A DNA stretch of 64,000 bases. Source: Haliotis cracherodii. Lineage: Eukaryota. The notes below the pieces were generated by a model. It did not search any database and was not told the origin of the DNA. It was given only the letters and a program-made list of their open reading frames with translations. Shown piece by piece: positions 1 to 64,000 of the stretch; positions within the stretch are counted from its first letter, which is position 1, and every line of letters starts with the position of its first letter. Both the position numbers and the translations under genes were made by a program. The stretch covers positions 12,028,001 through 12,092,000 of the forward strand of contig NW_027266319.1 in the NCBI RefSeq assembly GCF_022045235.1. Direction: 5' to 3'.

Positions 1-84
1 TGTATCCCCGATCTGCAGTAATGTATCCCCGATCTTCAGTAATGTATCCCCGATCTGCAGTTATTTATCTCTGATCTTTGGTAA
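1..84. repeat. 21-bp minisatellite (TGTATCCCCGATCTGCAGTAA), end of array at window edge
   Basis: Three near-perfect and one degenerate tandem copies. Confidence 0.8.
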
Positions 85-460
85 CATATCAACAATCTAC
101 AAGGTTGTCAGCAACACACTGTTTTGGGATATTACGCTTCCATTGGCAATGACATATCATACGCTGATCTAAATTAACACGAAGCTTCCATATAAGAAGC
201 ATGTAATAACGTACTCACTTTTGCATGAGGCAAGGGCCTCTCCCGCTAGCTGCATGTTATTAACCCCGCACAGTGCCAACCTGCGTGCCAAGAGCTCTCA
301 ACTGTAATCTTTACCGAAGCCACACATGCACAGGCCCATGTCGAACTACACCAAACAAGTAGACCCAATAACACATCCTGTGTACAGACCGCCGTCATAG
401 AGCTGGAATATTGCTGAGTGCGGCGTTAAACAACAAACACCTCACGACTAACGTATGTGG

Positions 461-565
461 CTGGGAACTTTTCTAACCCGGAATCCCCGCAGGTTCCCAA
501 TGGTGTCACCTCTAACGACTATCAGTGGGGTTCTGGGGACACATTCTAACCCGGTTCCCCACGGC
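461..565 (-). repeat. Two tandem divergent copies of the SINE-B head motif
   Basis: Reverse complement CCGTGGGGAACCGGGTTAGAATGTGTCCCCAGAACCCC...GTCGTTAGAGGTGAC aligns with the SINE-B head GACCCGTGAAGATCCGGGGTAGAATAGGTCTTCAGCAACCC...GTCGTAAGAGGCGAC. Confidence 0.55.
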
Positions 566-1119
566 GTGATCGCTGCGGTGAAGTAAAGACAAGTTTGTGA
601 AAAATAAAATGGACGTATTGGTCATAGGAAACTTATGTACTTGCACATCAGCTTTATTTACGTGTTTAAATGTATTTTCGACATCATAAGTTAGACAAGG
701 GCAGGTAACTCTGTGGTGTCCAGTGGAGCTGCCATCTTACCATCCACTGTTATCGCTGCCACTCCTGGTATCCCCATCATCACCAGCATCTCTGATACCC
801 TTATTCTCATCACCACTACCATCACTGTCTTCCCCAGACATGCCATGACTGCAGTCTGCAGCGACGTCAATGCTGCTGGATTTCCCTCTGAGCAGTTTAA
901 TGTCGCCATCAAGTTCTTCCAAGATGTCCCTGAAGCAAGGCTCCACGCATTCTGGGGACAATAAGTCAAAGTATGAGCAACAAGGAACAGCTTCCATGTT
1001 GGGATGAAGGTAAAGAAGATAAACATGGTCCAAGACACTAAGTACTACCAGTAAGATGGCGCGACAAGTCTCGTATAAAAAGTCTCTCTTCCACTCAGAC
1101 ATACATATACTAGCAATAT

Positions 1120-1281
1120 GGGGCGGTCGGGTAGCCTAGTGGTTAAAGCGTTTGCTCGTCACGCCGAAGACCCGGGTTCGATTCCCGACATGGGTACAAT
1201 GTGTGAAGCCCATTTCTGGTGTCCCCCGCCGTGATATTGCTGGAATACTGCTGAAAGCGGCGTTAAACCATGCTCACTCAC
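1120..1281 (+). mobile_element. SINE family A (tRNA-derived, Asp-like head), ~165 bp
   Basis: A-box TAGCCTAGTGGTT, GTC anticodon-like loop, B-box GGTTCGATTCC, (ACTC)n tail; many near-identical copies in the window. Confidence 0.85.
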
Positions 1282-1295
1282 GCATTTGCAATATA

Positions 1296-2805
1296 TACTC
1301 TTCAAAAAAAAGAAACTTGACATAGATGTAAAACCACTTTTTACCAAATATCAAAAATAATTACATTAAATGAGAACCAAATAAGTCAAACAGAAAGATG
1401 ATGTGTCTATAATTCGCGAAAACACATGCAAAGCACATAAACGTAGTGTTTGGGGATCAAATTTTCAGCTTCATCCAAACGTAACCGCCTGTACAAAACG
1501 TGCAGCACAGGATCCTGCATTTAGGAATGCAGGTCCCCCTGCTGAATGGTTATAAAAATCCACATCAACGGCTGTTCAAACAGTCCTTATAACGGCAATA
1601 GAGGCCAAGACTGAATGCAGCTCAACGGAACAACGCCATTGGGAGATTACAAGCTGGAGCAACTCAGCAAGAAGTGGCCAGGCACTTTGGCGTATACAGA
1701 CAGACAATCTCCGCACTGTGGCCCCGATACAACAACACCAACAGAGTTGACGACAGACCAAGGTCAGGAAGACCAAGGGTGACAACCCAAGCACAAGATC
1801 GATACATCCGGCTGCGACACCTCCGAGACCTCACTACCACAGCCATGTCTACAACCACACAGATCCCTGGGGTACGCAGAATATCAGATCAAACGGTACG
1901 CAACAGACTGGGGGAGGCTGGACTTTTTGCACGAAGACCTGTTCGACGTCATGTATTGACCCAACGTCATCTGGCGGACCGTCTGCTTTGGTGCCAACAG
2001 AGGGTTAGATGGGCACGTGCAAGGTGGAGAAATGTACTGTTTACTGACGAGTCCCGTTGCCTTCTCACACGTGCTGATGGGCGCGCACGTGTTGTCTACA
2101 GACGTCGGGGTGAACGTTACGCCCCCAACTGTGTGCAGCAGGTTGTCCCATTTGGCGGCGGGAGTGTCATGGTATGGGCCGGAATTCATCACGGTAGTAG
2201 CACACCTCTCGTGCATGTGGCAGGTGCATTGACAGGTGTGCTTTACAGAGACTTGATCCTACAGCCTTACGTTCTTCCTCACGTCAACGTTTATGGCAGA
2301 AAGTTCAAGCAGGACAACGCTCGACCGCATATTGCACGTGTTTGTCAGGACTTCTTACAGCACAACAACATCCAGACATTACCTTGGCCAGCCCGGTCAC
2401 CAGATTTGTCCCCGATTGAGCATCTGTGGGACGAGTTGGATCGACACGTTCACAGAAGGAATCCACCGCCCAAAACACTTCCGGCGCTTCTTGATGCACT
2501 TCAGCATGAATGGCAGCACATCCAACAGCGTGTTATTGACAACTTGATTGCATCTACGGGTCGTCGGTGTCAAGCGGTGATTGATGCACGTGGTGGGCAC
2601 AACCGATACTGACACTTTCTGTACCCCTGTGACATTAACAGTATCGTGTACGTGTGTCTGTCTAGGTGACACGATTAATGTTTTGAACATTGTGTACATT
2701 GATCTTCAAACAGTGTTTAAATTATGGTTTCTGTGTCCTATTTTGAAACAATCGCATTATAATACATTTTGAAAGTCAGTGTCGAGTTTCTTTTTTTGAA
2801 GAGTA
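1296..2805 (+). mobile_element. Tc1/mariner DNA transposon (DD34E), full length
   Basis: TIRs TACTCTTCAAAAAAAAGAAACT / AGTTTCTTTTTTTGAAGAGTA; internal transposase. Confidence 0.92.
1602..2612 (+). pseudogene. Tc1 transposase, open frame but start codon mutated (AGG-CCA-AGA-CTG instead of ATG-CCA-AGA-CTG)
   Basis: GRPR motif, FTDES, QDNA, PDLSPIE with 34 aa between D and E, GGHNRY C-terminus; other Tc1 copies here begin MPRL. Confidence 0.85.
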
Positions 2806-3040
2806 TGATACCTGTCCGATAAGATAAGTTCGTTGTCCACCGACCCCGCAGGTGACATGGGTTGACGTACCCTCCGGGCACAGGAAACATAAACCAACTT
2901 AGATGGTACATCAAACCAACTTATAATGTATAATTGTGTGCATTATCTTTCTATTAATCATAAAAAATGTCAAAACCGGCAGTTATGTTGAAGAAACTAC
3001 GTGAGGAGGAATCAGTCGATATGCAGTTTACAGTAAAATC

Positions 3041-3230
3041 GACCCGTGAAGATCCGCGGTAGAATAGGCCTTCAGCGACCCATGCTTGCCGTAAAAGGCG
3101 ACTGTGCTTGTCGTAAGAGGCGACTAATGGGATCGGGTGGTCAGGCTCGATGACTTGGTTGATGCATGTCATTGTTTCCCAATCGCCGTCATTCAGCTTG
3201 AATATTTGCGGCGTTAAACAAACAAACAAA
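3041..3230 (+). mobile_element. SINE family B (non-tRNA head), internally deleted copy
   Basis: GACCCGTGAAGATCC head, GCGGCGTTAAA(CAAA)n tail. Confidence 0.8.
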
Positions 3231-3393
3231 CAGTGAAATTACTACACCATTGTTGCAGGAGAGGGCATAGGTGACGTCACATGTTATTCTATTTCACCCA
3301 ATTAATCTTAAAATTCATTTCACTAATGATTGAATGTATTCTAAATCATGTAATATGCTACATGCTATATTTTATTGGTACAATAAAACCGGC

Positions 3394-3519
3394 TTTAAGT
3401 TGAGGGGAATGTCCGAGTAACTCCCAATTCCTTAAAAATAATGGGGCAGAGGCCATGCAGGGGCCGAGGCCCATTATATTTAAGGAATAGAGAGTTACTC
3501 GGATATTCCCCTACTTAAA
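3394..3519. repeat. Imperfect inverted repeat/hairpin, ~50-bp arms
   Basis: TTTAAGT..GGGGAATGTCCGAGTAACTC..TTCCTTAAA..ATAATGGG mirrored by CCCATTAT..TTTAAGGAA..GAGTTACTCGGATATTCCCC..ACTTAAA. Confidence 0.8.
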
Positions 3520-4105
3520 ACTCATAACTACTATTATACTTTGACAAAATATTCTGTTGTGGAAATTATTTGAAAAATAAACCAGAACTCTTTGTAGACT
3601 GTATTTATACTGTGAGAGTCGCCCTTGCGGTGATGCACGAGGAATGCGTTCTCTGCCGCTGTTGCACGTGCGCCAAACTCTTTCGCGAGCTGACATTTAC
3701 AATGCATGGTACACGGCTCTTCTTTATTTCGTTGTGTCCAGAACTAGTATATATCAATCGCTTTCACATTGCTAATACATGCTGACGGGGATAATAGGAA
3801 ATATAGAGCCCCGAACAAGGATATATATATAACCTGATTGTTTTTTTCTCGTCAAAGGTTTATCTTATTGCTATAAATATAAACATTGTTGTAGGTAACC
3901 TGCTCGAACACGAATATATACTAGCTTTTAAGCATTATGCAAAATTATGAAAAAAATGTATGGCTAATTTCACACCATAACTTGATATGCCGCCGTAGCT
4001 GAGGTTAACAATTACAAGTCCTCTAATCAAATCATGCGCGTTCGAATCCCGCTGACGACACATGTTTTCGGAAAAAAAATGAAATTATTCACTTGCCAAT
4101 AAATG

Positions 4106-6098
4106 TCAAAAATAGTTCCATCTGTTCCAAGTGGAAATTAATTCAAATGTTGATTCAAGATAATGTACAGTTGACAAACAACTCTCCATTCCTGAAACAT
4201 AATGGAGCGTTCAAACAATAGAATGACGTCACAAATGTGTTTTAATCGGGACTCGTGCAAGCATCTCCGTATGCAATAATCGCATATCACCTTGCTAAAT
4301 GCCCAGGATCCTTTCGACATCATAGCTTCTATTTGAGTCACACGACACTTACATTAGGCATCTAATCAAATAACATGATATTGGTTACAGGAACTCCGTG
4401 TAAAAGTGTCACAAGTACTCGACTTGTGCGGATGTTTTGTACGGATTCAGAAACAACTGGGAGATCCTGGCATCATATGGACTTCCCTCTCAATACTCAA
4501 TACTCAAGGAAACGTATTTTCCACCAGAAAAAGAAATCCTACTTTTTCATATAAATCGAGGTTGCTATTTTGAATGTAGATCTATCCCGAAATCTGGTAC
4601 GAGTAATTTTGATTGCTGTTTCGGTTAGCTTGTTAGCGACAGAATTTCTGCGCTCGGTTAGCAATACGAGGGTTGGAGATCGGGGTATGGCTTCCGCATT
4701 TGGTGGCGTATGGGCTCAGGATATTTGTTTCATAATTTCATAATAATATGCTGGATAATATCGAGGACAGGTTCACTGACTCTTCAGAGAGTGAGTGAGT
4801 GAGTTGGGTTTAATGCCGCTTTAGTGAGTGAGTGAGTATAATTTTACGCCGCTTTTAGCAATATTCCAGCAACATCACGGCGGGGGACACCAGAAATGGG
4901 CTTCACACACTGTACCCATGTCGGGAATCGAACCCGGGACTTCGGCGTGACGAGCGAACGTTTTAACCACTAGGCTACCCGACCGCCCCGCCGCTTTAAA
5001 AAGTATTCCCGATATATCACGGGGTTTCAGCTTCATGAGGGAGGAAAGCCCGAAGTTATGCAGGTCTTTACCACGAGCACGGGTATAGTGCTGACAAAAC
5101 TAGAGTGAGTGAGTGAGTTTGGTTTTACGCCGCTTTTAGCAATATTCCAGCAATATCACGGCGGGGGACACCAGAAATGGGCTTCACACACTGTACCCAT
5201 GTCGGGAATCGAACCCGGGACTTCGGCGTGACGAGCGAACGTTTTAACCACTAGGCTACCCGACCGCCCCGCCGCTTTAAAAAGTATTCCCGATATATCA
5301 CGGGGTTTCAGCTTCATGAGGGAGGAAAGCCCGAAGTTATGCAGGTCTTTACCACGAGCACGGGTATAGTGCTGACAAAACTAGAAACATAATCGGGGCG
5401 AACTGGGATTCGAACCAACGATCATAAGTTCTGTCGTGTCCAAGGGACGCAAGAAGGAGACCCAAGGGTAAAAAAACCACCAAAATAGTGAGCTGGAAAA
5501 AAGCTACGATGCAGTCAGCATGTATCTGGAATTCGAACCCCAAACCAGTATATCCTGCGCTGCACTGGGAGTTTCAGAATCTTAGAACACCGGGCCATAT
5601 GTACCCTCTTTAGTGATGTTATACATCATCAAACTCAGACTCAAGTGTTACTTGGACTAAGCGTATTGGGTAATAAGCAAGTATTTGGTCAATGCATGGT
5701 CCTAAAGTTTGTCCATTTTCCAAAGAGACACAGACCGCTGCGTATTAACTGACTTGTCACAGCGAACAATTTGCTCAATTCACATACGTTTTGTGGATAT
5801 GCCTCTATGACATCATGTAGTGTCCACAACAAAATATTTCCTATTACGCAATTCCTTTTATGTGTGGCGCAGAACTTATCAATTTACCATCGTAGAATGG
5901 ATTTACACAAACTGGCTTACCGAAGATCGTCTCACCTTTCTCACAAGCGGGACAACTGGCTCTGGCAGCGAAACGCACTCGTTCCATCTCTTGGTTCATC
6001 TTGTGCACCAACACATCAATACCACCGAGATGGATGCAATCTACTTGAGGTCCAGGCAGGATGAAGAGGGCAAACAGCATGACAGTTTGAATGTCCAT
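4106..6098 (-). CDS. Candidate small secreted Cys-containing protein, two exons (6098-5888, 4191-4106), ~98 aa
   Basis: ATG plus hydrophobic leader MDIQTVMLFALFILPGPQVDC; phase-1 donor G|GTAAAT at 5888/5887; acceptor TTTCAG|G at 4192/4191 continues in frame to TGA; exon 2 is inferred. Confidence 0.35.
4788..5450 (-). mobile_element. SINE family C with nested SINE-A; the ~280-bp SINE-A plus SINE-C segment is tandemly duplicated
   Basis: SINE-A at ~4823-4989 flanked by GCCGCTTTA TSD; ~4825-5104 repeated at ~5104-5384. Confidence 0.8.
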
Positions 6099-6499
6099 CT
6101 CTAGCGTTATGGAAGCTCTTACAATATGCCAGGATAATTAGGTGTGTCTTAGCACAGCGAGGGAACACCGGAGGGAAGATGCACTGAAATAATTCAAACA
6201 TTTTGAATTAAGAATTGAAGGAAGATCTTTATCGATCTAATGGTGCATTAATTCGTTCTAAAATGGATTTGCACTCTGCTGTTTTTAGAAGTCACATGAC
6301 AAGGTTCGAATCAACAGCTGCGGGCGTTGCTGTATTTCTTTATCCTACACATATTTATTAACGATCAAAGCACAACTAAAGATTCTCGTCCAATAAAAAA
6401 ACGTCATTCGGTCAAGTGGAATAAATAGTTTACTGAAATAAACTGCGTTTTTTTTTTATGGAGTTGAGCATTTTGGATCCCGTTACACAAGGGATAAAG

Positions 6500-6716
6500 T
6501 GTGTTTGTTTGTTGTTTAACGCCGCACTCAGCTATATGACGGCGGCCTGTAAATAATTAAGTCTGGACCAGTCAATCCCGTGATTGACATCATGAGCATC
6601 CGTCCACACAATTGGAATACGATGACACGCATCAACCAAGTCAGCGAGCCCAAGTTAGTCACCTCTTACGACAAGCATAGTTGCTTTTTACGGCAAACAT
6701 GAGTTGCCGAAGGCCT
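6500..6716 (-). mobile_element. SINE family B
   Basis: Matches the full-length copy at 62372-62624. Confidence 0.8.
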
Positions 6717-6872
6717 GCTAGTGACATAGAAGTGAAGCACAAAGAATGAAATACTAGTGTTGGTTTCCGAGACAGTGTCTCGATACTATGGTAAAGGACC
6801 AATCACTTAATAGCCTTGATGGTGTCTCGGATTTTCTTTTGAGAATAATTGTTCATTCAAAGTTTCAATGTT

Positions 6873-7100
6873 GTTTGCTTTCTGTTTAACGCCGCACTCA
6901 GCATTATTCCAGCATATGACGGCGGTCTGTAAATACTCCAGTTTGAACCAGATAATCCAGTGATTGACATCGTAAGCATCGATCAACGCAACTGTGATAC
7001 GATGACATGCATTAACCAAGTCAGCGAGTCTGACCACCAGATCCCGTTCGTCGCCTCTGACGACAACCGGGATGCCCTAGATCAGTTCTTATCCGATCCT
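6873..7100 (-). mobile_element. SINE family B
   Basis: Matches family consensus. Confidence 0.75.
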
Positions 7101-7281
7101 ATAAGACGTCACAACTCATTGTTTCCCAGGGCACCCAGCCTGCCCTGGGAAACAATAGCCACCACTTTAAGAACCTCAAATCATATGAATGCAATTATAA
7201 TTGTATTTGTTATTTAAGGGCGCATTCAGCAATATTCCAGCTACATGGCGGCCGACTGTAAATCATTGAGTCTGGACCAGA

Positions 7282-7447
7282 GTGAGTGAGTGAGTATGGT
7301 TTTACGCCGCTTTTAGCAATATTCCAGCAATATAACGGCGGGGGACACCAGAAATGGGCTTCACACATTGTACCCATGTCGGGAATCGAACCCGTGTCAT
7401 CGGCGTGACGAGCGAACGCTTTAACCACTAGACTTACCGACCGCCCC
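7282..7447 (-). mobile_element. SINE family A inserted into a SINE-B tail
   Basis: 10-bp TSD CTGGACCAGA on both sides. Confidence 0.85.
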
Positions 7448-7923
7448 CTGGACCAGACAATCCAGTAATTTATATTAGGATTTTTTTGTTTATTTGTTAC
7501 TCCGCCCTAGCTAATATCCAAGCTTGACAATCCAGTTTGTTATTTGTCGACTTCCAAATTGAAACATCAGGTTAGTCCAGAAATCTATACTGTAAGCATT
7601 CAATGATAAACCAACAAATAACTAAGAAATGGTATATAACTTTATAGCAAAATTACTGCATAGCAGTCACAATGGCAGTACACAATAGAGTGGCAGTACA
7701 ACATTTAATGTAAATAAAACAACAATGGTAGTGTAAAATATAATTGCAAGGTTATTAATATAAACCTAGCAGCAACCGTGGTGAAGCTTAAAAAATAGGC
7801 CTAGGCTGAATATCCAGGGGGGGGGGGGGGGGGGGGGGGGGAGTGTCTAAACACAAAGCTGGTATTGATGACTGTAATGTAAGACGTAATGTGAGATGCG
7901 AGATGCACGTCCTTGCCCACTTA

Positions 7924-9379
7924 TACACCGAAAGGCAAAAGAAGCGCCACTTCTGAAAATACTGATAAAACTTAACAGACACTGGCAGTTACATGTTCTG
8001 TGGTCAATACACTCATTTATCGTTCTACTGCTTCTTTTTGTTGCCTTAAAGCCCATTTAACAATTGAGTTTAAAATGGACTGCTTTGCCCAAACGCACCC
8101 TATAAAAGTGCAATGGGACTCAGTTGCGGAAAAGTCTTGTCAAAAACATGATGCACGTGCATATCGTGGATGGTACGGGTATAAAAGACACCAAAAACTG
8201 TTAATCTGGCTTTCGTTATTTCGATTGATCAGCCATGCCAAGATTATCAGGAAATGAGAGACAAAAAGCGATCGGAGGACTGCAAGCAGGCCAGAGTGCA
8301 CAGGTCGTTGCAAATGCATTCAATGTCAACGTCAGAACGATATATCGTTTGCAACATCGCCACAACACCACCAACACCACCGACGACCGACCGCGTAAAG
8401 GTCGTCCTAGGGCCACTACACCCAGACAAGATCGGTTCATGAAACGCCAACATCTGCAAAACCGATTCCGAATGGCCACTGAAACAGCTCGGCAAACCAT
8501 TGGCAACCACCAGCGTGCCATCAGTGATCGTACAGTCCGACGTCGCCTAACTGCCAACAACATCTCGTGCCACCGTCCTGCTTATGTACCCATCCTGAGA
8601 GATTGTCACCAACAGGCCCGATTGCAATGGGCCAGGCAGCATCAAAATTGGCGTCAACAGCAATGGAGAAGAATCATCTTCACTGAAGAAAGTCGCTACT
8701 GTGTTTCAACGGTGGATGGCAGAGTCAGGGTCTGGCGAAGGAGGGGTGAATGTTATGCTGATGCTTGTGTTATGGAACGAGACCCATGGGGCGGCCCAAA
8801 CGGGGCGGTTTGGTGTGGAATCGGACTGAACCAGAGAGTGGGACCTATTGGTCCAGGCAGGGGTAATGGCATTACAGCACTCCGCTACATTCCAAGTCCT
8901 CAGACCCCATATCGTGCCTTTTTTGCCCGTCATCAAAACCACACCTTCAACAAGACAACGCCCGTCCCCACACTGCCAGAGTCACCAGCGACTTCCTCCA
9001 GCAGCACAACATCCAAATCATGCCTTGGCCTGCCCTCAGTCCGGATTTGAATCCCATTGAACACTTGTGGGATGAGATCCAACGCCGACTCAACGACGAA
9101 CGCCCAAGACCGACAACTGCAGCAGAACTGTGTGTAGCGTTCCTGAGGATATGGACCATACCCCTATGGCCTTAATCAACAGGCTAGTCCACTCCATGTA
9201 CAGGAGATGTGTGGCTGTAGTCAACGCCCGTGGTGGCCACACCAGGTACTGATTTTGGACCCCCCAGCAGTGATGTCTTCTAGTGCCTCCCCAAATTCAC
9301 AATTCGCAAAAACATTCCCAAGACTGTTAATTTCATGTGGGTCAAAAAGTGACTTTCTCCGATGTCTTTACTTATATAT

Positions 9380-9410
<31 letters not shown>

Positions 9411-9450
9411 GATACATCCACATGACGTTTTTTTTTGCCTTTCTTTTGTA
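7924..9450 (+). mobile_element. Tc1/mariner transposon with degenerate transposase (8235-9252)
   Basis: TIR TACACCGAAAGGCAAAA / TTTTGCCTTTCTTTTGTA with TA flanks; MPRL start, GRPR, FTEES (first D lost), frameshifts, PDLNPIEHLW and GGHTRY in another frame. Confidence 0.88.
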
Positions 9451-9889
9451 TAGTCTAAATACCCAATGGAAGTTTCTAGACAGTGCTGATTGAGTCTAGC
9501 TGTTCCGGAAGAATCTAGGTAACACTTGACTCAAAAAAGCATCTAAATAACATAACTTCCACACCACTGCTTATATTAGATAGTTCTAAATTCCTCATCC
9601 AAAACTAATTATTGTTCAAACACAATGCTAAGAACTTCTACTGAATTAATACAGAAACCATGTAAATACAATTGCAACATTATTTCACAATACACTACAC
9701 TACCACAAAACAAGTGACTGACCTGGGCATCGATACATTCACATTATGGGGGATACGGATGACGTGACATCAGTCAAGTTATTGAGTCAGACCACCCGAT
9801 CCTTACGTCTTACGACCCCCGGGTTGCAAGGGACCAATCCATAGATGGTTGCATCACCCCTGTCTCTGAAACGTTTTCAATGAATTCAA

Positions 9890-10182
9890 GACCCGTGAAG
9901 ATCCGGGGTAGAATAGGTCTTCAACAACCCCTGCTTTTCGTAAAAGGCGACTATGCATGTCGTAAAGGGCGACTATGCTTGTAAAAGGCGACAAACGGGA
10001 TCGGGTGGTCAGGCTCGCTGACTTGGTTGACGCATGTCATCGACCCCAATTGCATGGATCGATGCTCATGATATAAATCACTGCATTGTCTGGTCCAGAC
10101 TCGATTATTTACAGACCGCCGTCATATAGCTGGAATGTTGCTGAGTGCGGCGTTAAACAACCAACCAACCAACAACCAACCA
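9890..10182 (+). mobile_element. SINE family B, full length
   Basis: GACCCGTG head with triplicated GGCGAC hairpin module, (CAAC)n tail. Confidence 0.85.
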
Positions 10183-10664
10183 CTATGTCTTTAGACTGCA
10201 CCTCTGTGTCTGTGGACCAAAAATATGTCTATTTTCTCAGTAAATACTGTCTAAACGTCAATATTGTTTAGGCAATGGTGTTCTTGTAAATACAACATAT
10301 CTGCAGAATCATTTGGCGCCATATAATAATTGGGGCGGTTCACTGTAGCAGGACGACGGAAAATAAGTATTTCTTCTTGAAGAGTCTATAAGTTGCTTCA
10401 GTGAATGACTTCATTTTAAGAATGGTTTTATGTAACATAGAAATTTTGTCCTTTGTTTATTTACGTATCGCAAATATATATATCATATTTTGAGAATGCA
10501 AAATGCTCCAATAATACATTACAATTATTACTCAATGTGATATGTCCAATACAGAAACGTTGTCGTCTAATATCTTTTCATTACTTTGGAGGCAAATCCG
10601 CATCTCACACGTATCGACAACAGGATAAACTCGCTCGTCGTATTTATATACCTGACAGCTCCTG

Positions 10665-11040
10665 ACCATTGAGTGCGAAATGTTAGACCACTCGTCGTGT
10701 AGTACAAGTTCAAGATTTTGCAGCGTCTGTAGTTCAGAATGGTGACGTCCTTTCTGCGATTTAGAGGGCCAAGGTAGGCCCTGAACATTGTGGTTGTGAA
10801 AGTGAATGAGTGAGTTTGATGTTGCGCCGCTTTTAGCAATATTCCAGCAAAACACGGCGGGGGATACCAGAAATGGGCTTCACACATTGTACCCATGTCG
10901 GAAATCGAACTCAGGTCTTCGGCGTGACGAGCGAACACTTTAACCATTAGGCTACCCGACCGCCCCGTGGTTGTGTAAGAATGCTGCTTTTACACGTTCT
11001 GTATGCGGTCTATGTATTGTCGTGTTGAAAGAAGAAATTT
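10665..11040 (-). mobile_element. Degenerate Tc1 transposase fragment interrupted by SINE-A (10802-10966)
   Basis: FQHDN..RPH..FLHNHNVQGLPWPSKS..LHDEW remnants; SINE flanked by GTGGTTGTG TSD. Confidence 0.7.
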
Positions 11041-11720
11041 ACATCATAATGGGATAAACGTGTGGCTGTGTCCGTTTTCTCAAATGTTCAAGATGCAGTG
11101 GCAATACAGGACTTCTGTAAGTCGTCCCAGCCTCTGATTCGAGGAAAAAATAGATCAGTGAGATGTTACATTTAGGTGTTTATTTACAGACATAAGATCA
11201 TAAACAAGTTCACTTAAATAAATGTATCCCAGACAATTTCGAATTGATTAGATTTAGCAGGTTTCTGGATATTTACAAATAAAAAAATGAGCTTAAGCTT
11301 CTTTCCAGCGTCGTGTATTTAGCTACACAGACCATCATTAGAATGGATTTAATCTTTTCAAACGTAGTGTAATCAACATTGGATAAATCAATTCCAGAGG
11401 ATATTCGAAAATCAGTTCGTCATATCAGATAATAAGCTCAATCTTAATTCTCGGGGATTATAATACTTCTTTCTAACCCATGACTGAGACACAGCCATTA
11501 TATTTCCGATGTCCTTAGATTTCACGTAAAGTGTTTATCAAACCATACCAGGCATAACGAGTCATCGGCACTGGATTAATCAAATCACAAGTATAAACTG
11601 AAGTTCGGTATTTTAACAGTCAAATATCCATGTTCACCAGATTACTTATCGTCAACTACTGGTTCATGAAACATTCCAATTTTTCTTTTCTTTTTTTCAA
11701 ACTTAATCACGTTTGCCTTG

Positions 11721-14531
11721 TCACCAGTTCACACTAAGCGGTTGAAGAAGGCTTACAGACAGGCCATGCAATTTTAAAACATGGCTTTTGTCATCAAATT
11801 GAGGAACGACAGGAACATTGTTGACCAGAACTTGTTTTGGCATCTTGGTGACACCAAATATTGTGATTCCATCCAGTTTCATTTCCGAAAGCATGTCATA
11901 GTTATCAACCAAAACCGTGCTCTCAAGAATCTTTCCTGCCACAGAGAATGTCACCAGACTGTATTTCTCCTTCTCCACAGAATCTAAAGACTTGCCATCG
12001 TCCCAGTACACTTCCCCTTTGGCAGAACCGTCACTTGCTAGTGCAACGATCAGCGAGAAGCTCTGAATCCGGAGAGCTGCAGTCGTTGTGGAAGCTGGTT
12101 TGGTGGGTAGTACTGACCCTCCTCGAACGTGCAGGTTGATCTTTGACAAGGGGGCATCAAGTAGAACACTCTCACCGACGGTAGACAGACGAGAACCGTT
12201 GTAGAAGTCGTACCATACGTCAGAAGGGAAGTAAGCTGACACAGACGTAGCCCCTTCTTCCAGGACGGGGGATATGAGGAGGGATGTGCCCCACAAGAAC
12301 TGTTTGTCGACTTCTGAAGCTTCTCCTGGGTACTGGAAAAATAACGGTCTGACAACTGGCGTTCCCTGAATGTGGTTCCTGAAGAACAGACTGTAAAGAT
12401 AGGGGAGAAGGAGGTACCTCGTCTGAAGAACTGACCTCATGTAACCCTGGGTCACCGAATCAAATGCTCCTGGATCTTGGTCCCCCTGTCCTAATGCATC
12501 GTGGTTCCTCATGAAGGGGTAAAATGCTCCAACCTGCATCCATCGGGTACAGAGTTCTGGTGTTGTATCTCCGCCGAATCCACAAATATCAGCTCCAACA
12601 AACGGAATCCCAAACATCTGGAAGTTGATAATACCAGGAATGGAATAATACAAGTCTGGCCACCCTGATGTGTTATCGCCAAGCCAGTGTCCTCCATATC
12701 GTCCAGAGCTTGGAAAGGTGGAGCGAGATATCACGATGCTTCTCTCGGACTTGAGCTGATTTAGGACACCCATTGATGCTCTCACTTCACTGAATCCATA
12801 CATGCTGTGGACATTGTAATGGGATGAGATATGATGTTGTGCCGAGGGACAGAGGGTTCTTGAAAATAGTGAAGATCCGTCTATAACCGGGGGGATAAAA
12901 GGAGGATTGTCCAGGGAGTTGTTTGTACATCCTGATATTGATCCGTCTGCAAAGTTTGAAGGTTCATTCATGTCTGTCCAAAGACCATCAAACGACACTA
13001 CATCGTGATACCTCTTCGCTTGTCTATACCACCAGTCTGAGGCATTTGGGTTAAAGAAGTCGGGGAACACGGTTTGTCCTGGCCATACCTTACCTTGCAA
13101 AATGCTACCATTGTATGCTTTAACGAAGATGTCGTCCTCCACGCCTTCATCATAGGGAGGGTAACTGCCAGGTGTCTGAACACTGCTAATACCGGGGTCC
13201 ACTATGATGACGTACTTTTGGTTATTCCGATGCAAATCATCCACTATGTCCGGCAATCCTGCATATGTTTTGTTGTCATACGTCCAATCTAGATGAGATG
13301 ACATGTAGTCTATATCGTTCCATTGCACATCATAGGGAATATTTGCAGCACGGTTCCTGTCAATGACCTTTTTCAGGTCAGTTGAAGACATGTAGCCCCA
13401 CTTGCACAAATGGAACCCGAAGGACCAAAATGGTGGGAAGAAGGGTTTCCCGATAAGATTGACGTACTGTCGGACAACTGCGTCTGGCGTCGGTCCGAGG
13501 AACACATAGAAGTCCAGTATGCCCCCTATACTCCTATAGGTGAGTGCAGATGATCCGTAGGAGGGCTGAAGGTCCACCTCCATGGCATTGCTGTTTAAGA
13601 GGAATACACCATGAGCATTATTCTTTCCATCCAGGTTCATGAAAAACGGATGAGAACCATAGAGATTCTCGTCCAGTGTTGGTGCTTGATCCCTAGCCCA
13701 AAAGACGATCTTTGTCCACTCTGTATCCAGTTTGAGGCTTGACCGATGCTCACCTAACCCATAGACATTGCTTGTAGCCAACTTTGTTCCGATCTGGATA
13801 AACTGATCAGAGAATATCAGCGGAGACACTCCCGAAGAGTCGAATATGATCTCCCCTGTCGAGTTCCTTCGGATTGTGATAGCAAACTGTTCCACCGATA
13901 AACTGACCTTATAGTCCGGGTTGCTAGCCATCTCTGTCCCTTTTTGGAGATCGATAGGAACCTCATATCTTTTACTGTTGGGGTCAAATATTCTGAAGCG
14001 GAGTCGTTCATTAGTCTCATACGTGACCTCCAGCTTGAGCTCCATTACATCGCCCGGGTAGGGGGACTGTGTTGACCTTTGAAGCACAGCTTCCATTCCG
14101 TGTGTGGTATTCTGAAATGATGTGACTCTGTAGGAGTTGTTGTAGACCCGGGGATAGAAGCATGTTGGTACCCCCTGACCTACATTGATGTCCCAGCAGC
14201 ACCCTCGAGCCTCACATGCCTGCTGGACCGCGCCATTTGTCTCCGGCCAACAGTCAAAGCGATCCGAGTCGAATGTGACGTCACACTGAGGGGCACTCAC
14301 AAGCACATTAGGAACAGTAGTGTTCTGACTCGACGATTTCGATCCACAGTGGAAATAGCTCAAGAGGTTGTGAAACTGTGTCGGGTTTATGATGGAAAGG
14401 GTTCCGAGAGCAAACAGGGAAAATGTCAGCGTGAGGAGGAGGACGTCAAAGGTGAGTCCCCGTGACGTCAATCTCAGTCTCCTCCGAGATTTGGGGAGAA
14501 AAACGAGCATCTTTTCCTCTTTCCCTCCCAT
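11721..14531 (-). CDS. GAA: Glycoside hydrolase family 31, lysosomal alpha-glucosidase-like; single coding exon, ~936 aa
   Basis: N-terminal TM anchor, trefoil/P-type domain (CEARGCCW..CFYP), NLYGSHPF, QWNDIDYM, nucleophile motif WTDMNE, acid/base HWLGDN, GADICGF, FYPFMRNH; first ATG at 14531 preceded by a CAG acceptor (track start 14588 is TTG). Confidence 0.93.
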   Translation of the reverse strand: MGGKEEKMLVFLPKSRRRLRLTSRGLTFDVLLLTLTFSLFALGTLSIINPTQFHNLLSYFHCGSKSSSQNTTVPNVLVSAPQCDVTFDSDRFDCWPETNGAVQQACEARGCCWDINVGQGVPTCFYPRVYNNSYRVTSFQNTTHGMEAVLQRSTQSPYPGDVMELKLEVTYETNERLRFRIFDPNSKRYEVPIDLQKGTEMASNPDYKVSLSVEQFAITIRRNSTGEIIFDSSGVSPLIFSDQFIQIGTKLATSNVYGLGEHRSSLKLDTEWTKIVFWARDQAPTLDENLYGSHPFFMNLDGKNNAHGVFLLNSNAMEVDLQPSYGSSALTYRSIGGILDFYVFLGPTPDAVVRQYVNLIGKPFFPPFWSFGFHLCKWGYMSSTDLKKVIDRNRAANIPYDVQWNDIDYMSSHLDWTYDNKTYAGLPDIVDDLHRNNQKYVIIVDPGISSVQTPGSYPPYDEGVEDDIFVKAYNGSILQGKVWPGQTVFPDFFNPNASDWWYRQAKRYHDVVSFDGLWTDMNEPSNFADGSISGCTNNSLDNPPFIPPVIDGSSLFSRTLCPSAQHHISSHYNVHSMYGFSEVRASMGVLNQLKSERSIVISRSTFPSSGRYGGHWLGDNTSGWPDLYYSIPGIINFQMFGIPFVGADICGFGGDTTPELCTRWMQVGAFYPFMRNHDALGQGDQDPGAFDSVTQGYMRSVLQTRYLLLPYLYSLFFRNHIQGTPVVRPLFFQYPGEASEVDKQFLWGTSLLISPVLEEGATSVSAYFPSDVWYDFYNGSRLSTVGESVLLDAPLSKINLHVRGGSVLPTKPASTTTAALRIQSFSLIVALASDGSAKGEVYWDDGKSLDSVEKEKYSLVTFSVAGKILESTVLVDNYDMLSEMKLDGITIFGVTKMPKQVLVNNVPVVPQFDDKSHVLKLHGLSVSLLQPLSVNW

Positions 14532-14889
14532 GTCAGTATATCTGTGTATACTGAAGTGTACAATGGCAATGTTATATTGCTGAGACAATGGCCTAGAAGA
14601 TTAAATATGTTATCAAATGATTACATATCGTCATGTGATCACTGATATGAAAGTCCTATCAGCCCACACAAACAGCCTTGAACGTCCATGCGTGTGCCCT
14701 TTACTTTTGCATGGAACATTCAGCAGAATTCCAACTGTATTATGGCAGCAGATTAGTAAACCAGTAGTGACAAGGAAAACCAGTGACGAGGAGCAACTGC
14801 AACTACATCAATATCAATGAAGTACAGGGACACACAGTCAGAAATATCCCAGAGCCTGGTCACCCGATCCCGATTTAAGTTGGCTCTTC

Positions 14890-15090
14890 GAGTGAGTGAG
14901 TGAGTGAGTGAGTGAGTGACCGAGTGAGTGACCGAGTGAGTGAGTGAGTATGGTTTTACGCCGCATGTAGCAATATTCTAGCAATATCACGACACAAGAA
15001 ACGGGCTTCACACATAGTACCCATGTGGGGATTCGAACCCATGCCTTCGGCGAGACGAGCAAACGCTTTACCCACTTGACTATCCCACAA
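14890..15090 (-). mobile_element. SINE family A, degenerate, with expanded (ACTC)n tail
   Basis: Similarity to family A. Confidence 0.75.
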
Positions 15091-16179
15091 CCCATGACCC
15101 ATGACAAGTATGGCATACCTGATACAGAAAGTACGTGATAAAACAAAAGGAATCATGGGATTCCTTGCCGCACGCTGAAGCTAGTTAAAACATGGTTATC
15201 ATTCGCTTCTGAAGGGTCATCAGTCAAATAGCTCTGACATATACAGATTCATTACTCTGTGCCAACATATAGGATGAGCTTCAACCAGAAGCCTACAGAT
15301 CTGGAAACAAATACAGCATGATATACGTGAAGCATGACACTGCTTAAAAGGTCACTCTGTACATCGAGAGCTGAGTAAGGTAAATCAAACACCAGCTCGT
15401 GTATTTAATGTTTGTTAAACGTAACGCCTTTATCCCAGTTTCCGTGACCCAAGCATGCCGTACCCTCAAAATCAACACAGACCAATCCACCTTTGGCGCT
15501 TAGTTCTATTTAAGAGTCAAACCCCATAACTAACCACCCAAAAAATATAAATACTTGAAAAAAACCCAGAACAATATGTAAATAGGTTAAAAATATCCAC
15601 ATAAAATTGACTTGAACATATTAACATGCAGACGATGTTACTTTATAAATAGACAAATTGGTGGAATTATTAATGTATCAGTGTACATTTTCAGAACGTT
15701 GGTGGGTTTTATAAATGTTTTGTTCACTGTAAATTTTGAACTTTACGCAAGACTGATATTAATGCGAAAAATGCGAATGGTGTTTGCTCGCATTAATTAA
15801 ACTTCACCTTTATGTCTCAAAATTGACTGCCGAAATCAGGGACTCCCCTTGTATCCAGGTGATAACGAACTCGGTCAATAAAGATGTGCAATTAAATGTG
15901 AAAGTATGTGTGAAATTTGTTAGCATGAATTCTTGCACTCTTGCGCGAAGAAGGTCCAAGAACACAGATTCACAACCGCCCAGAAAGCTAAATGACGTCT
16001 GATGGAACACACGGGTTTTTCATGGACATGTCCATGACGTTCGGTGTTGTAAGCTGAACAAATATGCACTCAACTTGTAGTGCAGCCAGTAGCTTACTTT
16101 ACCCGTTTTGAAGTCATGCCTTCGACAAGGAATTGGAGAGACATGTTTGTCACTCCTTACATAGTAGTGAGAAATGCTC

Positions 16180-16187
16180 TATAAAAG
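16180..16187 (+). promoter_or_regulatory. TATA box of the secreted repeat-protein gene
   Basis: TATAAAAG ~55 bp upstream of the ATG at 16239. Confidence 0.55.
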
Positions 16188-16238
16188 TATACTGCTTTCA
16201 CAGCGAGGGTTTTGTTGATCGCTGAAGAGGGGGCAACG

Positions 16239-19200
16239 ATGTGGCTGCATTGTGGATTAGTTGCGTTTTTGGGTAAGATGCTATTTTATTTCATTATTGT
16301 ATTCACAGTAACATATTTGATTATTGAAATAAGTGAGTAATATTGAATTAATTGTTATTGTAGTTTACAGTTTGTGCTTTTCTCATTTTATTCAAGTATT
16401 ATCGCTCGGGGAAGCTTGTTTGGGTGTATTGAGTTCTAAACGTAGCACTCATAATATGATTTTGTAACATGGTCTGGCGACATGGTCTTGTAACATCGTC
16501 TGGTAAATGATCTGCAATTGGGTCTGTAAAAAGCTCTCTTAATATTATTGCAACATGGCTTGATAAGTTGGAGTGGTTTGTTAACATGATCTGTAACAAG
16601 TTGTGGTAACAGTGTGGTTACATGATCTTGCGACATGGTCCGCAATTTGGTCAGGTAACAAGGTCTGGTGACAAGATCTGGTAACAAGGTCTGGTGACAG
16701 GATCTGGTAACAAGGTTTGGTGACAGGATCTGGTAACACGGTCTTAATAAGGTCTGATTACATGGTATTTATAAGGTCTGGCGACAGATTCTGGTAACAA
16801 AGTCTGTTAACATGGTCTTAACAATGTCTAGTATCAAGGTCTGGTGGCGAGATATGATAACAAGGTATGTGACATGGTCTTAACAAAGGTCTGGTAACAT
16901 GGTCTGGTGACACGGTTTGGTAACAAGGTCTGTGGCATGGTCTTAACAAGGTCTGGTAACATGGTCTGGTGACACGGTCTGGTAACAAGGTCTGTGATAT
17001 TGTCTTAACAAGGTCTGGTAACATGGTCTGGTGACACGTTTTGGTAACAATATCTGGTAAAATGGTCTTAACAAGGTCTTGTGACAAGGCCTGGTAACAA
17101 GGTCTGGTGACAGGATCTAGTAACAAGGTTTGGTGACAGGATCTGGTAGCAAGGTCTTAATAAGGTCTGGTAACATGGTATTAATAAGGTCTGGTAACAA
17201 GGTCTGTTAACATGGTCTAAACAATGTCGGGTAACATGATCTTGTGACAAGATAAGGTAACAAGGTCCGTTGACAAGATATGGTAACAAGGTCTTAACAA
17301 GGCCGGGTAACATGGTCTTAACAATGTCTAGTAACAACGTCTGGTGGCGAGATCTGGTTACAAGGTCTGATGACAAGATATGGTAGCAAGGTCTGATAAC
17401 AAGGTCTGTTAACATGGTTTTAACAAGGTCTGGTGATAAGGTCTGGTAACAAGAAACGGTAACAAGGTCTGGTGTCAAGGTCTGGTAACAAGATCTGGTT
17501 ACAAGGTCTGTTGACAAGATATGGTAACAAGGTCTGTGACATGGTCGTAACAAGGTCTAGTAACATGGTCTGGTGACAAGATATGGTAACAAGGTCTAGT
17601 AACATGGTCTTAACAAGGTCTGGTCACAATGTCTGGTGACAAACTATGTTAATAAGGTCTGGTGACAAAGTCTGATAACAAGGTCTAGTGACAAAATATC
17701 GTAACAAGGTCTGGTGACAGGATCTAGTTACAAGGTCTGGGGATAGGATATTGTAACAAGGTCTTATAACAAGGTCTGGTGACAAGATATGGTGACAAGG
17801 TCTGGTGGCAAGATATGGTGACAAGGTATTGTAGGAAGGTCTGGTGACAAGATATGGTAACAAGATCTGGTGAGAAGATATTGTAACAAGGTCTGGTAAC
17901 AAAGTCTGATAACAAGGTCTATGGACAAGATATCGTTACAAAGTCTGGTTACATGGTCTTAACAAGGTCTTGTAACAAGGTCTAGTGACAGGATATGGTA
18001 GCAAGGTCTGGTGGCAAGATCCGATAACAAGATATGGTAACAAAGTCTGGTCACAATGTCTGGTGACAAGATATGTTAACAAGGTCTGGTGATAGGATAA
18101 GGTAACACGGTCTTATAACAAGGTCTGGTAGCAAGGTCTGGTAACATGGTATCAATAAGGCCTAGTAAAATGGTTTCAGTAAGACCTGGTGACAAGTTCT
18201 GGTAACAAGGTCTTGTGATAGGATATGGTAACAAGGTCTGGTAGCAAGGTCTGGTGACAAGATCTGGTAACAAGGTCTGGTGACAAGATCTGGTAACAAG
18301 GTCTGGCGACAAGATATGGTAACAAGGTCTGGCGACAAAACATGGTAACAAGGTCTGGTAACATGGTCTTAATAAGGTCTGGTGACAAGGTATGGTGACA
18401 AAGTCTGGTAACAAGGTCTGGTGACAAGGTATGGTAACAAGGTCTAGTAATACGGACTTAACAAGGTCTGGTGACAAGATATGGTAACAAGGTCTGGTGA
18501 CAAGATATTGTAACAAGGTCTGGTGACAAGATATGGTAACAAGGTCTGGTAACAAGGTATAGTAACAAGGTATGGTGACTAGATATGGTAACAAGGTCTG
18601 GTAACCTGGTCTTAATAAGGTCTGATAACATGGTCTTAATAATACCTGGTGACAAGATCTTGTAACAAGGTCTCGTGAAAGGATCTGGAAACAAGGTCTT
18701 GTAACAAGGTCTGATAACATTTTCTGGAAACAAAATCTGTTAACATGGCCTTTACAAGGTCTGGTAGCAAGGTCTGGTAACATGGTCTTAGTAAGGTCTG
18801 ATAACATGGTCTTAATGATACCTGGTGACAAGATCTGGTAACAAGGTCTAGTGAAAGGATCTGGTAACAAGGTCTGATAACATGTTCTGGTAACAAAGTC
18901 TGTTAACATGGCCTTAACAAGGTCTGGTAGCAAGGTCTAGTATCATTGTCTTAATAAGGAATGTTAACATTGCCTTAACAAGATCTGCTGACAGGATATT
19001 GGAATAAGGTCTTCTGAAAAGGCCTGGTGACAAGACCTGGTAGCAAGGTCCGGTAACATGGTCTTAATAAGGTCTGGTAACATGGTCTTAGTAAAACCTG
19101 GTGACACGTTCTGGTAACAAGGTCTGTTAACATGGTTTTAACAAGGTCTGGTGACAGGATATGGTAACAAGGTCTGTTGGCAAGATCTGATAACAAGATA

Positions 19201-21943
19201 TGGTAACAAGGTCTGGTGACAAGTTCTGGTAACAAGGTCTCTGACAAGATCTGATGACAAGGTCTGATAACAAGGTCTTTGACAAGATATGGTTACAAGG
19301 TCTGGTGACAGGATCTGGTAGCAAGGTCTGGTGACAAGATCTGGTAACAAGGTCTGGTGACAAGATCTGGTGCCAAGATCTGGTAGCTAGGTCTGTTAAC
19401 ATGGTCTTGGCAAGGGATAGTAACATGGCCTTAATAAGATCTGGTAACAAGGTCTGGTAACATGGTCTTAACAAGGTCCTGTAACAAGGTCTGGTGACAG
19501 GACCTGGTAACAAGGTCTGGTGAAAAGATATGATAACAAGGTCCGGTAACATAATAAGGTCTGGTGAGAAGTTATGTTAAAAAGGTCTGTTAACATGTTC
19601 TTAACAAGGTCTGGTAACATGGTCTGGTAACATGTTCTTAACAAGGTCTGGTAACATGGTCTTAACAAGGTCTGGTAACAAGGTCTGGTAACATGGTCGT
19701 AACACGGTCTGGTAACATGGTCTGCTAACAAGGTAATGTAACAAAGCCTGGTAACATTATCTTAATAAAGTTTGGTAACAAGGTCTGTTAACATGGTCGT
19801 AACACCGTCTGGTAACATGCTGTGAAAACATGGCCTGACAAATAGTCTGCAGACATGATCTGGTAACAATACGATCTGGTAACATTGTCTGGAAACATGA
19901 TCTGGCAACAAGGTCTGATAACATGGTCTGGCGAAATGGCATCACAATGGGGTGAAGCTGCACGTTCTGGCAACATCGTCAGTACCTCTGTCACGGTCAT
20001 CTGACAGAATACACTGGCAATGTACTGTAAACGGATGCTGTGCAGAAACCTAAGTGCATGGGTTCGAATCCCAGATTATCCCCATATGACGGCGGTCTGT
20101 TAATAATCGAGTCTGGATCCGACAATCCAACGACTGACATCACGATCATTGATCCACGCGATTGGGATACGATGACATGCGTCAACCAAGTCAGCGAGCC
20201 TGACTACCCTATCCAGTTAGTCGCCTCTTACGACAAACAATGTCCCTTTTTTACGGCAAGCATGGGTTGCTGAAGACCTATTCTACCCCGGATCTTCACG
20301 GGTATGATCCCAATGAATTGTTCGAAGTAACGAATCATAGATGGAGAGTAATGCTCATCTGTATTTGTAAATTGACTTACCTAACATGAATCAGAGGTTC
20401 CCGATTCAGAAGATATCATAAACTATCCAACTATAATGGCATAACAACAACAAAAGACAATGAAAAACATTTTTATTTATCATCACTGAGTAAATGACAA
20501 AGTGTAAGTAAATTAGGAACATAAAGAACTGTGAAACAAACACACAAGTAAAACGTTCTAATGATCCATGATCGAATCATTTGACAAGTGACAATCCGGC
20601 AGATTTCATTAACTGTCAAAGCTGCCAGCACCGAGTGGATTGTGATTTCTAATCACGCAACCTCGAATGGCTTAACACGGGGAATTCCGAACGACCGTTA
20701 TGGGCTTTACGACTGAATCTGTCAAAATCATCATCTATCTCTTATAGGATAAATAGGATAAACATTTAAACGGAAGCGACCTCGTGGGAAGTACTGATAT
20801 ATCTATTTGACATCCCAGAATGTTCTTTTGTTCAGTTTTCAAATCTTGAATCGAGAAATTGTCAAAATAGTTTTCAAAGCGTTGTAGTCAGTTTGTAGCC
20901 AGCTCGAGAAATCTGACCTGTAATGGGATGTCCTCAGATCTCTGTTTTTGCGGTAGCGAGAACTGAGATCTGATTTTAATGAGATTGGAGTTTTACCTAT
21001 GTGGTAAACGTCTGAGACCTGCATCACTTCGGGCTTTCCTCCCACACTAAGCTGAGTAGCCGTGATAGAACTGGAATAATGTCCAAAGCGGCGTTTAACC
21101 CATCTCACTCAGTCACTCACTCATTATGGTTCGTAGGCCCACTCATAGTACCGTTATGCTTTAATAAGCCCATCACATTACTTCAATACCACATAGAGAC
21201 TAAGTAATTAATATTTATTGTACGGACCAGTGGCCGGGTCTTCATTACTGAAATTTAGTATCATTGTTTCAGCTGCAGTGCTGCAACCCTCTGGTGTAGA
21301 TGTGGTTTCAATAACTAAACGACAGGCTGGGACGCCATGGTGGCAGGGTTTTTACAACCTGAGATCCAGTCCTTCTGGGACGCGAAGCACTGAGGACATC
21401 GATGGAAAAGTTGACAAACTGAACAACGGTGACTATGTCAGTGGCAGCAGCAACAACAGCACTGATGTTGACAACGCGAACAGCAGAAGCAACAGTGATA
21501 TTGACAAGGTGAACAGCAGAAACGACAGTGACGTTGACAAGGTGAACAGCAAAAATGACCGTGACGTTGACAAGGTGAAGAGCAAAAATGACAGTGACGT
21601 TGACAAGGTGAAGGGCAAAAATGACAGTGACGTTGACAAGGTGAACAGCAAAAACAACAGTGACGTTGACAAGGTAAACAGCAAAAATGACAGTGATGTT
21701 GACAACGCGAACATCATAAACGATACTGATGTTGACAACGGGGACACCATCAAAAGCAGCAAAGAGATTATACGCCCTAACAGTGGCAGGCGTAAAGGAA
21801 AAAGTTACAGGGGCAGTCGTATCCTAAGGACGTCACGTGTCCTGAAGACAAACAACGCTAGACGCGCATCTGGCAACAGAAAGGTTCCGAAAGCAGGATC
21901 GGTGTCGAGGACCACAGCACGGACCGTACGGAGGAAAGGATAA
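16239..21943 (+). CDS. Secreted low-complexity repeat protein, two exons (16239-16272, 21273-21943), 234 aa
   Basis: Exon 1 MWLHCGLVAFL + G|GTAAGA; exon 2 TTTCAG|CT restores the frame (GCT), giving signal peptide MWLHCGLVAFLAAVLQPSGV; ~8 DVDKVNSKNDS repeats; R/K-rich tail. Confidence 0.72.
16460..19980. repeat. Degenerate minisatellite of 11-13-bp units (GGTAACAAGGTCT/GGTGACAAGATCT), ~3.5 kb, intronic
   Basis: Hundreds of variant tandem units. Confidence 0.95.
20085..20303 (-). mobile_element. SINE family B
   Basis: Matches consensus, head ends ...GGATCTTCACGGGT. Confidence 0.8.
20990..21124 (+). mobile_element. SINE family C, 3' part
   Basis: CTGCATCACTTCGGGCTTTCCTCCC core plus shared tail. 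Confidence 0.7.
21462..21741 (+). repeat. 33-bp coding tandem repeat (DVDKVNSKNDS)
   Basis: ~8.5 in-frame copies. Confidence 0.9.
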
Positions 21944-22954
21944 AAACGGGCAAAAACTGCGAACTAAACTGTCCTCCAATCCGGTTTGAACTTTGTACAA
22001 AATAGCTTACAGATAAATGGACACAGTCGTCCCATCTTTCTTTATCGTAAAATGTCAATCATTGGATTCTCTGGTCCAGACTCGATTATTGACTGCCGTC
22101 ATACAGCTGTATTTTGCTGAGTGCTGCGTTAAACAAAAAAACATCATATATTGTAAAGCATGACGGGCGTTTTCCGGGAATTTGTTTATTTTCATGTCAA
22201 TAAATTCAGTGTATAATGTTCCTTTCTGAGTATCCTTTAAAATGTGATTCAGCGGCAGCATATGTCCCAAGGACACTTGCTTGTCAGAAGAGCCGTTGTT
22301 ACGCACTGGGTAAGTAGATAAGACGTAAGTCAGACCACAGGAGGCACCGAAGAGCCTTCATTTCGCTCTCATATCTAATAAAGAGACTCATTTCGATATC
22401 AAACACCATTAGCTGAAGGTTTTATACGATCTTATAAACCTGTCATCCTATTGTTTTTAAAGGTTTCTTCGAATAGTTGAAAGCCTCCAAACACAGTTGC
22501 TAGTATCCATGCCAAGGGCAATCTGGAAGAATGCGCTCGAGTTTCTAACTTCACTGATGAGGTTTACATCACCAAGGATCTAAAAACATGTTTTGAATAA
22601 GTATCCAATTTTGATTATTAATGGGTTAATAGTCACGATTTGTACATGAAAAATCCATGACGGGAATCGAACCTGCAACATCACATATCATGTTTAGTAT
22701 CGTAACCCACTGCTTTCCCACTGAGACAATGGGGCAGGTGATGAGAAGGTAATGTTAAAATGTTATGACTTCGTTTGTCTGGTCTTTTTCTCACCAACTG
22801 TCTTTGAATTTGTTTCATACCGCGACTACTGTATCCCAATGCTGTGTTTATTCTTTATGGCATTTCATGCATTTAAACGGTTCATAGATTAGTTTAAATA
22901 TAAATTGTCTATGCAAGCGAATAACTCGGCATGATAATCTGCATTTGGCGTAAA

Positions 22955-23133
22955 GGGGAGGGGTTGGCTAAGGCGCCGCGATTCGCTGTGCACCATACCC
23001 GTGCTCGTGGGTTTCACCGAAGTGGTAAACGTCTGAGACCTGCATCACTTCGGGCTTTCCTCCCTCATTAAGCTGACACGCCATGATATAACTGGAATAC
23101 TGTTAAAAGCGGCGTTAAATCCAACTCACTCAC
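22955..23133 (+). mobile_element. SINE family C
   Basis: Family C core and GCGGCGTTAAA..ACTCAC tail. Confidence 0.75.
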
Positions 23134-23514
23134 GTAAAGGGCAAAATAGCCATGAAAACTATATGCTACTTATAAATAAATAAAAACGTTTAAGAAATAG
23201 ATTTAATTGGTTGGAAATGTAAACACCCAAGTAAGGAAAATCCCTTTTCCCTTGCTCGCGGTTTTACCTTTTCAACCAAAACCTCACGTGTTTAAGTTAA
23301 CCCTATGTACATCCACCCCGGAATCAGCCTGAAGGCGAGTTGGACGCAAAGACTACAGGTACATAAATCGTGTTAACACTATATTTATGAGGGAAGGTGG
23401 TGCCTTGGTGGGTCAGCAAAATGTTAACATTATAAATAGAAATACATCTTGAGGAAAAGCAAATGTAAGAAAAATGGGGTTACAGTTTCACCAACTTTAA
23501 CAATCCGATTTTAG

Positions 23515-24714
23515 TTATTCATTTGCACCTATGAAATATACCATGTTTATCAGAGCTGTTAGAGCGAAGAATGTGATGAATGAAATCAAGTTCAACCTTT
23601 GTACGATTTCGTCACAGGCGTCTCTTGTTATGGCTGATATTTCATTGGTTCCATTCTTTGGTTCATGTTCAGCCGTTTCCACTCTGCCATTTGTCCCATT
23701 AACACATCGCAGCCATCTTGGAATGCCCTTCCCACTCTTCAGGTGATTGTGAAGTGCCAGCATGAAGAGTATGACAAAACATGTTAGCGTGCTGATCAAC
23801 ACAAGCAGTGTGACATAGACACTGAAGAAACACAGGTGGTCGGAGTTCGCTGGTAGGTAGGAGTTGATGAGGGTGAGAAACACTGCATATGACAACAGGA
23901 TGGAGACACACAGGGACATCTTCTCTCCGCTCTCCTCGGGCAGCAGGAAGGCGAAGGTGTTGAGGAAGGACAGGAACACGACAGGCAGGATGTTGTTGAG
24001 GATGTAGAACATAGTTCGTCTCTGCAGGGTTAAGGTCGCCGTGGCTGGGGTCTGATTCAGCCCTTTGACGCTGAAATTTTTAAGCGCAAATGTCGCTTCT
24101 ACAAGATCCCACTCTCCATTCTCCTCAAACAATTGAAGATCAACATTTGGGGTACTCACAATGACATCTTCTCCGCTAAACGCGGTCACAGAGGCAGACA
24201 TGCTTATGAAGCATACCTGCTGATCAAAGGGGAACTGTTTGATGTTTACCTTGCAGCGAGTATCTAGTCGACCATTGTAGGTATACGAAACATACCCACT
24301 GTTGTGCACGATGACCTTGTCCTCCTTATCTTTCATGTGTTTCACATCCGACACTGTGTTGTGGAATTGAATAGATGGCGACCAAACATCACTGATCTGT
24401 AGAAAAAAACTTTCTGGACTGTCATCTGTTTTGTTCCATTTTAGGAAACGATCATACCACATCGTATAAAACCACACTTTTGTGCTTAAGATTTCATCCT
24501 TTTCTTCAAGGCTGATTATGGACACTAAGCCGAAGGTCACGTTAATAGTTGTTACTTCAGAGCGTTCGATCACTGGGCGGACCTTTGGGTCATAGAACTT
24601 GGTTAGATTGGAGATAAAGTATTTATCCTCGTAGGAGTTGGCCGAAAGGACATTGATAGGCCAGCAGGCAACAAGAAGCGAAATGCTTGCAATATGTACG
24701 ACTACTATGTTCAT
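23515..24714 (-). CDS. Atypical nAChR-like Cys-loop ligand-gated ion channel subunit (R1), intronless, 399 aa
   Basis: Signal peptide, YDPKVRP, WSP, Cys-loop CKVNIKQFPFDQQVC, ENGEW, four TM helices, LPEESGEK M1-M2 linker; no vicinal CC. Confidence 0.93.
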   Translation of the reverse strand: MNIVVVHIASISLLVACWPINVLSANSYEDKYFISNLTKFYDPKVRPVIERSEVTTINVTFGLVSIISLEEKDEILSTKVWFYTMWYDRFLKWNKTDDSPESFFLQISDVWSPSIQFHNTVSDVKHMKDKEDKVIVHNSGYVSYTYNGRLDTRCKVNIKQFPFDQQVCFISMSASVTAFSGEDVIVSTPNVDLQLFEENGEWDLVEATFALKNFSVKGLNQTPATATLTLQRRTMFYILNNILPVVFLSFLNTFAFLLPEESGEKMSLCVSILLSYAVFLTLINSYLPANSDHLCFFSVYVTLLVLISTLTCFVILFMLALHNHLKSGKGIPRWLRCVNGTNGRVETAEHEPKNGTNEISAITRDACDEIVQRLNLISFITFFALTALINMVYFIGANE

Positions 24715-26751
24715 GGTGATTGTAAGGGAGTTGGGGAATGGGGTGGTGGTGTCTTCATAACATTGTTAGGGTGCTCAGTCGAAGAATTAGTGTAACCTCG
24801 GTTACACATTAGGTCGGAGTTTCAATTTTATCAGAACCTGACACAGCATGACAATGTCATAGACTCAATACAACATTGATAGGGTTAGGATTCGAAAGTC
24901 ATACATCAACACTTGGTCACAGAGTTGACATGAAGGCTCCAAAATAAGAGTTCCAAAGCCGATTTCAATATCAAATCACATTATAGAATACACATCTTCA
25001 GAAGAAAGTAAGAACGCCAATGTAGGATTTCAACACTAACAGAACCAATATTAACAAGTTTGAGCTCCAGGATGTTATTTCAAAAGTAAGTCGCAGCATA
25101 AACTTCAAACACCATTTCCTCTCACCTCACACAACATAAACCTTTTGTAGACACCCTGTCTGAGGTCCAAGTTGCATATCAACACGTTGCAAGTCACAGC
25201 ATATCAGTTCTTAGACTTCAACTCTACGTCACAGTAGAAGTACGCAGACTTAAGCACAAAGTAGTTCCAACGTAGTACATCATCACTATGCCATAGCATC
25301 AACATGACGTAGTCTTTTAGTCCGAGGTCAAAAGTAGTGCATACAAAGTCACAGAGCAACAACGATATTCATAGAATTTGAAGCCCACAGTTCGACTACG
25401 AGGTAGATTTTACCATTGATCAATACCTCATTGAACACAGGATCGAAGGGTACACTTAGGTCGTAATACATTCAGCCTGTATCCCTGTCTGTACTGTTCA
25501 CAGACTTCCATCACATTAACTGGAGACCTACCGCCCTTCAGTCCTAACAATTCCAACCAGGTACCTTCTCTCATGAGGTATCGATAAAATTATTCTGCAG
25601 TAAACATTACCATTTTAAGGTATTTTTTTTCTGTAGTCAGTGATAGATGATATACTCCGCTTGGGCAGCGGTTTATCGATTTTCGGCCCCTATAGAGAGT
25701 TCTGAGCACACAGTATTGATTCACTCTGAGTTGTCACCCAGTCGCAGGGTATTTACAACAAAACGTTTGTGTACATTGGCAGTTTTCCATAATACTCGAA
25801 ACAAATGCTGGCCCGTTTTACGCTCAATAGAATCTGTTTGGAAAGATAATCCAAATAAGTTTATGGCAAAGATGTCATAGATAGTCATAGTCATGGTAAC
25901 AAGTTGATACACTATATTTCTTTTTGAAAAATATCTGCCAAAGCAGCAAGTTTATCATGGAAGTATGAGGTTGATCAGGGTATCGAATAATCTATTCATT
26001 CTGTGAGTAAGTTGTGAGTGCAAGTCAACCCTATTAATGGTAATTGATGTCACAAAATACCTGTAATGTTAGCACTGGATAGTTAGCAACAAGAATGTCC
26101 CTGTGTGCGTGACAAAAGCTTCATTGTGTACCATCCATCCCCATGAAGCGATAATAAAGCCGGGAATACGTTTGTGATTTTTCCTCCTAAATAATGACTC
26201 TTTATCTAAATATTTGTTCATGATAGGGTGTGTTGCTGTGAACATATAGCTTTCTGGTTCTATTAATGTATTTGACTTCCCTTTCATGTGCGAGTTTGAA
26301 AACAATAAGTGGTTGATGATTTGATCCTGGGTACTTCGCTGCAGTGACAACGTCGCCCTGGACACCGTACTCGCAGACTACATACAGCACTGTTCCATAT
26401 TGACGACTTTAGCAATATGTGACTCCGTGCAGTATCATCTTAAGAAGTTCGTCTTTACAATGCTTGAATGTGTTAGTTCTCAGCTTTACTCACTGTGTTT
26501 ACATTTGCAGTGATACATCAACTCCTGGGCTATGGACATTTCTACATTCACAAAAAACGACCACGTCAAACTTTTTTCAAATGAGAAAGGAGGCTGTCAG
26601 ATATGCATTTGTTTGAATCACTTTCTGACAACCATGAGAGTGGCTGAGTATGCAATTCCTTGAATCTTGAAGAACTTTGACGTATACTTCTTTGTGTTAC
26701 AGTAAGTGTGTACAACTAGTCAGTGAATTCACCACTTATTGTTGGATTACC

Positions 26752-27912
26752 ATGGCATCAGAACATTTCCTTTTGTCCCTATATATCATATGTATGATTA
26801 CATTAACGTCTGCTTCGTACAAAGAAAAGGCTTTCCTGGTAAATCTGACCAAGAACTATGACAAAACACTTCGACCTGTCTTCAGAAGATCCGACAAGCT
26901 GATTATTAGTGTCAATGTCGGTTTGATGTCAATCGTAAGTCTGGATGAGAAGCGGGAAACTCTGAGCTGGAGAGGTTGGGTGTCTATGTATTGGCAGGAC
27001 AACTACCTCAAGTGGAACCTGACAGATGACACTCCCAATCTGTTATACCTCCCTGTAACTGATATATGGACTCCGACCTTGTTTCTGACCAATTCTGTTA
27101 CGGATCAGAAATACTTGATTGATAAAGAGGAAAGGGCGGTTATATTAAACACAGGTCTCACTTTCTATACGTTCACTGAACGCCTTGACACGCAGTGCAA
27201 AATAAACATAGGGAAATTCCCGTTTGATATTCAAGTTTGTAAAATTAGCATATGTCCCTTTCATTCTCAGCTGAGTGGGGAGTATATAGCTGTGGGGTAC
27301 AATTCAGTGCTGTTGGACATGTACGAAGAAAATGGCGAATGGATCCTTCTTGATGCTAAGTTGAAGACAGGTGTTATAGATTTGGCTGGATATAAGATTG
27401 AAACAGCTGTGGCAACTCTGACTTTGCAGAGACGAACAACATTCTATATCCTCAACAACATCCTGCCTGTCGTGTTCCTGTCCTTTCTCAACACCTTCGT
27501 CTTCCTGTTGCCCGAGGAGAGCGGGGAGAAGATGTCCCTGTGTGTCTCCATCTTGTTGTCATATGCTGTGTTTCTCACGCTCATCAACTCCTACCTACCC
27601 GAAAACTCCGACCACCTGTGTTTCTTCAGCGTCTACGTCACCCTGCTCGTTTTGATCAGCACACTCACGTGCCTCGTCACAATCTTCATCCTGGCGCTCC
27701 ACAGCCATCTGCAGAAGGTGAAGATCGCCCCAAGATGGCTGACCACCTTTGCTGGATTTAAATCAAATGCTGGAACATCTTGTGAAATCCCCTGCCAAGT
27801 TGGGATGATCAGAGATCGGATAATATGGAGATGTAATGTTTTGGCTTTCGTAATATTTTTCTCGCTTATATGTTTAAGCAACTTCATTTTCTTCATTGCA
27901 GTGTATGTCTAG
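26752..27912 (+). CDS. Atypical nAChR-like Cys-loop subunit (R2), intronless, 386 aa
   Basis: ACCATGG start downstream of a TTTGTGTTACAG acceptor; CKINIGKFPFDIQVC, ENGEW, 4 TM; no vicinal CC. Confidence 0.93.
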   Translation: MASEHFLLSLYIICMITLTSASYKEKAFLVNLTKNYDKTLRPVFRRSDKLIISVNVGLMSIVSLDEKRETLSWRGWVSMYWQDNYLKWNLTDDTPNLLYLPVTDIWTPTLFLTNSVTDQKYLIDKEERAVILNTGLTFYTFTERLDTQCKINIGKFPFDIQVCKISICPFHSQLSGEYIAVGYNSVLLDMYEENGEWILLDAKLKTGVIDLAGYKIETAVATLTLQRRTTFYILNNILPVVFLSFLNTFVFLLPEESGEKMSLCVSILLSYAVFLTLINSYLPENSDHLCFFSVYVTLLVLISTLTCLVTIFILALHSHLQKVKIAPRWLTTFAGFKSNAGTSCEIPCQVGMIRDRIIWRCNVLAFVIFFSLICLSNFIFFIAVYV

Positions 27913-28651
27913 TCCATAGTGCTTGAATGCTTGTTATCAGTAGTTGAAATATGTGCTTCATTACGTGTAAGGTCCTAACATTATGGGTTGTATACAACAA
28001 TGGCCTTTATGTCGTAAATGGCCAAATTGCATTCCAAGAAATGTAATGTGTGTATTGTTATATCTGGTTTGGCTTATTGAGTTTTGATTTACGCCGCCGA
28101 AATATAACTGCGTTATCACGATTGATGACAGTGGAAGTGAACTGCAAAGGTCTACCAGAATAATTATGGATAAACACTAACATATCCCCTCCTAGGTTTG
28201 ACCATCCATGGACATTCAGGTTATCATATGTACCCAGTAACCTACAATGTATGACCTGGATGATTGACTGCCATATTTCCTTGAGGGTGTATGGATCCTT
28301 GGTCATACTATAAACAGCTTAATTTCAGGTTTACCATGCTACAGTTGTAGAATTAGCGGCAACCACTTATTAAATACAACTATTATTGTTTTGCTGTTAG
28401 TCATTTGCTGTTTATGTGTACAACATGGTTAATTGTTTCACCAACAAATGTGACGTTTTGTACAGATGTCGCTCTCTGTGATATCTGCTTGCAATGATAC
28501 TTTTATAATAACTTATTTGTATTTTGCGATTTTCCTCAAAATTGTCTTTAATATGGATATGGAAAGGGATTTGTCGCTTTATTTACCCTCTTTTACATAA
28601 CAGGGAAATGTCCTTACCCAAACCTGTCAATTGTATAGATGCTTGAGTAAG

Positions 28652-29067
28652 AGAGGTGAGGTGAGGTGAGGTGAGGTGAGGTGAGGTGAGGTGAGGTGAG
28701 GTGAGGTGAGGTGAGGTGAGGTGAGGTGAGGTGAAATTGGGTTTAACGTCGCGTCCAAGATTAATGCACTTATATAGCGACGTGCATGCGCGTGTGTGGC
28801 TGCTTGTACTTGTCCGGACTGATGCCGATTTATAGTGCTAGCCCAGTGAGAATCCATGCCACAGGTAAACATGAATACCCCACTCAGACACAGTATACTG
28901 ATTCCGAGCCGACCAGTCCTTGTTTTAGCCCCTTAATGCCGAGCGCCAGACAAGGTAACAACAAGTACCATCTTTTAACGTCTTTTGGTATGACGCGGCT
29001 GGGGATCGGACCCCGGACCTTCCGCTCTCAGGACGGACGCTCTACCACTAGATCACGGAGGCGGTCG
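28652..29067 (-). mobile_element. tRNA-derived V-SINE-like element (family D) with (CTCAC)n tail
   Basis: tRNA-like head, central GACTGGTCGGCTCGGAATCAG..TGTGTC resembling the V-domain; second copy at 31436. Confidence 0.75.
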
Positions 29068-29088
29068 GTAACGTACGTAATTCAATGA

Positions 29089-30707
29089 GTTCGTTGGTTA
29101 AAGAAAGCTTTTGATATGGTTGATAGGACAAAATTACTGTATTTAGGCTTGACACAGTGTATCCATGGAGATGTATTTAATGTACTTAAATGTATGTATA
29201 GCAACGTTAAAGCTTCTGTGAAGATAAGTTCATCACATTTTACCGATTTATTTGACACCTCAAGCGGTGTTAGACAGGGATGTGTACTTTCAACGCTACT
29301 GTTTTTTATGTACATAGGCGAACTAGTAAATGTTATGAAGAGTTATGACACTCGTTGTATCTTCATTGACTGTGAAATTGATGAAATAATTTTGCTCTTA
29401 TTTGCAGATGATGTGTCCATACTTGTTGATTCTATTATAAATCTGCAAAACAAAATAACTAGTTTAGAAAGATACTGCTATAAATGGGGACTAACAGTAA
29501 ACAGTCATAAGAGTAGCGTTATGGTATTTAAAAATGGAGGGCCTCTATCACAAAATGAAAAATGGTTTATTAATGGTGAACAGCTTGAAGTGGTGTCATA
29601 CTATAAATATTTTGGTATTCTAATTTCATGTAGAAATATGTTTACTCAAGCATGTGTTACTTTAGCTAAACAGGCAAACAAGGCTCTAGTGCCAATTAAA
29701 AGAATGATGGGAAAATATTTAAACGTAAACGTTGATACATACTTTAAAATATTTGAATGTAAAATGTTTCCCATTTTGCTATACGGTGCGGAAATATGGT
29801 GTACAGAAGTAAGAAAAAGCATTGAAATTATACATACTAAATTTTGTAAATCTACTTTGAAAATAGGATACAAATCTTCAAATGCTGCTGTATTAGGTGA
29901 ACTTGGAAGAACGAGAATGTATGAACATGGTGTTGTGAGAATAATTAAGTATTGGATTAAACTGTTAAGAATGCCTCTGGGTAAATATCCAAAACATTGC
30001 TATTTCATGCTATGTACATATGGTGAACTAGGTTATAAAAATTGGGTTTCATTTGTAAGATATACATTGTTTAGTTATGGTTTCGGTTATGTATGGTTGG
30101 TGCAAGATGTCGAAGACTGTGATGTTTTTATTGATACATTTAAGGAAAAAACAAGAGATTTGTATATGCAAGAATGGTCTGATTGTATATCTAATTCACC
30201 AAGGCTAGATTTATATTACACTTATAAATCCTTACTACAACCTGAAAAATATATATCATCGATTAAGACTGTAAATTGTATGAAAATCTTTAACAAAGTT
30301 TCGATGTTGTCCAAATGATTTTGAAATACATAGATATAGAATGTCTAGTGACCATGACTTTGCTGACAGTCTATGCACTTTCTGTAAAGAAGACTTAGAT
30401 GAAGAATACCATGCACTATTTATATGTCCAGCTTATACCAACTTACGGTTAAGGTATTTGCTCTCGTATTATTATCAATATCCTACCCTGCACAAGTTTG
30501 TATTGTTACTCACAACACATGACGACAACATTTTATTTCAGCTAGCTCTTTATTTAGATAAAATGTTTAAACTTAGAAATTCCAAAGCCGATATTAACTG
30601 AAGCGCTGTGTCACAATATGTCAAATATTATCCAACCATCTGTACTATTGGCCTCAGGGCCTGACTATACGAAATAAGTTCTATTTTGTTCTGTTCTGTT
30701 CTGTTCT
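29089..30707 (+). mobile_element. 5'-truncated non-LTR retrotransposon (RTE-X-like), RT ORF 29116-30318 with frameshifted C-terminus
   Basis: KAFDMVDR, GVRQGCVLS, LLFADD, AVLGELGR, CTFC..EYHALFICPAY; (GTTCT)n tail; TSD GTAATT(C/G)AATGA; clade assignment tentative. Confidence 0.88.
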
Positions 30708-31435
30708 GTAATTGAATGATACTTTAATATTAAACTACTCATTACAGTGAAGAAGCATTATCATAACGAATGTGTGTATTATATTTGTTCAGGAATAAAA
30801 TATACTGAAAAAATCCCTGAAGTCCAACAGTTAATTCCTCTAGCATTGTTTCACGCTGCTTGGCCAGAACAAGTTCAATAATTATCGTATTGTTTATCAA
30901 TGCTTCTTTCTTCGAATGAACGACAAAAGCATTTTCAGGTTCCCAATATTAGAATCTTGGTATGTAAAAGAGTTTCTATATCATGTCCTGCCATCCAGTT
31001 TTGTTCTGATAACACAACCATTGCATGTAAATATGGTGAAAGATATATTTTGTTTCTGCTGCTTCATTACGTTAGACATTAACCACTTCACAAAATTGCT
31101 TCCAATATGCATAGCTAATAATGCCAAAAATATGCAAACATATATCAATAGATCGAAAAGGCTACAGCTGCATACAAAGTGAGCCTAGGCTTGGGTCAAT
31201 TGTATGCTAGACAAGTTCACTTGAGTCTTTCGAAAACCCATCTTGTTTTTCTGCAGGCTAAAATTGTACATAAAGATCAGTTTAGCAGCTTATGAATGCC
31301 CTACGTATACAGAGACAATGTGTCAGTTTTACCCAGGACACCGTGTACAACGTTGAGGTTTATAACAGAATGGACGCCAATCGTGGAGTACAGGCCTGCT
31401 TTAATGTCGGTATCTAAAACTGACCACGTCAACTA

Positions 31436-31787
31436 GGTGAGATGAGGTGAAATGGGGTTTAACGTCGCGTCCAAGATTATTGCACTTATATAGCGACGTG
31501 CATGCATGTGTATGTGTGTGTGTGTGTGGCTGCTTGTACTAGTCCGGACTGATGCCGATTTATAGTGCTAGTACACTGAGATACAATGCAGCAGTTTAAC
31601 ATGAATACCCCACTCAGACACAGTATACTGACTCCGAGCCGACCAGTCCTTGTTTTAGCCCCTTAATACCGAGCGCCAGACAGGGTAACAACAAGTACCA
31701 TCTTTTAACGTCTTTTGGTATGACGCGGCTGGGGATCGAACCCCGCTCTCTGGGCGGACGCTCTATCACTAGACAACGGAGGCGGCC
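31436..31787 (-). mobile_element. V-SINE-like element (family D)
   Basis: 12-bp TSD CCACGTCAACTA. Confidence 0.85.
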
Positions 31788-32059
31788 CCACGTCAACTAA
31801 AGGGGGATAGAGACTATTAAGTGTGTCACTTCTTTTCCTTAACCGGTCGTTTTAGGGTACGCAGGTTATGTCAGATGACAAAAATCAACTTACATCATTC
31901 TTTTCCCCTTGTTTGAATCAATCAGAATCTAAACCCAACACGATCATCATTAACCTGCCAGGGGGGACTATTAAGTGCAGTAAATGACATATGCAAATGT
32001 GTCTTGTCACATGAAGGGGGACAGAGGCAAGTTGACACAATCTGACAACAGAATATCCA

Positions 32060-32960
32060 CAAGACTGAATGACAAGAAGGATGACTTTACCTTTCCAATT
32101 TTGTGTCGAACAATATTCCGGCAGCTCCAGTCCTTGGTGTCTACCTCTCACACTTTTTGAGGTACAATTAAGCATGCTCTCTCTACGATTTCAAAGGGCC
32201 GCATACAACTCTTTCTTAAACGTTGTTTGGCCAGGGTCACAGCATTCAAGGCTTTGGTAAGCTTTCAAAACGTTTTATGGAAGACATATAGAGGCCCTTT
32301 CCAAATCAATGACGGAAATTATGTCTGATGTTATTCCCTATATTGACTTGTATCATATGAATTGTTTGATAGGCATTACTTGGAGTGTGAGTAGGAGTGA
32401 CATGGGATTAACGCCGCTTTTAACAGTTTTCCAGTTATATCACGGCGTGTCAGCTTTATGTGGGAGGAAAGCCCGAAGTGATGCAGGTCTTAGACGTTTA
32501 CCACTTTGGTGAAACCCACGAGCACGGGTATGGTGCTGATAAACCTAGAAACATAATCGGGGCGAACCGGGATTCGAACCCACAATCATATGTGTACCCC
32601 AGGGGAGCAACTGTGCACATCGAATTGCGACACTGGGCCTGGGCCTCCAATGCCTCCAGCATTGCTTAGAAGTTGACATATGTCAAAGTAGACACATTTT
32701 ATGGAAAACAAATTCTTCAATTACTGTAAAAGCGACGTTTCTGTATACATCCTTATACCGTAAAATGATCTATACCGAAACATCGTCTTTACAGTAATAA
32801 ATGAAGTTTTTATCCTATAAACTGTGTTTACGTTGTATCATATGAATACGTGTTTGTTTCAGGTAAACTATTGACTTGCCTCAGCATGTGTTTTTGACAG
32901 GGGCCACAGGTGGAGAAGGATACGCTTTCCGTTTCGCGAACACCTTGTATCATCATTTTT
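32060..32960 (+). mobile_element. Degenerate Penelope-like RT C-terminal fragment interrupted by SINE-C (32390-32640) and a palindrome
   Basis: DKKDDFTFPI..NIPAAP..GVYLS remnants matching the YDKRDDFNFPIVNFP..SNIP..YGVYISQLIRY motif. Confidence 0.6.
32688..32831. repeat. Palindromic MITE-like inverted repeat, ~145 bp
   Basis: GTAGACACA..ATTACTGTAAA..GACGTTTC.GTATA mirrored by TATAC.GAAACATC..TTTACAGTAAT..TGTGTTTAC. Confidence 0.7.
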
Positions 32961-35137
32961 TCATAGTGTTTAAAAAAACACGTTTATGATATGATCAACA
33001 TCGTCAATGAACTTTGGTGACAATGTTGATAACGCAGTCGATAGAGACATGGTCACAGTTACGATGACTCATGATTCTCCAACGATACAACAAAATTATA
33101 GGATAGGCATCGACAAGCTTCCCAATGACAAACACCACAACAGAGAATACTAACTGACTTCTCGTTAGAGCCTGTGTTGAGGAAACGCATGGAATTTCAA
33201 TGGTATCTAACACTCGACAATAGTTGAAGACATATGCACACATTGAGAAATTGCAATGTTAATTATTCCCTGTTGTCAACGCACTTCCAGATGGTGTTCA
33301 CGTGCATATGTCTGTAAATATATGGTGTATGCCTTCATACTGTAATGCCTACACTAGCTAATGGCGTTCGCAGATAATTGACAAAATGCAAGTAATGCAT
33401 ACAACCGAAAAGCAATTTCAGCCGAACACAATAATATACTGATAGATAGGATATACATTGACACGTCTCGCTTTGCAACTGATGGGTTTGAATTTCTGTA
33501 GTATTAATGGATAACAATGAGAAAATGTATGAAACATCGCTTTTAGAGTAATTAAAGAAGTTCTTTGGAAGTGTTTTGCGTTATTGACTAAGCTCTCTAA
33601 TGTGGTGAGGTGTACTTAAATTGCAAAATATGACGCCTAAACCGCACGTAGGGTTTTTTACCAGGAATCAAAAACAGAACTTTGCTCAATTTACGCAAAC
33701 TATGGTGACATATACTTATTGGATCTGGCCCTCCACATCATTTTAGTGCTGTGACAAAAACTGGTATCTCACTGTCTGTAATTGAAACCAAGCAGAATAT
33801 TCCTTTCAGGTTATATTTTATGACAAAATCACATTTCTGTTTCTATGGACCGTATGATGTGAATCCAGAACATATGCGTATCCATCCACCCTTGGTCATC
33901 GTATTTGTTTTTAATGCATTTTGAGCAATGACATTGCTAATGACCTAATGAAAAACGAAGAAATTATGTATTTACAAACCAAAACTGATTTTATTGCTAG
34001 TTAAGCGTGTACAAATAAAACTGCTTTGAGCATAGGTCTAAGGCTAAGATGATCGTAGCTTTCATGCTTGAGTGAGTGAGTGAGTACGCCGCTTTTAGCA
34101 ATATCCCAGCAATATCACGGCAGGTGTTTTAACGTAAGCTTACGCTAGTCAAAGTCCAAAGATTACCCCCCGCCACAAAGTTTTATCAGCAACCACTGAA
34201 AATACATGAAGGAAAGTTTGCATGTTTATATAAGAGATACTTGACAAGACTGAGTTGATCCCGTCAATTATTTTTTACAGAGTTACGGCCCTTGTTCCAT
34301 GTTATTTTACTTGGTGCATAGTATTTGCAATGTTTCACACACTTATTACTGATAGAAAAATACATATTATAAAAAGATATCCTATCATTTTTAAACATAT
34401 AGAGATTAAGTCATACAATTTGTAAATTTCTACCTGAGTTACCTAATTGAATGTGGAATACGTTTCATATAAGGAACCAGTGGTAATCGTTAAATTTGTG
34501 CTACTTTTGCTCACAGATGAGTCCATACAATTTTATCAAAAGAAACATATTTAATTGTTTTCACCCATATAAGTGGGTGAGGCGAAATCGGGTTTAACGT
34601 TGCGTTCTACAGCATTTCACTCATATTGCGATGTGCATAAACGCGGGTGTTGCTTGTACTCGTCTGACACGTTTTATAGTGCTCGTTCTCGTATGGAGCA
34701 GGTACACGTCTGATGAATATTTCATTTGTATACTTTTAGACTGATCACCTCTCTTCACCCTCATTAATAGGATTCTCTCTGCTGTATCAAATATCGTGTT
34801 GTTGTTTTCCTCATCCTTGAATTTCGTGGCAAGCTCAGCATGATGTTTGTCTGTCATTTCCACCGTATTAATCAGATACGAAGAGAGACAGATCAGCTAG
34901 GAGAGAAACACAAATAGTACCCACGGGGATATCAATAACTTATCTACATTTCCTATTCCCAAATTACGGAGTTACGGTCCTTGTTCTATGTTATTTTACT
35001 TGGTGGATAGTGTGTGCAATGTTTCGCAAATTTATTACTGATAGAAAAATACACATCATAAAAAATATCCTGGCATTTTTAAACGTACAGAGATTACGAC
35101 ATACAATTTATAATATTCTACCCGAGTTACCTGATTG

Positions 35138-35389
35138 GTTGGTTGGTTGGTTGGTTGGTTGGTTGCACTCAGCAATATTCCAGCTATATGACGGCAGTCT
35201 GTAAATAATCGAGTCTGGACCAGACAATCCAGTGATTAATAGCATGTGCATCAACCCACGCAATTGGGATCGATGACCTGCATCAACCAAGTCAGCGAGC
35301 CTGACCACCCTTTTACGACAAGCAAAGTCGCCTTTTACGGAAAGCATGGGTTGCTGAAGACCTATTCTACCCCGGAATCTTCACGGGTC
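35138..35389 (-). mobile_element. SINE family B, full length
   Basis: 13-bp TSD AGTTACCTGATTG; empty paralogous site at ~34435-34460. Confidence 0.9.
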
Positions 35390-36307
35390 AGTTACCTGAT
35401 TGAATGTGGAATGCATTTCATGTAAGGATCCTGTGGTAATTGTTACATTTGGGCTTATTTTGCTCCAGGATGTGTCCATACACTAAAACATCGTAAATGT
35501 CAACAGTATCATTAACTTTCGCTTACTCGCTACTTCCGGTTCCGGTTACAACGAAATGGAAAGCTGATCGTGGTAAACATGTCTGCAAAACGGTATTGTT
35601 TTGTTTTTTCAAGTGATCCATGTTGGCATGGAACATTTTGGTTTGTTCCCAGCAAACATCGTATTCAGGACGGTCATATTATTGTCATTTTTGTACATTA
35701 ATCCAACTTTTTGTAAACATATGAGCATGTATACATGTTAACTCAATACGGCTCATCTAATGAACTGCTCTGAAAATTCGACGTAAAGGATAAAGTGGTT
35801 GTTATTCATAAAAAGGGGGCACGTATTCACCATCTGTCATGTTTCGTTTCCACAATACGCACCGGAAGTGGAGAGTTGTCCGGGGAGACAACTCTGTCGA
35901 TTTTTCCTTAGGGGTCTCTAATAGAGCCTGTATGTTAGGTCTTCATATTTAAGAAATTTATTGTGACAAATTTGTCATTCACGCTATTAAGTAATTGCTG
36001 TCTAATTTCTACAAATGTGGAAGTTTGATGTAGCACTTGTTAAATGTGAACCTATTACTTGTATGAATATATTTGTACCAACACAATGGACAAAAATGAG
36101 AGACGGCTATAGAATTTAATAATTGAAAATGTATTATTTTATCAAGAGTAACTGTTTTTCTTGTCCTGGTCCAAATCGTTCAATATTATGCTTATAATTA
36201 CAAAATTGTTGAGAATCATTCGCCCAAACACAACCACAACAGTTTGCTGGGTAATGCACATGCTCCATTACCGAGATCAGTGGAGCGATGTACTGTTCAT
36301 TCACACC

Positions 36308-36478
36308 GGGGGCGGCCGGGGTTCCTAGTGGTTAAAGCGTTCGCTCGTCACGCCGAAGACCCGGGTTCGATTCCCGACATGGGTATAATGTGTGAAGCCC
36401 ATTCCTGGAGTCCTCCGCCGTGATATTGCTGGAATATTGCTAAAAGCGGTGTAAATCAATACTCACTGACTCACTCTC
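36308..36478 (+). mobile_element. SINE family A
   Basis: Matches family consensus. Confidence 0.85.
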
Positions 36479-36699
36479 ACCCAAACCGTTGGACAGTGCC
36501 AATTAACATGCTAAGATTAATGGTACTGAAAGAACAAGTAATTGGTATGATACATCAAGAAGCAACGCATGGCCACGTTCAAGGAGTTTGGGTTGTAGCC
36601 GAATTACAGTCACCAGACTGATGGTCCGTTATAGCCACACTGGATATATGAGAGTCAGAATGTCATATATTTTTCACATGTCCGATAGAACTGGAAGCA

Positions 36700-37138
36700 G
36701 TTCTGTAAGATTTAGATTCCCATTGGTACCCAACGTCAATGCTAGCCTTCATTAATTCTTCAGGAAACGACAATGATGGTACAACATACACTCACGTCAA
36801 TATTCATCGCTTCATCAAATACACTGTTTAAGACTAACATGAAGGTACTTCTTATTCATGCCTCACACAAACAATGTCCAAACATCGATTTTGTAATTAC
36901 AATTAGCAGTAATATAGCAGCCCACATCAAATTGACAGAGCTATTCAGTTGTTGGTGGAGTACAACCATACAGATAATGACTAAAAGATCCTCGCTTTGG
37001 CACGCCTCTCCTGGATACGAAAAATACCTACAGAATGTCATGAATCATTGCTAATATTCAGTATCTGCGTGTGGCCGTTTTCACTCCTGTTTCTTCAACA
37101 TATGCCACAATGATATAGTTTTGGAAATGTTAGACTTG
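36700..37138 (+). pseudogene. Truncated receptor paralog stub: 5' flank plus first four codons
   Basis: Homologous to the upstream region of R3-R6, ending TTGGAAATGTTAGACTTG, then switches to repeat DNA. Confidence 0.6.
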
Positions 37139-37745
37139 GTACGCTCACCTTTTCGCACACATATGGTATCATCACTATGGTGATTCATAAACGCATGCTC
37201 ATGATATAGTCGGAATAGAACAATCGACTCTGCTTTTGGCAGTGATTTCTTATGAATGTGGAACGGGTTTTGTCGCTTTTATTGATAGGCAACAGTCATC
37301 TTGTCCCAATCAGAAGATGTGAGGTGTTTTCCCCAAGTGATATTAATTGTGACAGAACACTGAAAGTCACGGAACTTACCACACTGACATAGTGTCAAAC
37401 ATAAAGAAATTTATGAAAAGAAAACAGAAGTATGTAATGTCATGAACATTCAGGATGTGTGATGTCTGCTTTGCTTACAGGTCGCCATTGCATGGCAGGA
37501 GAACTGCTGTGTGGCGTCAGGTGATGCTTACTTTTGTATGCAAATTGTGTGGGGTGGGTGCTACCGGAAGTCAGGACATGCTTACCGTTTTCGTGAAAGT
37601 CTGGTGTCATCACTGATTTACAGTGTTCTTTTCATATAATTTGCTATTTGCGCTATATGCCAGATGGAATCTGTACTATCGGTTAATCTTAACGAGTTAA
37701 TCCCTTGCATTGGCAATTTATATTTAACGTGATGTGCCCAATATA

Positions 37746-38693
37746 TACTGAACAACAAAAGTTCCTGTGACATTGAATAAGATTTAATGCAAAGTTATGT
37801 TTTTTTACCAAATTTAAAACAATTTCGGTTTGCAACAGATGAAAGACTCATGTAAGTGTTCAAATAGTTAAATTTGCCATACTGACTTCAGAAAAAGCGT
37901 GATTTCATAAAAAGAACATGCCAAAATGTCAATTTACAAATCAATAGCGTGTGTGTCCACCTCTGGCTGCGATGCAAGCAATACATGTTCGTCACATGGA
38001 ATGGACAAGGTGTCGCACAAAGTCCTGTGGGATATCTGTCCATATCTGCTGGACGTCTGGGGGGTCTTACGGCGACAATCCCTGCACATCTGAGGCGACA
38101 ACGTACGGTTTGTAAAGATATTGGTCGAAGGCCAGGGATGCTTCTTGCAGTCACTTTTGCTGGCTGGAGTCGATTTCGTAGGTGTGTTGTTCGAATCCAG
38201 TTGTCTTGTCGATTACTGGTTATGCGTGGCCTGCCACTCCGAAGATGGTCTCTGACTGCATTCGTCTGTTGCCAACGTTCCCATAAACAACAAATAGTGT
38301 TTCTGTAGACGTTAAATTGTCTTGCAACATCACGTTGACTCGATCTTGCTTCAAGCAAACCAATGGCTCGCAGATGCTCATTTTCGGACAGGCGTGGCAT
38401 TTCTTAATATTGAATAATTGCGTAATTTTGTTGTTTTTCCGAGTGGTTTTTGTCAGCACGATGCTAAACAATGCATATGGAATCCCGTTAACGCACGTCT
38501 TTTTTATACCCATTCTTGAAATGCATGGGGCTTGCATAAAAAATCAACCTTTGAATGGAATGCATGCTTTTCTGTAGCTGTTGCGTTTTTGTGACTTGAT
38601 TCAACATATGTACTACAATATTGAAAACCAAACATTACTTATTTGAAAACTACACTAAAATATTGGTGTCACAGGAACTTTTGCTGTTGAGTA
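37746..38693 (-). mobile_element. Internally deleted Tc1/mariner element
   Basis: TIR TACTGAACAACAAAAGTTCCTGTGACA, TA TSD, N-terminal transposase (MPRL..GRPR) from 38400; empty site at ~51170. Confidence 0.9.
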
Positions 38694-39791
38694 TATGTTA
38701 GATATGTTTGGACTTATTTTTTAAAGAATTGAGGCTATACTAAGTAAATGACACGGTATATGTTGATAAGACAAAATTCAATTTCATGTTTGGGATGACC
38801 TTATCATTGTTAAAGGCAATGATGGAAGTTAATAACTGAAATGAACACCCCAGTCAAGAATAACAATCTAAAATAATTCAAAATGTCCATTATTATCTTC
38901 GGAAATATCGCCAGATAAGTATACTGTTTGGTGTTGTGTCTTTCAATGAATGAGAAATATAACATAGTTATGTGAAAATTGAGCAACCAAAGGCTACTCA
39001 TGATGCCCCTGTTTTAAAGGAAGTAGTCTGCCTTTTTATAAACTGCAGGAAAAACTAAAATGTGAAACCCATTTCTGGAATCCATTCTCTTGTGTTTTGG
39101 TTTGTATTTAGCAAGAAATCGGCCTGAAATCTAACACACTCACTTACTAAGTATATTGCCTGTAATAAACGGGAGAAACTGAAAATATTTTGTATAATGT
39201 CTATGTGTTATAGCTAATGTTTACAATTCATTGACGTGACACTGGCGATAATGGATCATACAAAAAATATCATAATATGTCAATATGTTTCACCCGGCAG
39301 AGCATTTATTGTTTGTACACATACGACTGGAAACAATTACTGGAAGTAGTTTTGAAGGATTAACTGTCCATCAGTTCCCAACTTCAAAGCCAACTGTCAT
39401 TAACGCATTAGGAATGTTTTATGCTTGTGTAACATACACTCAAGTCCAGTATTGAAAGTGTTACTAAATGTGCTCCATTCAATGTCTAGGATGTCACACG
39501 ATAGATTCTCTTTTCATGTCCATAGAATACAATGTGTAAACATCGATGATGGAATTTGCAATGATGTAGGTTTGCAACATACAATTGACAAAGCTATTTC
39601 AGTTGTTGATGGAGTACACACATTCAGACAATGACTACACGATCCTCGCATTCGCGCATCTCTCCTGGATACGAACAAAACATTTATAGTGCCATGAATC
39701 ATTTCTAATATCGGGTCACTGCGTGTGGACGTTTTCATTGCGGTTGTCCTATTTCGTCTTCAACGATAACTACACTGACATATTTTTGGAA

Positions 39792-40997
39792 ATGTTTGAC
39801 TTGTGCAGATGTGGCTTTATCCTCCTTCTCTGTCGCCTGACCCTGGGCTCTGTTTCCTACAAAGAGAAAGACTTCCTGGACAATCTCACCTTGAACTATG
39901 ACCCAAAGATCCGCCCCGTCTTAGATGGTTCCAATACGATGGTGGGTATCACAATGGGATTGTCCACAATTTTATCTCTTGATGAAAAACAGGAAGTGCT
40001 CAGTTTTAAAGCATGGGTTATAATGATCTGGAAGGACCAGCTTTTGATGTGGAACATGACAGACGGCATTCCTGATACAGTGGCTATGCCCTTGGTGGAT
40101 GTATGGTCACCTACCATAATGAATCTTGACTCTGTGACAGACCTGAGGTATCTTTATGATGAAACGGATTCTGTGCTTGTCAATAAGGATGGTACAGTTA
40201 TATATTCCTACGCAGGTAGGTTTGACATAGGATGCAAGGTGAATATACAACAGTTTCCTTTTGATCGTCAGTCATGTACTTTTCACTTGCAAACATTCTA
40301 TGCCCCTGTAACTAAGGAATATCTTCAGGTAGCAAACAAGAATTTAAATCTGGAAACATATAACCAAAACGGAGAATTTAACCTTGTCAGTGCATCAATG
40401 GCACTGCGGAAATTCAGGATTCACAATACAGGTCAAGAATGGATAGAGGTGACCATGGTCCTGCAGAGACGAACTATGTTCTACATCCTCAACAACATCC
40501 TGCCTGTCGTGTTCCTGTCCTTTCTCAATACCTTCGTTTTCCTGCTGCCCGAGGAGAGCGGAGAGATGATGTCCCTGTGTGTCTCCATCCTGTTGTCATA
40601 TGCTATGTTCCTCACCCTCATCAACTCCTACCTACCAGCAAACTCCGACCACCTGTGTTTCTTCAGTGTCTATGTCACCCTGCTCGTGTTAATCAGCACG
40701 CTCACGTGCCTTGCCACAATATTCATGCTGATACTACACACTCATCTACAAAGGGGCATGGCTAGTCCAAGATGGCTGCCAATTGCTCTGGGATCAGACG
40801 GCAAAGTTGGGACGACTGAACCACGGATTAAGAATGACGATGTAGCTCCATACCAATCAGATGTGAAAGACAAAGCAAACAAGAAGTTAGACATGAAGGA
40901 TGCGATAATCACCAAATGTAACAGGGTGGCATTTGGGACGTTCTTCACACTCACAATTCTTGTTAATCTGATATTTTTCATCTGCGTGTCTCTGTGA
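39792..40997 (+). CDS. Atypical nAChR-like Cys-loop subunit (R3), intronless, 401 aa
   Basis: MFDLCRC signal peptide, CKVNIQQFPFDRQSC, 4 TM; ATG shared with paralogs. Confidence 0.93.
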   Translation: MFDLCRCGFILLLCRLTLGSVSYKEKDFLDNLTLNYDPKIRPVLDGSNTMVGITMGLSTILSLDEKQEVLSFKAWVIMIWKDQLLMWNMTDGIPDTVAMPLVDVWSPTIMNLDSVTDLRYLYDETDSVLVNKDGTVIYSYAGRFDIGCKVNIQQFPFDRQSCTFHLQTFYAPVTKEYLQVANKNLNLETYNQNGEFNLVSASMALRKFRIHNTGQEWIEVTMVLQRRTMFYILNNILPVVFLSFLNTFVFLLPEESGEMMSLCVSILLSYAMFLTLINSYLPANSDHLCFFSVYVTLLVLISTLTCLATIFMLILHTHLQRGMASPRWLPIALGSDGKVGTTEPRIKNDDVAPYQSDVKDKANKKLDMKDAIITKCNRVAFGTFFTLTILVNLIFFICVSL

Positions 40998-41016
40998 TGG
41001 ACACCATCACTGATAT

Positions 41017-41018
<2 letters not shown>

Positions 41019-41103
<85 letters not shown>
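41019..41103. repeat. (TA)n microsatellite in the R3 3' region
   Basis: Pure TA run, absent from R4 and R5. Confidence 0.95.
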
Positions 41104-41105
<2 letters not shown>

Positions 41106-41259
41106 AAGTCATTGCCGTCATTGCTTCCGTAACTCGTCAGAAAACTCGTTGTAGACAGTGATAGTCAAACCAGAAGGATGAGACGTATTTTATGTGTGTA
41201 TCTTCATCTGAAGGTTACTGATTAAACACTTCTATGTGCAATTTGGTGATAAGACGTTT

Positions 41260-41945
41260 AGGCAAGAGGTAAGCATCCCTTTAGGCACCATTTGTGCTCT
41301 TGATTATCTGTTTGTTTGTTCATATTAATCGGAAATTCTGCTCGGATTGACAAAAACCAAACAAGGGAATTTGACCAAGAAGTTCAACTTTAGCTTCAGG
41401 TGTATCAAGGATCTGGCATGTTTCAATAACTGTCAAATAGCGAATTTACTTACACTTATCTACTCGCCTGAACTGGAAATAAACGAGATCAGTGACTCTC
41501 TTTAAGATTTAGATCTTTGCATAATGATTTAGAGTGGCAAAACACTCTCCAAAAGGCTGTATGACCAGAGGGATGGCTTCAACTTTCCAATAGTCAACAT
41601 TCGTTTTATGTCAAGCAATATACCAGCAGTTCCAGCCTTTGGGGTCTACCATTCTCCACGTTGGAGGTACAATCGAGCATGCTCTTTCAGCGAAGATTTC
41701 AAAGAGCATCATACAACATTCAAGGCATCCGTAAAGCTTTCAAAAGGTTTTATTGTATACATGTTGAGGACATTTCCAATCTGACACACCAATGACAAAA
41801 CATTACCTCCGATGCAATTCCTTTATTATTATTTGTACCATATCTTCTCGTGTATTTTTCAGGTGAACAGTTGACTTGCGTTTGCATGTGTTTGTGACAG
41901 GTGCCATCGGTGTGGTAGGATATGCTCATCGTTTCTCTGTCACCT
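41260..41945 (+). mobile_element. Degenerate Penelope-like RT fragment (paralogous copies ~48040-48650 and ~53500-53750)
   Basis: LYDQRDGFNFPIVNIRFMSSNIPAVPAFGVY..RYNRAC. Confidence 0.7.
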
Positions 41946-43511
41946 GCTATTAACCCTATTTGATACTCATTGATTTGCAATCGTGCAATCGTAATGTTGC
42001 TTTTATTTACACCTCTAGAAACGATTACACAGTACTGAATATTGAATTTCCCTGTTTTGTATATTTTGGGATACTTTAGATTATGGAGCAGGATGTCCCA
42101 GTGATCCAGCGCCACATTTCGATATGCAATGTTCCGCCCCCCGTACATTCAAGGATCAACTTACTGATCTTTGATTGCCAGCTTGCCCTGATTCTGATCA
42201 TTGGTTTGTCAGCACCATACAAATGCTCGTTGATTCCGCCAAATTGGCACATGTGTGGTTTTTAGAAACACTTCGTTTCTGTATACTAGTAGATAAAACA
42301 CTTTCTTAAACACCTGTGGGTGGGAAAACCATTTGAGATAACTGGTATCAAACATGTGTGAGATCAAATTCCTGGTCAGTGATTGGCTACTCCGAGGTGA
42401 TAACTTTCCAGATGGTAAGTCATTAATAGGTTGCTTGTGCTTCAGTCGAATGTCCACCTACGTCTGTGTTGAACGTAATGGTTTCAGAGTGTTAATAGAT
42501 ATAGTCCCGTGTTATGGGTTTTCGGACGCTTTAGAAACGTTCGCTTATCACAAGAACTGTAAAACATCACATTCACTTATTAAAGACAGCATTATCTAAA
42601 AATCAAGCCATCGTCTGAGTATTTACAATGTCTGTTGACACCACAACCCTCGTTATAGTGGGAGTAATTCGCGATAAACATGGTCGTCTGAAAACGTTTG
42701 ATGTCCGAAAACATATGATCTGACGATATATATGTCTCTCCTCTTTAACCCTCACTTTTAAGTTGACCAAAATTCGAAATACATCACGCACACTAAAAGT
42801 TGTGAATTCTGTTGGAATTCCCTGTTCTGTGATATCATCCACTGTCATTTTAGGCAAAGCAAAATTACTGCGGGTTTAGAAATCTAAATATTGGATGTTT
42901 TGTCAAAGGATTGAATTTCAATAATAGCACATTAGTGATCACGGGAATCAGTCTTTCACCAAATCATCATTCTGAAACGTCGCCGAGGAACCTGGAATCG
43001 TTTAGAATGTTTTGGAAAATACCAAAACACGAACGCTGAAGTGCACTTTCCGCCATATTGGATAGTGTCCACGAAAATCACGTTTCAGGTATGCGGGTTA
43101 TGAATATATATTATTAAAATGTCTTTCTGATATTGCAGTGAGTTAAGTATCAAAAATATATATAGTTTTTCAGTTTTGTGTACTGCTGACAGCTACAAAG
43201 GTGAGTGAAAAATATGATGAACATTGGCACAAATCCCTTGCTAAACCTGAACAAAAGATTATTTGATTTCACGATGAAAATCCTTTTGACATGCTTTGAA
43301 TTCCCAAAAAATAAAATGTCTTTCTTTGTCAAACAGTGACAAGACTGGCACGCTTATCTGCTATTTCATTAACAGCTGTGTCTGCTGGGATACATACAAC
43401 ATCATGCGATATACTATTATATTTAGAAGTGAGAGAATTGACTACACTCAAGTTATCATGCAAACGATTCCAGAAAAATCAATTCAAAGAAGAAGGACTC
43501 ACTCTGAAACT

Positions 43512-43610
43512 ATCATTGCATCGCCCGACCAAAACAAACCCCTCATTCTCACAACTGTTGCATCTCAAACTGCAATAGGGTACATTTTAGGCCAATTTGA
43601 TCTTCATGGA
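43512..43610 (+). mobile_element. Gypsy-type pol RT/RNase H junction remnant
   Basis: IIASPDQNKPLILTTVASQTAIGYILGQ resembles ILAYPDxxKPFILTTDASxxAIGxILxQ. Confidence 0.6.
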
Positions 43611-44327
43611 GTAACTTGGAATGGTGTTGTTAATTCATGTTTTTTGTCCCTACAAGTATCTTCCTGTTCTGATGATTTGTATCGTTTCTTTTGCTCGTCA
43701 GTTTCCATGTAAAGTCATCTTAGAGTACGAACCACATCCGCGTATAAGAACACAAATTACGTCATAGGAAAGTGTATTCCAAGGTAAAAGTTAGGCCGAA
43801 AAGAAGCCATGTGTGAAAGTTGTGAAACATCATTAGACATATGCAATTTGTGCAATCACATTTAATTGGATCATTTCAACATGATATATATTTAGTTGTA
43901 TTTCAAAAATATATTTGAAAAAATGATATTGGCGAATAGGTTGAATGTCTAATATTTAAATATGGGTGTTGGATGGTATCTTTTCCTCCTCAGACTAGTA
44001 TCCAGTTTGGAGGAGAGACTTCCAAACACTCCTCTCTGAACCAGCTTGGCATCATGGGACTTCTTAAAATATATATTCAACTACGATTTGAAAAGCCAAC
44101 CAATTGATATGAATAGACCCGACTGTCACCATCATTGACATTACAGACAAAATACAAGATAACTGTGATATTGTTTTAAACATTTTCAAACCTTTTTATT
44201 CTATTTGTAGGAAACAATATAAAATCTCATTACCCTCTCTCTGACAATAGTTGTTTGTAATGCCTTATACAACTTAATCTTTATACTTGACAAAAAATCA
44301 CTCTGCTACTAAACATCACTCAGTGAT

Positions 44328-44585
44328 GTGAGTGAGTGAGTGAGTGCGTTGGGTTTTACACCTCTTTAAACATTATTCCAGTATCAGCTTCACGTGGGAG
44401 GAAAGCCCGAAGTGATGCAGGCCTCAGACGTTTACCCTTTCGGTGAAATCCAAGAGCACGGGTATGGGGCTGACAAACCTAGAAACATCGGGGTGAACCT
44501 GAATTCGAACCCACAATCATAGGTTTCTGGCGTGCCCAAGGGACCCAACTCTGCCCCTTAGACGACTGACCCACCCGTGCCCCCA
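44328..44585 (-). mobile_element. SINE family C, near full length, tRNA-like head
   Basis: Head with TCAGTCGTCTAAGG and GGTTCGAATTC; CACTCAGTGATGTGA repeated on both sides as a TSD. Confidence 0.8.
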
Positions 44586-44669
44586 CTCAGTGATGTGAAA
44601 TTGATTAAATATTCATGCAAATAACATTATTATATGCTTTCATATATCCCCTGCAAGAATATTATATTT

Positions 44670-45081
44670 ATTTCACATGTCCGATATAACTAGAAGCAGT
44701 TCTGTAAAATTGAGATTCCCACTGGTACCCAACGGCAATGCAAACCTTCATTAATTCTTCAGGAAACGACAACGATGGTATAACATTCACTCAAGTCAAT
44801 ATTCATCGCTTCATTGAATACACTGTTTAAGACTAACATGGAAGGTTCTTTATATTCATGTCTGACACAAACAATGTCCAAACATCGTAATTGTCTTTTA
44901 GCAGTAATATAGCAGCCCACATCAAATTGACAGATCCTCGCTTCGCTTTGGCACGTCTCTCCTGGATACGAAGGATACCTACATAACGTCATTAATCGTT
45001 GCAAATATTCAGTTGTCATTGCGGCTGTGCTGTTTCTTCAGCATATTCCACACTGATACAGCTTTGGAAATGTTTGACTTG
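44670..45081 (+). pseudogene. Second truncated receptor paralog stub (ATGTTTGACTTG at 45070)
   Basis: Duplicate of 36700-37138. Confidence 0.6.
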
Positions 45082-46619
45082 ATACGCTCACCTTTTCGCA
45101 AACACCTGGTATCATCACTATTTGGTAGTGATTCATAAACGCATGCTCATGATATAGTCGGAATCGAACAATCGACTTATGAACGTGGAACGGGTTTTGT
45201 CGCTTTTATTGATAGGCAACAGTCATCTTGTCCCAATGAGATGTGAGTTGTTTTCCCCAAGTGATATTAATTGTGACAGAACAGAGAAAGTCATGGACCT
45301 GCCCACAGTGACATTGTGTCAAACGTAAAAAAACTTCTGAAAAGAAAACAGAAGAATGTAACGTCATGAACATTCAGGATGTGTGATGTCTGCTTTGCTT
45401 ACAGGTCGCCATTGCATGGCAGGAGAACTGCTTTGTGGCGTCAGGTGATACATACTTTTGTATGCAAATTGTGTGGGGTGGGTGCTATCGGAAGTCAGGA
45501 CATGCTTACCGTTTTTGTGAAAGTCTGGTGTCATCACTGATTTACAGTGTTCTTTTCATATAATTTTCAGAGCTGTTTGCGCTTTATGCCAAATGGAATT
45601 TGTACTATCGGTTAATCTTAACGAGTTATTCCCTTGCATTGGCAATTTATATTTAACGTGATTTGCCCAACATATACTGAACAACAAAAGTTCCTGTGAC
45701 ATTGAATAAGATCTAATGCAAAGCTATGTTTTTTTACCAAATCTGAAACAATTTCGGTTTGCAACAGACGAAAGACTCATGTAAGTGTTCAAATGGTTAA
45801 ATTTGCCATACTATAAGTTATGTGAAAATTGAGCAACCAAAGGCTACTCATGATGCCCCTGTTTTAATGGAAGTAGTGTGCCTTTTTATAAACTGCAGGA
45901 AAAACTAAAATGTGAAACCTATTTCTGGAATCCACTCTCGTGTTTTGGTTGGCATTTAGCAAGAAATCGGCCTGAAATCTAACACACTCACTTACCAAGT
46001 ATATTGCCTGTAATAAACGGGAGAAACTGAAAATATTTTGCATAATGTCTATGTGTTATAACTAATGATTACAATTCATTGACGTGACACTGGCGATAAT
46101 GTATCATACAAAAAATATCATAATATGTCAATATATTTCACCCGGCAGAAACAACTGGAAACAATTACTGGAAGTAGTTTTAAAAGAGTAACTGTCCATC
46201 AGTTCCCAACTTCAAAGCCAACTGTCATTAACGCATTAGGAATGTTTTATGCTTGTGTAACATACACTCAAGTCCAGTATTGAAAGTGTTACTAAATGTG
46301 CTCCATTCAGTGTCTAGGATGTCACATGATAGGTTCTCTTTTCATGTCCATAGAATTCAATGTGTAAACATCGATGATGGAATTTGCAATGATGTAGGTT
46401 TGCAACATACAATTGTCAAAGCTATTTCAGTTGTTGATGGAGTACACAAATTCAGACAATGACTACACGATCCTCGCTTTGGCAAGTCTCTCCTGGATAC
46501 GAACAAAACATTTATAGTGCCATGAATCATTTCTAATATTTTGTCACTGCGTGTGGACGTTTTCATTGCGGTTGTCCTATTTCGTCTTCAACGATAACTA
46601 CACTGACATATTTTTGGAA

Positions 46620-47825
46620 ATGTTTGACTTGTGCAGATGTGGCTTTATCGTCCTTCTCTGTCGCCTGACCCTGGGCTCTATTTCCTACAAAGAGAAAGAC
46701 TTCCTGGACAATCTCACCTTAAACTATGACCCAAAGATCCGCCCCGTCTTAGATGGTTCCAATACGATGGTGGGTATCACAATTGGATTGTCCACAATTT
46801 TATCTCTGGATGAAAAACAGGAAGTGCTCAGTTTTAAAGCATGGGTTATAATGATCTGGAAGGACCAGCTTTTGGTGTGGAACATGACAGACGGCATTCC
46901 CAATACAGTGGCTATGCCCTTGGTGGATGTATGGTCACCTACCATAATGAATCTTGACTCTGTGACAGACCTGAGGTATCTTTATGATCAAACGGATTCT
47001 GTGCTTGTCCAAAAGGATGGTACAGTTATATATTCCTACGCAGGTAGGTTTGACATAAGATGCAAGGTGAATATACAACAGTTTCCTTTTGATCGTCAAT
47101 CATGTACGTTTCACTTGCAAACATTCTATGCCCCTGTTACTAAAGAATATCTTCAGGTAGCAAACAAGTATTTAAATCTGGAAACATATAACCAAAACGG
47201 AGAATTTAACCTTCTCAGTGCATCAATGGCACTGCTGAAATTCAAGATTCGCAATGTCAGTCAAGAAATGATAGGGGTGACCATGGTCCTGCAGAGACGA
47301 ACTATGTTCTACATCCTCAACAACATCCTGCCTGTCGTGTTCCTGTCCTTTCTCAATACCTTCGTCTTCCTGCTGCCCGAGGAGAGCGGAGAGAAGATGT
47401 CCCTGTGTGTCTCCATCCTATTGTCATATGCCATGTTCCTCACCCTCATCAACTCCTACCTACCAGCAAACTCCGACCACCTGTGTTTCTTCAGTGTCTA
47501 TGTCACCCTGCTCGTGTTAATCAGCACGCTCACGTGCCTCGTCACAATCTTCATGCTGATACTACACACTCATCTTCAAAGGGGCATGGATGGTCCAAGA
47601 TGGCTGCCAATTGCTTGGGGATCAGACAGCAAAGTTGGGACGACTGAACCACGGGTTAAGAATGACGATGTAGCTCCATACCAATCAGATGTGAAAGACA
47701 AAGCAAACAAGAAGTTAGACATGAAGGATGCGATAATCACTAAATGTAACAGGGTGGCATTTGGAACGTTCTTCACACTTACAATTCTTGTTAATCTGAT
47801 ATTTTTCATCTGCGTCTCTCTTTGA
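46620..47825 (+). CDS. Atypical nAChR-like Cys-loop subunit (R4), intronless, 401 aa
   Basis: Close paralog of R3; intact ORF. Confidence 0.93.
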   Translation: MFDLCRCGFIVLLCRLTLGSISYKEKDFLDNLTLNYDPKIRPVLDGSNTMVGITIGLSTILSLDEKQEVLSFKAWVIMIWKDQLLVWNMTDGIPNTVAMPLVDVWSPTIMNLDSVTDLRYLYDQTDSVLVQKDGTVIYSYAGRFDIRCKVNIQQFPFDRQSCTFHLQTFYAPVTKEYLQVANKYLNLETYNQNGEFNLLSASMALLKFKIRNVSQEMIGVTMVLQRRTMFYILNNILPVVFLSFLNTFVFLLPEESGEKMSLCVSILLSYAMFLTLINSYLPANSDHLCFFSVYVTLLVLISTLTCLVTIFMLILHTHLQRGMDGPRWLPIAWGSDSKVGTTEPRVKNDDVAPYQSDVKDKANKKLDMKDAIITKCNRVAFGTFFTLTILVNLIFFICVSL

Positions 47826-49461
47826 TGGACACCATCACTGATATAGCAGAATATAACCTGTTTGACTACCAAACAATGAAATCAGTGCCGTCATTGCTTC
47901 CGTAACTCGTCAGAAAACTCGTTGTAGACAGTGATAGTCAAACCAGAAGGATGAGACGTATTTATGTGTGTATCTTCATCTGAAGGTTACTGATTAAACA
48001 CTTCTTTGTGCAATTTGGTGATAAGAGGTTTAGGCAAGAGGTAAGCATCACTGTAGGCACCATTTGTGCTCTTGAGTATCTGTTTGTTTGTTCATATTAA
48101 TCGGAAATTCTGCTCGGATTGACAAAAACCAAACAAGGGAATTTGACCAAGAAGTTTAACTTTAGCTTCAGGTGTATCAAGAATCTGGCATGTTTCAATA
48201 ATTGTCAAATAGCGAATTTACTTACACTTATCTACTCGCCTGAACTAGAAATAAACGAGATCAGTGACTCTCTTTAAGATTTAGATCTTTGCATAACGAT
48301 TTAGAGTGGCAAAACTCTCTCCAAAGGGCTGTATGACCAGAGGGATGACCATTCCCCACGTTTGAGGTTCAATCGAGCATGCTCTTTCAGCCACGATTTC
48401 AAAGAGCATCATACAACATTCATGGCATCTGTAAAGCTTTCAAAAGGTTTTATTGTATACTTGTCGAGGACATTTCCAATCTGACACATCAATGACAAAA
48501 CATTACGTCCGATGCAATTCCCTTATTTTTATTTGTACCATATCTTCCCGTGTATTTTTCAGGTGAACAGTTGACTTGCGTTTGCATGTGTTTGTGACAG
48601 GTGCCATCGGTGTGGTAGGATATGCTCATCGTTTCTCTGTCACCTGCCACTATCCCTATTCGATGCACAAGGATATGATTTAGTCAGAATAGTACAATCG
48701 TAATGTCGCTTTTATATACACCTCTGGAAACGATTACACAGTACTGAATATTGAATTTCCCTGTTTTGTATATTTTGTGATACTTTAGATTAGGGAACAG
48801 GATGTCCCAGTGATCCAGCGCCACATTTCGATATGCAATGTTCAGCCCCCCGTACATTCAAGGATCAACTTACTGATCTTTGATTGCCAGATTTGCCCTG
48901 ATCCTGATCATTAGTTTGTCAGCACCATACAAATGTTGATTCCGCCAAATTGGCACATGTGCACTCTGGCACACTCCGTTTCTGTATACTGGTAGATAAA
49001 ACACTTTCTTAGACACCTGTGGGTGGGAAAACCATTTGAGATAACTCCGTGGTGATGACATGAGGTCAGATTATGACGGACTACTTTCCAGATGGTAAGT
49101 CATAGATAAGTTGCTGGTGCTTCAGTCGAATGTCCACCTACGTCTGTGTTGAACGTAATGGTTTTAGAGTGTTAATACATATAGTCCCGTGTTATGGGTT
49201 TGTGGACGCTTAAGAAACTTTCACTAATCTCAAGAACTGTAAAACATCGCATTCACTTATTAAAGACAGCATTATCTAAAAATCAAGCCATCATCTGAGT
49301 ATTTACAATGTCTGTTGACACCAAAACCTTCGTTATAGCGGGAGTAATTCGCGATAAACATGGTCGTCTGAAAACGTTTGATGTCCGAAACCATATGATC
49401 CGACAATATATACGTCTCTCCTCTTCAACCCTCACTTCGAAGTCGACTAAAATTCGAAATA

Positions 49462-50607
49462 TACTGAACAAAATTAAAAACTTCACGATCCTAAAATTTT
49501 AACATTTTGACCAGTTATCATTGTGGGCCCTTACTGTGTATTTAAACAGTAAAGGCCACGTATTGTCTTCAGATAACACCTGTTTTTGTGCAGGTGAATC
49601 TATAGTACAAAACTATAGCACTATAATGGCAAAATTGTTTTTTCACGTGCAACTGGTCACGTGGCCATAATACTGCACGTGTTTTCAGCCATACTTGTTC
49701 GCAGTCATTAACAAAAAAAGACAAGAAAACAAAAGTCCTTACAGCCATTTGTCATGCCACGCCTTTCAAATGTGCAACGTGAACGTGCCATCGGCATGTT
49801 GCAGGCGGGAACGTCCGTAGCTGAAGTCGCAAGGATGATGAGCTTTAGTCGACGGACTGTTTATGATTTACAGATGCGTCTACCGCAAACGGGTACCACC
49901 GCTGATCGCATTCGCCCAGGTCGACCACGTGTGACGTCACATGCAGAGGATCGTCAGATTGTCTTACGTCACCTCCGTAACCGATTTTTGACGGCTACAT
50001 CAACCAGAAATTAACTGTTTAGGGGTAGACTGAGTGCGCAAACTGTTCGAAACCGTCTGACAACTGCTCACCTTCAAGAACGACGGCCATACTGCGGGCC
50101 GATTCTGACTCAATTACACAGACGTCAACGTCAATTGTGGGCACAGCGACACTTACGATGGACTCAGAGGAATTGGAATCAAGTCGTCTTAAATGATGAA
50201 TCCCGATTTAATCTTGGATTTGCTGATGGTAGGGCGAGGGTGTGGAGGCGCCATCATGAAAGGTACGCCCAGTGTTGTATACAGGAAGTTGACAGGAAGA
50301 TTGACAGGAAGGTCTCCCGACCTCAATCCCATCGAACACGTCTGGGATGCTCTTGGCAGAAGTCTGCGCACTCTCCAGAACCAACCACAGAATTTGCAAG
50401 ATTCTCGTGCTTGGGACTTATGATTTAAACTGTTGATGTTATTACCGAATACCGTAGGTGCTTGGAACAAATTATGGTTACCACTGTTAATTAAAATCCT
50501 TCTTTGGACATTAATGATTGAAAATTACCTTCTCTGATACATTTGTCCGTTGTATATCACATATGGGATTACTTTTAAAAATGTGAAGTTTTTTATTTGA
50601 CTCAGTA
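49462..50607 (+). mobile_element. Degenerate Tc1/mariner element
   Basis: TIR TACTGAACAAAATTAAAAACTTCAC, TA TSD; MPRL..GRPR, NDESRF, PDLNPIEHVW; empty site at ~42771-42800. Confidence 0.9.
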
Positions 50608-52129
50608 TACATCAAGCACACTAAAAGTTTAGAATTCTGTTGGAATTCCCTTTTCTGTGATATCATCCACTGTCATTTTAGGCAAAGCAAAATTACTGTG
50701 GGTTTAGAAATCTAAATATCGGAAATTTTGTCAAAGGGTTGAATTTCAAAAATAGCACATTAGTGATCACGGGAATCTGTTTTTCCCCAAAATACCATTC
50801 TGAAACGTCGCCGAGGAACCTGGAAACGTTTAGAATGTTTTGGAAAATACCAAAACAAGAACGCAGAATGTACACTTTCCGCCATATTGGATAGTGTTCA
50901 TAAAAATCACGTTTCAGGTATGCGGGTTATGAATATATATTATTTTAAATATCTTTCTGATATTGCAGTGAGTTAACCATTAAAAATATATATAGTTTTT
51001 CAGTCTTGTGTACTGCTGACAGCTACAAAGGGGAGTGAAATATCTGGTGTCATCACTGATTTTCAATGGTCTATTCATGTAATTTTCAGAGTTATTTGTT
51101 ATTTGGAATCTGTGCTATCGGTTAATCTAATCTTCTCTGGCTTTGACAATTCATAGTTAACGTGATGTGCCCAACATATGTCAGATATGCTTGGACTTAT
51201 GTTTTAAAGAAATGAGGCTATCCTAAGTAAAGGACACGGTATATGTTGATAAGACAAAATTCAATTTCATGTTTGGGATGACCTTATCATTGTTAAAGTT
51301 AATGATGAAATTTGATAACTGAAATGAACACATGAGTAAGGGAATAAACATCTAAAATAATTCAAAATGTCTACTGTTTGGTACTGTGCCTTTCACTAAA
51401 TGAGATATATAACATAGTTATGTGAAAATGGAGCATGCCTTTTTATAAACTGCAGGAAATACTAATATGTGAAACCAATTTCTGGTGTCCACTGTTTTGG
51501 TTGGCATTTAGCAATAAATCGGCGTGACATCCAACCCACTCACTTGCTAAGTAAACGGGACAAACTGAAAACATTTTGTATATTGTCTTTGTGGTATAAC
51601 TAATGAATACAATTCAGTGATGCGACACTGACGATAATGTATCATACAATAACATCATAATAGGTCATTATACTTCACCCGGCAGAGCATTAATTGTTTG
51701 AACACATACGACTGGAGACAATTACTGGAAGTGGTTTTGAAACATTAACTACCTATCAGTTCCCAACTCCAACTGTGATTAATGTATTAGGAATGTTTTA
51801 TGCATTGTATAACCATTCAATGCCAGGGCTGTCACATAGTAGGTTCTCTCCACTCATGTCCACATAATACAATGTGCAAACATCAATAATGTAATAGCAA
51901 TAATGTAGGTTTGCAACATACAATTGACAAAGGTGCTACAGTTGGTGATGCCGTGTGCAAATTAAGATAAAGACTAAACGATCCCCGCTTTGGCAAGTCT
52001 CTCGTGGACACGAACAAAACATTTATAGTGCCATGAGTCATTTCTAATACCGAGTCTCTGCGTGTGTCCGTTTTCATTGCGGTTGTCCTATTTCGTCTTC
52101 ATCGTTAACTACCCTGACATATTTGGGAA

Positions 52130-53335
52130 ATGTTTGACTTGTGCAGATGTGGCTTTATCGTCCTTCTCTGTCGCCTGACCCTTGGCTCTGTTTCCTACAA
52201 AGAGAAAGACTTCCTGGACAATCTTACCTTGAACTATGACCCAAAGATCCGCCCCGTGTTAGATAGTTCTAACACGATTGTGAATGTCATTATGGGATTG
52301 TCCACAATTTTATCTCTTGATGAAAAACAGGAAGTGCTCAGCTTTAAAGCATGGGTTTTAATGACATGGAAGGACCGGCTTTTGGTGTGGAACATGACAA
52401 ATGGCATTCCTAATACAGTGGCTATGCCTTTGGTGGATGTATGGTCACCAACCATAATGAATCCTGACTCTGTGACAGACCTGAGGTATCTTTATGATGA
52501 AACGGATTCTGTGCTTGTCAATAACGATGGTACAGTTTCATATTCCTACGCAGGTAGGTTGGACATAGGATGCAAGGTGAATATACAACAGTTTCCTTTC
52601 GATCGTCAGTCATGTACTTTTCACTTGCAAACATTCTATGCCCCTATAACAAAGGAATATCTTCAGGTAGCAAACAAGTATTTAAATCTGGAAACATACA
52701 ACCAAAACGGAGAATTTCACCTTCTCAGTGCATCAATGGCATTACAAAAATTCAAGATTTACAATGTCACTCATGAATGGATAGAGGTGACCGTGGTCCT
52801 ACAGAGACGAACTATGTTCTACATCCTCAACAATATCCTGCCCGTTGTGTTCGTGTCTATTCTCAATACTTTCGCCTTCCTGCTACCCGAGGAGAGCGGA
52901 GAGAAGATGTCCCTGTGTGTCTCCATCCTGTTGTCATATGCCATGTTCCTCACCCTCATCAACTCTTTCCTACCAGCGAACTCCGACCACCTGTGTTTCT
53001 TCAGTGTCTATGTCACCTTGCTCGTGTTAATCAGCGCACTCACATGCCTTGTCACAATATTCATTCTGGTACTTCACACTCATCTACAAAGGGGCATGGC
53101 TAGTCCAACATGGCTGCCAATTGCTTGGGGATCAGACAGCAAAGTTGGGACGACTGAACCACGGGTTAAGAATGACGATGTAGCTCCATACCAATCAGAT
53201 GTGAAAGACAAAGCAAACAAGAAGTTAGACATGACGGATGCGATAATCACCAAATGTAACAGGCTGGCATTTGGAACGTTCTTCACACTTACAATTCTTG
53301 CTAATCTGATATTTTTCATCTGCGTGTCTCTGTGA
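52130..53335 (+). CDS. Atypical nAChR-like Cys-loop subunit (R5), intronless, 401 aa
   Basis: Paralog of R3/R4; intact ORF. Confidence 0.93.
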   Translation: MFDLCRCGFIVLLCRLTLGSVSYKEKDFLDNLTLNYDPKIRPVLDSSNTIVNVIMGLSTILSLDEKQEVLSFKAWVLMTWKDRLLVWNMTNGIPNTVAMPLVDVWSPTIMNPDSVTDLRYLYDETDSVLVNNDGTVSYSYAGRLDIGCKVNIQQFPFDRQSCTFHLQTFYAPITKEYLQVANKYLNLETYNQNGEFHLLSASMALQKFKIYNVTHEWIEVTVVLQRRTMFYILNNILPVVFVSILNTFAFLLPEESGEKMSLCVSILLSYAMFLTLINSFLPANSDHLCFFSVYVTLLVLISALTCLVTIFILVLHTHLQRGMASPTWLPIAWGSDSKVGTTEPRVKNDDVAPYQSDVKDKANKKLDMTDAIITKCNRLAFGTFFTLTILANLIFFICVSL

Positions 53336-54892
53336 TGGACACCATCACTGATATGGCAGAATAGAAAATGAAATCATTGCCGTCATTGCTTCTGTACAGT
53401 AAGAGTCAGACCAGAAGGATGAGACGTCTGTTATGTGTGTATCTTCATTGAGAGGTTACTGATAAAACATTTCTATGTGCAATGTGGTGATGAGACGTTT
53501 AGGCAAGACGTAAGCATCACTCTAGGCACCAACTGTGCTCCCCTTCTTGATAATCTATTTCTTTGTTCATATTAATCGTAATTTCTGCTCGGATTGGCAA
53601 AAACAACTCAAGGGAATACATGTGTACATGTCGAGGACATTTCCAATCTGACACATCAATGACAAAACATTATGTCCGATGCAATTGCCTTTTTTCATTT
53701 ATACCCAATCTTCCCGTTTATTTTTCAGGTGAACAGTTGACTTGCGTTTGTATAGAGATTTGTTAAGATAATTGAAATGTTTTAGTCGACTTTCATTTAC
53801 ACAAGAAACGATTAATTTCCCTGTTTTGTATATTTTGGGATACTTTAGATTAGGGAGCAGGATGTCCCAGTGATCCAGTGCCGCATTTCGATATGCAATG
53901 TTCCATCCCCCGTACATTCAAGGATCAACTTACTGATCTTTGATTGCCAGATTTGCCCTGATTCTGATCATTAGTTTGTCAACACCATACAAATGCTCGT
54001 TGATTCCTCCAAATTGGCACATGTGTTGTTTTTAGAGACACTTCGTTTCTGTATGCTAGTAGATAAAACACAATCATCTTGACAGATGAGATGAGATGAG
54101 ATTAACCTGTCGATAAATCTCAGGTTAGGTTCAAGAGTTAACCTTATCGTGCGCAGCATTGTCCTGTTTTCGTTCATCGTTTATCTTCAGTAATAAGTTC
54201 ATTTGTGTATAACATTTGTGTTTGCGTCAGTAATAACATAATAGATGTAGAAACTATGTTTATTTTGCCGTAAATTACCTTAAGTTTGTATTCCGATAAC
54301 TGACTGCACAGAGTGACATGCCAGGTTACTAGGCCGCGCCATTTTGAATCATGATATCATCGATATTTGTGTTCCCTCAGTTACATTACAATTATTGCAA
54401 AAAGTGACGTATTTTAAGTTCCTCAACTTCTGTCAGTTTGTTAAGTTGTTATGTTAGTCGAATGCTTTGTGGTATAAAATGATAACACAGTACATATTCG
54501 TTCGATGACCAGCTGTGACGTCACAGTTTGTTTACTGTTAGAGACGGTCAGCTGGTTGTGGCGTTGTGGTTGTTTTTACGGTTAAGATCCCGTTAGATTG
54601 AGATCAGCTGTGAATGAATGCAGTGGCTTGATATTGTGAGTATGTCAGTAGCTTACCACAATGCCACACACATATCTTTGTCACTGTTTTAGCTCCTATA
54701 TTGTATATTTATTGAATAATTTAATATATATATCCTTATTAATAGATATACTTGCTAGTTTGAGTTGTTGATTCATATAAATAAATTGATAGTGTTATTG
54801 TTGACAATGATATCCTGTTCTGTGTTTATTTGAACATGCAAACTGTGATACCATGTCCAGTTAAATGAAACCCCAAGATCCATCACTGTTTT

Positions 54893-54910
54893 TGGTGTCA
54901 GAAGTGGGAT
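54893..54910 (+). mobile_element. LTR-retrotransposon primer-binding site (tRNA-Leu-like)
   Basis: TGGTGTCAGAAGTGGGAT, 18 nt, complementary to a tRNA 3' end including CCA. Confidence 0.55.
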
Positions 54911-55333
54911 ATCTTTGGAATGTTTTATAACAATTGTGTAAAAAAGAAAATAATTTATTTTTTTGTTTTTGTTGAAATGTTGCCGTTTTAAATCTGATCA
55001 TATTCAATAGATAATCATCACCAAGAAGGTCCACCTTACTATCTCAGGTCACATGCACCCATTGCACCCGCCGTGGAGAATGTCAGACCTATAAAGAGTA
55101 GTAATGAAACGATGGATAGTGTTGGCCACCAAGGGAATCCTATACAATCGTTCAGCGAAGGACGTGTGGGTGATCCTAATAGGCAGCCAAGTACACTTAC
55201 TGCACCTCAGCTTCGCTGGTCTAACCATCACGTACCCAATGACAACTCTCCTGATCCATCTACAAAGAGGAGTGAAATATATTGGCATATGATAAACATG
55301 GGCACAAATCTCTTGCTAAACCTGAACAAATAT

Positions 55334-55563
55334 TGTCTTCAGCAACCCATACTTGCTGTAAAAGGCGACTATGCTTGTCGTAAAAGGCGACTGACGGGAT
55401 CGGGTAGTCAGGCTCGATGACTTGGTTGATACATGTCATCGATCCCAATTGCGTGGATCGATGCTCATGATATTAATCACTGAATTATCTGGTCCAGACT
55501 CGATTATTTACAGACCGCCGTCATATAGCTGCAATATTGCTGACCAAACCAACCAACCAACCA
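55334..55563 (+). mobile_element. SINE family B, slightly 5'-truncated
   Basis: Matches consensus, (ACCA)n tail. Confidence 0.8.
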
Positions 55564-56221
55564 AGCATGATGAAAATCCTTTTGACATGGTTTGAATTCC
55601 GAAAAATAAAATAACATTATTTGTCAAACAGTGACAAGACTGGCACGCTTATTTACTATTTCATTACCATCCGTGTCGGCTGGGATACATACAAAATCAC
55701 ATGATATACTAGTATATTTAGAATTGAGATAATTGCCTATACTCTAGATGTCATGCAAACTTTCACTTTTCGATCCAGTTGCCCCAAACTCAATTTTGCC
55801 GCTGCCATCGAGTCAGTAAAAAGGATCGATCAAGACGAGGCCTATTTGTGCATAGAGCATTCTTCTGATCACAATTCCAATTTTCACCTTTGATCCAAAT
55901 TTGTTTGATATCATGTGCTGGCTACATAGGCGCTAAAACACTTATACAGGGACGAGGGTTGGGCTTATTGGCAGTTCTGGCAAATTTCAATTCCTTCAAA
56001 CACTGCTTTGATTATCGGCCTCAAAGTTTTCTTTTGTAGTCTAGCAGCCCCACTTTAACGCAGACAATTTCTTTTGTTTCATTCATGCCACTAATTACAA
56101 AGGCTGAAGCTTGACTGATATGAGTTCTAGGCCATAGATCGCAGTCTCCCTTTAAAATTGATAAGGTTTCGGAGGGTCAACTTGAAAAAAAGGTTTCCAA
56201 GGGAATTTTGGGAATAATATA

Positions 56222-57766
56222 TACTCACACGCAAAAGAAACGCAAGTCAAGTATGCAGTATACATGTTATTTATTTTCAACAGTAAAGACAAGAAATACT
56301 ATGAGGGCAAGATTGACAAAAATTTGACTGAAGACAGTTTAATGGATTAAAAGACAGATGACATAATTGGGTTTTTTCAAATGTTAAGGGCTTACACAGT
56401 TTCGGGTCAATACCCAAAACGTCAGTAAATACATGGTGTGACCACCATTAGCATTGATCACTGCCACACATCTCCTGTACATTGAGTGGATCAGACGATT
56501 TGTGAAGGCCCTAGGGATCCTCCTGCACACATCCAGAGCAGCTGTGCGTAGTTCATCGGCAGTTGTAGGGACTGGGCGCATATTGTGCAGATGCCTTTGA
56601 ACCTCATCCCAAAAGTGTTCCATGGGGTTCAGATGAGGGCTGAGGGCTGGTCACAGTAGGACACGGATGTTGTGTTTTTGCAGAAAGGTCATGGTAGCTC
56701 TGGCAAAATGGGGACGAGCGTTGTCCTGCTGGAAAATGTGTTGTTGATGTTGTGCAAAAAGTGGAACAACGTGGGGTCTGATCACTTGGTCGATATACCG
56801 CTGAGCAGTGACGCCGTGTCCCCGACCTTGACCAACATTCAGAAGTCACATGGGTCCAAGTCTCGCATTAAGTCTAATTCCTGCCCATATCATGACGCTA
56901 GGTCCACCCCATTTATCCCTTTCCACAACGTTTCTCTCAGGGAAACGATCACATCAACGCCGCCAAATTCTGACTCTTCCGTCTGCATGGGAGACACAAA
57001 AGCGATTTTCATCAGAGAAAATGACACGCCTCCACTCACGATGACGCCAATTGTGATGACCCTGTGCCCACTGAAGTCGTGCTTGTCGATGCCGTGGTTG
57101 GAGAACAGGACGACGTGCTGGTCGGCGACATCTGAGGTTGTTGGAACGGATACGTCGGATCACAGTGTCCCGGCTAATGTGTCGATTATGTGTTCCTATG
57201 GTCTGTCGAGCACTTTCACTTGCAGCTAGGAACGGATGACGCTGGTGTTGACGGGTAATCTGCCGATCATGTCGAGGTGTGGTGACCCTAGGACGACCGC
57301 TCCGAGGAAGGTCATCTGTGGTCTGTGTAGCATTGTATCGATGCAGGAGACGGTAAATTGTGGGTATGTTAACGTTGAAATGACGGGCAACATCTTCGAC
57401 AGACTCTCCAGCTTCCAAACGTCCGATAGCCTGGTTTTTCTGAATTTGAGTAAGGCGTGGCATTGTTGACCAAGGAGTGGTTGGTCCAAGAATCGGCAAC
57501 AGTTCTATACCCAATACAGTTCGTGACAGTTCGTGCATTTCCGATTTCGCGAGAAATGGGTGCATGATACCCACATATTCATTGAAATGGTGCGTTTTGG
57601 AGATTCGTTTTTTATGTTGCGTTTTTACTCGGGGCTTCCAAAATGCAACCAAAAATATTGATAACACCATCAGGCTTCACTACATGCTAAAACTCGTATC
57701 AATTTATGGTTCCGTGTTTGTTACCTATTAGCTTAAAGCAACTTGCGTTTCTTTTGCGTGTGAGTA
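56222..57766 (-). mobile_element. Tc1/mariner element, full length, disrupted transposase (from 57463)
   Basis: Perfect 26-bp TIR TACTCACACGCAAAAGAAACGCAAGT, TA TSD; MPRL, GRPR, FSDEN, stop at 56954, NPMEHFW, GGHT. Confidence 0.93.
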
Positions 57767-57857
57767 TACAATAATATGTTTTTATCCGTACAATTATATT
57801 TCTTGTTTTCTTTTTCTGTCGATCTGCTGAATTCAATGCCTGTTTATGGCTGGAAAT

Positions 57858-58250
57858 ATGAGTGAGTGAGTGAGTAAAAATTGTACATCGCATCGGCAAT
57901 ATTTTAGCCATATCGTGATCAGAACAAGGTAGTTACACAAATTAAAGTGAGTCAGTGAGTTACAATTTTAAGTCATATCGGCAATATTTTAGCCATATTG
58001 TGACTATCACGGGTTAAACAAAATAAAAACATTGAGACTTTTATAAAATCCTGCTAACGAAGGACAGTTAAATAACTAGACATATCACAGAAAACGATTT
58101 AAAATAAAATGGACAGCACTGTACATAGAAATACGTGATAAAACGGACTATAGATCGCCAGCAATTGAAGGTAGATCACCATACTGGGAACCATGGGGAC
58201 TTACAGTACTGTTGCTACCTGCATGGACCCCACCAGCAACACCACATCGT
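57858..58250 (-). mobile_element. 3' UTR/tail of an I/Nimb-like LINE
   Basis: 58150-58240 is the reverse complement of 62325-62680 minus the SINE; ends in an (ACTC)n tail. Confidence 0.65.
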
Positions 58251-59117
58251 CTTTAAACATGTATCATTAATGGCAGTTCTCCAATTCTTAATAAATTCGT
58301 CTATATATTCACGAACCGTGAATGTATATAGATAATACTCAAATGCTAGAAGTGATTTATATTCTGGATACAGACATACTAGTAGTTTATTTGATTTACC
58401 CAAAAATGGAATACAGCTCTTAATCTCTGTACAAAGTGTAATTAAAATAATATTATCACCAATTTCTCGTGTGATTCATTCAAGGTCATAAGTCTTTTTT
58501 ACATTTGAAACCCACGTTGCGCGATTACATTGATGTAAAGATCCACATAGCAGATAACATTATATATCTGTTATTAGACACTGACAACAATTTCAACCAA
58601 CAAATCTCTTGTGATAGTCAGCAAAACAACCGTATCTACCACATTCACCAAGTACAGCCACATGTTTACCTACACCTTTAGCATACTTGAACACTTTTAT
58701 AAGAAAACACTCGATATATTTTAGAATATCACCACTTGAAATTTATTTAATATGTGTATCAACATTTTGTAACAGATGGTGAAACATTCTGTAACTTGAA
58801 GTGTAACTGTTTAACATGACCTCCAACTTAATTAGCTTTAAGAATAAGACCATATTTATAAAACCTATTTGAGGACAGCAACTCAAGATAATTATAGTAC
58901 GTAGATCTTTTTACATGTTCATTTCCACACATCCATTTTGCAGTGCTTCCAAGTGTACCACCATTCCGAAAAGTAAGATTTCTGTCTTATCTACATTAAT
59001 TTGTAAGCCCCATCTAATCCTAATTTCTTTGAAAACATTGCATTTCTATATTATACCAATAACTGTCATCAAAGGGTCTTCTGCATATAACAATAACAAT
59101 ATATCTAGTTTGTTTCG

Positions 59118-59353
59118 GTTTGTTTGTTGTTTAACGCCGCACTCAGCAATATTACAGCTATATGACAGCGGTCTGTAAATAATCGAGTCTGTACCAGACA
59201 ATCCAGTGATTGACATCAAGAGCATCGATCCACGCAATTGGGATACGATGACATTCATCAACCAATTCAGCGAGCCTGACCACCCGATCCTGTTAGTCGC
59301 CCTTCACGGCAAGCACAGGTTGCTGAAGACCTACTCTACCCAGGATCTTCACG
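59118..59353 (-). mobile_element. SINE family B
   Basis: Matches consensus. Confidence 0.8.
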
Positions 59354-59354
59354 A

Positions 59355-59810
59355 CTTTTGAAGATACTTTTGAGATACAATCGAGCATGCTCTTTCTACT
59401 AAGATTTCAAAGATCGTCATACAACTCTTGCTCAGAAGTTGTTTTATCAAGGTTACACCATTCAAGGCCTCAGAAAGCTTTTTAAAAAAATGGTATGGTG
59501 GACGCAAATTTAACAAATTTAACGATGAAAAAATATGTCCGATGCAATTCCTTATTTTCATTTGTAGCAAATCTTCGCGTTTTGTTTTTCCGGTGAACAA
59601 TTGACTTGCCTTTTCAGGTGTTTGTGACGGTTGCCAGCGACAACAGTATGCTTACCTATTCGCGAACAACTGGTATCCTCACAAATTCATAGTGATTCAT
59701 GAACACATGTACACCACATACTAGTAGTCGGATTCTCTCACAGTCGACTATGTTTTTGACAGAATTTTTTCTTATGAATATGGAAAGGATTTAGTCGCTT
59801 TTATAAAATA
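59355..59810 (+). mobile_element. Penelope-like element 3' fragment
   Basis: LRYNRACSF..DFKDRH..LAQKLFYQGY. Confidence 0.65.
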
Positions 59811-60559
59811 CAATTTAATCTCCAAAATGAAAAATAACCTTTCCTCCTGTGACATGCAGTTCAAAGAGCCTACATGGTCACTTAATGAGTTTCACCAAGC
59901 TAAATAGAAAACAGTCACATGATAAAAACTTTTAACACCTAATCCAGAACAAGCCAATATTTAGTTTTACTAAACCAGAATAAGTTTCCACAGGCGATAA
60001 AAACTACGAGTTGAAATACCTCACGAATGTACTAGACCTGAATGTCAACATAGTTGACATTACAACTGCAATACAACTGCAAAACAACTGCAAAACACTA
60101 CCACCAACACAACATCATTTTTATATTGCTTCAGACCTGTATACTTTATATTTCAGTTTCAAGAAACAATTAAGTGAGTTGTGACGCTACTTTAACAGAA
60201 TTTGTGTGACATAACTATGTGCCTGCTGTGGTAATGGTCGAAGACGTTTACCACTTTGGTGAAATCCACGAACATGGGGATGATGCTGACAGACCTAGAA
60301 ACCTAATCCATGATTCAAACCCACAATCATATATTTCTGGTGTGTCCATGGAAAGCAACTCGACACAGCGAATACCGGCGCCTTAGACGACTGTGTCACT
60401 CATGCCACCACGAAACAATATACAACCCCATTACCCAATGACACCAATAAGTAAGGATGTTTCTGATAATACAACGAAACCTTTAATACTTGATGCAAAA
60501 TCGCTCTGCTATACAATCACTGATGATTAAAACGCTGTGATCTGATACTGACGACAATA

Positions 60560-62817
60560 TATAATTGTATACAATTTTGCAGAAAATACAAACCTTATAA
60601 AGACCCTGATTTGGTTTTAGAAAGCACTCCTATTAAAGGTGTAAAAGAGGTTCTTGGGTATTATTGTTTATCTCCATTTAACCTTTTTACCACACATAAA
60701 ACATTTGAAAAATAAATGCCTGAAGGCACTTGACCTTCTGAAAGTCGTTTCAAGTTCAAAGTGTACAGGGCACTCACTTATACGCTCTAAACTGGATTAT
60801 GGCTTCATCATCTATGGGGGACTCTGTAAAAGTAATTTAAAAGTATTAGATAGTATTCATCAGGCTTTGCCTCGGAGCCTTCAGAACATTCCCTCTTAAT
60901 AGCCTGTATGTGGAAGCTGATGACCCATCGCTAAAAACAACGTTGCATTAAATCATCTTTACAGTATATTTCTAAGCTGCATTCTGATCATTCTAATCCA
61001 GCCTACGAATGTGTTTTTAATCCTCCATATAAAGAACAAAAATACATCTCTTACTTCACCCCTAGGAATCAGAATACAATCTCATATTTCTGCTTCTCAA
61101 ATTAATCTTGAAAATATAGCCCCAGCCAAACTCCTGTCTTCACCACCATGGCAGTTGGTAAAGCCAGTAGTGGATACAACATTAATTAAACTAAAGAAAT
61201 CTGATACAAATCAACTAATTTATCAACAACAATACAATGAATTACGAAGCACATATGATGCTTACAAATCTATATTTACAGATGGATCCAAGGATGGTGC
61301 CGCAGTTGCCAGTGCCACCTTCATTGGATCCAGGACTATTTCGTCAAGACTACCGGATAATTGTTCCATTTTTACAGCTGAATCACATACTATATCAACA
61401 ACACTAGAGTACATTTGTAAACAATCGAAACATAAACAATTTATTATAGTTTCAGATTCTTTATCCTGTCTTCAGACAATACAAAATCAGTCTTGCAAAC
61501 ATCCACTTTTAATCGAAATCCTTGAATTATATAATGATCTTGCTACTGGCCAATACGACATCGTCTTTCGTTGGTTACCCAGCCATGTTGGAGTCATTGG
61601 TAACACAATGATCGATGCGTCTGCAAAAGCACCTCTTTACACATCCGTGACACCACTTTTAATTCCATACAGTGATTATAAACCTGTGATCAGATGCTAC
61701 ATCCGAGATCTTATGCAACAGAAATGGGACACCCAAGTAGGTATCAACAAATTACATGAAATTAAACCAAATATCGGTTACACCTACTTGGGTTGTCAGT
61801 CCAGACTTGAAGAGGTAATTTTACGACTATGTCGTATTGGCTATAGTAGATATACTCACGAATATTTATTGAAAGGTGCAGATCGTCCATTTTGTATCCC
61901 TTGTGATGAGAGAAAATCACGGTCAAGCATGTCCTGCTTGACTGTATTGATTTTGCCATCACAAGGGATAACTATTTCACATCATCATCTCTCAAAGATC
62001 TTTTTAATAATATTACTTCTCTTTTAATTATTGGGTTTTTAAAAGAAATAGAATTGTATAATAATTTTTGATAATGTCTTGTATAAAATAAATGATCTTT
62101 TAAAATTGGTAGAATGAATTTATATCTGAGTTTGTTACTGACTGTATCCTCAAAAGGGGGTTGACGTAGTGAAAAATAATTGTCCCCCTGAGAGGATATC
62201 GTAAGTCCATGTCATTCAAAGAATATTTCTGCTTATTACTCCTTTAAACGTAGAATATTTGTAATTTTATTTGTTGCTAACTTTGCGTACAATCGCCAGG
62301 TGCTGAACGAATGATGTAAATCCTGCTGGGTTCCATGCAGGTTGCAAAGGTACTGTAAGTCCCCATGGTCCCCCCGACCCGTGAAGATCCGGGGTAGAAT
62401 AGGTCTTCAGCAACCCATGCTTGCCGTAAAAGGCGACTAACGGGATCGGGTGGTCAGGCTCGCTGACTTGGTTGATGCATGTTATCGATCCCAATTGCGT
62501 GGATCGATGTTCATGATGTAAATCACTGGATTGTCTGGTCCAGACTCGATTATTTACAGACCGCCGTCATATAGCTGGAATATTGCTGAGTGCGGCGTTA
62601 AATAACAACCAAACCAAACCAAAACCCCATGGTCCTCAGAATGGTGGTCTACCTTCAGTTGCTGGCGATCTAGAGCCCGTTTTTATCTTGTATTGTAACG
62701 TATAGTGCCATCCTTTTTTTATGATTCCATACTAGTTTGATATCTTTTTCTGTGAGAAGTCTAGTTATTTTACTGTCATTTGTTGGCAGGTTTTTCAAAT
62801 GTTCACTCACTCACTCC
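60560..62817 (+). mobile_element. 5'-truncated, degenerate I/Nimb-clade LINE with RNase H domain
   Basis: LIRSKLDYG, IFTDGSK, SIFTAE, SDSLSCL, WLPSHVGVIGN, RIGYSRYTHEYLL..CIPC; frameshifts. Confidence 0.85.
62372..62624 (+). mobile_element. SINE family B, full length, inserted in the LINE 3' UTR
   Basis: 11-bp TSD CCCCATGGTCC. Confidence 0.9.
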
Positions 62818-63304
62818 TAACATATACGATTAAACATGGTTATTAGAAGTAGTTTTGTAAAAGCTAAATTCATTATTGCTTTAGCAAATAACAATGATGG
62901 TTCAACATACACTCACATGAATATTCAAAGCGTTAACAAATGTGTTCCATGCAATAAGATGACATAATTATAACATAACGTGATTGTATTCATGTCTTAC
63001 AATCGTACAAACCACTCTGCTTTAAGCAGAGAAGTTTTGTTGCTTTTATTTACATATACAATGTCCGAACATCGATAGTGTAATGACATTCAAGTGTTAT
63101 GTTGGGGCGCATCATCATATTGACAAAGCTATTCAGATGGTGATTGTGAAATTCAGATAATGACTAAACGGTTTCTCTTGGATACGAACAATACCTTTGT
63201 AATACTATACATCATTTCTAATATTGAGTCTCAGCGTGTGGCCGTTTCCATTGCAGTTGTGCTGTTTCTTATTCGACGTTAACCACCCTGACATAGTCTT
63301 GGAA

Positions 63305-64000
63305 ATGTTTGACTTGCACAGATGTGTCCTTATCCTTCTTCTCTGTCACCTGACAATTGGCTCTGTTTCTTACAAAGAGAAAGATTTTCTGGACAATCTC
63401 ACCTTGAACTATGACCCCAAGATCCGTCCCGTGTTAGATGGTTCCAATACGATGGTGGGTATCACAATGGGATTGTCCACAATTTTATCTCTGGATGAAA
63501 AACAGGAAGTGCTCAGCTTTAAAGCATGGGTTTTAATGACATGGAAGGACCAACTTTTGGTGTGGAACATGACAGATGGCATTCCCGATACAGTGGCTAT
63601 ACCCTTGGTTGATGTATGGTCACCAACCATTATGAATCTTAACTCTGTGACAAACTTGAGGTATTTGAAAGATAATACGGATACTGTGCTTGTCTTTCGG
63701 GATGGAACAGTTATGTATTCCTACACAGGTAGGTTTGACATTGGATGCAAGGTGAATATCCAACAGTTTCCTTTTGATCCTCAGTCATGTACTTTTCACT
63801 TGCAAACATTCTATGCCCCTGTAACTAAGGAATATCTTCAAGTACAAGACAAGCATTTAAATCTAGAAACATATAAGGAAAGCGGAGAATTTCACCTTCT
63901 CAGTGCATCAATGGCACTACGGGAATACAAGACTCTCGGTGTGAGCAGTGACTGGATTGAAGTGACCTTAGTCCTGCAGAGACGAACTATGTTCTACATC
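63305..64000 (+). CDS. Atypical nAChR-like Cys-loop subunit (R6), runs off the window end (absent from the ORF track)
   Basis: Open frame MFDLHRCVLILLLCHLTIGSVSYKEKD...CKVNIQQFPFDPQSC...LQRRTMFYI. Confidence 0.88.
   Translation, partial: MFDLHRCVLILLLCHLTIGSVSYKEKDFLDNLTLNYDPKIRPVLDGSNTMVGITMGLSTILSLDEKQEVLSFKAWVLMTWKDQLLVWNMTDGIPDTVAIPLVDVWSPTIMNLNSVTNLRYLKDNTDTVLVFRDGTVMYSYTGRFDIGCKVNIQQFPFDPQSCTFHLQTFYAPVTKEYLQVQDKHLNLETYKESGEFHLLSASMALREYKTLGVSSDWIEVTLVLQRRTMFYI

Follow-up and report, generated by a model that had tools for sequence, protein, structure and literature searches.

Previously, intronless tandem expansions of nicotinic acetylcholine receptor (nAChR) genes with degenerate acetylcholine (ACh) sites have been described across molluscs, gastropods included (Jiao 2019, BMC Genomics 20:937, PMC6896357). 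According to that report, the expanded intron-poor nAChRs of bivalves are active in embryo, gill and gonad, with responses to stress or infection, rather than specifically in sense organs, and no or low expression is commoner among intron-poor than among intron-rich nAChR genes. The available text of the 2026 MolluscaGenes preprint (PMC13174522) reports gastropod clades resembling the cephalopod chemotactile receptors (CRs), as well as nAChR clades with substituted binding sites, and considers a possible ionotropic chemosensory role for them. For the CRs CRT1 and CRB1, sensory expression and hydrophobic agonists have been shown (van Giesen 2020; Allard 2023; Kang 2023, via PMC11526382 and PMC10338036), and the replacements in octopus CRs concentrate in the binding pocket (PMC11526382). 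Alpo4 from Alvinella pompejana, as presented in the available part of PMC10338036 (PDB 8bx5), is an orphan homopentamer without the vicinal Cys-Cys that neither ACh nor serotonin gates. Since both a mollusc-wide expansion (PMC6896357) and gastropod CR-like clades (PMC13174522) appear in these texts, the novelty outside cephalopods that the first-pass annotation had attached to the present locus is not supported.

The present study concerns a 64-kb stretch of DNA (hereafter the window), in which a tblastn search with the open reading frames (ORFs) found exactly six nAChR-like loci:

23515-24714, minus strand: R1 (A01), complete single ORF of 399 aa, subfamily 1; Pfam ligand-binding domain (LBD) 2.2e-39, transmembrane (TM) domain 3.2e-14
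26752-27912, plus strand: R2 (A02), complete single ORF of 386 aa counted from its ATG (ORF opening at 26677), subfamily 2
39792-40997, plus strand: R3 (A03), complete single ORF of 401 aa, R3-type subfamily
46620-47825, plus strand: R4 (A04), complete R3-type single ORF of 401 aa, 94% identical to R3
52130-53335, plus strand: R5 (A05), complete R3-type single ORF of 401 aa, with Pro at the loop-A position
63305-64000, plus strand: R6 (A06), R3-type, first 232 codons, cut by the window end

R1 and R2 are head-to-head neighbours, and R6 continues outside the window as a full 401-aa ORF (C56:12091305-12092507, locus L008). Each gene is one unbroken ORF running from the Met of the signal peptide to the stop codon, i.e., a single coding exon, and each of the five complete proteins has Pfam matches to Neur_chan_LBD (E 1e-32 to 1e-39) as well as to Neur_chan_memb. 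The stretch between M3 and M4 spans about 35 to 55 residues, the predicted M3 and MA/M4 helices being about 36 residues apart. The whole array comprises 14 tandem genes over about 107 kb of contig C56 (about 12.05 to 12.16 Mb); six of them lie in the window, beyond whose end the array reaches for another 67 kb or so. Thirteen of the 14 ORFs are intact and the remaining copy carries a single frameshift. Public gene models at the locus are truncated or chimeric. The first-pass annotation had described a tandem intronless array of at least six single-coding-exon Cys-loop subunits, five of them complete at about 386 to 401 aa, with very short M3-M4 loops. The six loci, the ORF and Pfam matches and the measured loop lengths all agree with that description, the only correction being the larger size of 14 genes.

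Three further features lie beside or between the genes:

29116-30318, plus strand: reverse-transcriptase ORF of a retroelement in the R2-R3 spacer (Pfam RVT_1, 8.2e-13)
38966-39791, plus strand: upstream flank of R3, about 95% identical to the R4 locus (blastn self-comparison of the window)
56384-57670, minus strand: Tc1/mariner transposase remnant in the R5-R6 spacer (Pfam HTH_Tnp_Tc3_2, 1.4e-13)

The R3 flank belongs to a duplicated DNA unit of about 6 to 7 kb (roughly 36657-43219). The array probably grew by segmental duplication at the DNA level, with a unit of about 5 to 11 kb carrying a gene that was already intron-free.

The AlphaFold (AF2) model made for R3 (pLDDT 73.5) comprises a beta-sandwich and M1 to M4, and its top fold matches are nAChRs. 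The best match among solved structures is human alpha7 (sequence E 8.6e-44; fold Z 28.9, 27% identity); Alpo4 gives a fold Z of 24.6 at 20% identity. The array proteins combine the LBD and four-helix TM domains with a Cys-loop carrying FPFD and a cation-type pore, as in the cationic nAChR/5-HT3 branch. As pentameric ligand-gated cation channels of the nicotinic-receptor branch, they would be non-alpha subunits, with a channel function predicted from these domains. Close relatives are confined to Haliotis and form a Haliotis-only clade with 100% support. The sister group consists of the limpets Patella and Lottia, a Lottia gigantea protein being placed in that clade, and other gastropods and scallops branch next. 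An orthologue of R1 exists in H. rufescens (P0010, 96% identity), and R3-type genes were found in H. rubra and H. asinina. The nearest relatives that are named are all gastropod, and the 20 nearest ones include no cephalopod protein. In structure-based alignment, octopus CRT1 shows 24% identity and squid CRB1 21%, no more than the 27% of alpha7, and the 60 best PDB sequence matches include no cephalopod CR. Thus, of the earlier proposal of an independent or shared receptor expansion in a gastropod, the lineage-specific tandem expansion in a gastropod (Haliotis) stands, and a special kinship with cephalopod CRs is not supported, the comparisons speaking indirectly against a place in the CR clade.

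Residues of the binding site and pore were placed by alignment to human alpha7 and tabulated across all copies. On the principal face, the position of loop-A Tyr93 is occupied by H, T, L or P and that of loop-B Trp149 (C+7 of the Cys-loop) by S or F. Loop C has no vicinal Cys-Cys, the C190 equivalent being T, V, A, L or Y and the C191 equivalent G, S, T, N or K. The Y188 equivalent varies among H, R, Y, L, F, K and A, and at the Y195 equivalent most R3-type copies have W, other copies P, T or M. On the complementary face, the equivalent of loop-D Trp55 (W75) is invariant and every copy has L, I or V at the position of loop-E Leu109; the equivalents of loop-E Gln117 (I, M, S or F) and Leu119 (S or T) are both changed. 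The Cys-loop pair C148/C162, 13 residues apart, and F155-P156-F157-D158 are invariant, and all 13 copies retain the -1' Glu (E258, in PEESGEK) and the 9' Leu (L268) of a cation-type pore. The tabulation bears out what had been read from the window at the outset, namely that the loop-C YxCC..Y motif is absent, that the loop-B Trp is F or S and the loop-A Tyr H, T, L or P, and that the loop-D Trp and the -1' Glu (ESGE) are kept. Compared with an alpha-type ACh-binding subunit, the copies therefore lack the Cys-Cys and the principal-face aromatic box and possess the complementary-face loop-D Trp.

With TyrA, TrpB and Cys-Cys lost, the principal-face ACh site is dismantled. To judge from the residues, receptors built solely from array subunits, whether homomeric or heteromeric, are most likely gated by a ligand other than ACh. 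Because the loop-D Trp is retained and loop-E position 109 conserved, the subunits could still contribute the complementary side when an ACh site is formed with an alpha subunit encoded elsewhere.

The pore region behaves differently from the ectodomain (ECD) in its nucleotide identity. The segments concerned are:

40452-40688, plus strand: R3 pore block, pre-M1 to mid-M3, residues ~221-299, 237 nt
23800-24028, minus strand: R1 equivalent
27425-27650: R2 equivalent
47280-47516: R4 equivalent
52790-53026: R5 equivalent

In a sliding window, nucleotide identity among R1, R2 and R3 is 0.9 to 1.0 within the block and drops sharply at its edges to about 0.5; dS is 0.25 to 0.5 inside and saturated outside. 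The block occurs in 14 copies of 91 to 100% identity, all within the array. Between subfamilies, the ectodomains are only about 40% identical, their silent sites being saturated, and R1 and R3 are separated by a tree path of 0.067 for the block vs about 1.5 for the ECD. At the protein level, to which the cross-species comparison of concerted evolution is confined, the R3 block is 95 to 96% identical to those of R1 and R2 (ECD 39 to 41%) but only 84 to 93% identical to those of R3-type proteins from H. rubra and H. asinina (ECD 67 to 71%). In an AU test on the TM block, R3-type monophyly was uninformative in that the split was trivially present, at weak support. A sharply bounded block that is near-identical across subfamilies with divergent, saturated ectodomains indicates, for this one genome, that the pore module has been homogenised by gene conversion. 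A10 is a chimera, in which 93 sites match A12 and 52 match A08, the parent switching in M2-M3.

The dN/dS values between paralogues are 0.04 to 0.19 in the TM region and 0.35 to 0.6 in the ECD. The array genes are real and, judging from these values, under purifying selection. A pseudogene or artefact reading was ruled out by ORF integrity, dN/dS and cross-species conservation. Among the R3-type copies, the most variable segment is loop C:

40380-40463, plus strand: loop C of R3, beta9-beta10 hairpin, residues 197-224, without Cys-Cys

Here 18 of 28 columns vary, and nucleotide identity falls to 0.58-0.76 vs about 0.9 elsewhere. Replacement and silent states number 51:20 in loops C, E and F together, and the remaining ECD has 28:35 (Fisher p=0.0016). 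The clustering of replacements in these loops fits a receptor family that may be diversifying its ligand site; for loops E and F, pN/pS is close to 1, a value that relaxed constraint would fit equally well.

Taken together, we consider it rather probable that this is a Haliotis-specific array of cation channels of the non-alpha nAChR branch, which respond to a ligand other than ACh and evolve in a modular way with a converted pore. Gene conversion would hold the 237-nt block, which encodes the pore together with most helices at the subunit interface, near-identical in three old subfamilies, as loops C, E and F gather amino-acid replacements. The block would double as a crossover site, A10 having switched parent within it. 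The outcome would be one common channel module combined with many different sensor modules. Having the pore module in common would permit paralogues to co-assemble.

The leading hypothesis for their role is a peripheral chemosensory one. In its fullest form, the genes would encode peripheral chemoreceptors analogous to CRs, with expression in competent larvae or in the tentacles, epipodium or osphradium and gating by environmental molecules such as algal, settlement or predator cues, which we regard as somewhat unlikely. The array matches the cephalopod CR syndrome of intron-free tandem genes that have lost the ACh residues and kept a cation pore, the expansion is lineage-specific, and replacements cluster in the pocket loops C, E and F, as the available part of PMC11526382 reports for octopus CRs. 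Such a function has also been raised for divergent gastropod clades in the available text of PMC13174522. However, CRT1 and CRB1 are no nearer to the array than alpha7 is, and in Jiao 2019 the bivalve intron-poor nAChRs appear in embryos, gill and gonad rather than specifically in sense organs. The genome furthermore holds at least 106 whole-LBD single-frame matches in many clusters, this array being one among dozens of similar ones, so nothing singles it out. The sequencing runs matching the gene include none on record as RNA. Contigs from four runs that are only guessed to be RNA cover R3 at 40192-41010 only, at a depth of 2 to 5 and beside high-depth repeats; this is the conserved 3' half, where low expression in related species and DNA are indistinguishable. 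Nothing relevant emerged when the literature was searched for expression or chemosensory data on nAChR-like genes of abalone.

A more specific proposal, and an unlikely one in our estimate, is that these are independently evolved abalone ionotropic chemoreceptors with a converted pore/assembly cassette and a diversifying pocket, in which crossovers at the cassette shuffle ectodomains and intracellular tails. If true, they would be a gastropod counterpart of cephalopod CRs, possibly tuned to algal or settlement cues.

Alternatively, the products could be non-alpha (beta-like) accessory subunits, forming the complementary face of an ACh site with alphas encoded elsewhere and tuning pharmacology or kinetics. 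Vertebrate non-alpha subunits likewise have no Cys-Cys, and the array copies combine canonical pore motifs with the invariant W75 and an L, I or V at the Leu109 position, all of which suits such a role. We nevertheless hold it to be improbable, since the Gln117 and Leu119 equivalents are altered, the intracellular loop is very short compared with the long M3-M4 loop of neuronal subunits, and thirteen fast-diverging ectodomains on a homogenised pore would be unexpected for a structural partner. Furthermore, no alpha-type gene was found inside or adjoining the array. It is very unlikely that the array is silent or decaying, made of retrogene-derived copies that are open only because they are young, for which the lack of runs recorded as RNA, the almost identical copies A06 and A08, the frameshifted copy and the frequent low or absent expression of intron-poor nAChRs (Jiao 2019, available text) would speak, because 13 of 14 ORFs are intact with subfamily ectodomains saturated at silent sites, dN/dS stays well under 1 across the TM region and the core of the ECD, and R1 is 96% conserved in H. 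rufescens, with R3-type genes in H. rubra and H. asinina.

In practical terms, the analysis maps all 14 genes of an under-annotated array and provides a clear case of domain-restricted conversion, with a uniform pore module set against diverging ligand-binding loops. The shared pore block, which predicts co-assembly, also suggests a natural way to design chimeric constructs for ligand screening. If the non-alpha, non-ACh channels favoured here turn out to be environmental sensors, ionotropic chemoreception of the taste-by-touch type would be a recurrent outcome of molluscan nAChR expansion rather than a cephalopod invention, and candidate receptors would be gained for the settlement and feeding cues of abalone.

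Among the known systems, human alpha7 shares with the array the Cys-loop, the -1' Glu and the 9' Leu; it differs in its full aromatic box and Cys-Cys, its long M3-M4 loop and its many introns. Alpo4 is likewise lophotrochozoan, nAChR-like and without Cys-Cys, but, from the available part of its description, it keeps key aromatics, including the loop-B Trp, and is not in a tandem array. CRT1 and CRB1 are nAChR-derived, intron-free, tandem cation channels with the ACh residues lost; the array shows the same combination of nAChR derivation, an intron-free coding region, tandem arrangement and lost ACh residues. Expression in peripheral sensory epithelium and gating by poorly soluble or bitter environmental compounds in place of ACh belong to the CR profile as well. 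The relation of the array to the CRs is demonstrated only at the level of the superfamily. The clades of PMC13174522 are, like the array, gastropod and divergent, with agonist-coordinating residues substituted, and Haliotis is not named in the main text. The expansions of Jiao 2019, whose available text gives Lottia and Aplysia as the gastropods, with Haliotis outside that study, resemble the array in being intron-free or intron-poor, tandem and degenerate in ACh residues, with lineage-specific bursts and high LBD diversity. Intron-free tandem genes, a lineage-specific clade and many copies per genome are all found here as well. The array is another instance of the mollusc-wide intronless nAChR expansion described before. 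In the consulted passages of the papers compared here, a narrower base than a dedicated search for such conversion, we found no description of a homogenised pore block or a chimeric member. What appears to be new here, on the strength of the nucleotide comparisons, is the domain-restricted homogenisation of a TM1-M3 block across three old subfamilies.

Six nicotinic-receptor-like loci lie in the window, with no extra fragments in the six-frame ORF list or in tblastn searches with the receptor ORFs.

23515-24714, minus strand, R1, complete single ORF
26752-27912, plus strand, R2, complete single ORF
39792-40997, plus strand, R3, complete single ORF
46620-47825, plus strand, R4, complete single ORF
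52130-53335, plus strand, R5, complete single ORF
63305-64000, plus strand, R6, extends beyond the window end

The complete genes (R1-R5), of 386 to 401 codons, each consist of one unbroken ORF that begins with a hydrophobic signal-like N-terminus and ends at its stop codon, and Pfam matches both Neur_chan_LBD (E 1e-32 to 2e-39) and Neur_chan_memb in 5/5 proteins. R3, R4, R5, and R6 (hereafter, with later array members, the R3 type) are 81 to 94% identical to one another; for R1 and R2 the figure is ~51 to 53%, whether between the two or against the R3 type. The spacers between receptor genes contain ORFs for a reverse transcriptase and an RNase H, plus a Tc1/mariner remnant. In all, the window has three transposase ORFs or remnants of Tc1/mariner type (Pfam HTH_Tnp_Tc3_2, DDE_3), at 1674-2612 (+), 8235-9050 (+), and 56384-57670 (-), the last in the R5-R6 spacer. 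A complete GH31 alpha-glucosidase (Pfam Glyco_hydro_31_2nd, 3.3e-117) bearing a trefoil domain at its N-terminus is encoded by a 955-aa unbroken ORF at 11721-14588 (-); for an animal acid-alpha-glucosidase-type gene, so large a single coding exon is unusual, and it may be a retrogene. GC skew is strong (0.26-0.30) at 16000-22000, and two long repetitive ORFs have no Pfam match: 18076-18933 (-) and 21218-21943 (+), the latter combining a DVDKVNSKND-like acidic repeat with a basic tail.

Canonical binding positions were placed by HMMER alignment to human alpha7 and tabulated in 13 copies.

Binding-site and pore residues of the array (alpha7 numbering)
Loop-D Trp55: W in every copy
Loop-A Tyr93: H in R1, T in R2, L or P in the R3 type
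Loop-B Trp149 (Cys-loop C+7): S in R1, F in the others
Loop-C Cys190-Cys191: absent
Tyr188: variable
Tyr195: W in most R3-type copies
Cys-loop pair and FPFD: invariant
-1' Glu (PEESGEK) and 9' Leu: invariant

The M3-M4 loop is short, with ~36 residues separating the predicted helices. Since these residues and the short loop agree with it throughout, the sequence description in the first-pass annotation (gene count, single ORFs, binding and pore residues, short M3-M4 loop) is correct in every item, as judged from the ORFs, Pfam, and the alpha7 alignment.

A six-frame search of the whole assembly (1.18 Gb, 80 contigs) revealed that the array runs past the window as far as position 12158946 of the same contig (C56), with 14 genes in ~107 kb: R1, R2, eleven intact R3-type genes, and one copy broken by a single frameshift. 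In this final member, A14 (C56:12157746-12158946), the ectodomain has diverged further (75% to R3) and the frameshift falls in loop F, at ~residue 183; the copy is a pseudogene unless the assembly is wrong there. R3 and R4 share flanks, with 826 bp upstream at 95% and the downstream side at 85-97%. The duplicating unit is therefore genomic DNA, ~6-7 kb long, rather than a new retrocopy every time. A ligand-binding domain (LBD) model found 456 candidates genome-wide, with 150 scored matches; of the latter, at least 106 span nearly all of the LBD in a single open frame, and these are spread over many clusters. The array is one among dozens in the genome. Public protein models in the array region are truncated or chimeric, and intact single-exon receptor genes appear under-annotated. 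P0002, an H. cracherodii 'uncharacterized protein' of 451 aa, fuses the 3' part of R2 to R3-type sequence, P0003 has its first 30 residues encoded within R6 (residues ~203-232), and P0018 is the C-terminal half of R4 only; the window segments concerned by such models are 27319-27834, 39807-39947, and 63911-64000, the last encoding the P0003 residues.

Divergence along these genes is mosaic. When R1, R2, and the R3 type are compared with one another, identity across the ectodomain, intracellular loop, and M4 is 33-52% in protein and ~50% in nucleotides, and in most comparisons silent-site divergence there is high (1.1-2.7) or saturated beyond estimation. TM1-M3 has 91-92% protein and 88-91% nucleotide identity, with dS 0.25-0.5. 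In a sliding window, identity rises sharply to 0.9-1.0 from the pre-M1 LQRR to mid-M3 and then drops. The 14 copies of this 237-nt block, all within the array, are 91-100% identical, and the nearest match elsewhere in the genome reaches 76%. The R1 block (95%) is as close to the R3 block as are those of most R3-type paralogues (91-98%), and the R1-R3 tree path is ~1.5 substitutions per site for the ectodomain versus 0.067 for the block. In protein sequence, identity of the R3 block is 95-96% to the R1/R2 blocks (ectodomains 39-41%) and 84-93% to those of H. rubra/H. asinina R3-type proteins (ectodomains 67-71%). Because selection on the protein cannot keep silent sites so alike, this pattern indicates gene conversion limited to the pore module. 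Furthermore, A10 (C56:12120714-12121916; 28.7 kb past the window end) is an in-frame chimera of two receptor types. It matches the A12 type through the ectodomain (dS 0.07) and the A08 type from M3 onward, with dS of 0-0.03 to A08 in the intracellular loop and M4. The parents switch in M2-M3, within the homogenised block, so the block doubles as a recombination site.

Replacement also varies by region within the R3 type.

pN/pS by region among eleven R3-type paralogues
Loop E: 1.09
Intracellular loop: 0.80
Loop F: 0.70
Loop C: 0.55
TM1-M3: 0.13
Cys-loop: 0.06
Loop B: 0.05

Replacement to silent states per codon are 51:20 in loops C, E, and F, the walls of the orthosteric pocket, versus 28:35 in the remaining ectodomain (odds ratio 3.2, Fisher p=0.0016); variability peaks in loop C (18/28 columns). 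The pattern fits diversifying ligand recognition, and a loosening of constraint on surface loops would leave much the same signature. The constrained core and pore, the intact ORFs (13/14), and conservation across species argue that the array genes are functional.

The best database protein matches are from Haliotis cracherodii (91%), H. rubra, H. asinina, and H. rufescens. Elsewhere in this genome, taken to be that of the black abalone, further loci also match RefSeq proteins of H. cracherodii. Among 8842 matches (1.8 billion representatives searched), identity of at least 47% occurs in Haliotis only, the next level being ~30-39%. In a 131-protein tree, 13 array proteins and those of the latter three species form one clade (100% local support), and the H. 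rufescens orthologue of R1 is 96% identical. Patella caerulea and Lottia gigantea proteins are the sister group of this clade (support 94), followed by another Haliotis cluster, Babylonia and Nucella, and then scallops; no cephalopod protein is among the 20 nearest relatives named. Human alpha7 is the top sequence match among solved structures (E 8.6e-44), the best 60 of which include no chemotactile receptor (CR).

Solved structures compared with the AlphaFold model (pLDDT 73.5)
Human alpha7: Z 28.9, identity 27%
Alpo4 (Alvinella pompejana orphan receptor): Z 24.6, identity 20%
Squid CRB1: Z 22.1, identity 21%
Octopus CRT1: Z 21.0, identity 24%

Thus, the named relatives and structure matches give no sign of a special kinship with cephalopod CRs. 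An intron-free ancestor common to both may still lie deep in molluscs.

No sequencing run containing the gene was recorded as RNA. Contigs from four runs of other organisms, only guessed to be RNA, lie on the gene at 40192-41010 alone (the conserved 3' half), 3-8% different from the window; their depth of 2-5 has to be read against hundreds to thousands, in contigs of all four runs, at the interspersed repeats flanking R3 (38300-38700, 41500-41900). Such coverage is no proof of transcription. Our literature search found no papers on abalone nAChR-like genes or their expression.

Jiao et al. 2019 (PMC6896357), whose species include Lottia and Aplysia, describe massive, mostly lineage-specific mollusc nAChR expansions of intronless genes in tandem arrays, many members without conserved ACh-binding residues, expressed diversely (embryos, gill, gonad, stress, infection). 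The MolluscaGenes preprint (PMC13174522) separates a CR clade made up mainly of cephalopods, a CR-like clade with gastropod members, and divergent clades with substituted binding residues, and explicitly raises an ionotropic chemosensory contribution. CRs are nAChR-derived, encoded without introns, and gated by hydrophobic molecules, and their pocket is under diversifying selection (PMC11526382). Alpo4 is an orphan lophotrochozoan relative (PMC10338036). The first-pass annotation is sound as a molecular description, but its proposal of a new sensory family outside cephalopods exceeds both the evidence and what is new (PMC6896357, PMC13174522). A sensory role is possible, though less likely than not. 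The array is a new abalone-specific instance of an already known expansion type. What is new here is its mosaic evolution, and a common pore kept by conversion together with diversifying binding loops is a useful mechanistic detail.

What the first reader, a model, noticed from the sequence alone, without database searches (positions are those of the whole stretch)
40380..63970. Substitutions among young paralogs concentrate in ligand-pocket loops
R3-R6 are otherwise very similar, but loop C reads RKFRIHNTGQEWIE / LKFKIRNVSQEMIG / QKFKIYNVTHEWIE / REYKTLGVSSDWIE. The loop E region reads DETDSVLVNKDGTVI / DQTDSVLVQKDGTVI / DETDSVLVNNDGTVS / DNTDTVLVFRDGTVM. Loops D and F also vary (IMIW vs LMTW; ANKN, ANKY, QDKH). 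This pattern suggests diversifying selection on ligand specificity.
Basis: partly seen in the sequence, partly recalled or inferred. Interest (0 to 1): 0.72.

Follow-up and report, generated by a model that had tools for sequence, protein, structure and literature searches.

The report
Abalone receptor array diversifying its pocket
A row of near-identical abalone genes for acetylcholine-receptor-like ion channels differ mostly at the rim of their predicted ligand pocket, while their pore region is shared even with much older neighbours, so they likely form a set of chemical sensors tuned to different ligands, much like the octopus taste-by-touch receptors.

Summary
Observation confirmed. R3-R6 are the first four of 12 tandem, intronless Cys-loop genes, one frameshifted. 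They lack the acetylcholine-site residues. Among R3-R6, 19 of 38 published alpha7 pocket positions vary, against 30 of 168 other ectodomain positions (p=9e-5). Loop G also varies; loop B does not. The pattern repeats in 21 of 26 other paralog clusters. Positive selection is probable, not proven. Recombination-partitioned M8a/M8 gives p=0.013, and loop C pooled over 25 clusters gives omega 2.0, p=0.006. Against this, the whole published pocket averages omega about 1, the single-tree test is not significant against mosaic nulls (7 of 55), and only 3 of 11 site classes tried here pass. A second result: M1-M3 is homogenised even between old paralogs (fourfold sites 76% identical versus 33% in the ectodomain). 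Best reading: a shared pore with a diversifying sensor, like octopus chemotactile receptors. Ligand and tissue are unknown.

The parts
39792..40997 (+). R3, intronless Cys-loop receptor gene, 401 aa, ectodomain subtype A
   Evidence: PF02931 + PF02932; AlphaFold model pLDDT 87, best matches nAChRs
46620..47825 (+). R4, paralog, subtype A, 94% aa identical to R3
52130..53335 (+). R5, paralog, subtype B
63305..64000 (+). R6, paralog, subtype C; cut by the window end, complete in L009
39939..39956 (+).
40014..40028 (+). R3 loop D, residues 75-79: W75 (alpha7 W55) invariant, 77 and 79 variable
40155..40214 (+). R3 beta5-beta6 / loop E region, residues 122-141; 124, 131, 132 and 137 have three or more states among R3-R6
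40293..40307 (+). R3 loop B, residues 168-172: invariant in all 11 intact paralogs; F at the alpha7 W149 position
40332..40343 (+). R3 loop F variable segment, residues 181-184
40407..40442 (+). R3 loop C hairpin, residues 206-217, tip 211-212; no vicinal cysteines
47235..47270 (+). R4 loop C; N-glycosylation sequon at N212
52745..52780 (+). R5 loop C; N-glycosylation sequon at N212
63920..63955 (+). R6 loop C; no sequon; 6 of 15 residues differ from H. rubra P0004, but 9-10 of 15 from its own neighbours
40449..40739 (+). R3 end of beta10 to M3 (about residues 220-316): tract homogenised with the old paralogs R1 and R2, most likely by gene conversion
   Evidence: (I1-I4, D10)
23515..24714 (-). 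R1, old paralog (ectodomain about 40% aa identical to R3); DNA of its M1-M3 part about 85-90% identical to the young array
26752..27912 (+). R2, old paralog with the same pattern as R1

Best explanation
These genes are a tandem array of intronless, nicotinic-receptor-like channel subunits that lack the acetylcholine-binding residues and vary mainly at the predicted rim of the inter-subunit pocket, likely because selection retunes each copy to different outside chemicals, while gene conversion likely keeps a common pore. Shown by sequence or calls: the array of 12 young and 2 old genes; the nAChR fold; loss of the vicinal cysteines and of the Y93, W149 and Y195 equivalents; variation concentrated at pocket-facing positions of loops C, D, E, F and G, with loop B and W55 fixed; no raised synonymous divergence in those segments; and near-identical M1-M3 DNA between old paralogs. 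Statistically probable: omega above 1 in loop C and pocket-facing residues. Inferred: unequal crossing-over makes copies; copies assemble as homo- or heteropentameric cation channels (GEK-type motif before M2); homogenised pores would keep subunits compatible; the ligands are environmental compounds (algal, biofilm or predator cues) sensed in peripheral tissue.
For: Fixed-site omega in this array: pocket 1.35, other loop residues 0.53, rest of ectodomain 0.24 (2dL 51 versus one omega). In 20 independent pairs and trios: 1.38, 0.61, 0.34. Within the same strands, pocket-facing residues have omega 1.55 and core-facing neighbours 0.09. In the 26 other clusters all 8 positions with pooled omega above 1 (LRT>3.84, uncorrected) fall in the 30-position pocket set. 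Pocket pN exceeds rest-of-ectodomain pN in 21 of 26 clusters; pN/pS is 1.28 in loop C against 0.27-0.66 in four other ectodomain segments and 0.63 in the M3-M4 loop. Loop C pooled over 25 clusters: omega 2.0 with its own synonymous rate (p=0.006), 2.3 with multi-nucleotide changes (p=0.0055). Partitioned M8a/M8 p=0.013; null simulations reached the observed value in 0 of 19 and 0 of 18. Six larger clusters: M8a/M8 p=7e-8 (single trees, recombination not corrected). H. rubra paralogs P0004 and P0005 differ at 9 of 30 pocket versus 18 of 176 other positions (p=0.007). M1-M3 fourfold-site identity between old linked paralogs is 76% versus 33% in the ectodomain, and 33.5% in M1-M3 of unlinked pairs. 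Octopus CRT1 has a conserved inner pocket and a diversifying outer rim (10.1101/2025.10.28.685082, passages).
Against: The published 38-residue pocket has omega 1.09, 1.06 and 0.97 in three data sets, not above 1. Of 11 site classes tried in this array only 3 gave p<0.05 with shared dS, and I chose them after seeing its alignment. Sites picked blind from the other clusters give omega 1.6-1.8 here but p=0.07. The single-tree M1a/M2a statistic was matched by 7 of 55 mosaic null simulations. With segment trees plus multi-nucleotide changes the 24-codon class gives p=0.12. In pairs and trios alone, loop C with its own dS gives p=0.1. Pocket pN exceeds ectodomain pS in only 14 of 26 clusters. The M3-M4 loop of pairs and trios also gives M8a/M8 p=0.024, so the test can fire in loosely constrained regions. 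This array's candidate sites have omega 1.08 in other clusters. No ligand, tissue or channel activity is known.
Confidence: 0.55

Rival explanations
1. Relaxed constraint. The subunits no longer bind a ligand at this site (structural, non-alpha or degenerate subunits), so pocket-facing residues drift at about omega 1, and recombination and multi-nucleotide changes push estimates above 1.
For: Published pocket omega about 1. Pocket-facing strand residues have omega 0.97-1.03 in other clusters. Recombination is significant (p=0.0005 whole gene, 0.008 ectodomain) and inflates single-tree tests. The acetylcholine-site residues are lost.
Against: Loop C stays at about 2 pooled with its own dS and with multi-nucleotide changes. 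Loop B and W75 are invariant in this array, so part of the pocket is constrained. The pocket changes faster than the M3-M4 loop. 11 of 12 copies are intact.
Confidence: 0.25
2. Arms race at the pocket. The receptors bind an endogenous ligand or act in defence, and the rim changes to escape, or to catch, predator or algal toxins or microbial molecules.
For: Variable positions 77, 137 and 217 correspond to alpha7 Q57, Q117 and D197, which contact alpha-conotoxin OmIA in a docking model (PMC8692984, passages). An N-glycan sequon at the loop C tip is present in 6 of 11 paralogs, and loop C glycosylation is a known way to resist alpha-neurotoxins (PMC9543476, passages). Some oyster nAChR genes respond to infection (PMC6896357, passages).
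Against: Escape from toxins does not need about 130 divergent, intact copies that lack the acetylcholine site. Loop C sequons occur in only 4 of 27 clusters. Any pocket ligand touches the same residues, so position does not single out toxins.
Confidence: 0.12
3. Old pocket segments inside homogenised scaffolds. The subtypes are older than they look; gene conversion erased differences elsewhere, while selection kept the pocket segments distinct.
For: R6's loop C is closer to H. rubra P0004 (6 of 15 differences) than to its neighbours (9-10 of 15), though elsewhere it is much closer to its neighbours. Conversion is demonstrably active in M1-M3. Segment 189-228 has the greatest fitted synonymous depth (0.79 versus 0.34-0.54).
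Against: Synonymous differences between subtype C and the others are not higher in pocket segments (5-7 of 29-34 codons versus 18-21 of 125-131, p 0.45-0.8). The fitted synonymous rate of pocket classes is 0.5-1.0 of the rest.
Confidence: 0.08

Closest known systems
Intronless, tandemly duplicated nAChR-like genes of molluscs (Jiao et al. 2019, PMC6896357; passages seen)
   Same: Intronless, tandem arrays of up to 12 genes, lineage-specific expansion, diverse ligand-binding domains; the authors propose broadened ligand specificity.
   Different: In that paper's main text 'Haliotis', 'selection' and 'loop C' occur 0 times. Here the array is in an abalone, selection was tested, and the pore is homogenised between old paralogs.
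Cephalopod chemotactile receptors (CRT1, CRB1); seen through review PMC11526382 (passages) and bioRxiv 10.1101/2025.10.28.685082 (passages); the 2023 Nature papers were not held
   Same: nAChR-derived, intronless (PMC13174522), not acetylcholine-gated, positively selected sites concentrated in the pocket, conserved inner pocket with a diversifying outer rim.
   Different: CRs have known ligands, sucker expression and structures; none is known here. Relationship to the CR or CR-like clades was not tested. The selection signal here is weaker.
Vertebrate nAChR alpha7 and muscle nAChR
   Same: Best sequence match (E 9e-44) and fold (TM-score 0.74-0.87; Z 33, rmsd 2.9 over 363 residues). Cys-loop, W55, GEK-type motif before M2 and M2 9' leucine kept.
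   Different: No vicinal cysteines (0 of 132 full-length family members). Y93 is L, W149 is F, Y195 is Q/H/S/N. Loop C region two residues shorter, short M3-M4 loop, single exon.
TLR1/TLR6 domain-limited gene conversion (PMC2077338; abstract seen)
   Same: Tandem paralogs whose membrane and signalling part is homogenised by conversion while the N-terminal recognition part diverges.
   Different: Unrelated receptor family; here the shared part is an ion-channel pore, shared among 14 genes and across opposite strands.

Membership tests
Cys-loop pentameric ligand-gated ion channels | Ligand-binding domain with C-x13-C loop plus four transmembrane helices | tested here: met
   PF02931 and PF02932 above cut-off; C148 and C162; model and fold matches
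Cys-loop pentameric ligand-gated ion channels | Pentamer assembly and ligand-gated current | not testable with these tools
   Inferred from homology only; no complex was predicted
nAChR alpha subunits (acetylcholine-binding) | Vicinal cysteines in loop C | tested here: not met
   Absent in R3-R6 and in all 132 full-length family members
nAChR alpha subunits (acetylcholine-binding) | Aromatic box Y93, W149, Y188, Y195, W55 | tested here: not met
   L112, F169 and Q/H/S/N215 replace three of them; W75 is kept; Y188 may be F/Y208 or I/T210 depending on register
Molluscan intronless tandem nAChR-like expansion (Jiao 2019) | Single-exon coding sequence | tested here: met
   Uninterrupted 400-405 aa ORFs
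Molluscan intronless tandem nAChR-like expansion (Jiao 2019) | Tandem arrays, lineage-specific, about 100 or more genes | tested here: met
   14 genes in 107 kb; 149 matches among 150 scored of 239 candidates; 132 full-length ORFs; close homologues named Haliotis in 13 of 15 rows, 2 unnamed
Cephalopod chemotactile receptors | Phylogenetic membership of the CR or CR-like clade | not tested
   No CR sequence was in hand; the wide structure search did not run
Cephalopod chemotactile receptors | Positive selection concentrated in the orthosteric pocket | tested here: inconclusive
   Concentration met; omega above 1 probable but model-dependent
Cephalopod chemotactile receptors | Expression in sensory epithelium and gating by hydrophobic environmental compounds | not testable with these tools
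   Runs are coded, without tissue; none on record as RNA

The most novel reading that the evidence does not exclude
Abalones have a second, independent repertoire of more than 130 taste-like Cys-loop channels. It is built on a modular plan: gene conversion standardises the pore across each array, even between old paralogs on opposite strands, and positive selection diversifies the pocket rim. Subunits of one array could then mix freely into pentamers with combinatorial pockets. This would be a candidate ionotropic basis for grazing and larval-settlement cue detection in gastropods.
Probability: 0.3. Interest if true: 0.8.

Novelty: new variant of a known kind. Interest (0 to 1): 0.52.

Why it matters
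The function of the 100-200 divergent nAChR-like genes in molluscs is an open question (PMC6896357; PMC13174522 calls their characterisation a high priority). Pocket-focused diversification in many independent arrays of a gastropod would extend the octopus chemotactile-receptor story beyond cephalopods. This array gives a ready test set: five ectodomain subtypes that are 75-93% identical, differ at a few mapped residues and share nearly the same pore, which suits expression and loop-swap experiments. The pore-limited gene conversion also means trees built on whole genes or on transmembrane regions will misplace these receptors, and that single-tree selection tests on them are anticonservative. 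My seven literature searches turned up no paper reporting selection on abalone nAChR-like genes or pore-limited conversion in Cys-loop receptors. The library lacks most subscription journals, and I opened no supplements.

Tried and rejected
Expression: no RNA holder listed. Laying guessed-RNA contigs gave a few low-depth pieces (depth 2-4) over the gene, and cover on flanking repeats as well; this is no evidence either way. Single-tree M7/M8 (p=0.043), M1a/M2a (p=0.064) and M8a/M8 (p=0.018) on the ectodomain are not relied on, because mosaic nulls reach the M1a/M2a value in 7 of 55 runs. No positive-selection class was found in M1-M3 or in the M3-M4/M4 part of this array. The broad loop definition gives omega 0.88-0.92. 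Codon bias as the cause of the M1-M3 similarity was rejected: chance identity at fourfold sites is about 0.28, and unlinked pairs show 0.335. The wide structure search for CRT1/CRB1 was busy twice; these chains are not among the listed rows, which excludes nothing. Allard 2023 and Kang 2023 were not held. The choanoflagellate paper (abstract) is unrelated. No complex prediction was sent, since a pass would follow from likeness to solved nAChRs. Rows dropped: 19 partial ORFs of 151, including frameshifted R14 (L012); 41 of 132 full-length genes with no paralog at 80% identity or more; clusters 1 and 23 from loop C tests, for gaps there. The codon models are my own implementation (GY94, F3x4, naive empirical Bayes), not codeml or HyPhy; null simulations are few (18-55).
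Full report
What is there. The window is G000:C56:12,028,001-12,092,000 of a 1.18 Gb animal genome. The best protein match is named Haliotis cracherodii by its source and lies on a contig of the same length as C56, so this is most likely the black abalone. The window holds six single-exon Cys-loop receptor genes. R1 (23515-24714, minus strand) and R2 (26752-27912) are old paralogs. R3-R6 are the first four of 12 young copies that continue to C56:12,158,500, 4.8-11.3 kb apart. Eleven are intact and the last is frameshifted. By ectodomain they form subtypes A (R3, R4), B (R5), C (R6, R8, R9, R13), D (R7, R10-R12) and E (R14). The genome gave 149 matches among 150 scored of 239 candidates; I recovered 132 full-length ORFs, 91 of them in 27 clusters of 80% identity or more.

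What kind of protein. The best solved relative is nAChR alpha7 (E 9e-44). An AlphaFold monomer (pLDDT 87) matches nAChRs (TM-score 0.74-0.87; Z 33, rmsd 2.9 over 363 residues). The Cys-loop, W55 (W75 here), a GEK-type motif before M2 (GEM in R3) and the 9' leucine are kept; reading these as cation-channel marks is established knowledge, recalled. The vicinal cysteines are absent, as in all 132 family members, and Y93, W149 and Y195 are replaced. These are therefore not acetylcholine-binding alpha subunits, despite their automatic names.

Noticed in passing
window 23667-24040 (-), 27404-27741, 40448-40821, 47276-47649, 52786-53159; also arrays on C16 (L028, L085-L088) and C56:25.6 Mb (L111-L112): M1-M3 DNA is homogenised between old linked paralogs, with raised GC at fourfold sites: pore-limited gene conversion.
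   Followed up: yes
proteins P0002, P0003, P0008, P0011, P0014, P0015: Public gene models for this array in four Haliotis species skip the core of the ligand-binding domain, from about residue 51 to 181-206, and two fuse neighbouring genes. Probably annotation errors on single-exon genes, but the shared 5' break point could be a real splice donor.
   Followed up: no
window 47253, 52763 and D-type copies (residue 212): An N-glycosylation sequon at the loop C tip is present in 6 of 11 paralogs; loop C sequons occur in 4 of 27 clusters and differ among members in 3.
   Followed up: partly
window 63917-63961 (R6 loop C): Subtype C loop C is closer to H. rubra P0004 than to neighbouring paralogs: retained ancestral state, old segment or convergence.
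   Followed up: partly
window 40566-40568 (R3 residue 259): R3 alone has Met in place of the conserved Lys of the GEK motif before M2, which may alter conductance or selectivity.
   Followed up: no
L012 (G000:C56:12157645-12158946): Last copy of the array (subtype E) is frameshifted in loop F and has the most divergent ectodomain, with Arg at the alpha7 S34 position.
   Followed up: no
L006 (R10): Chimera with a D-type ectodomain and a C-type M3-M4 loop and M4.
   Followed up: partly
window 11721-14531 (-): Intact single-exon GH31 alpha-glucosidase with a trefoil domain and an N-terminal membrane anchor, 936 aa; lack of introns suggests a retrogene.
   Followed up: no
window about 16600-19800: Degenerate tandem array of 11-13 bp units.
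   Followed up: no
window 21212-21943 (+): 243-codon open frame built on eight 33-bp repeats (D/N/S/K-rich), no Pfam match.
   Followed up: no
window 1602-2612, 8229-9050, 37888-38403, 56954-57676; 29089-30318; 60924-62027: Four Tc1/mariner-like transposase remnants (recognised by eye, not searched), a reverse-transcriptase ORF and an RNase H ORF.
   Followed up: no
window 36690-37138: About 70% identical copy of the region just upstream of R3 and R4 (39339-39803, 46167-46631) with no receptor ORF behind it; possibly a remnant of a lost copy.
   Followed up: no
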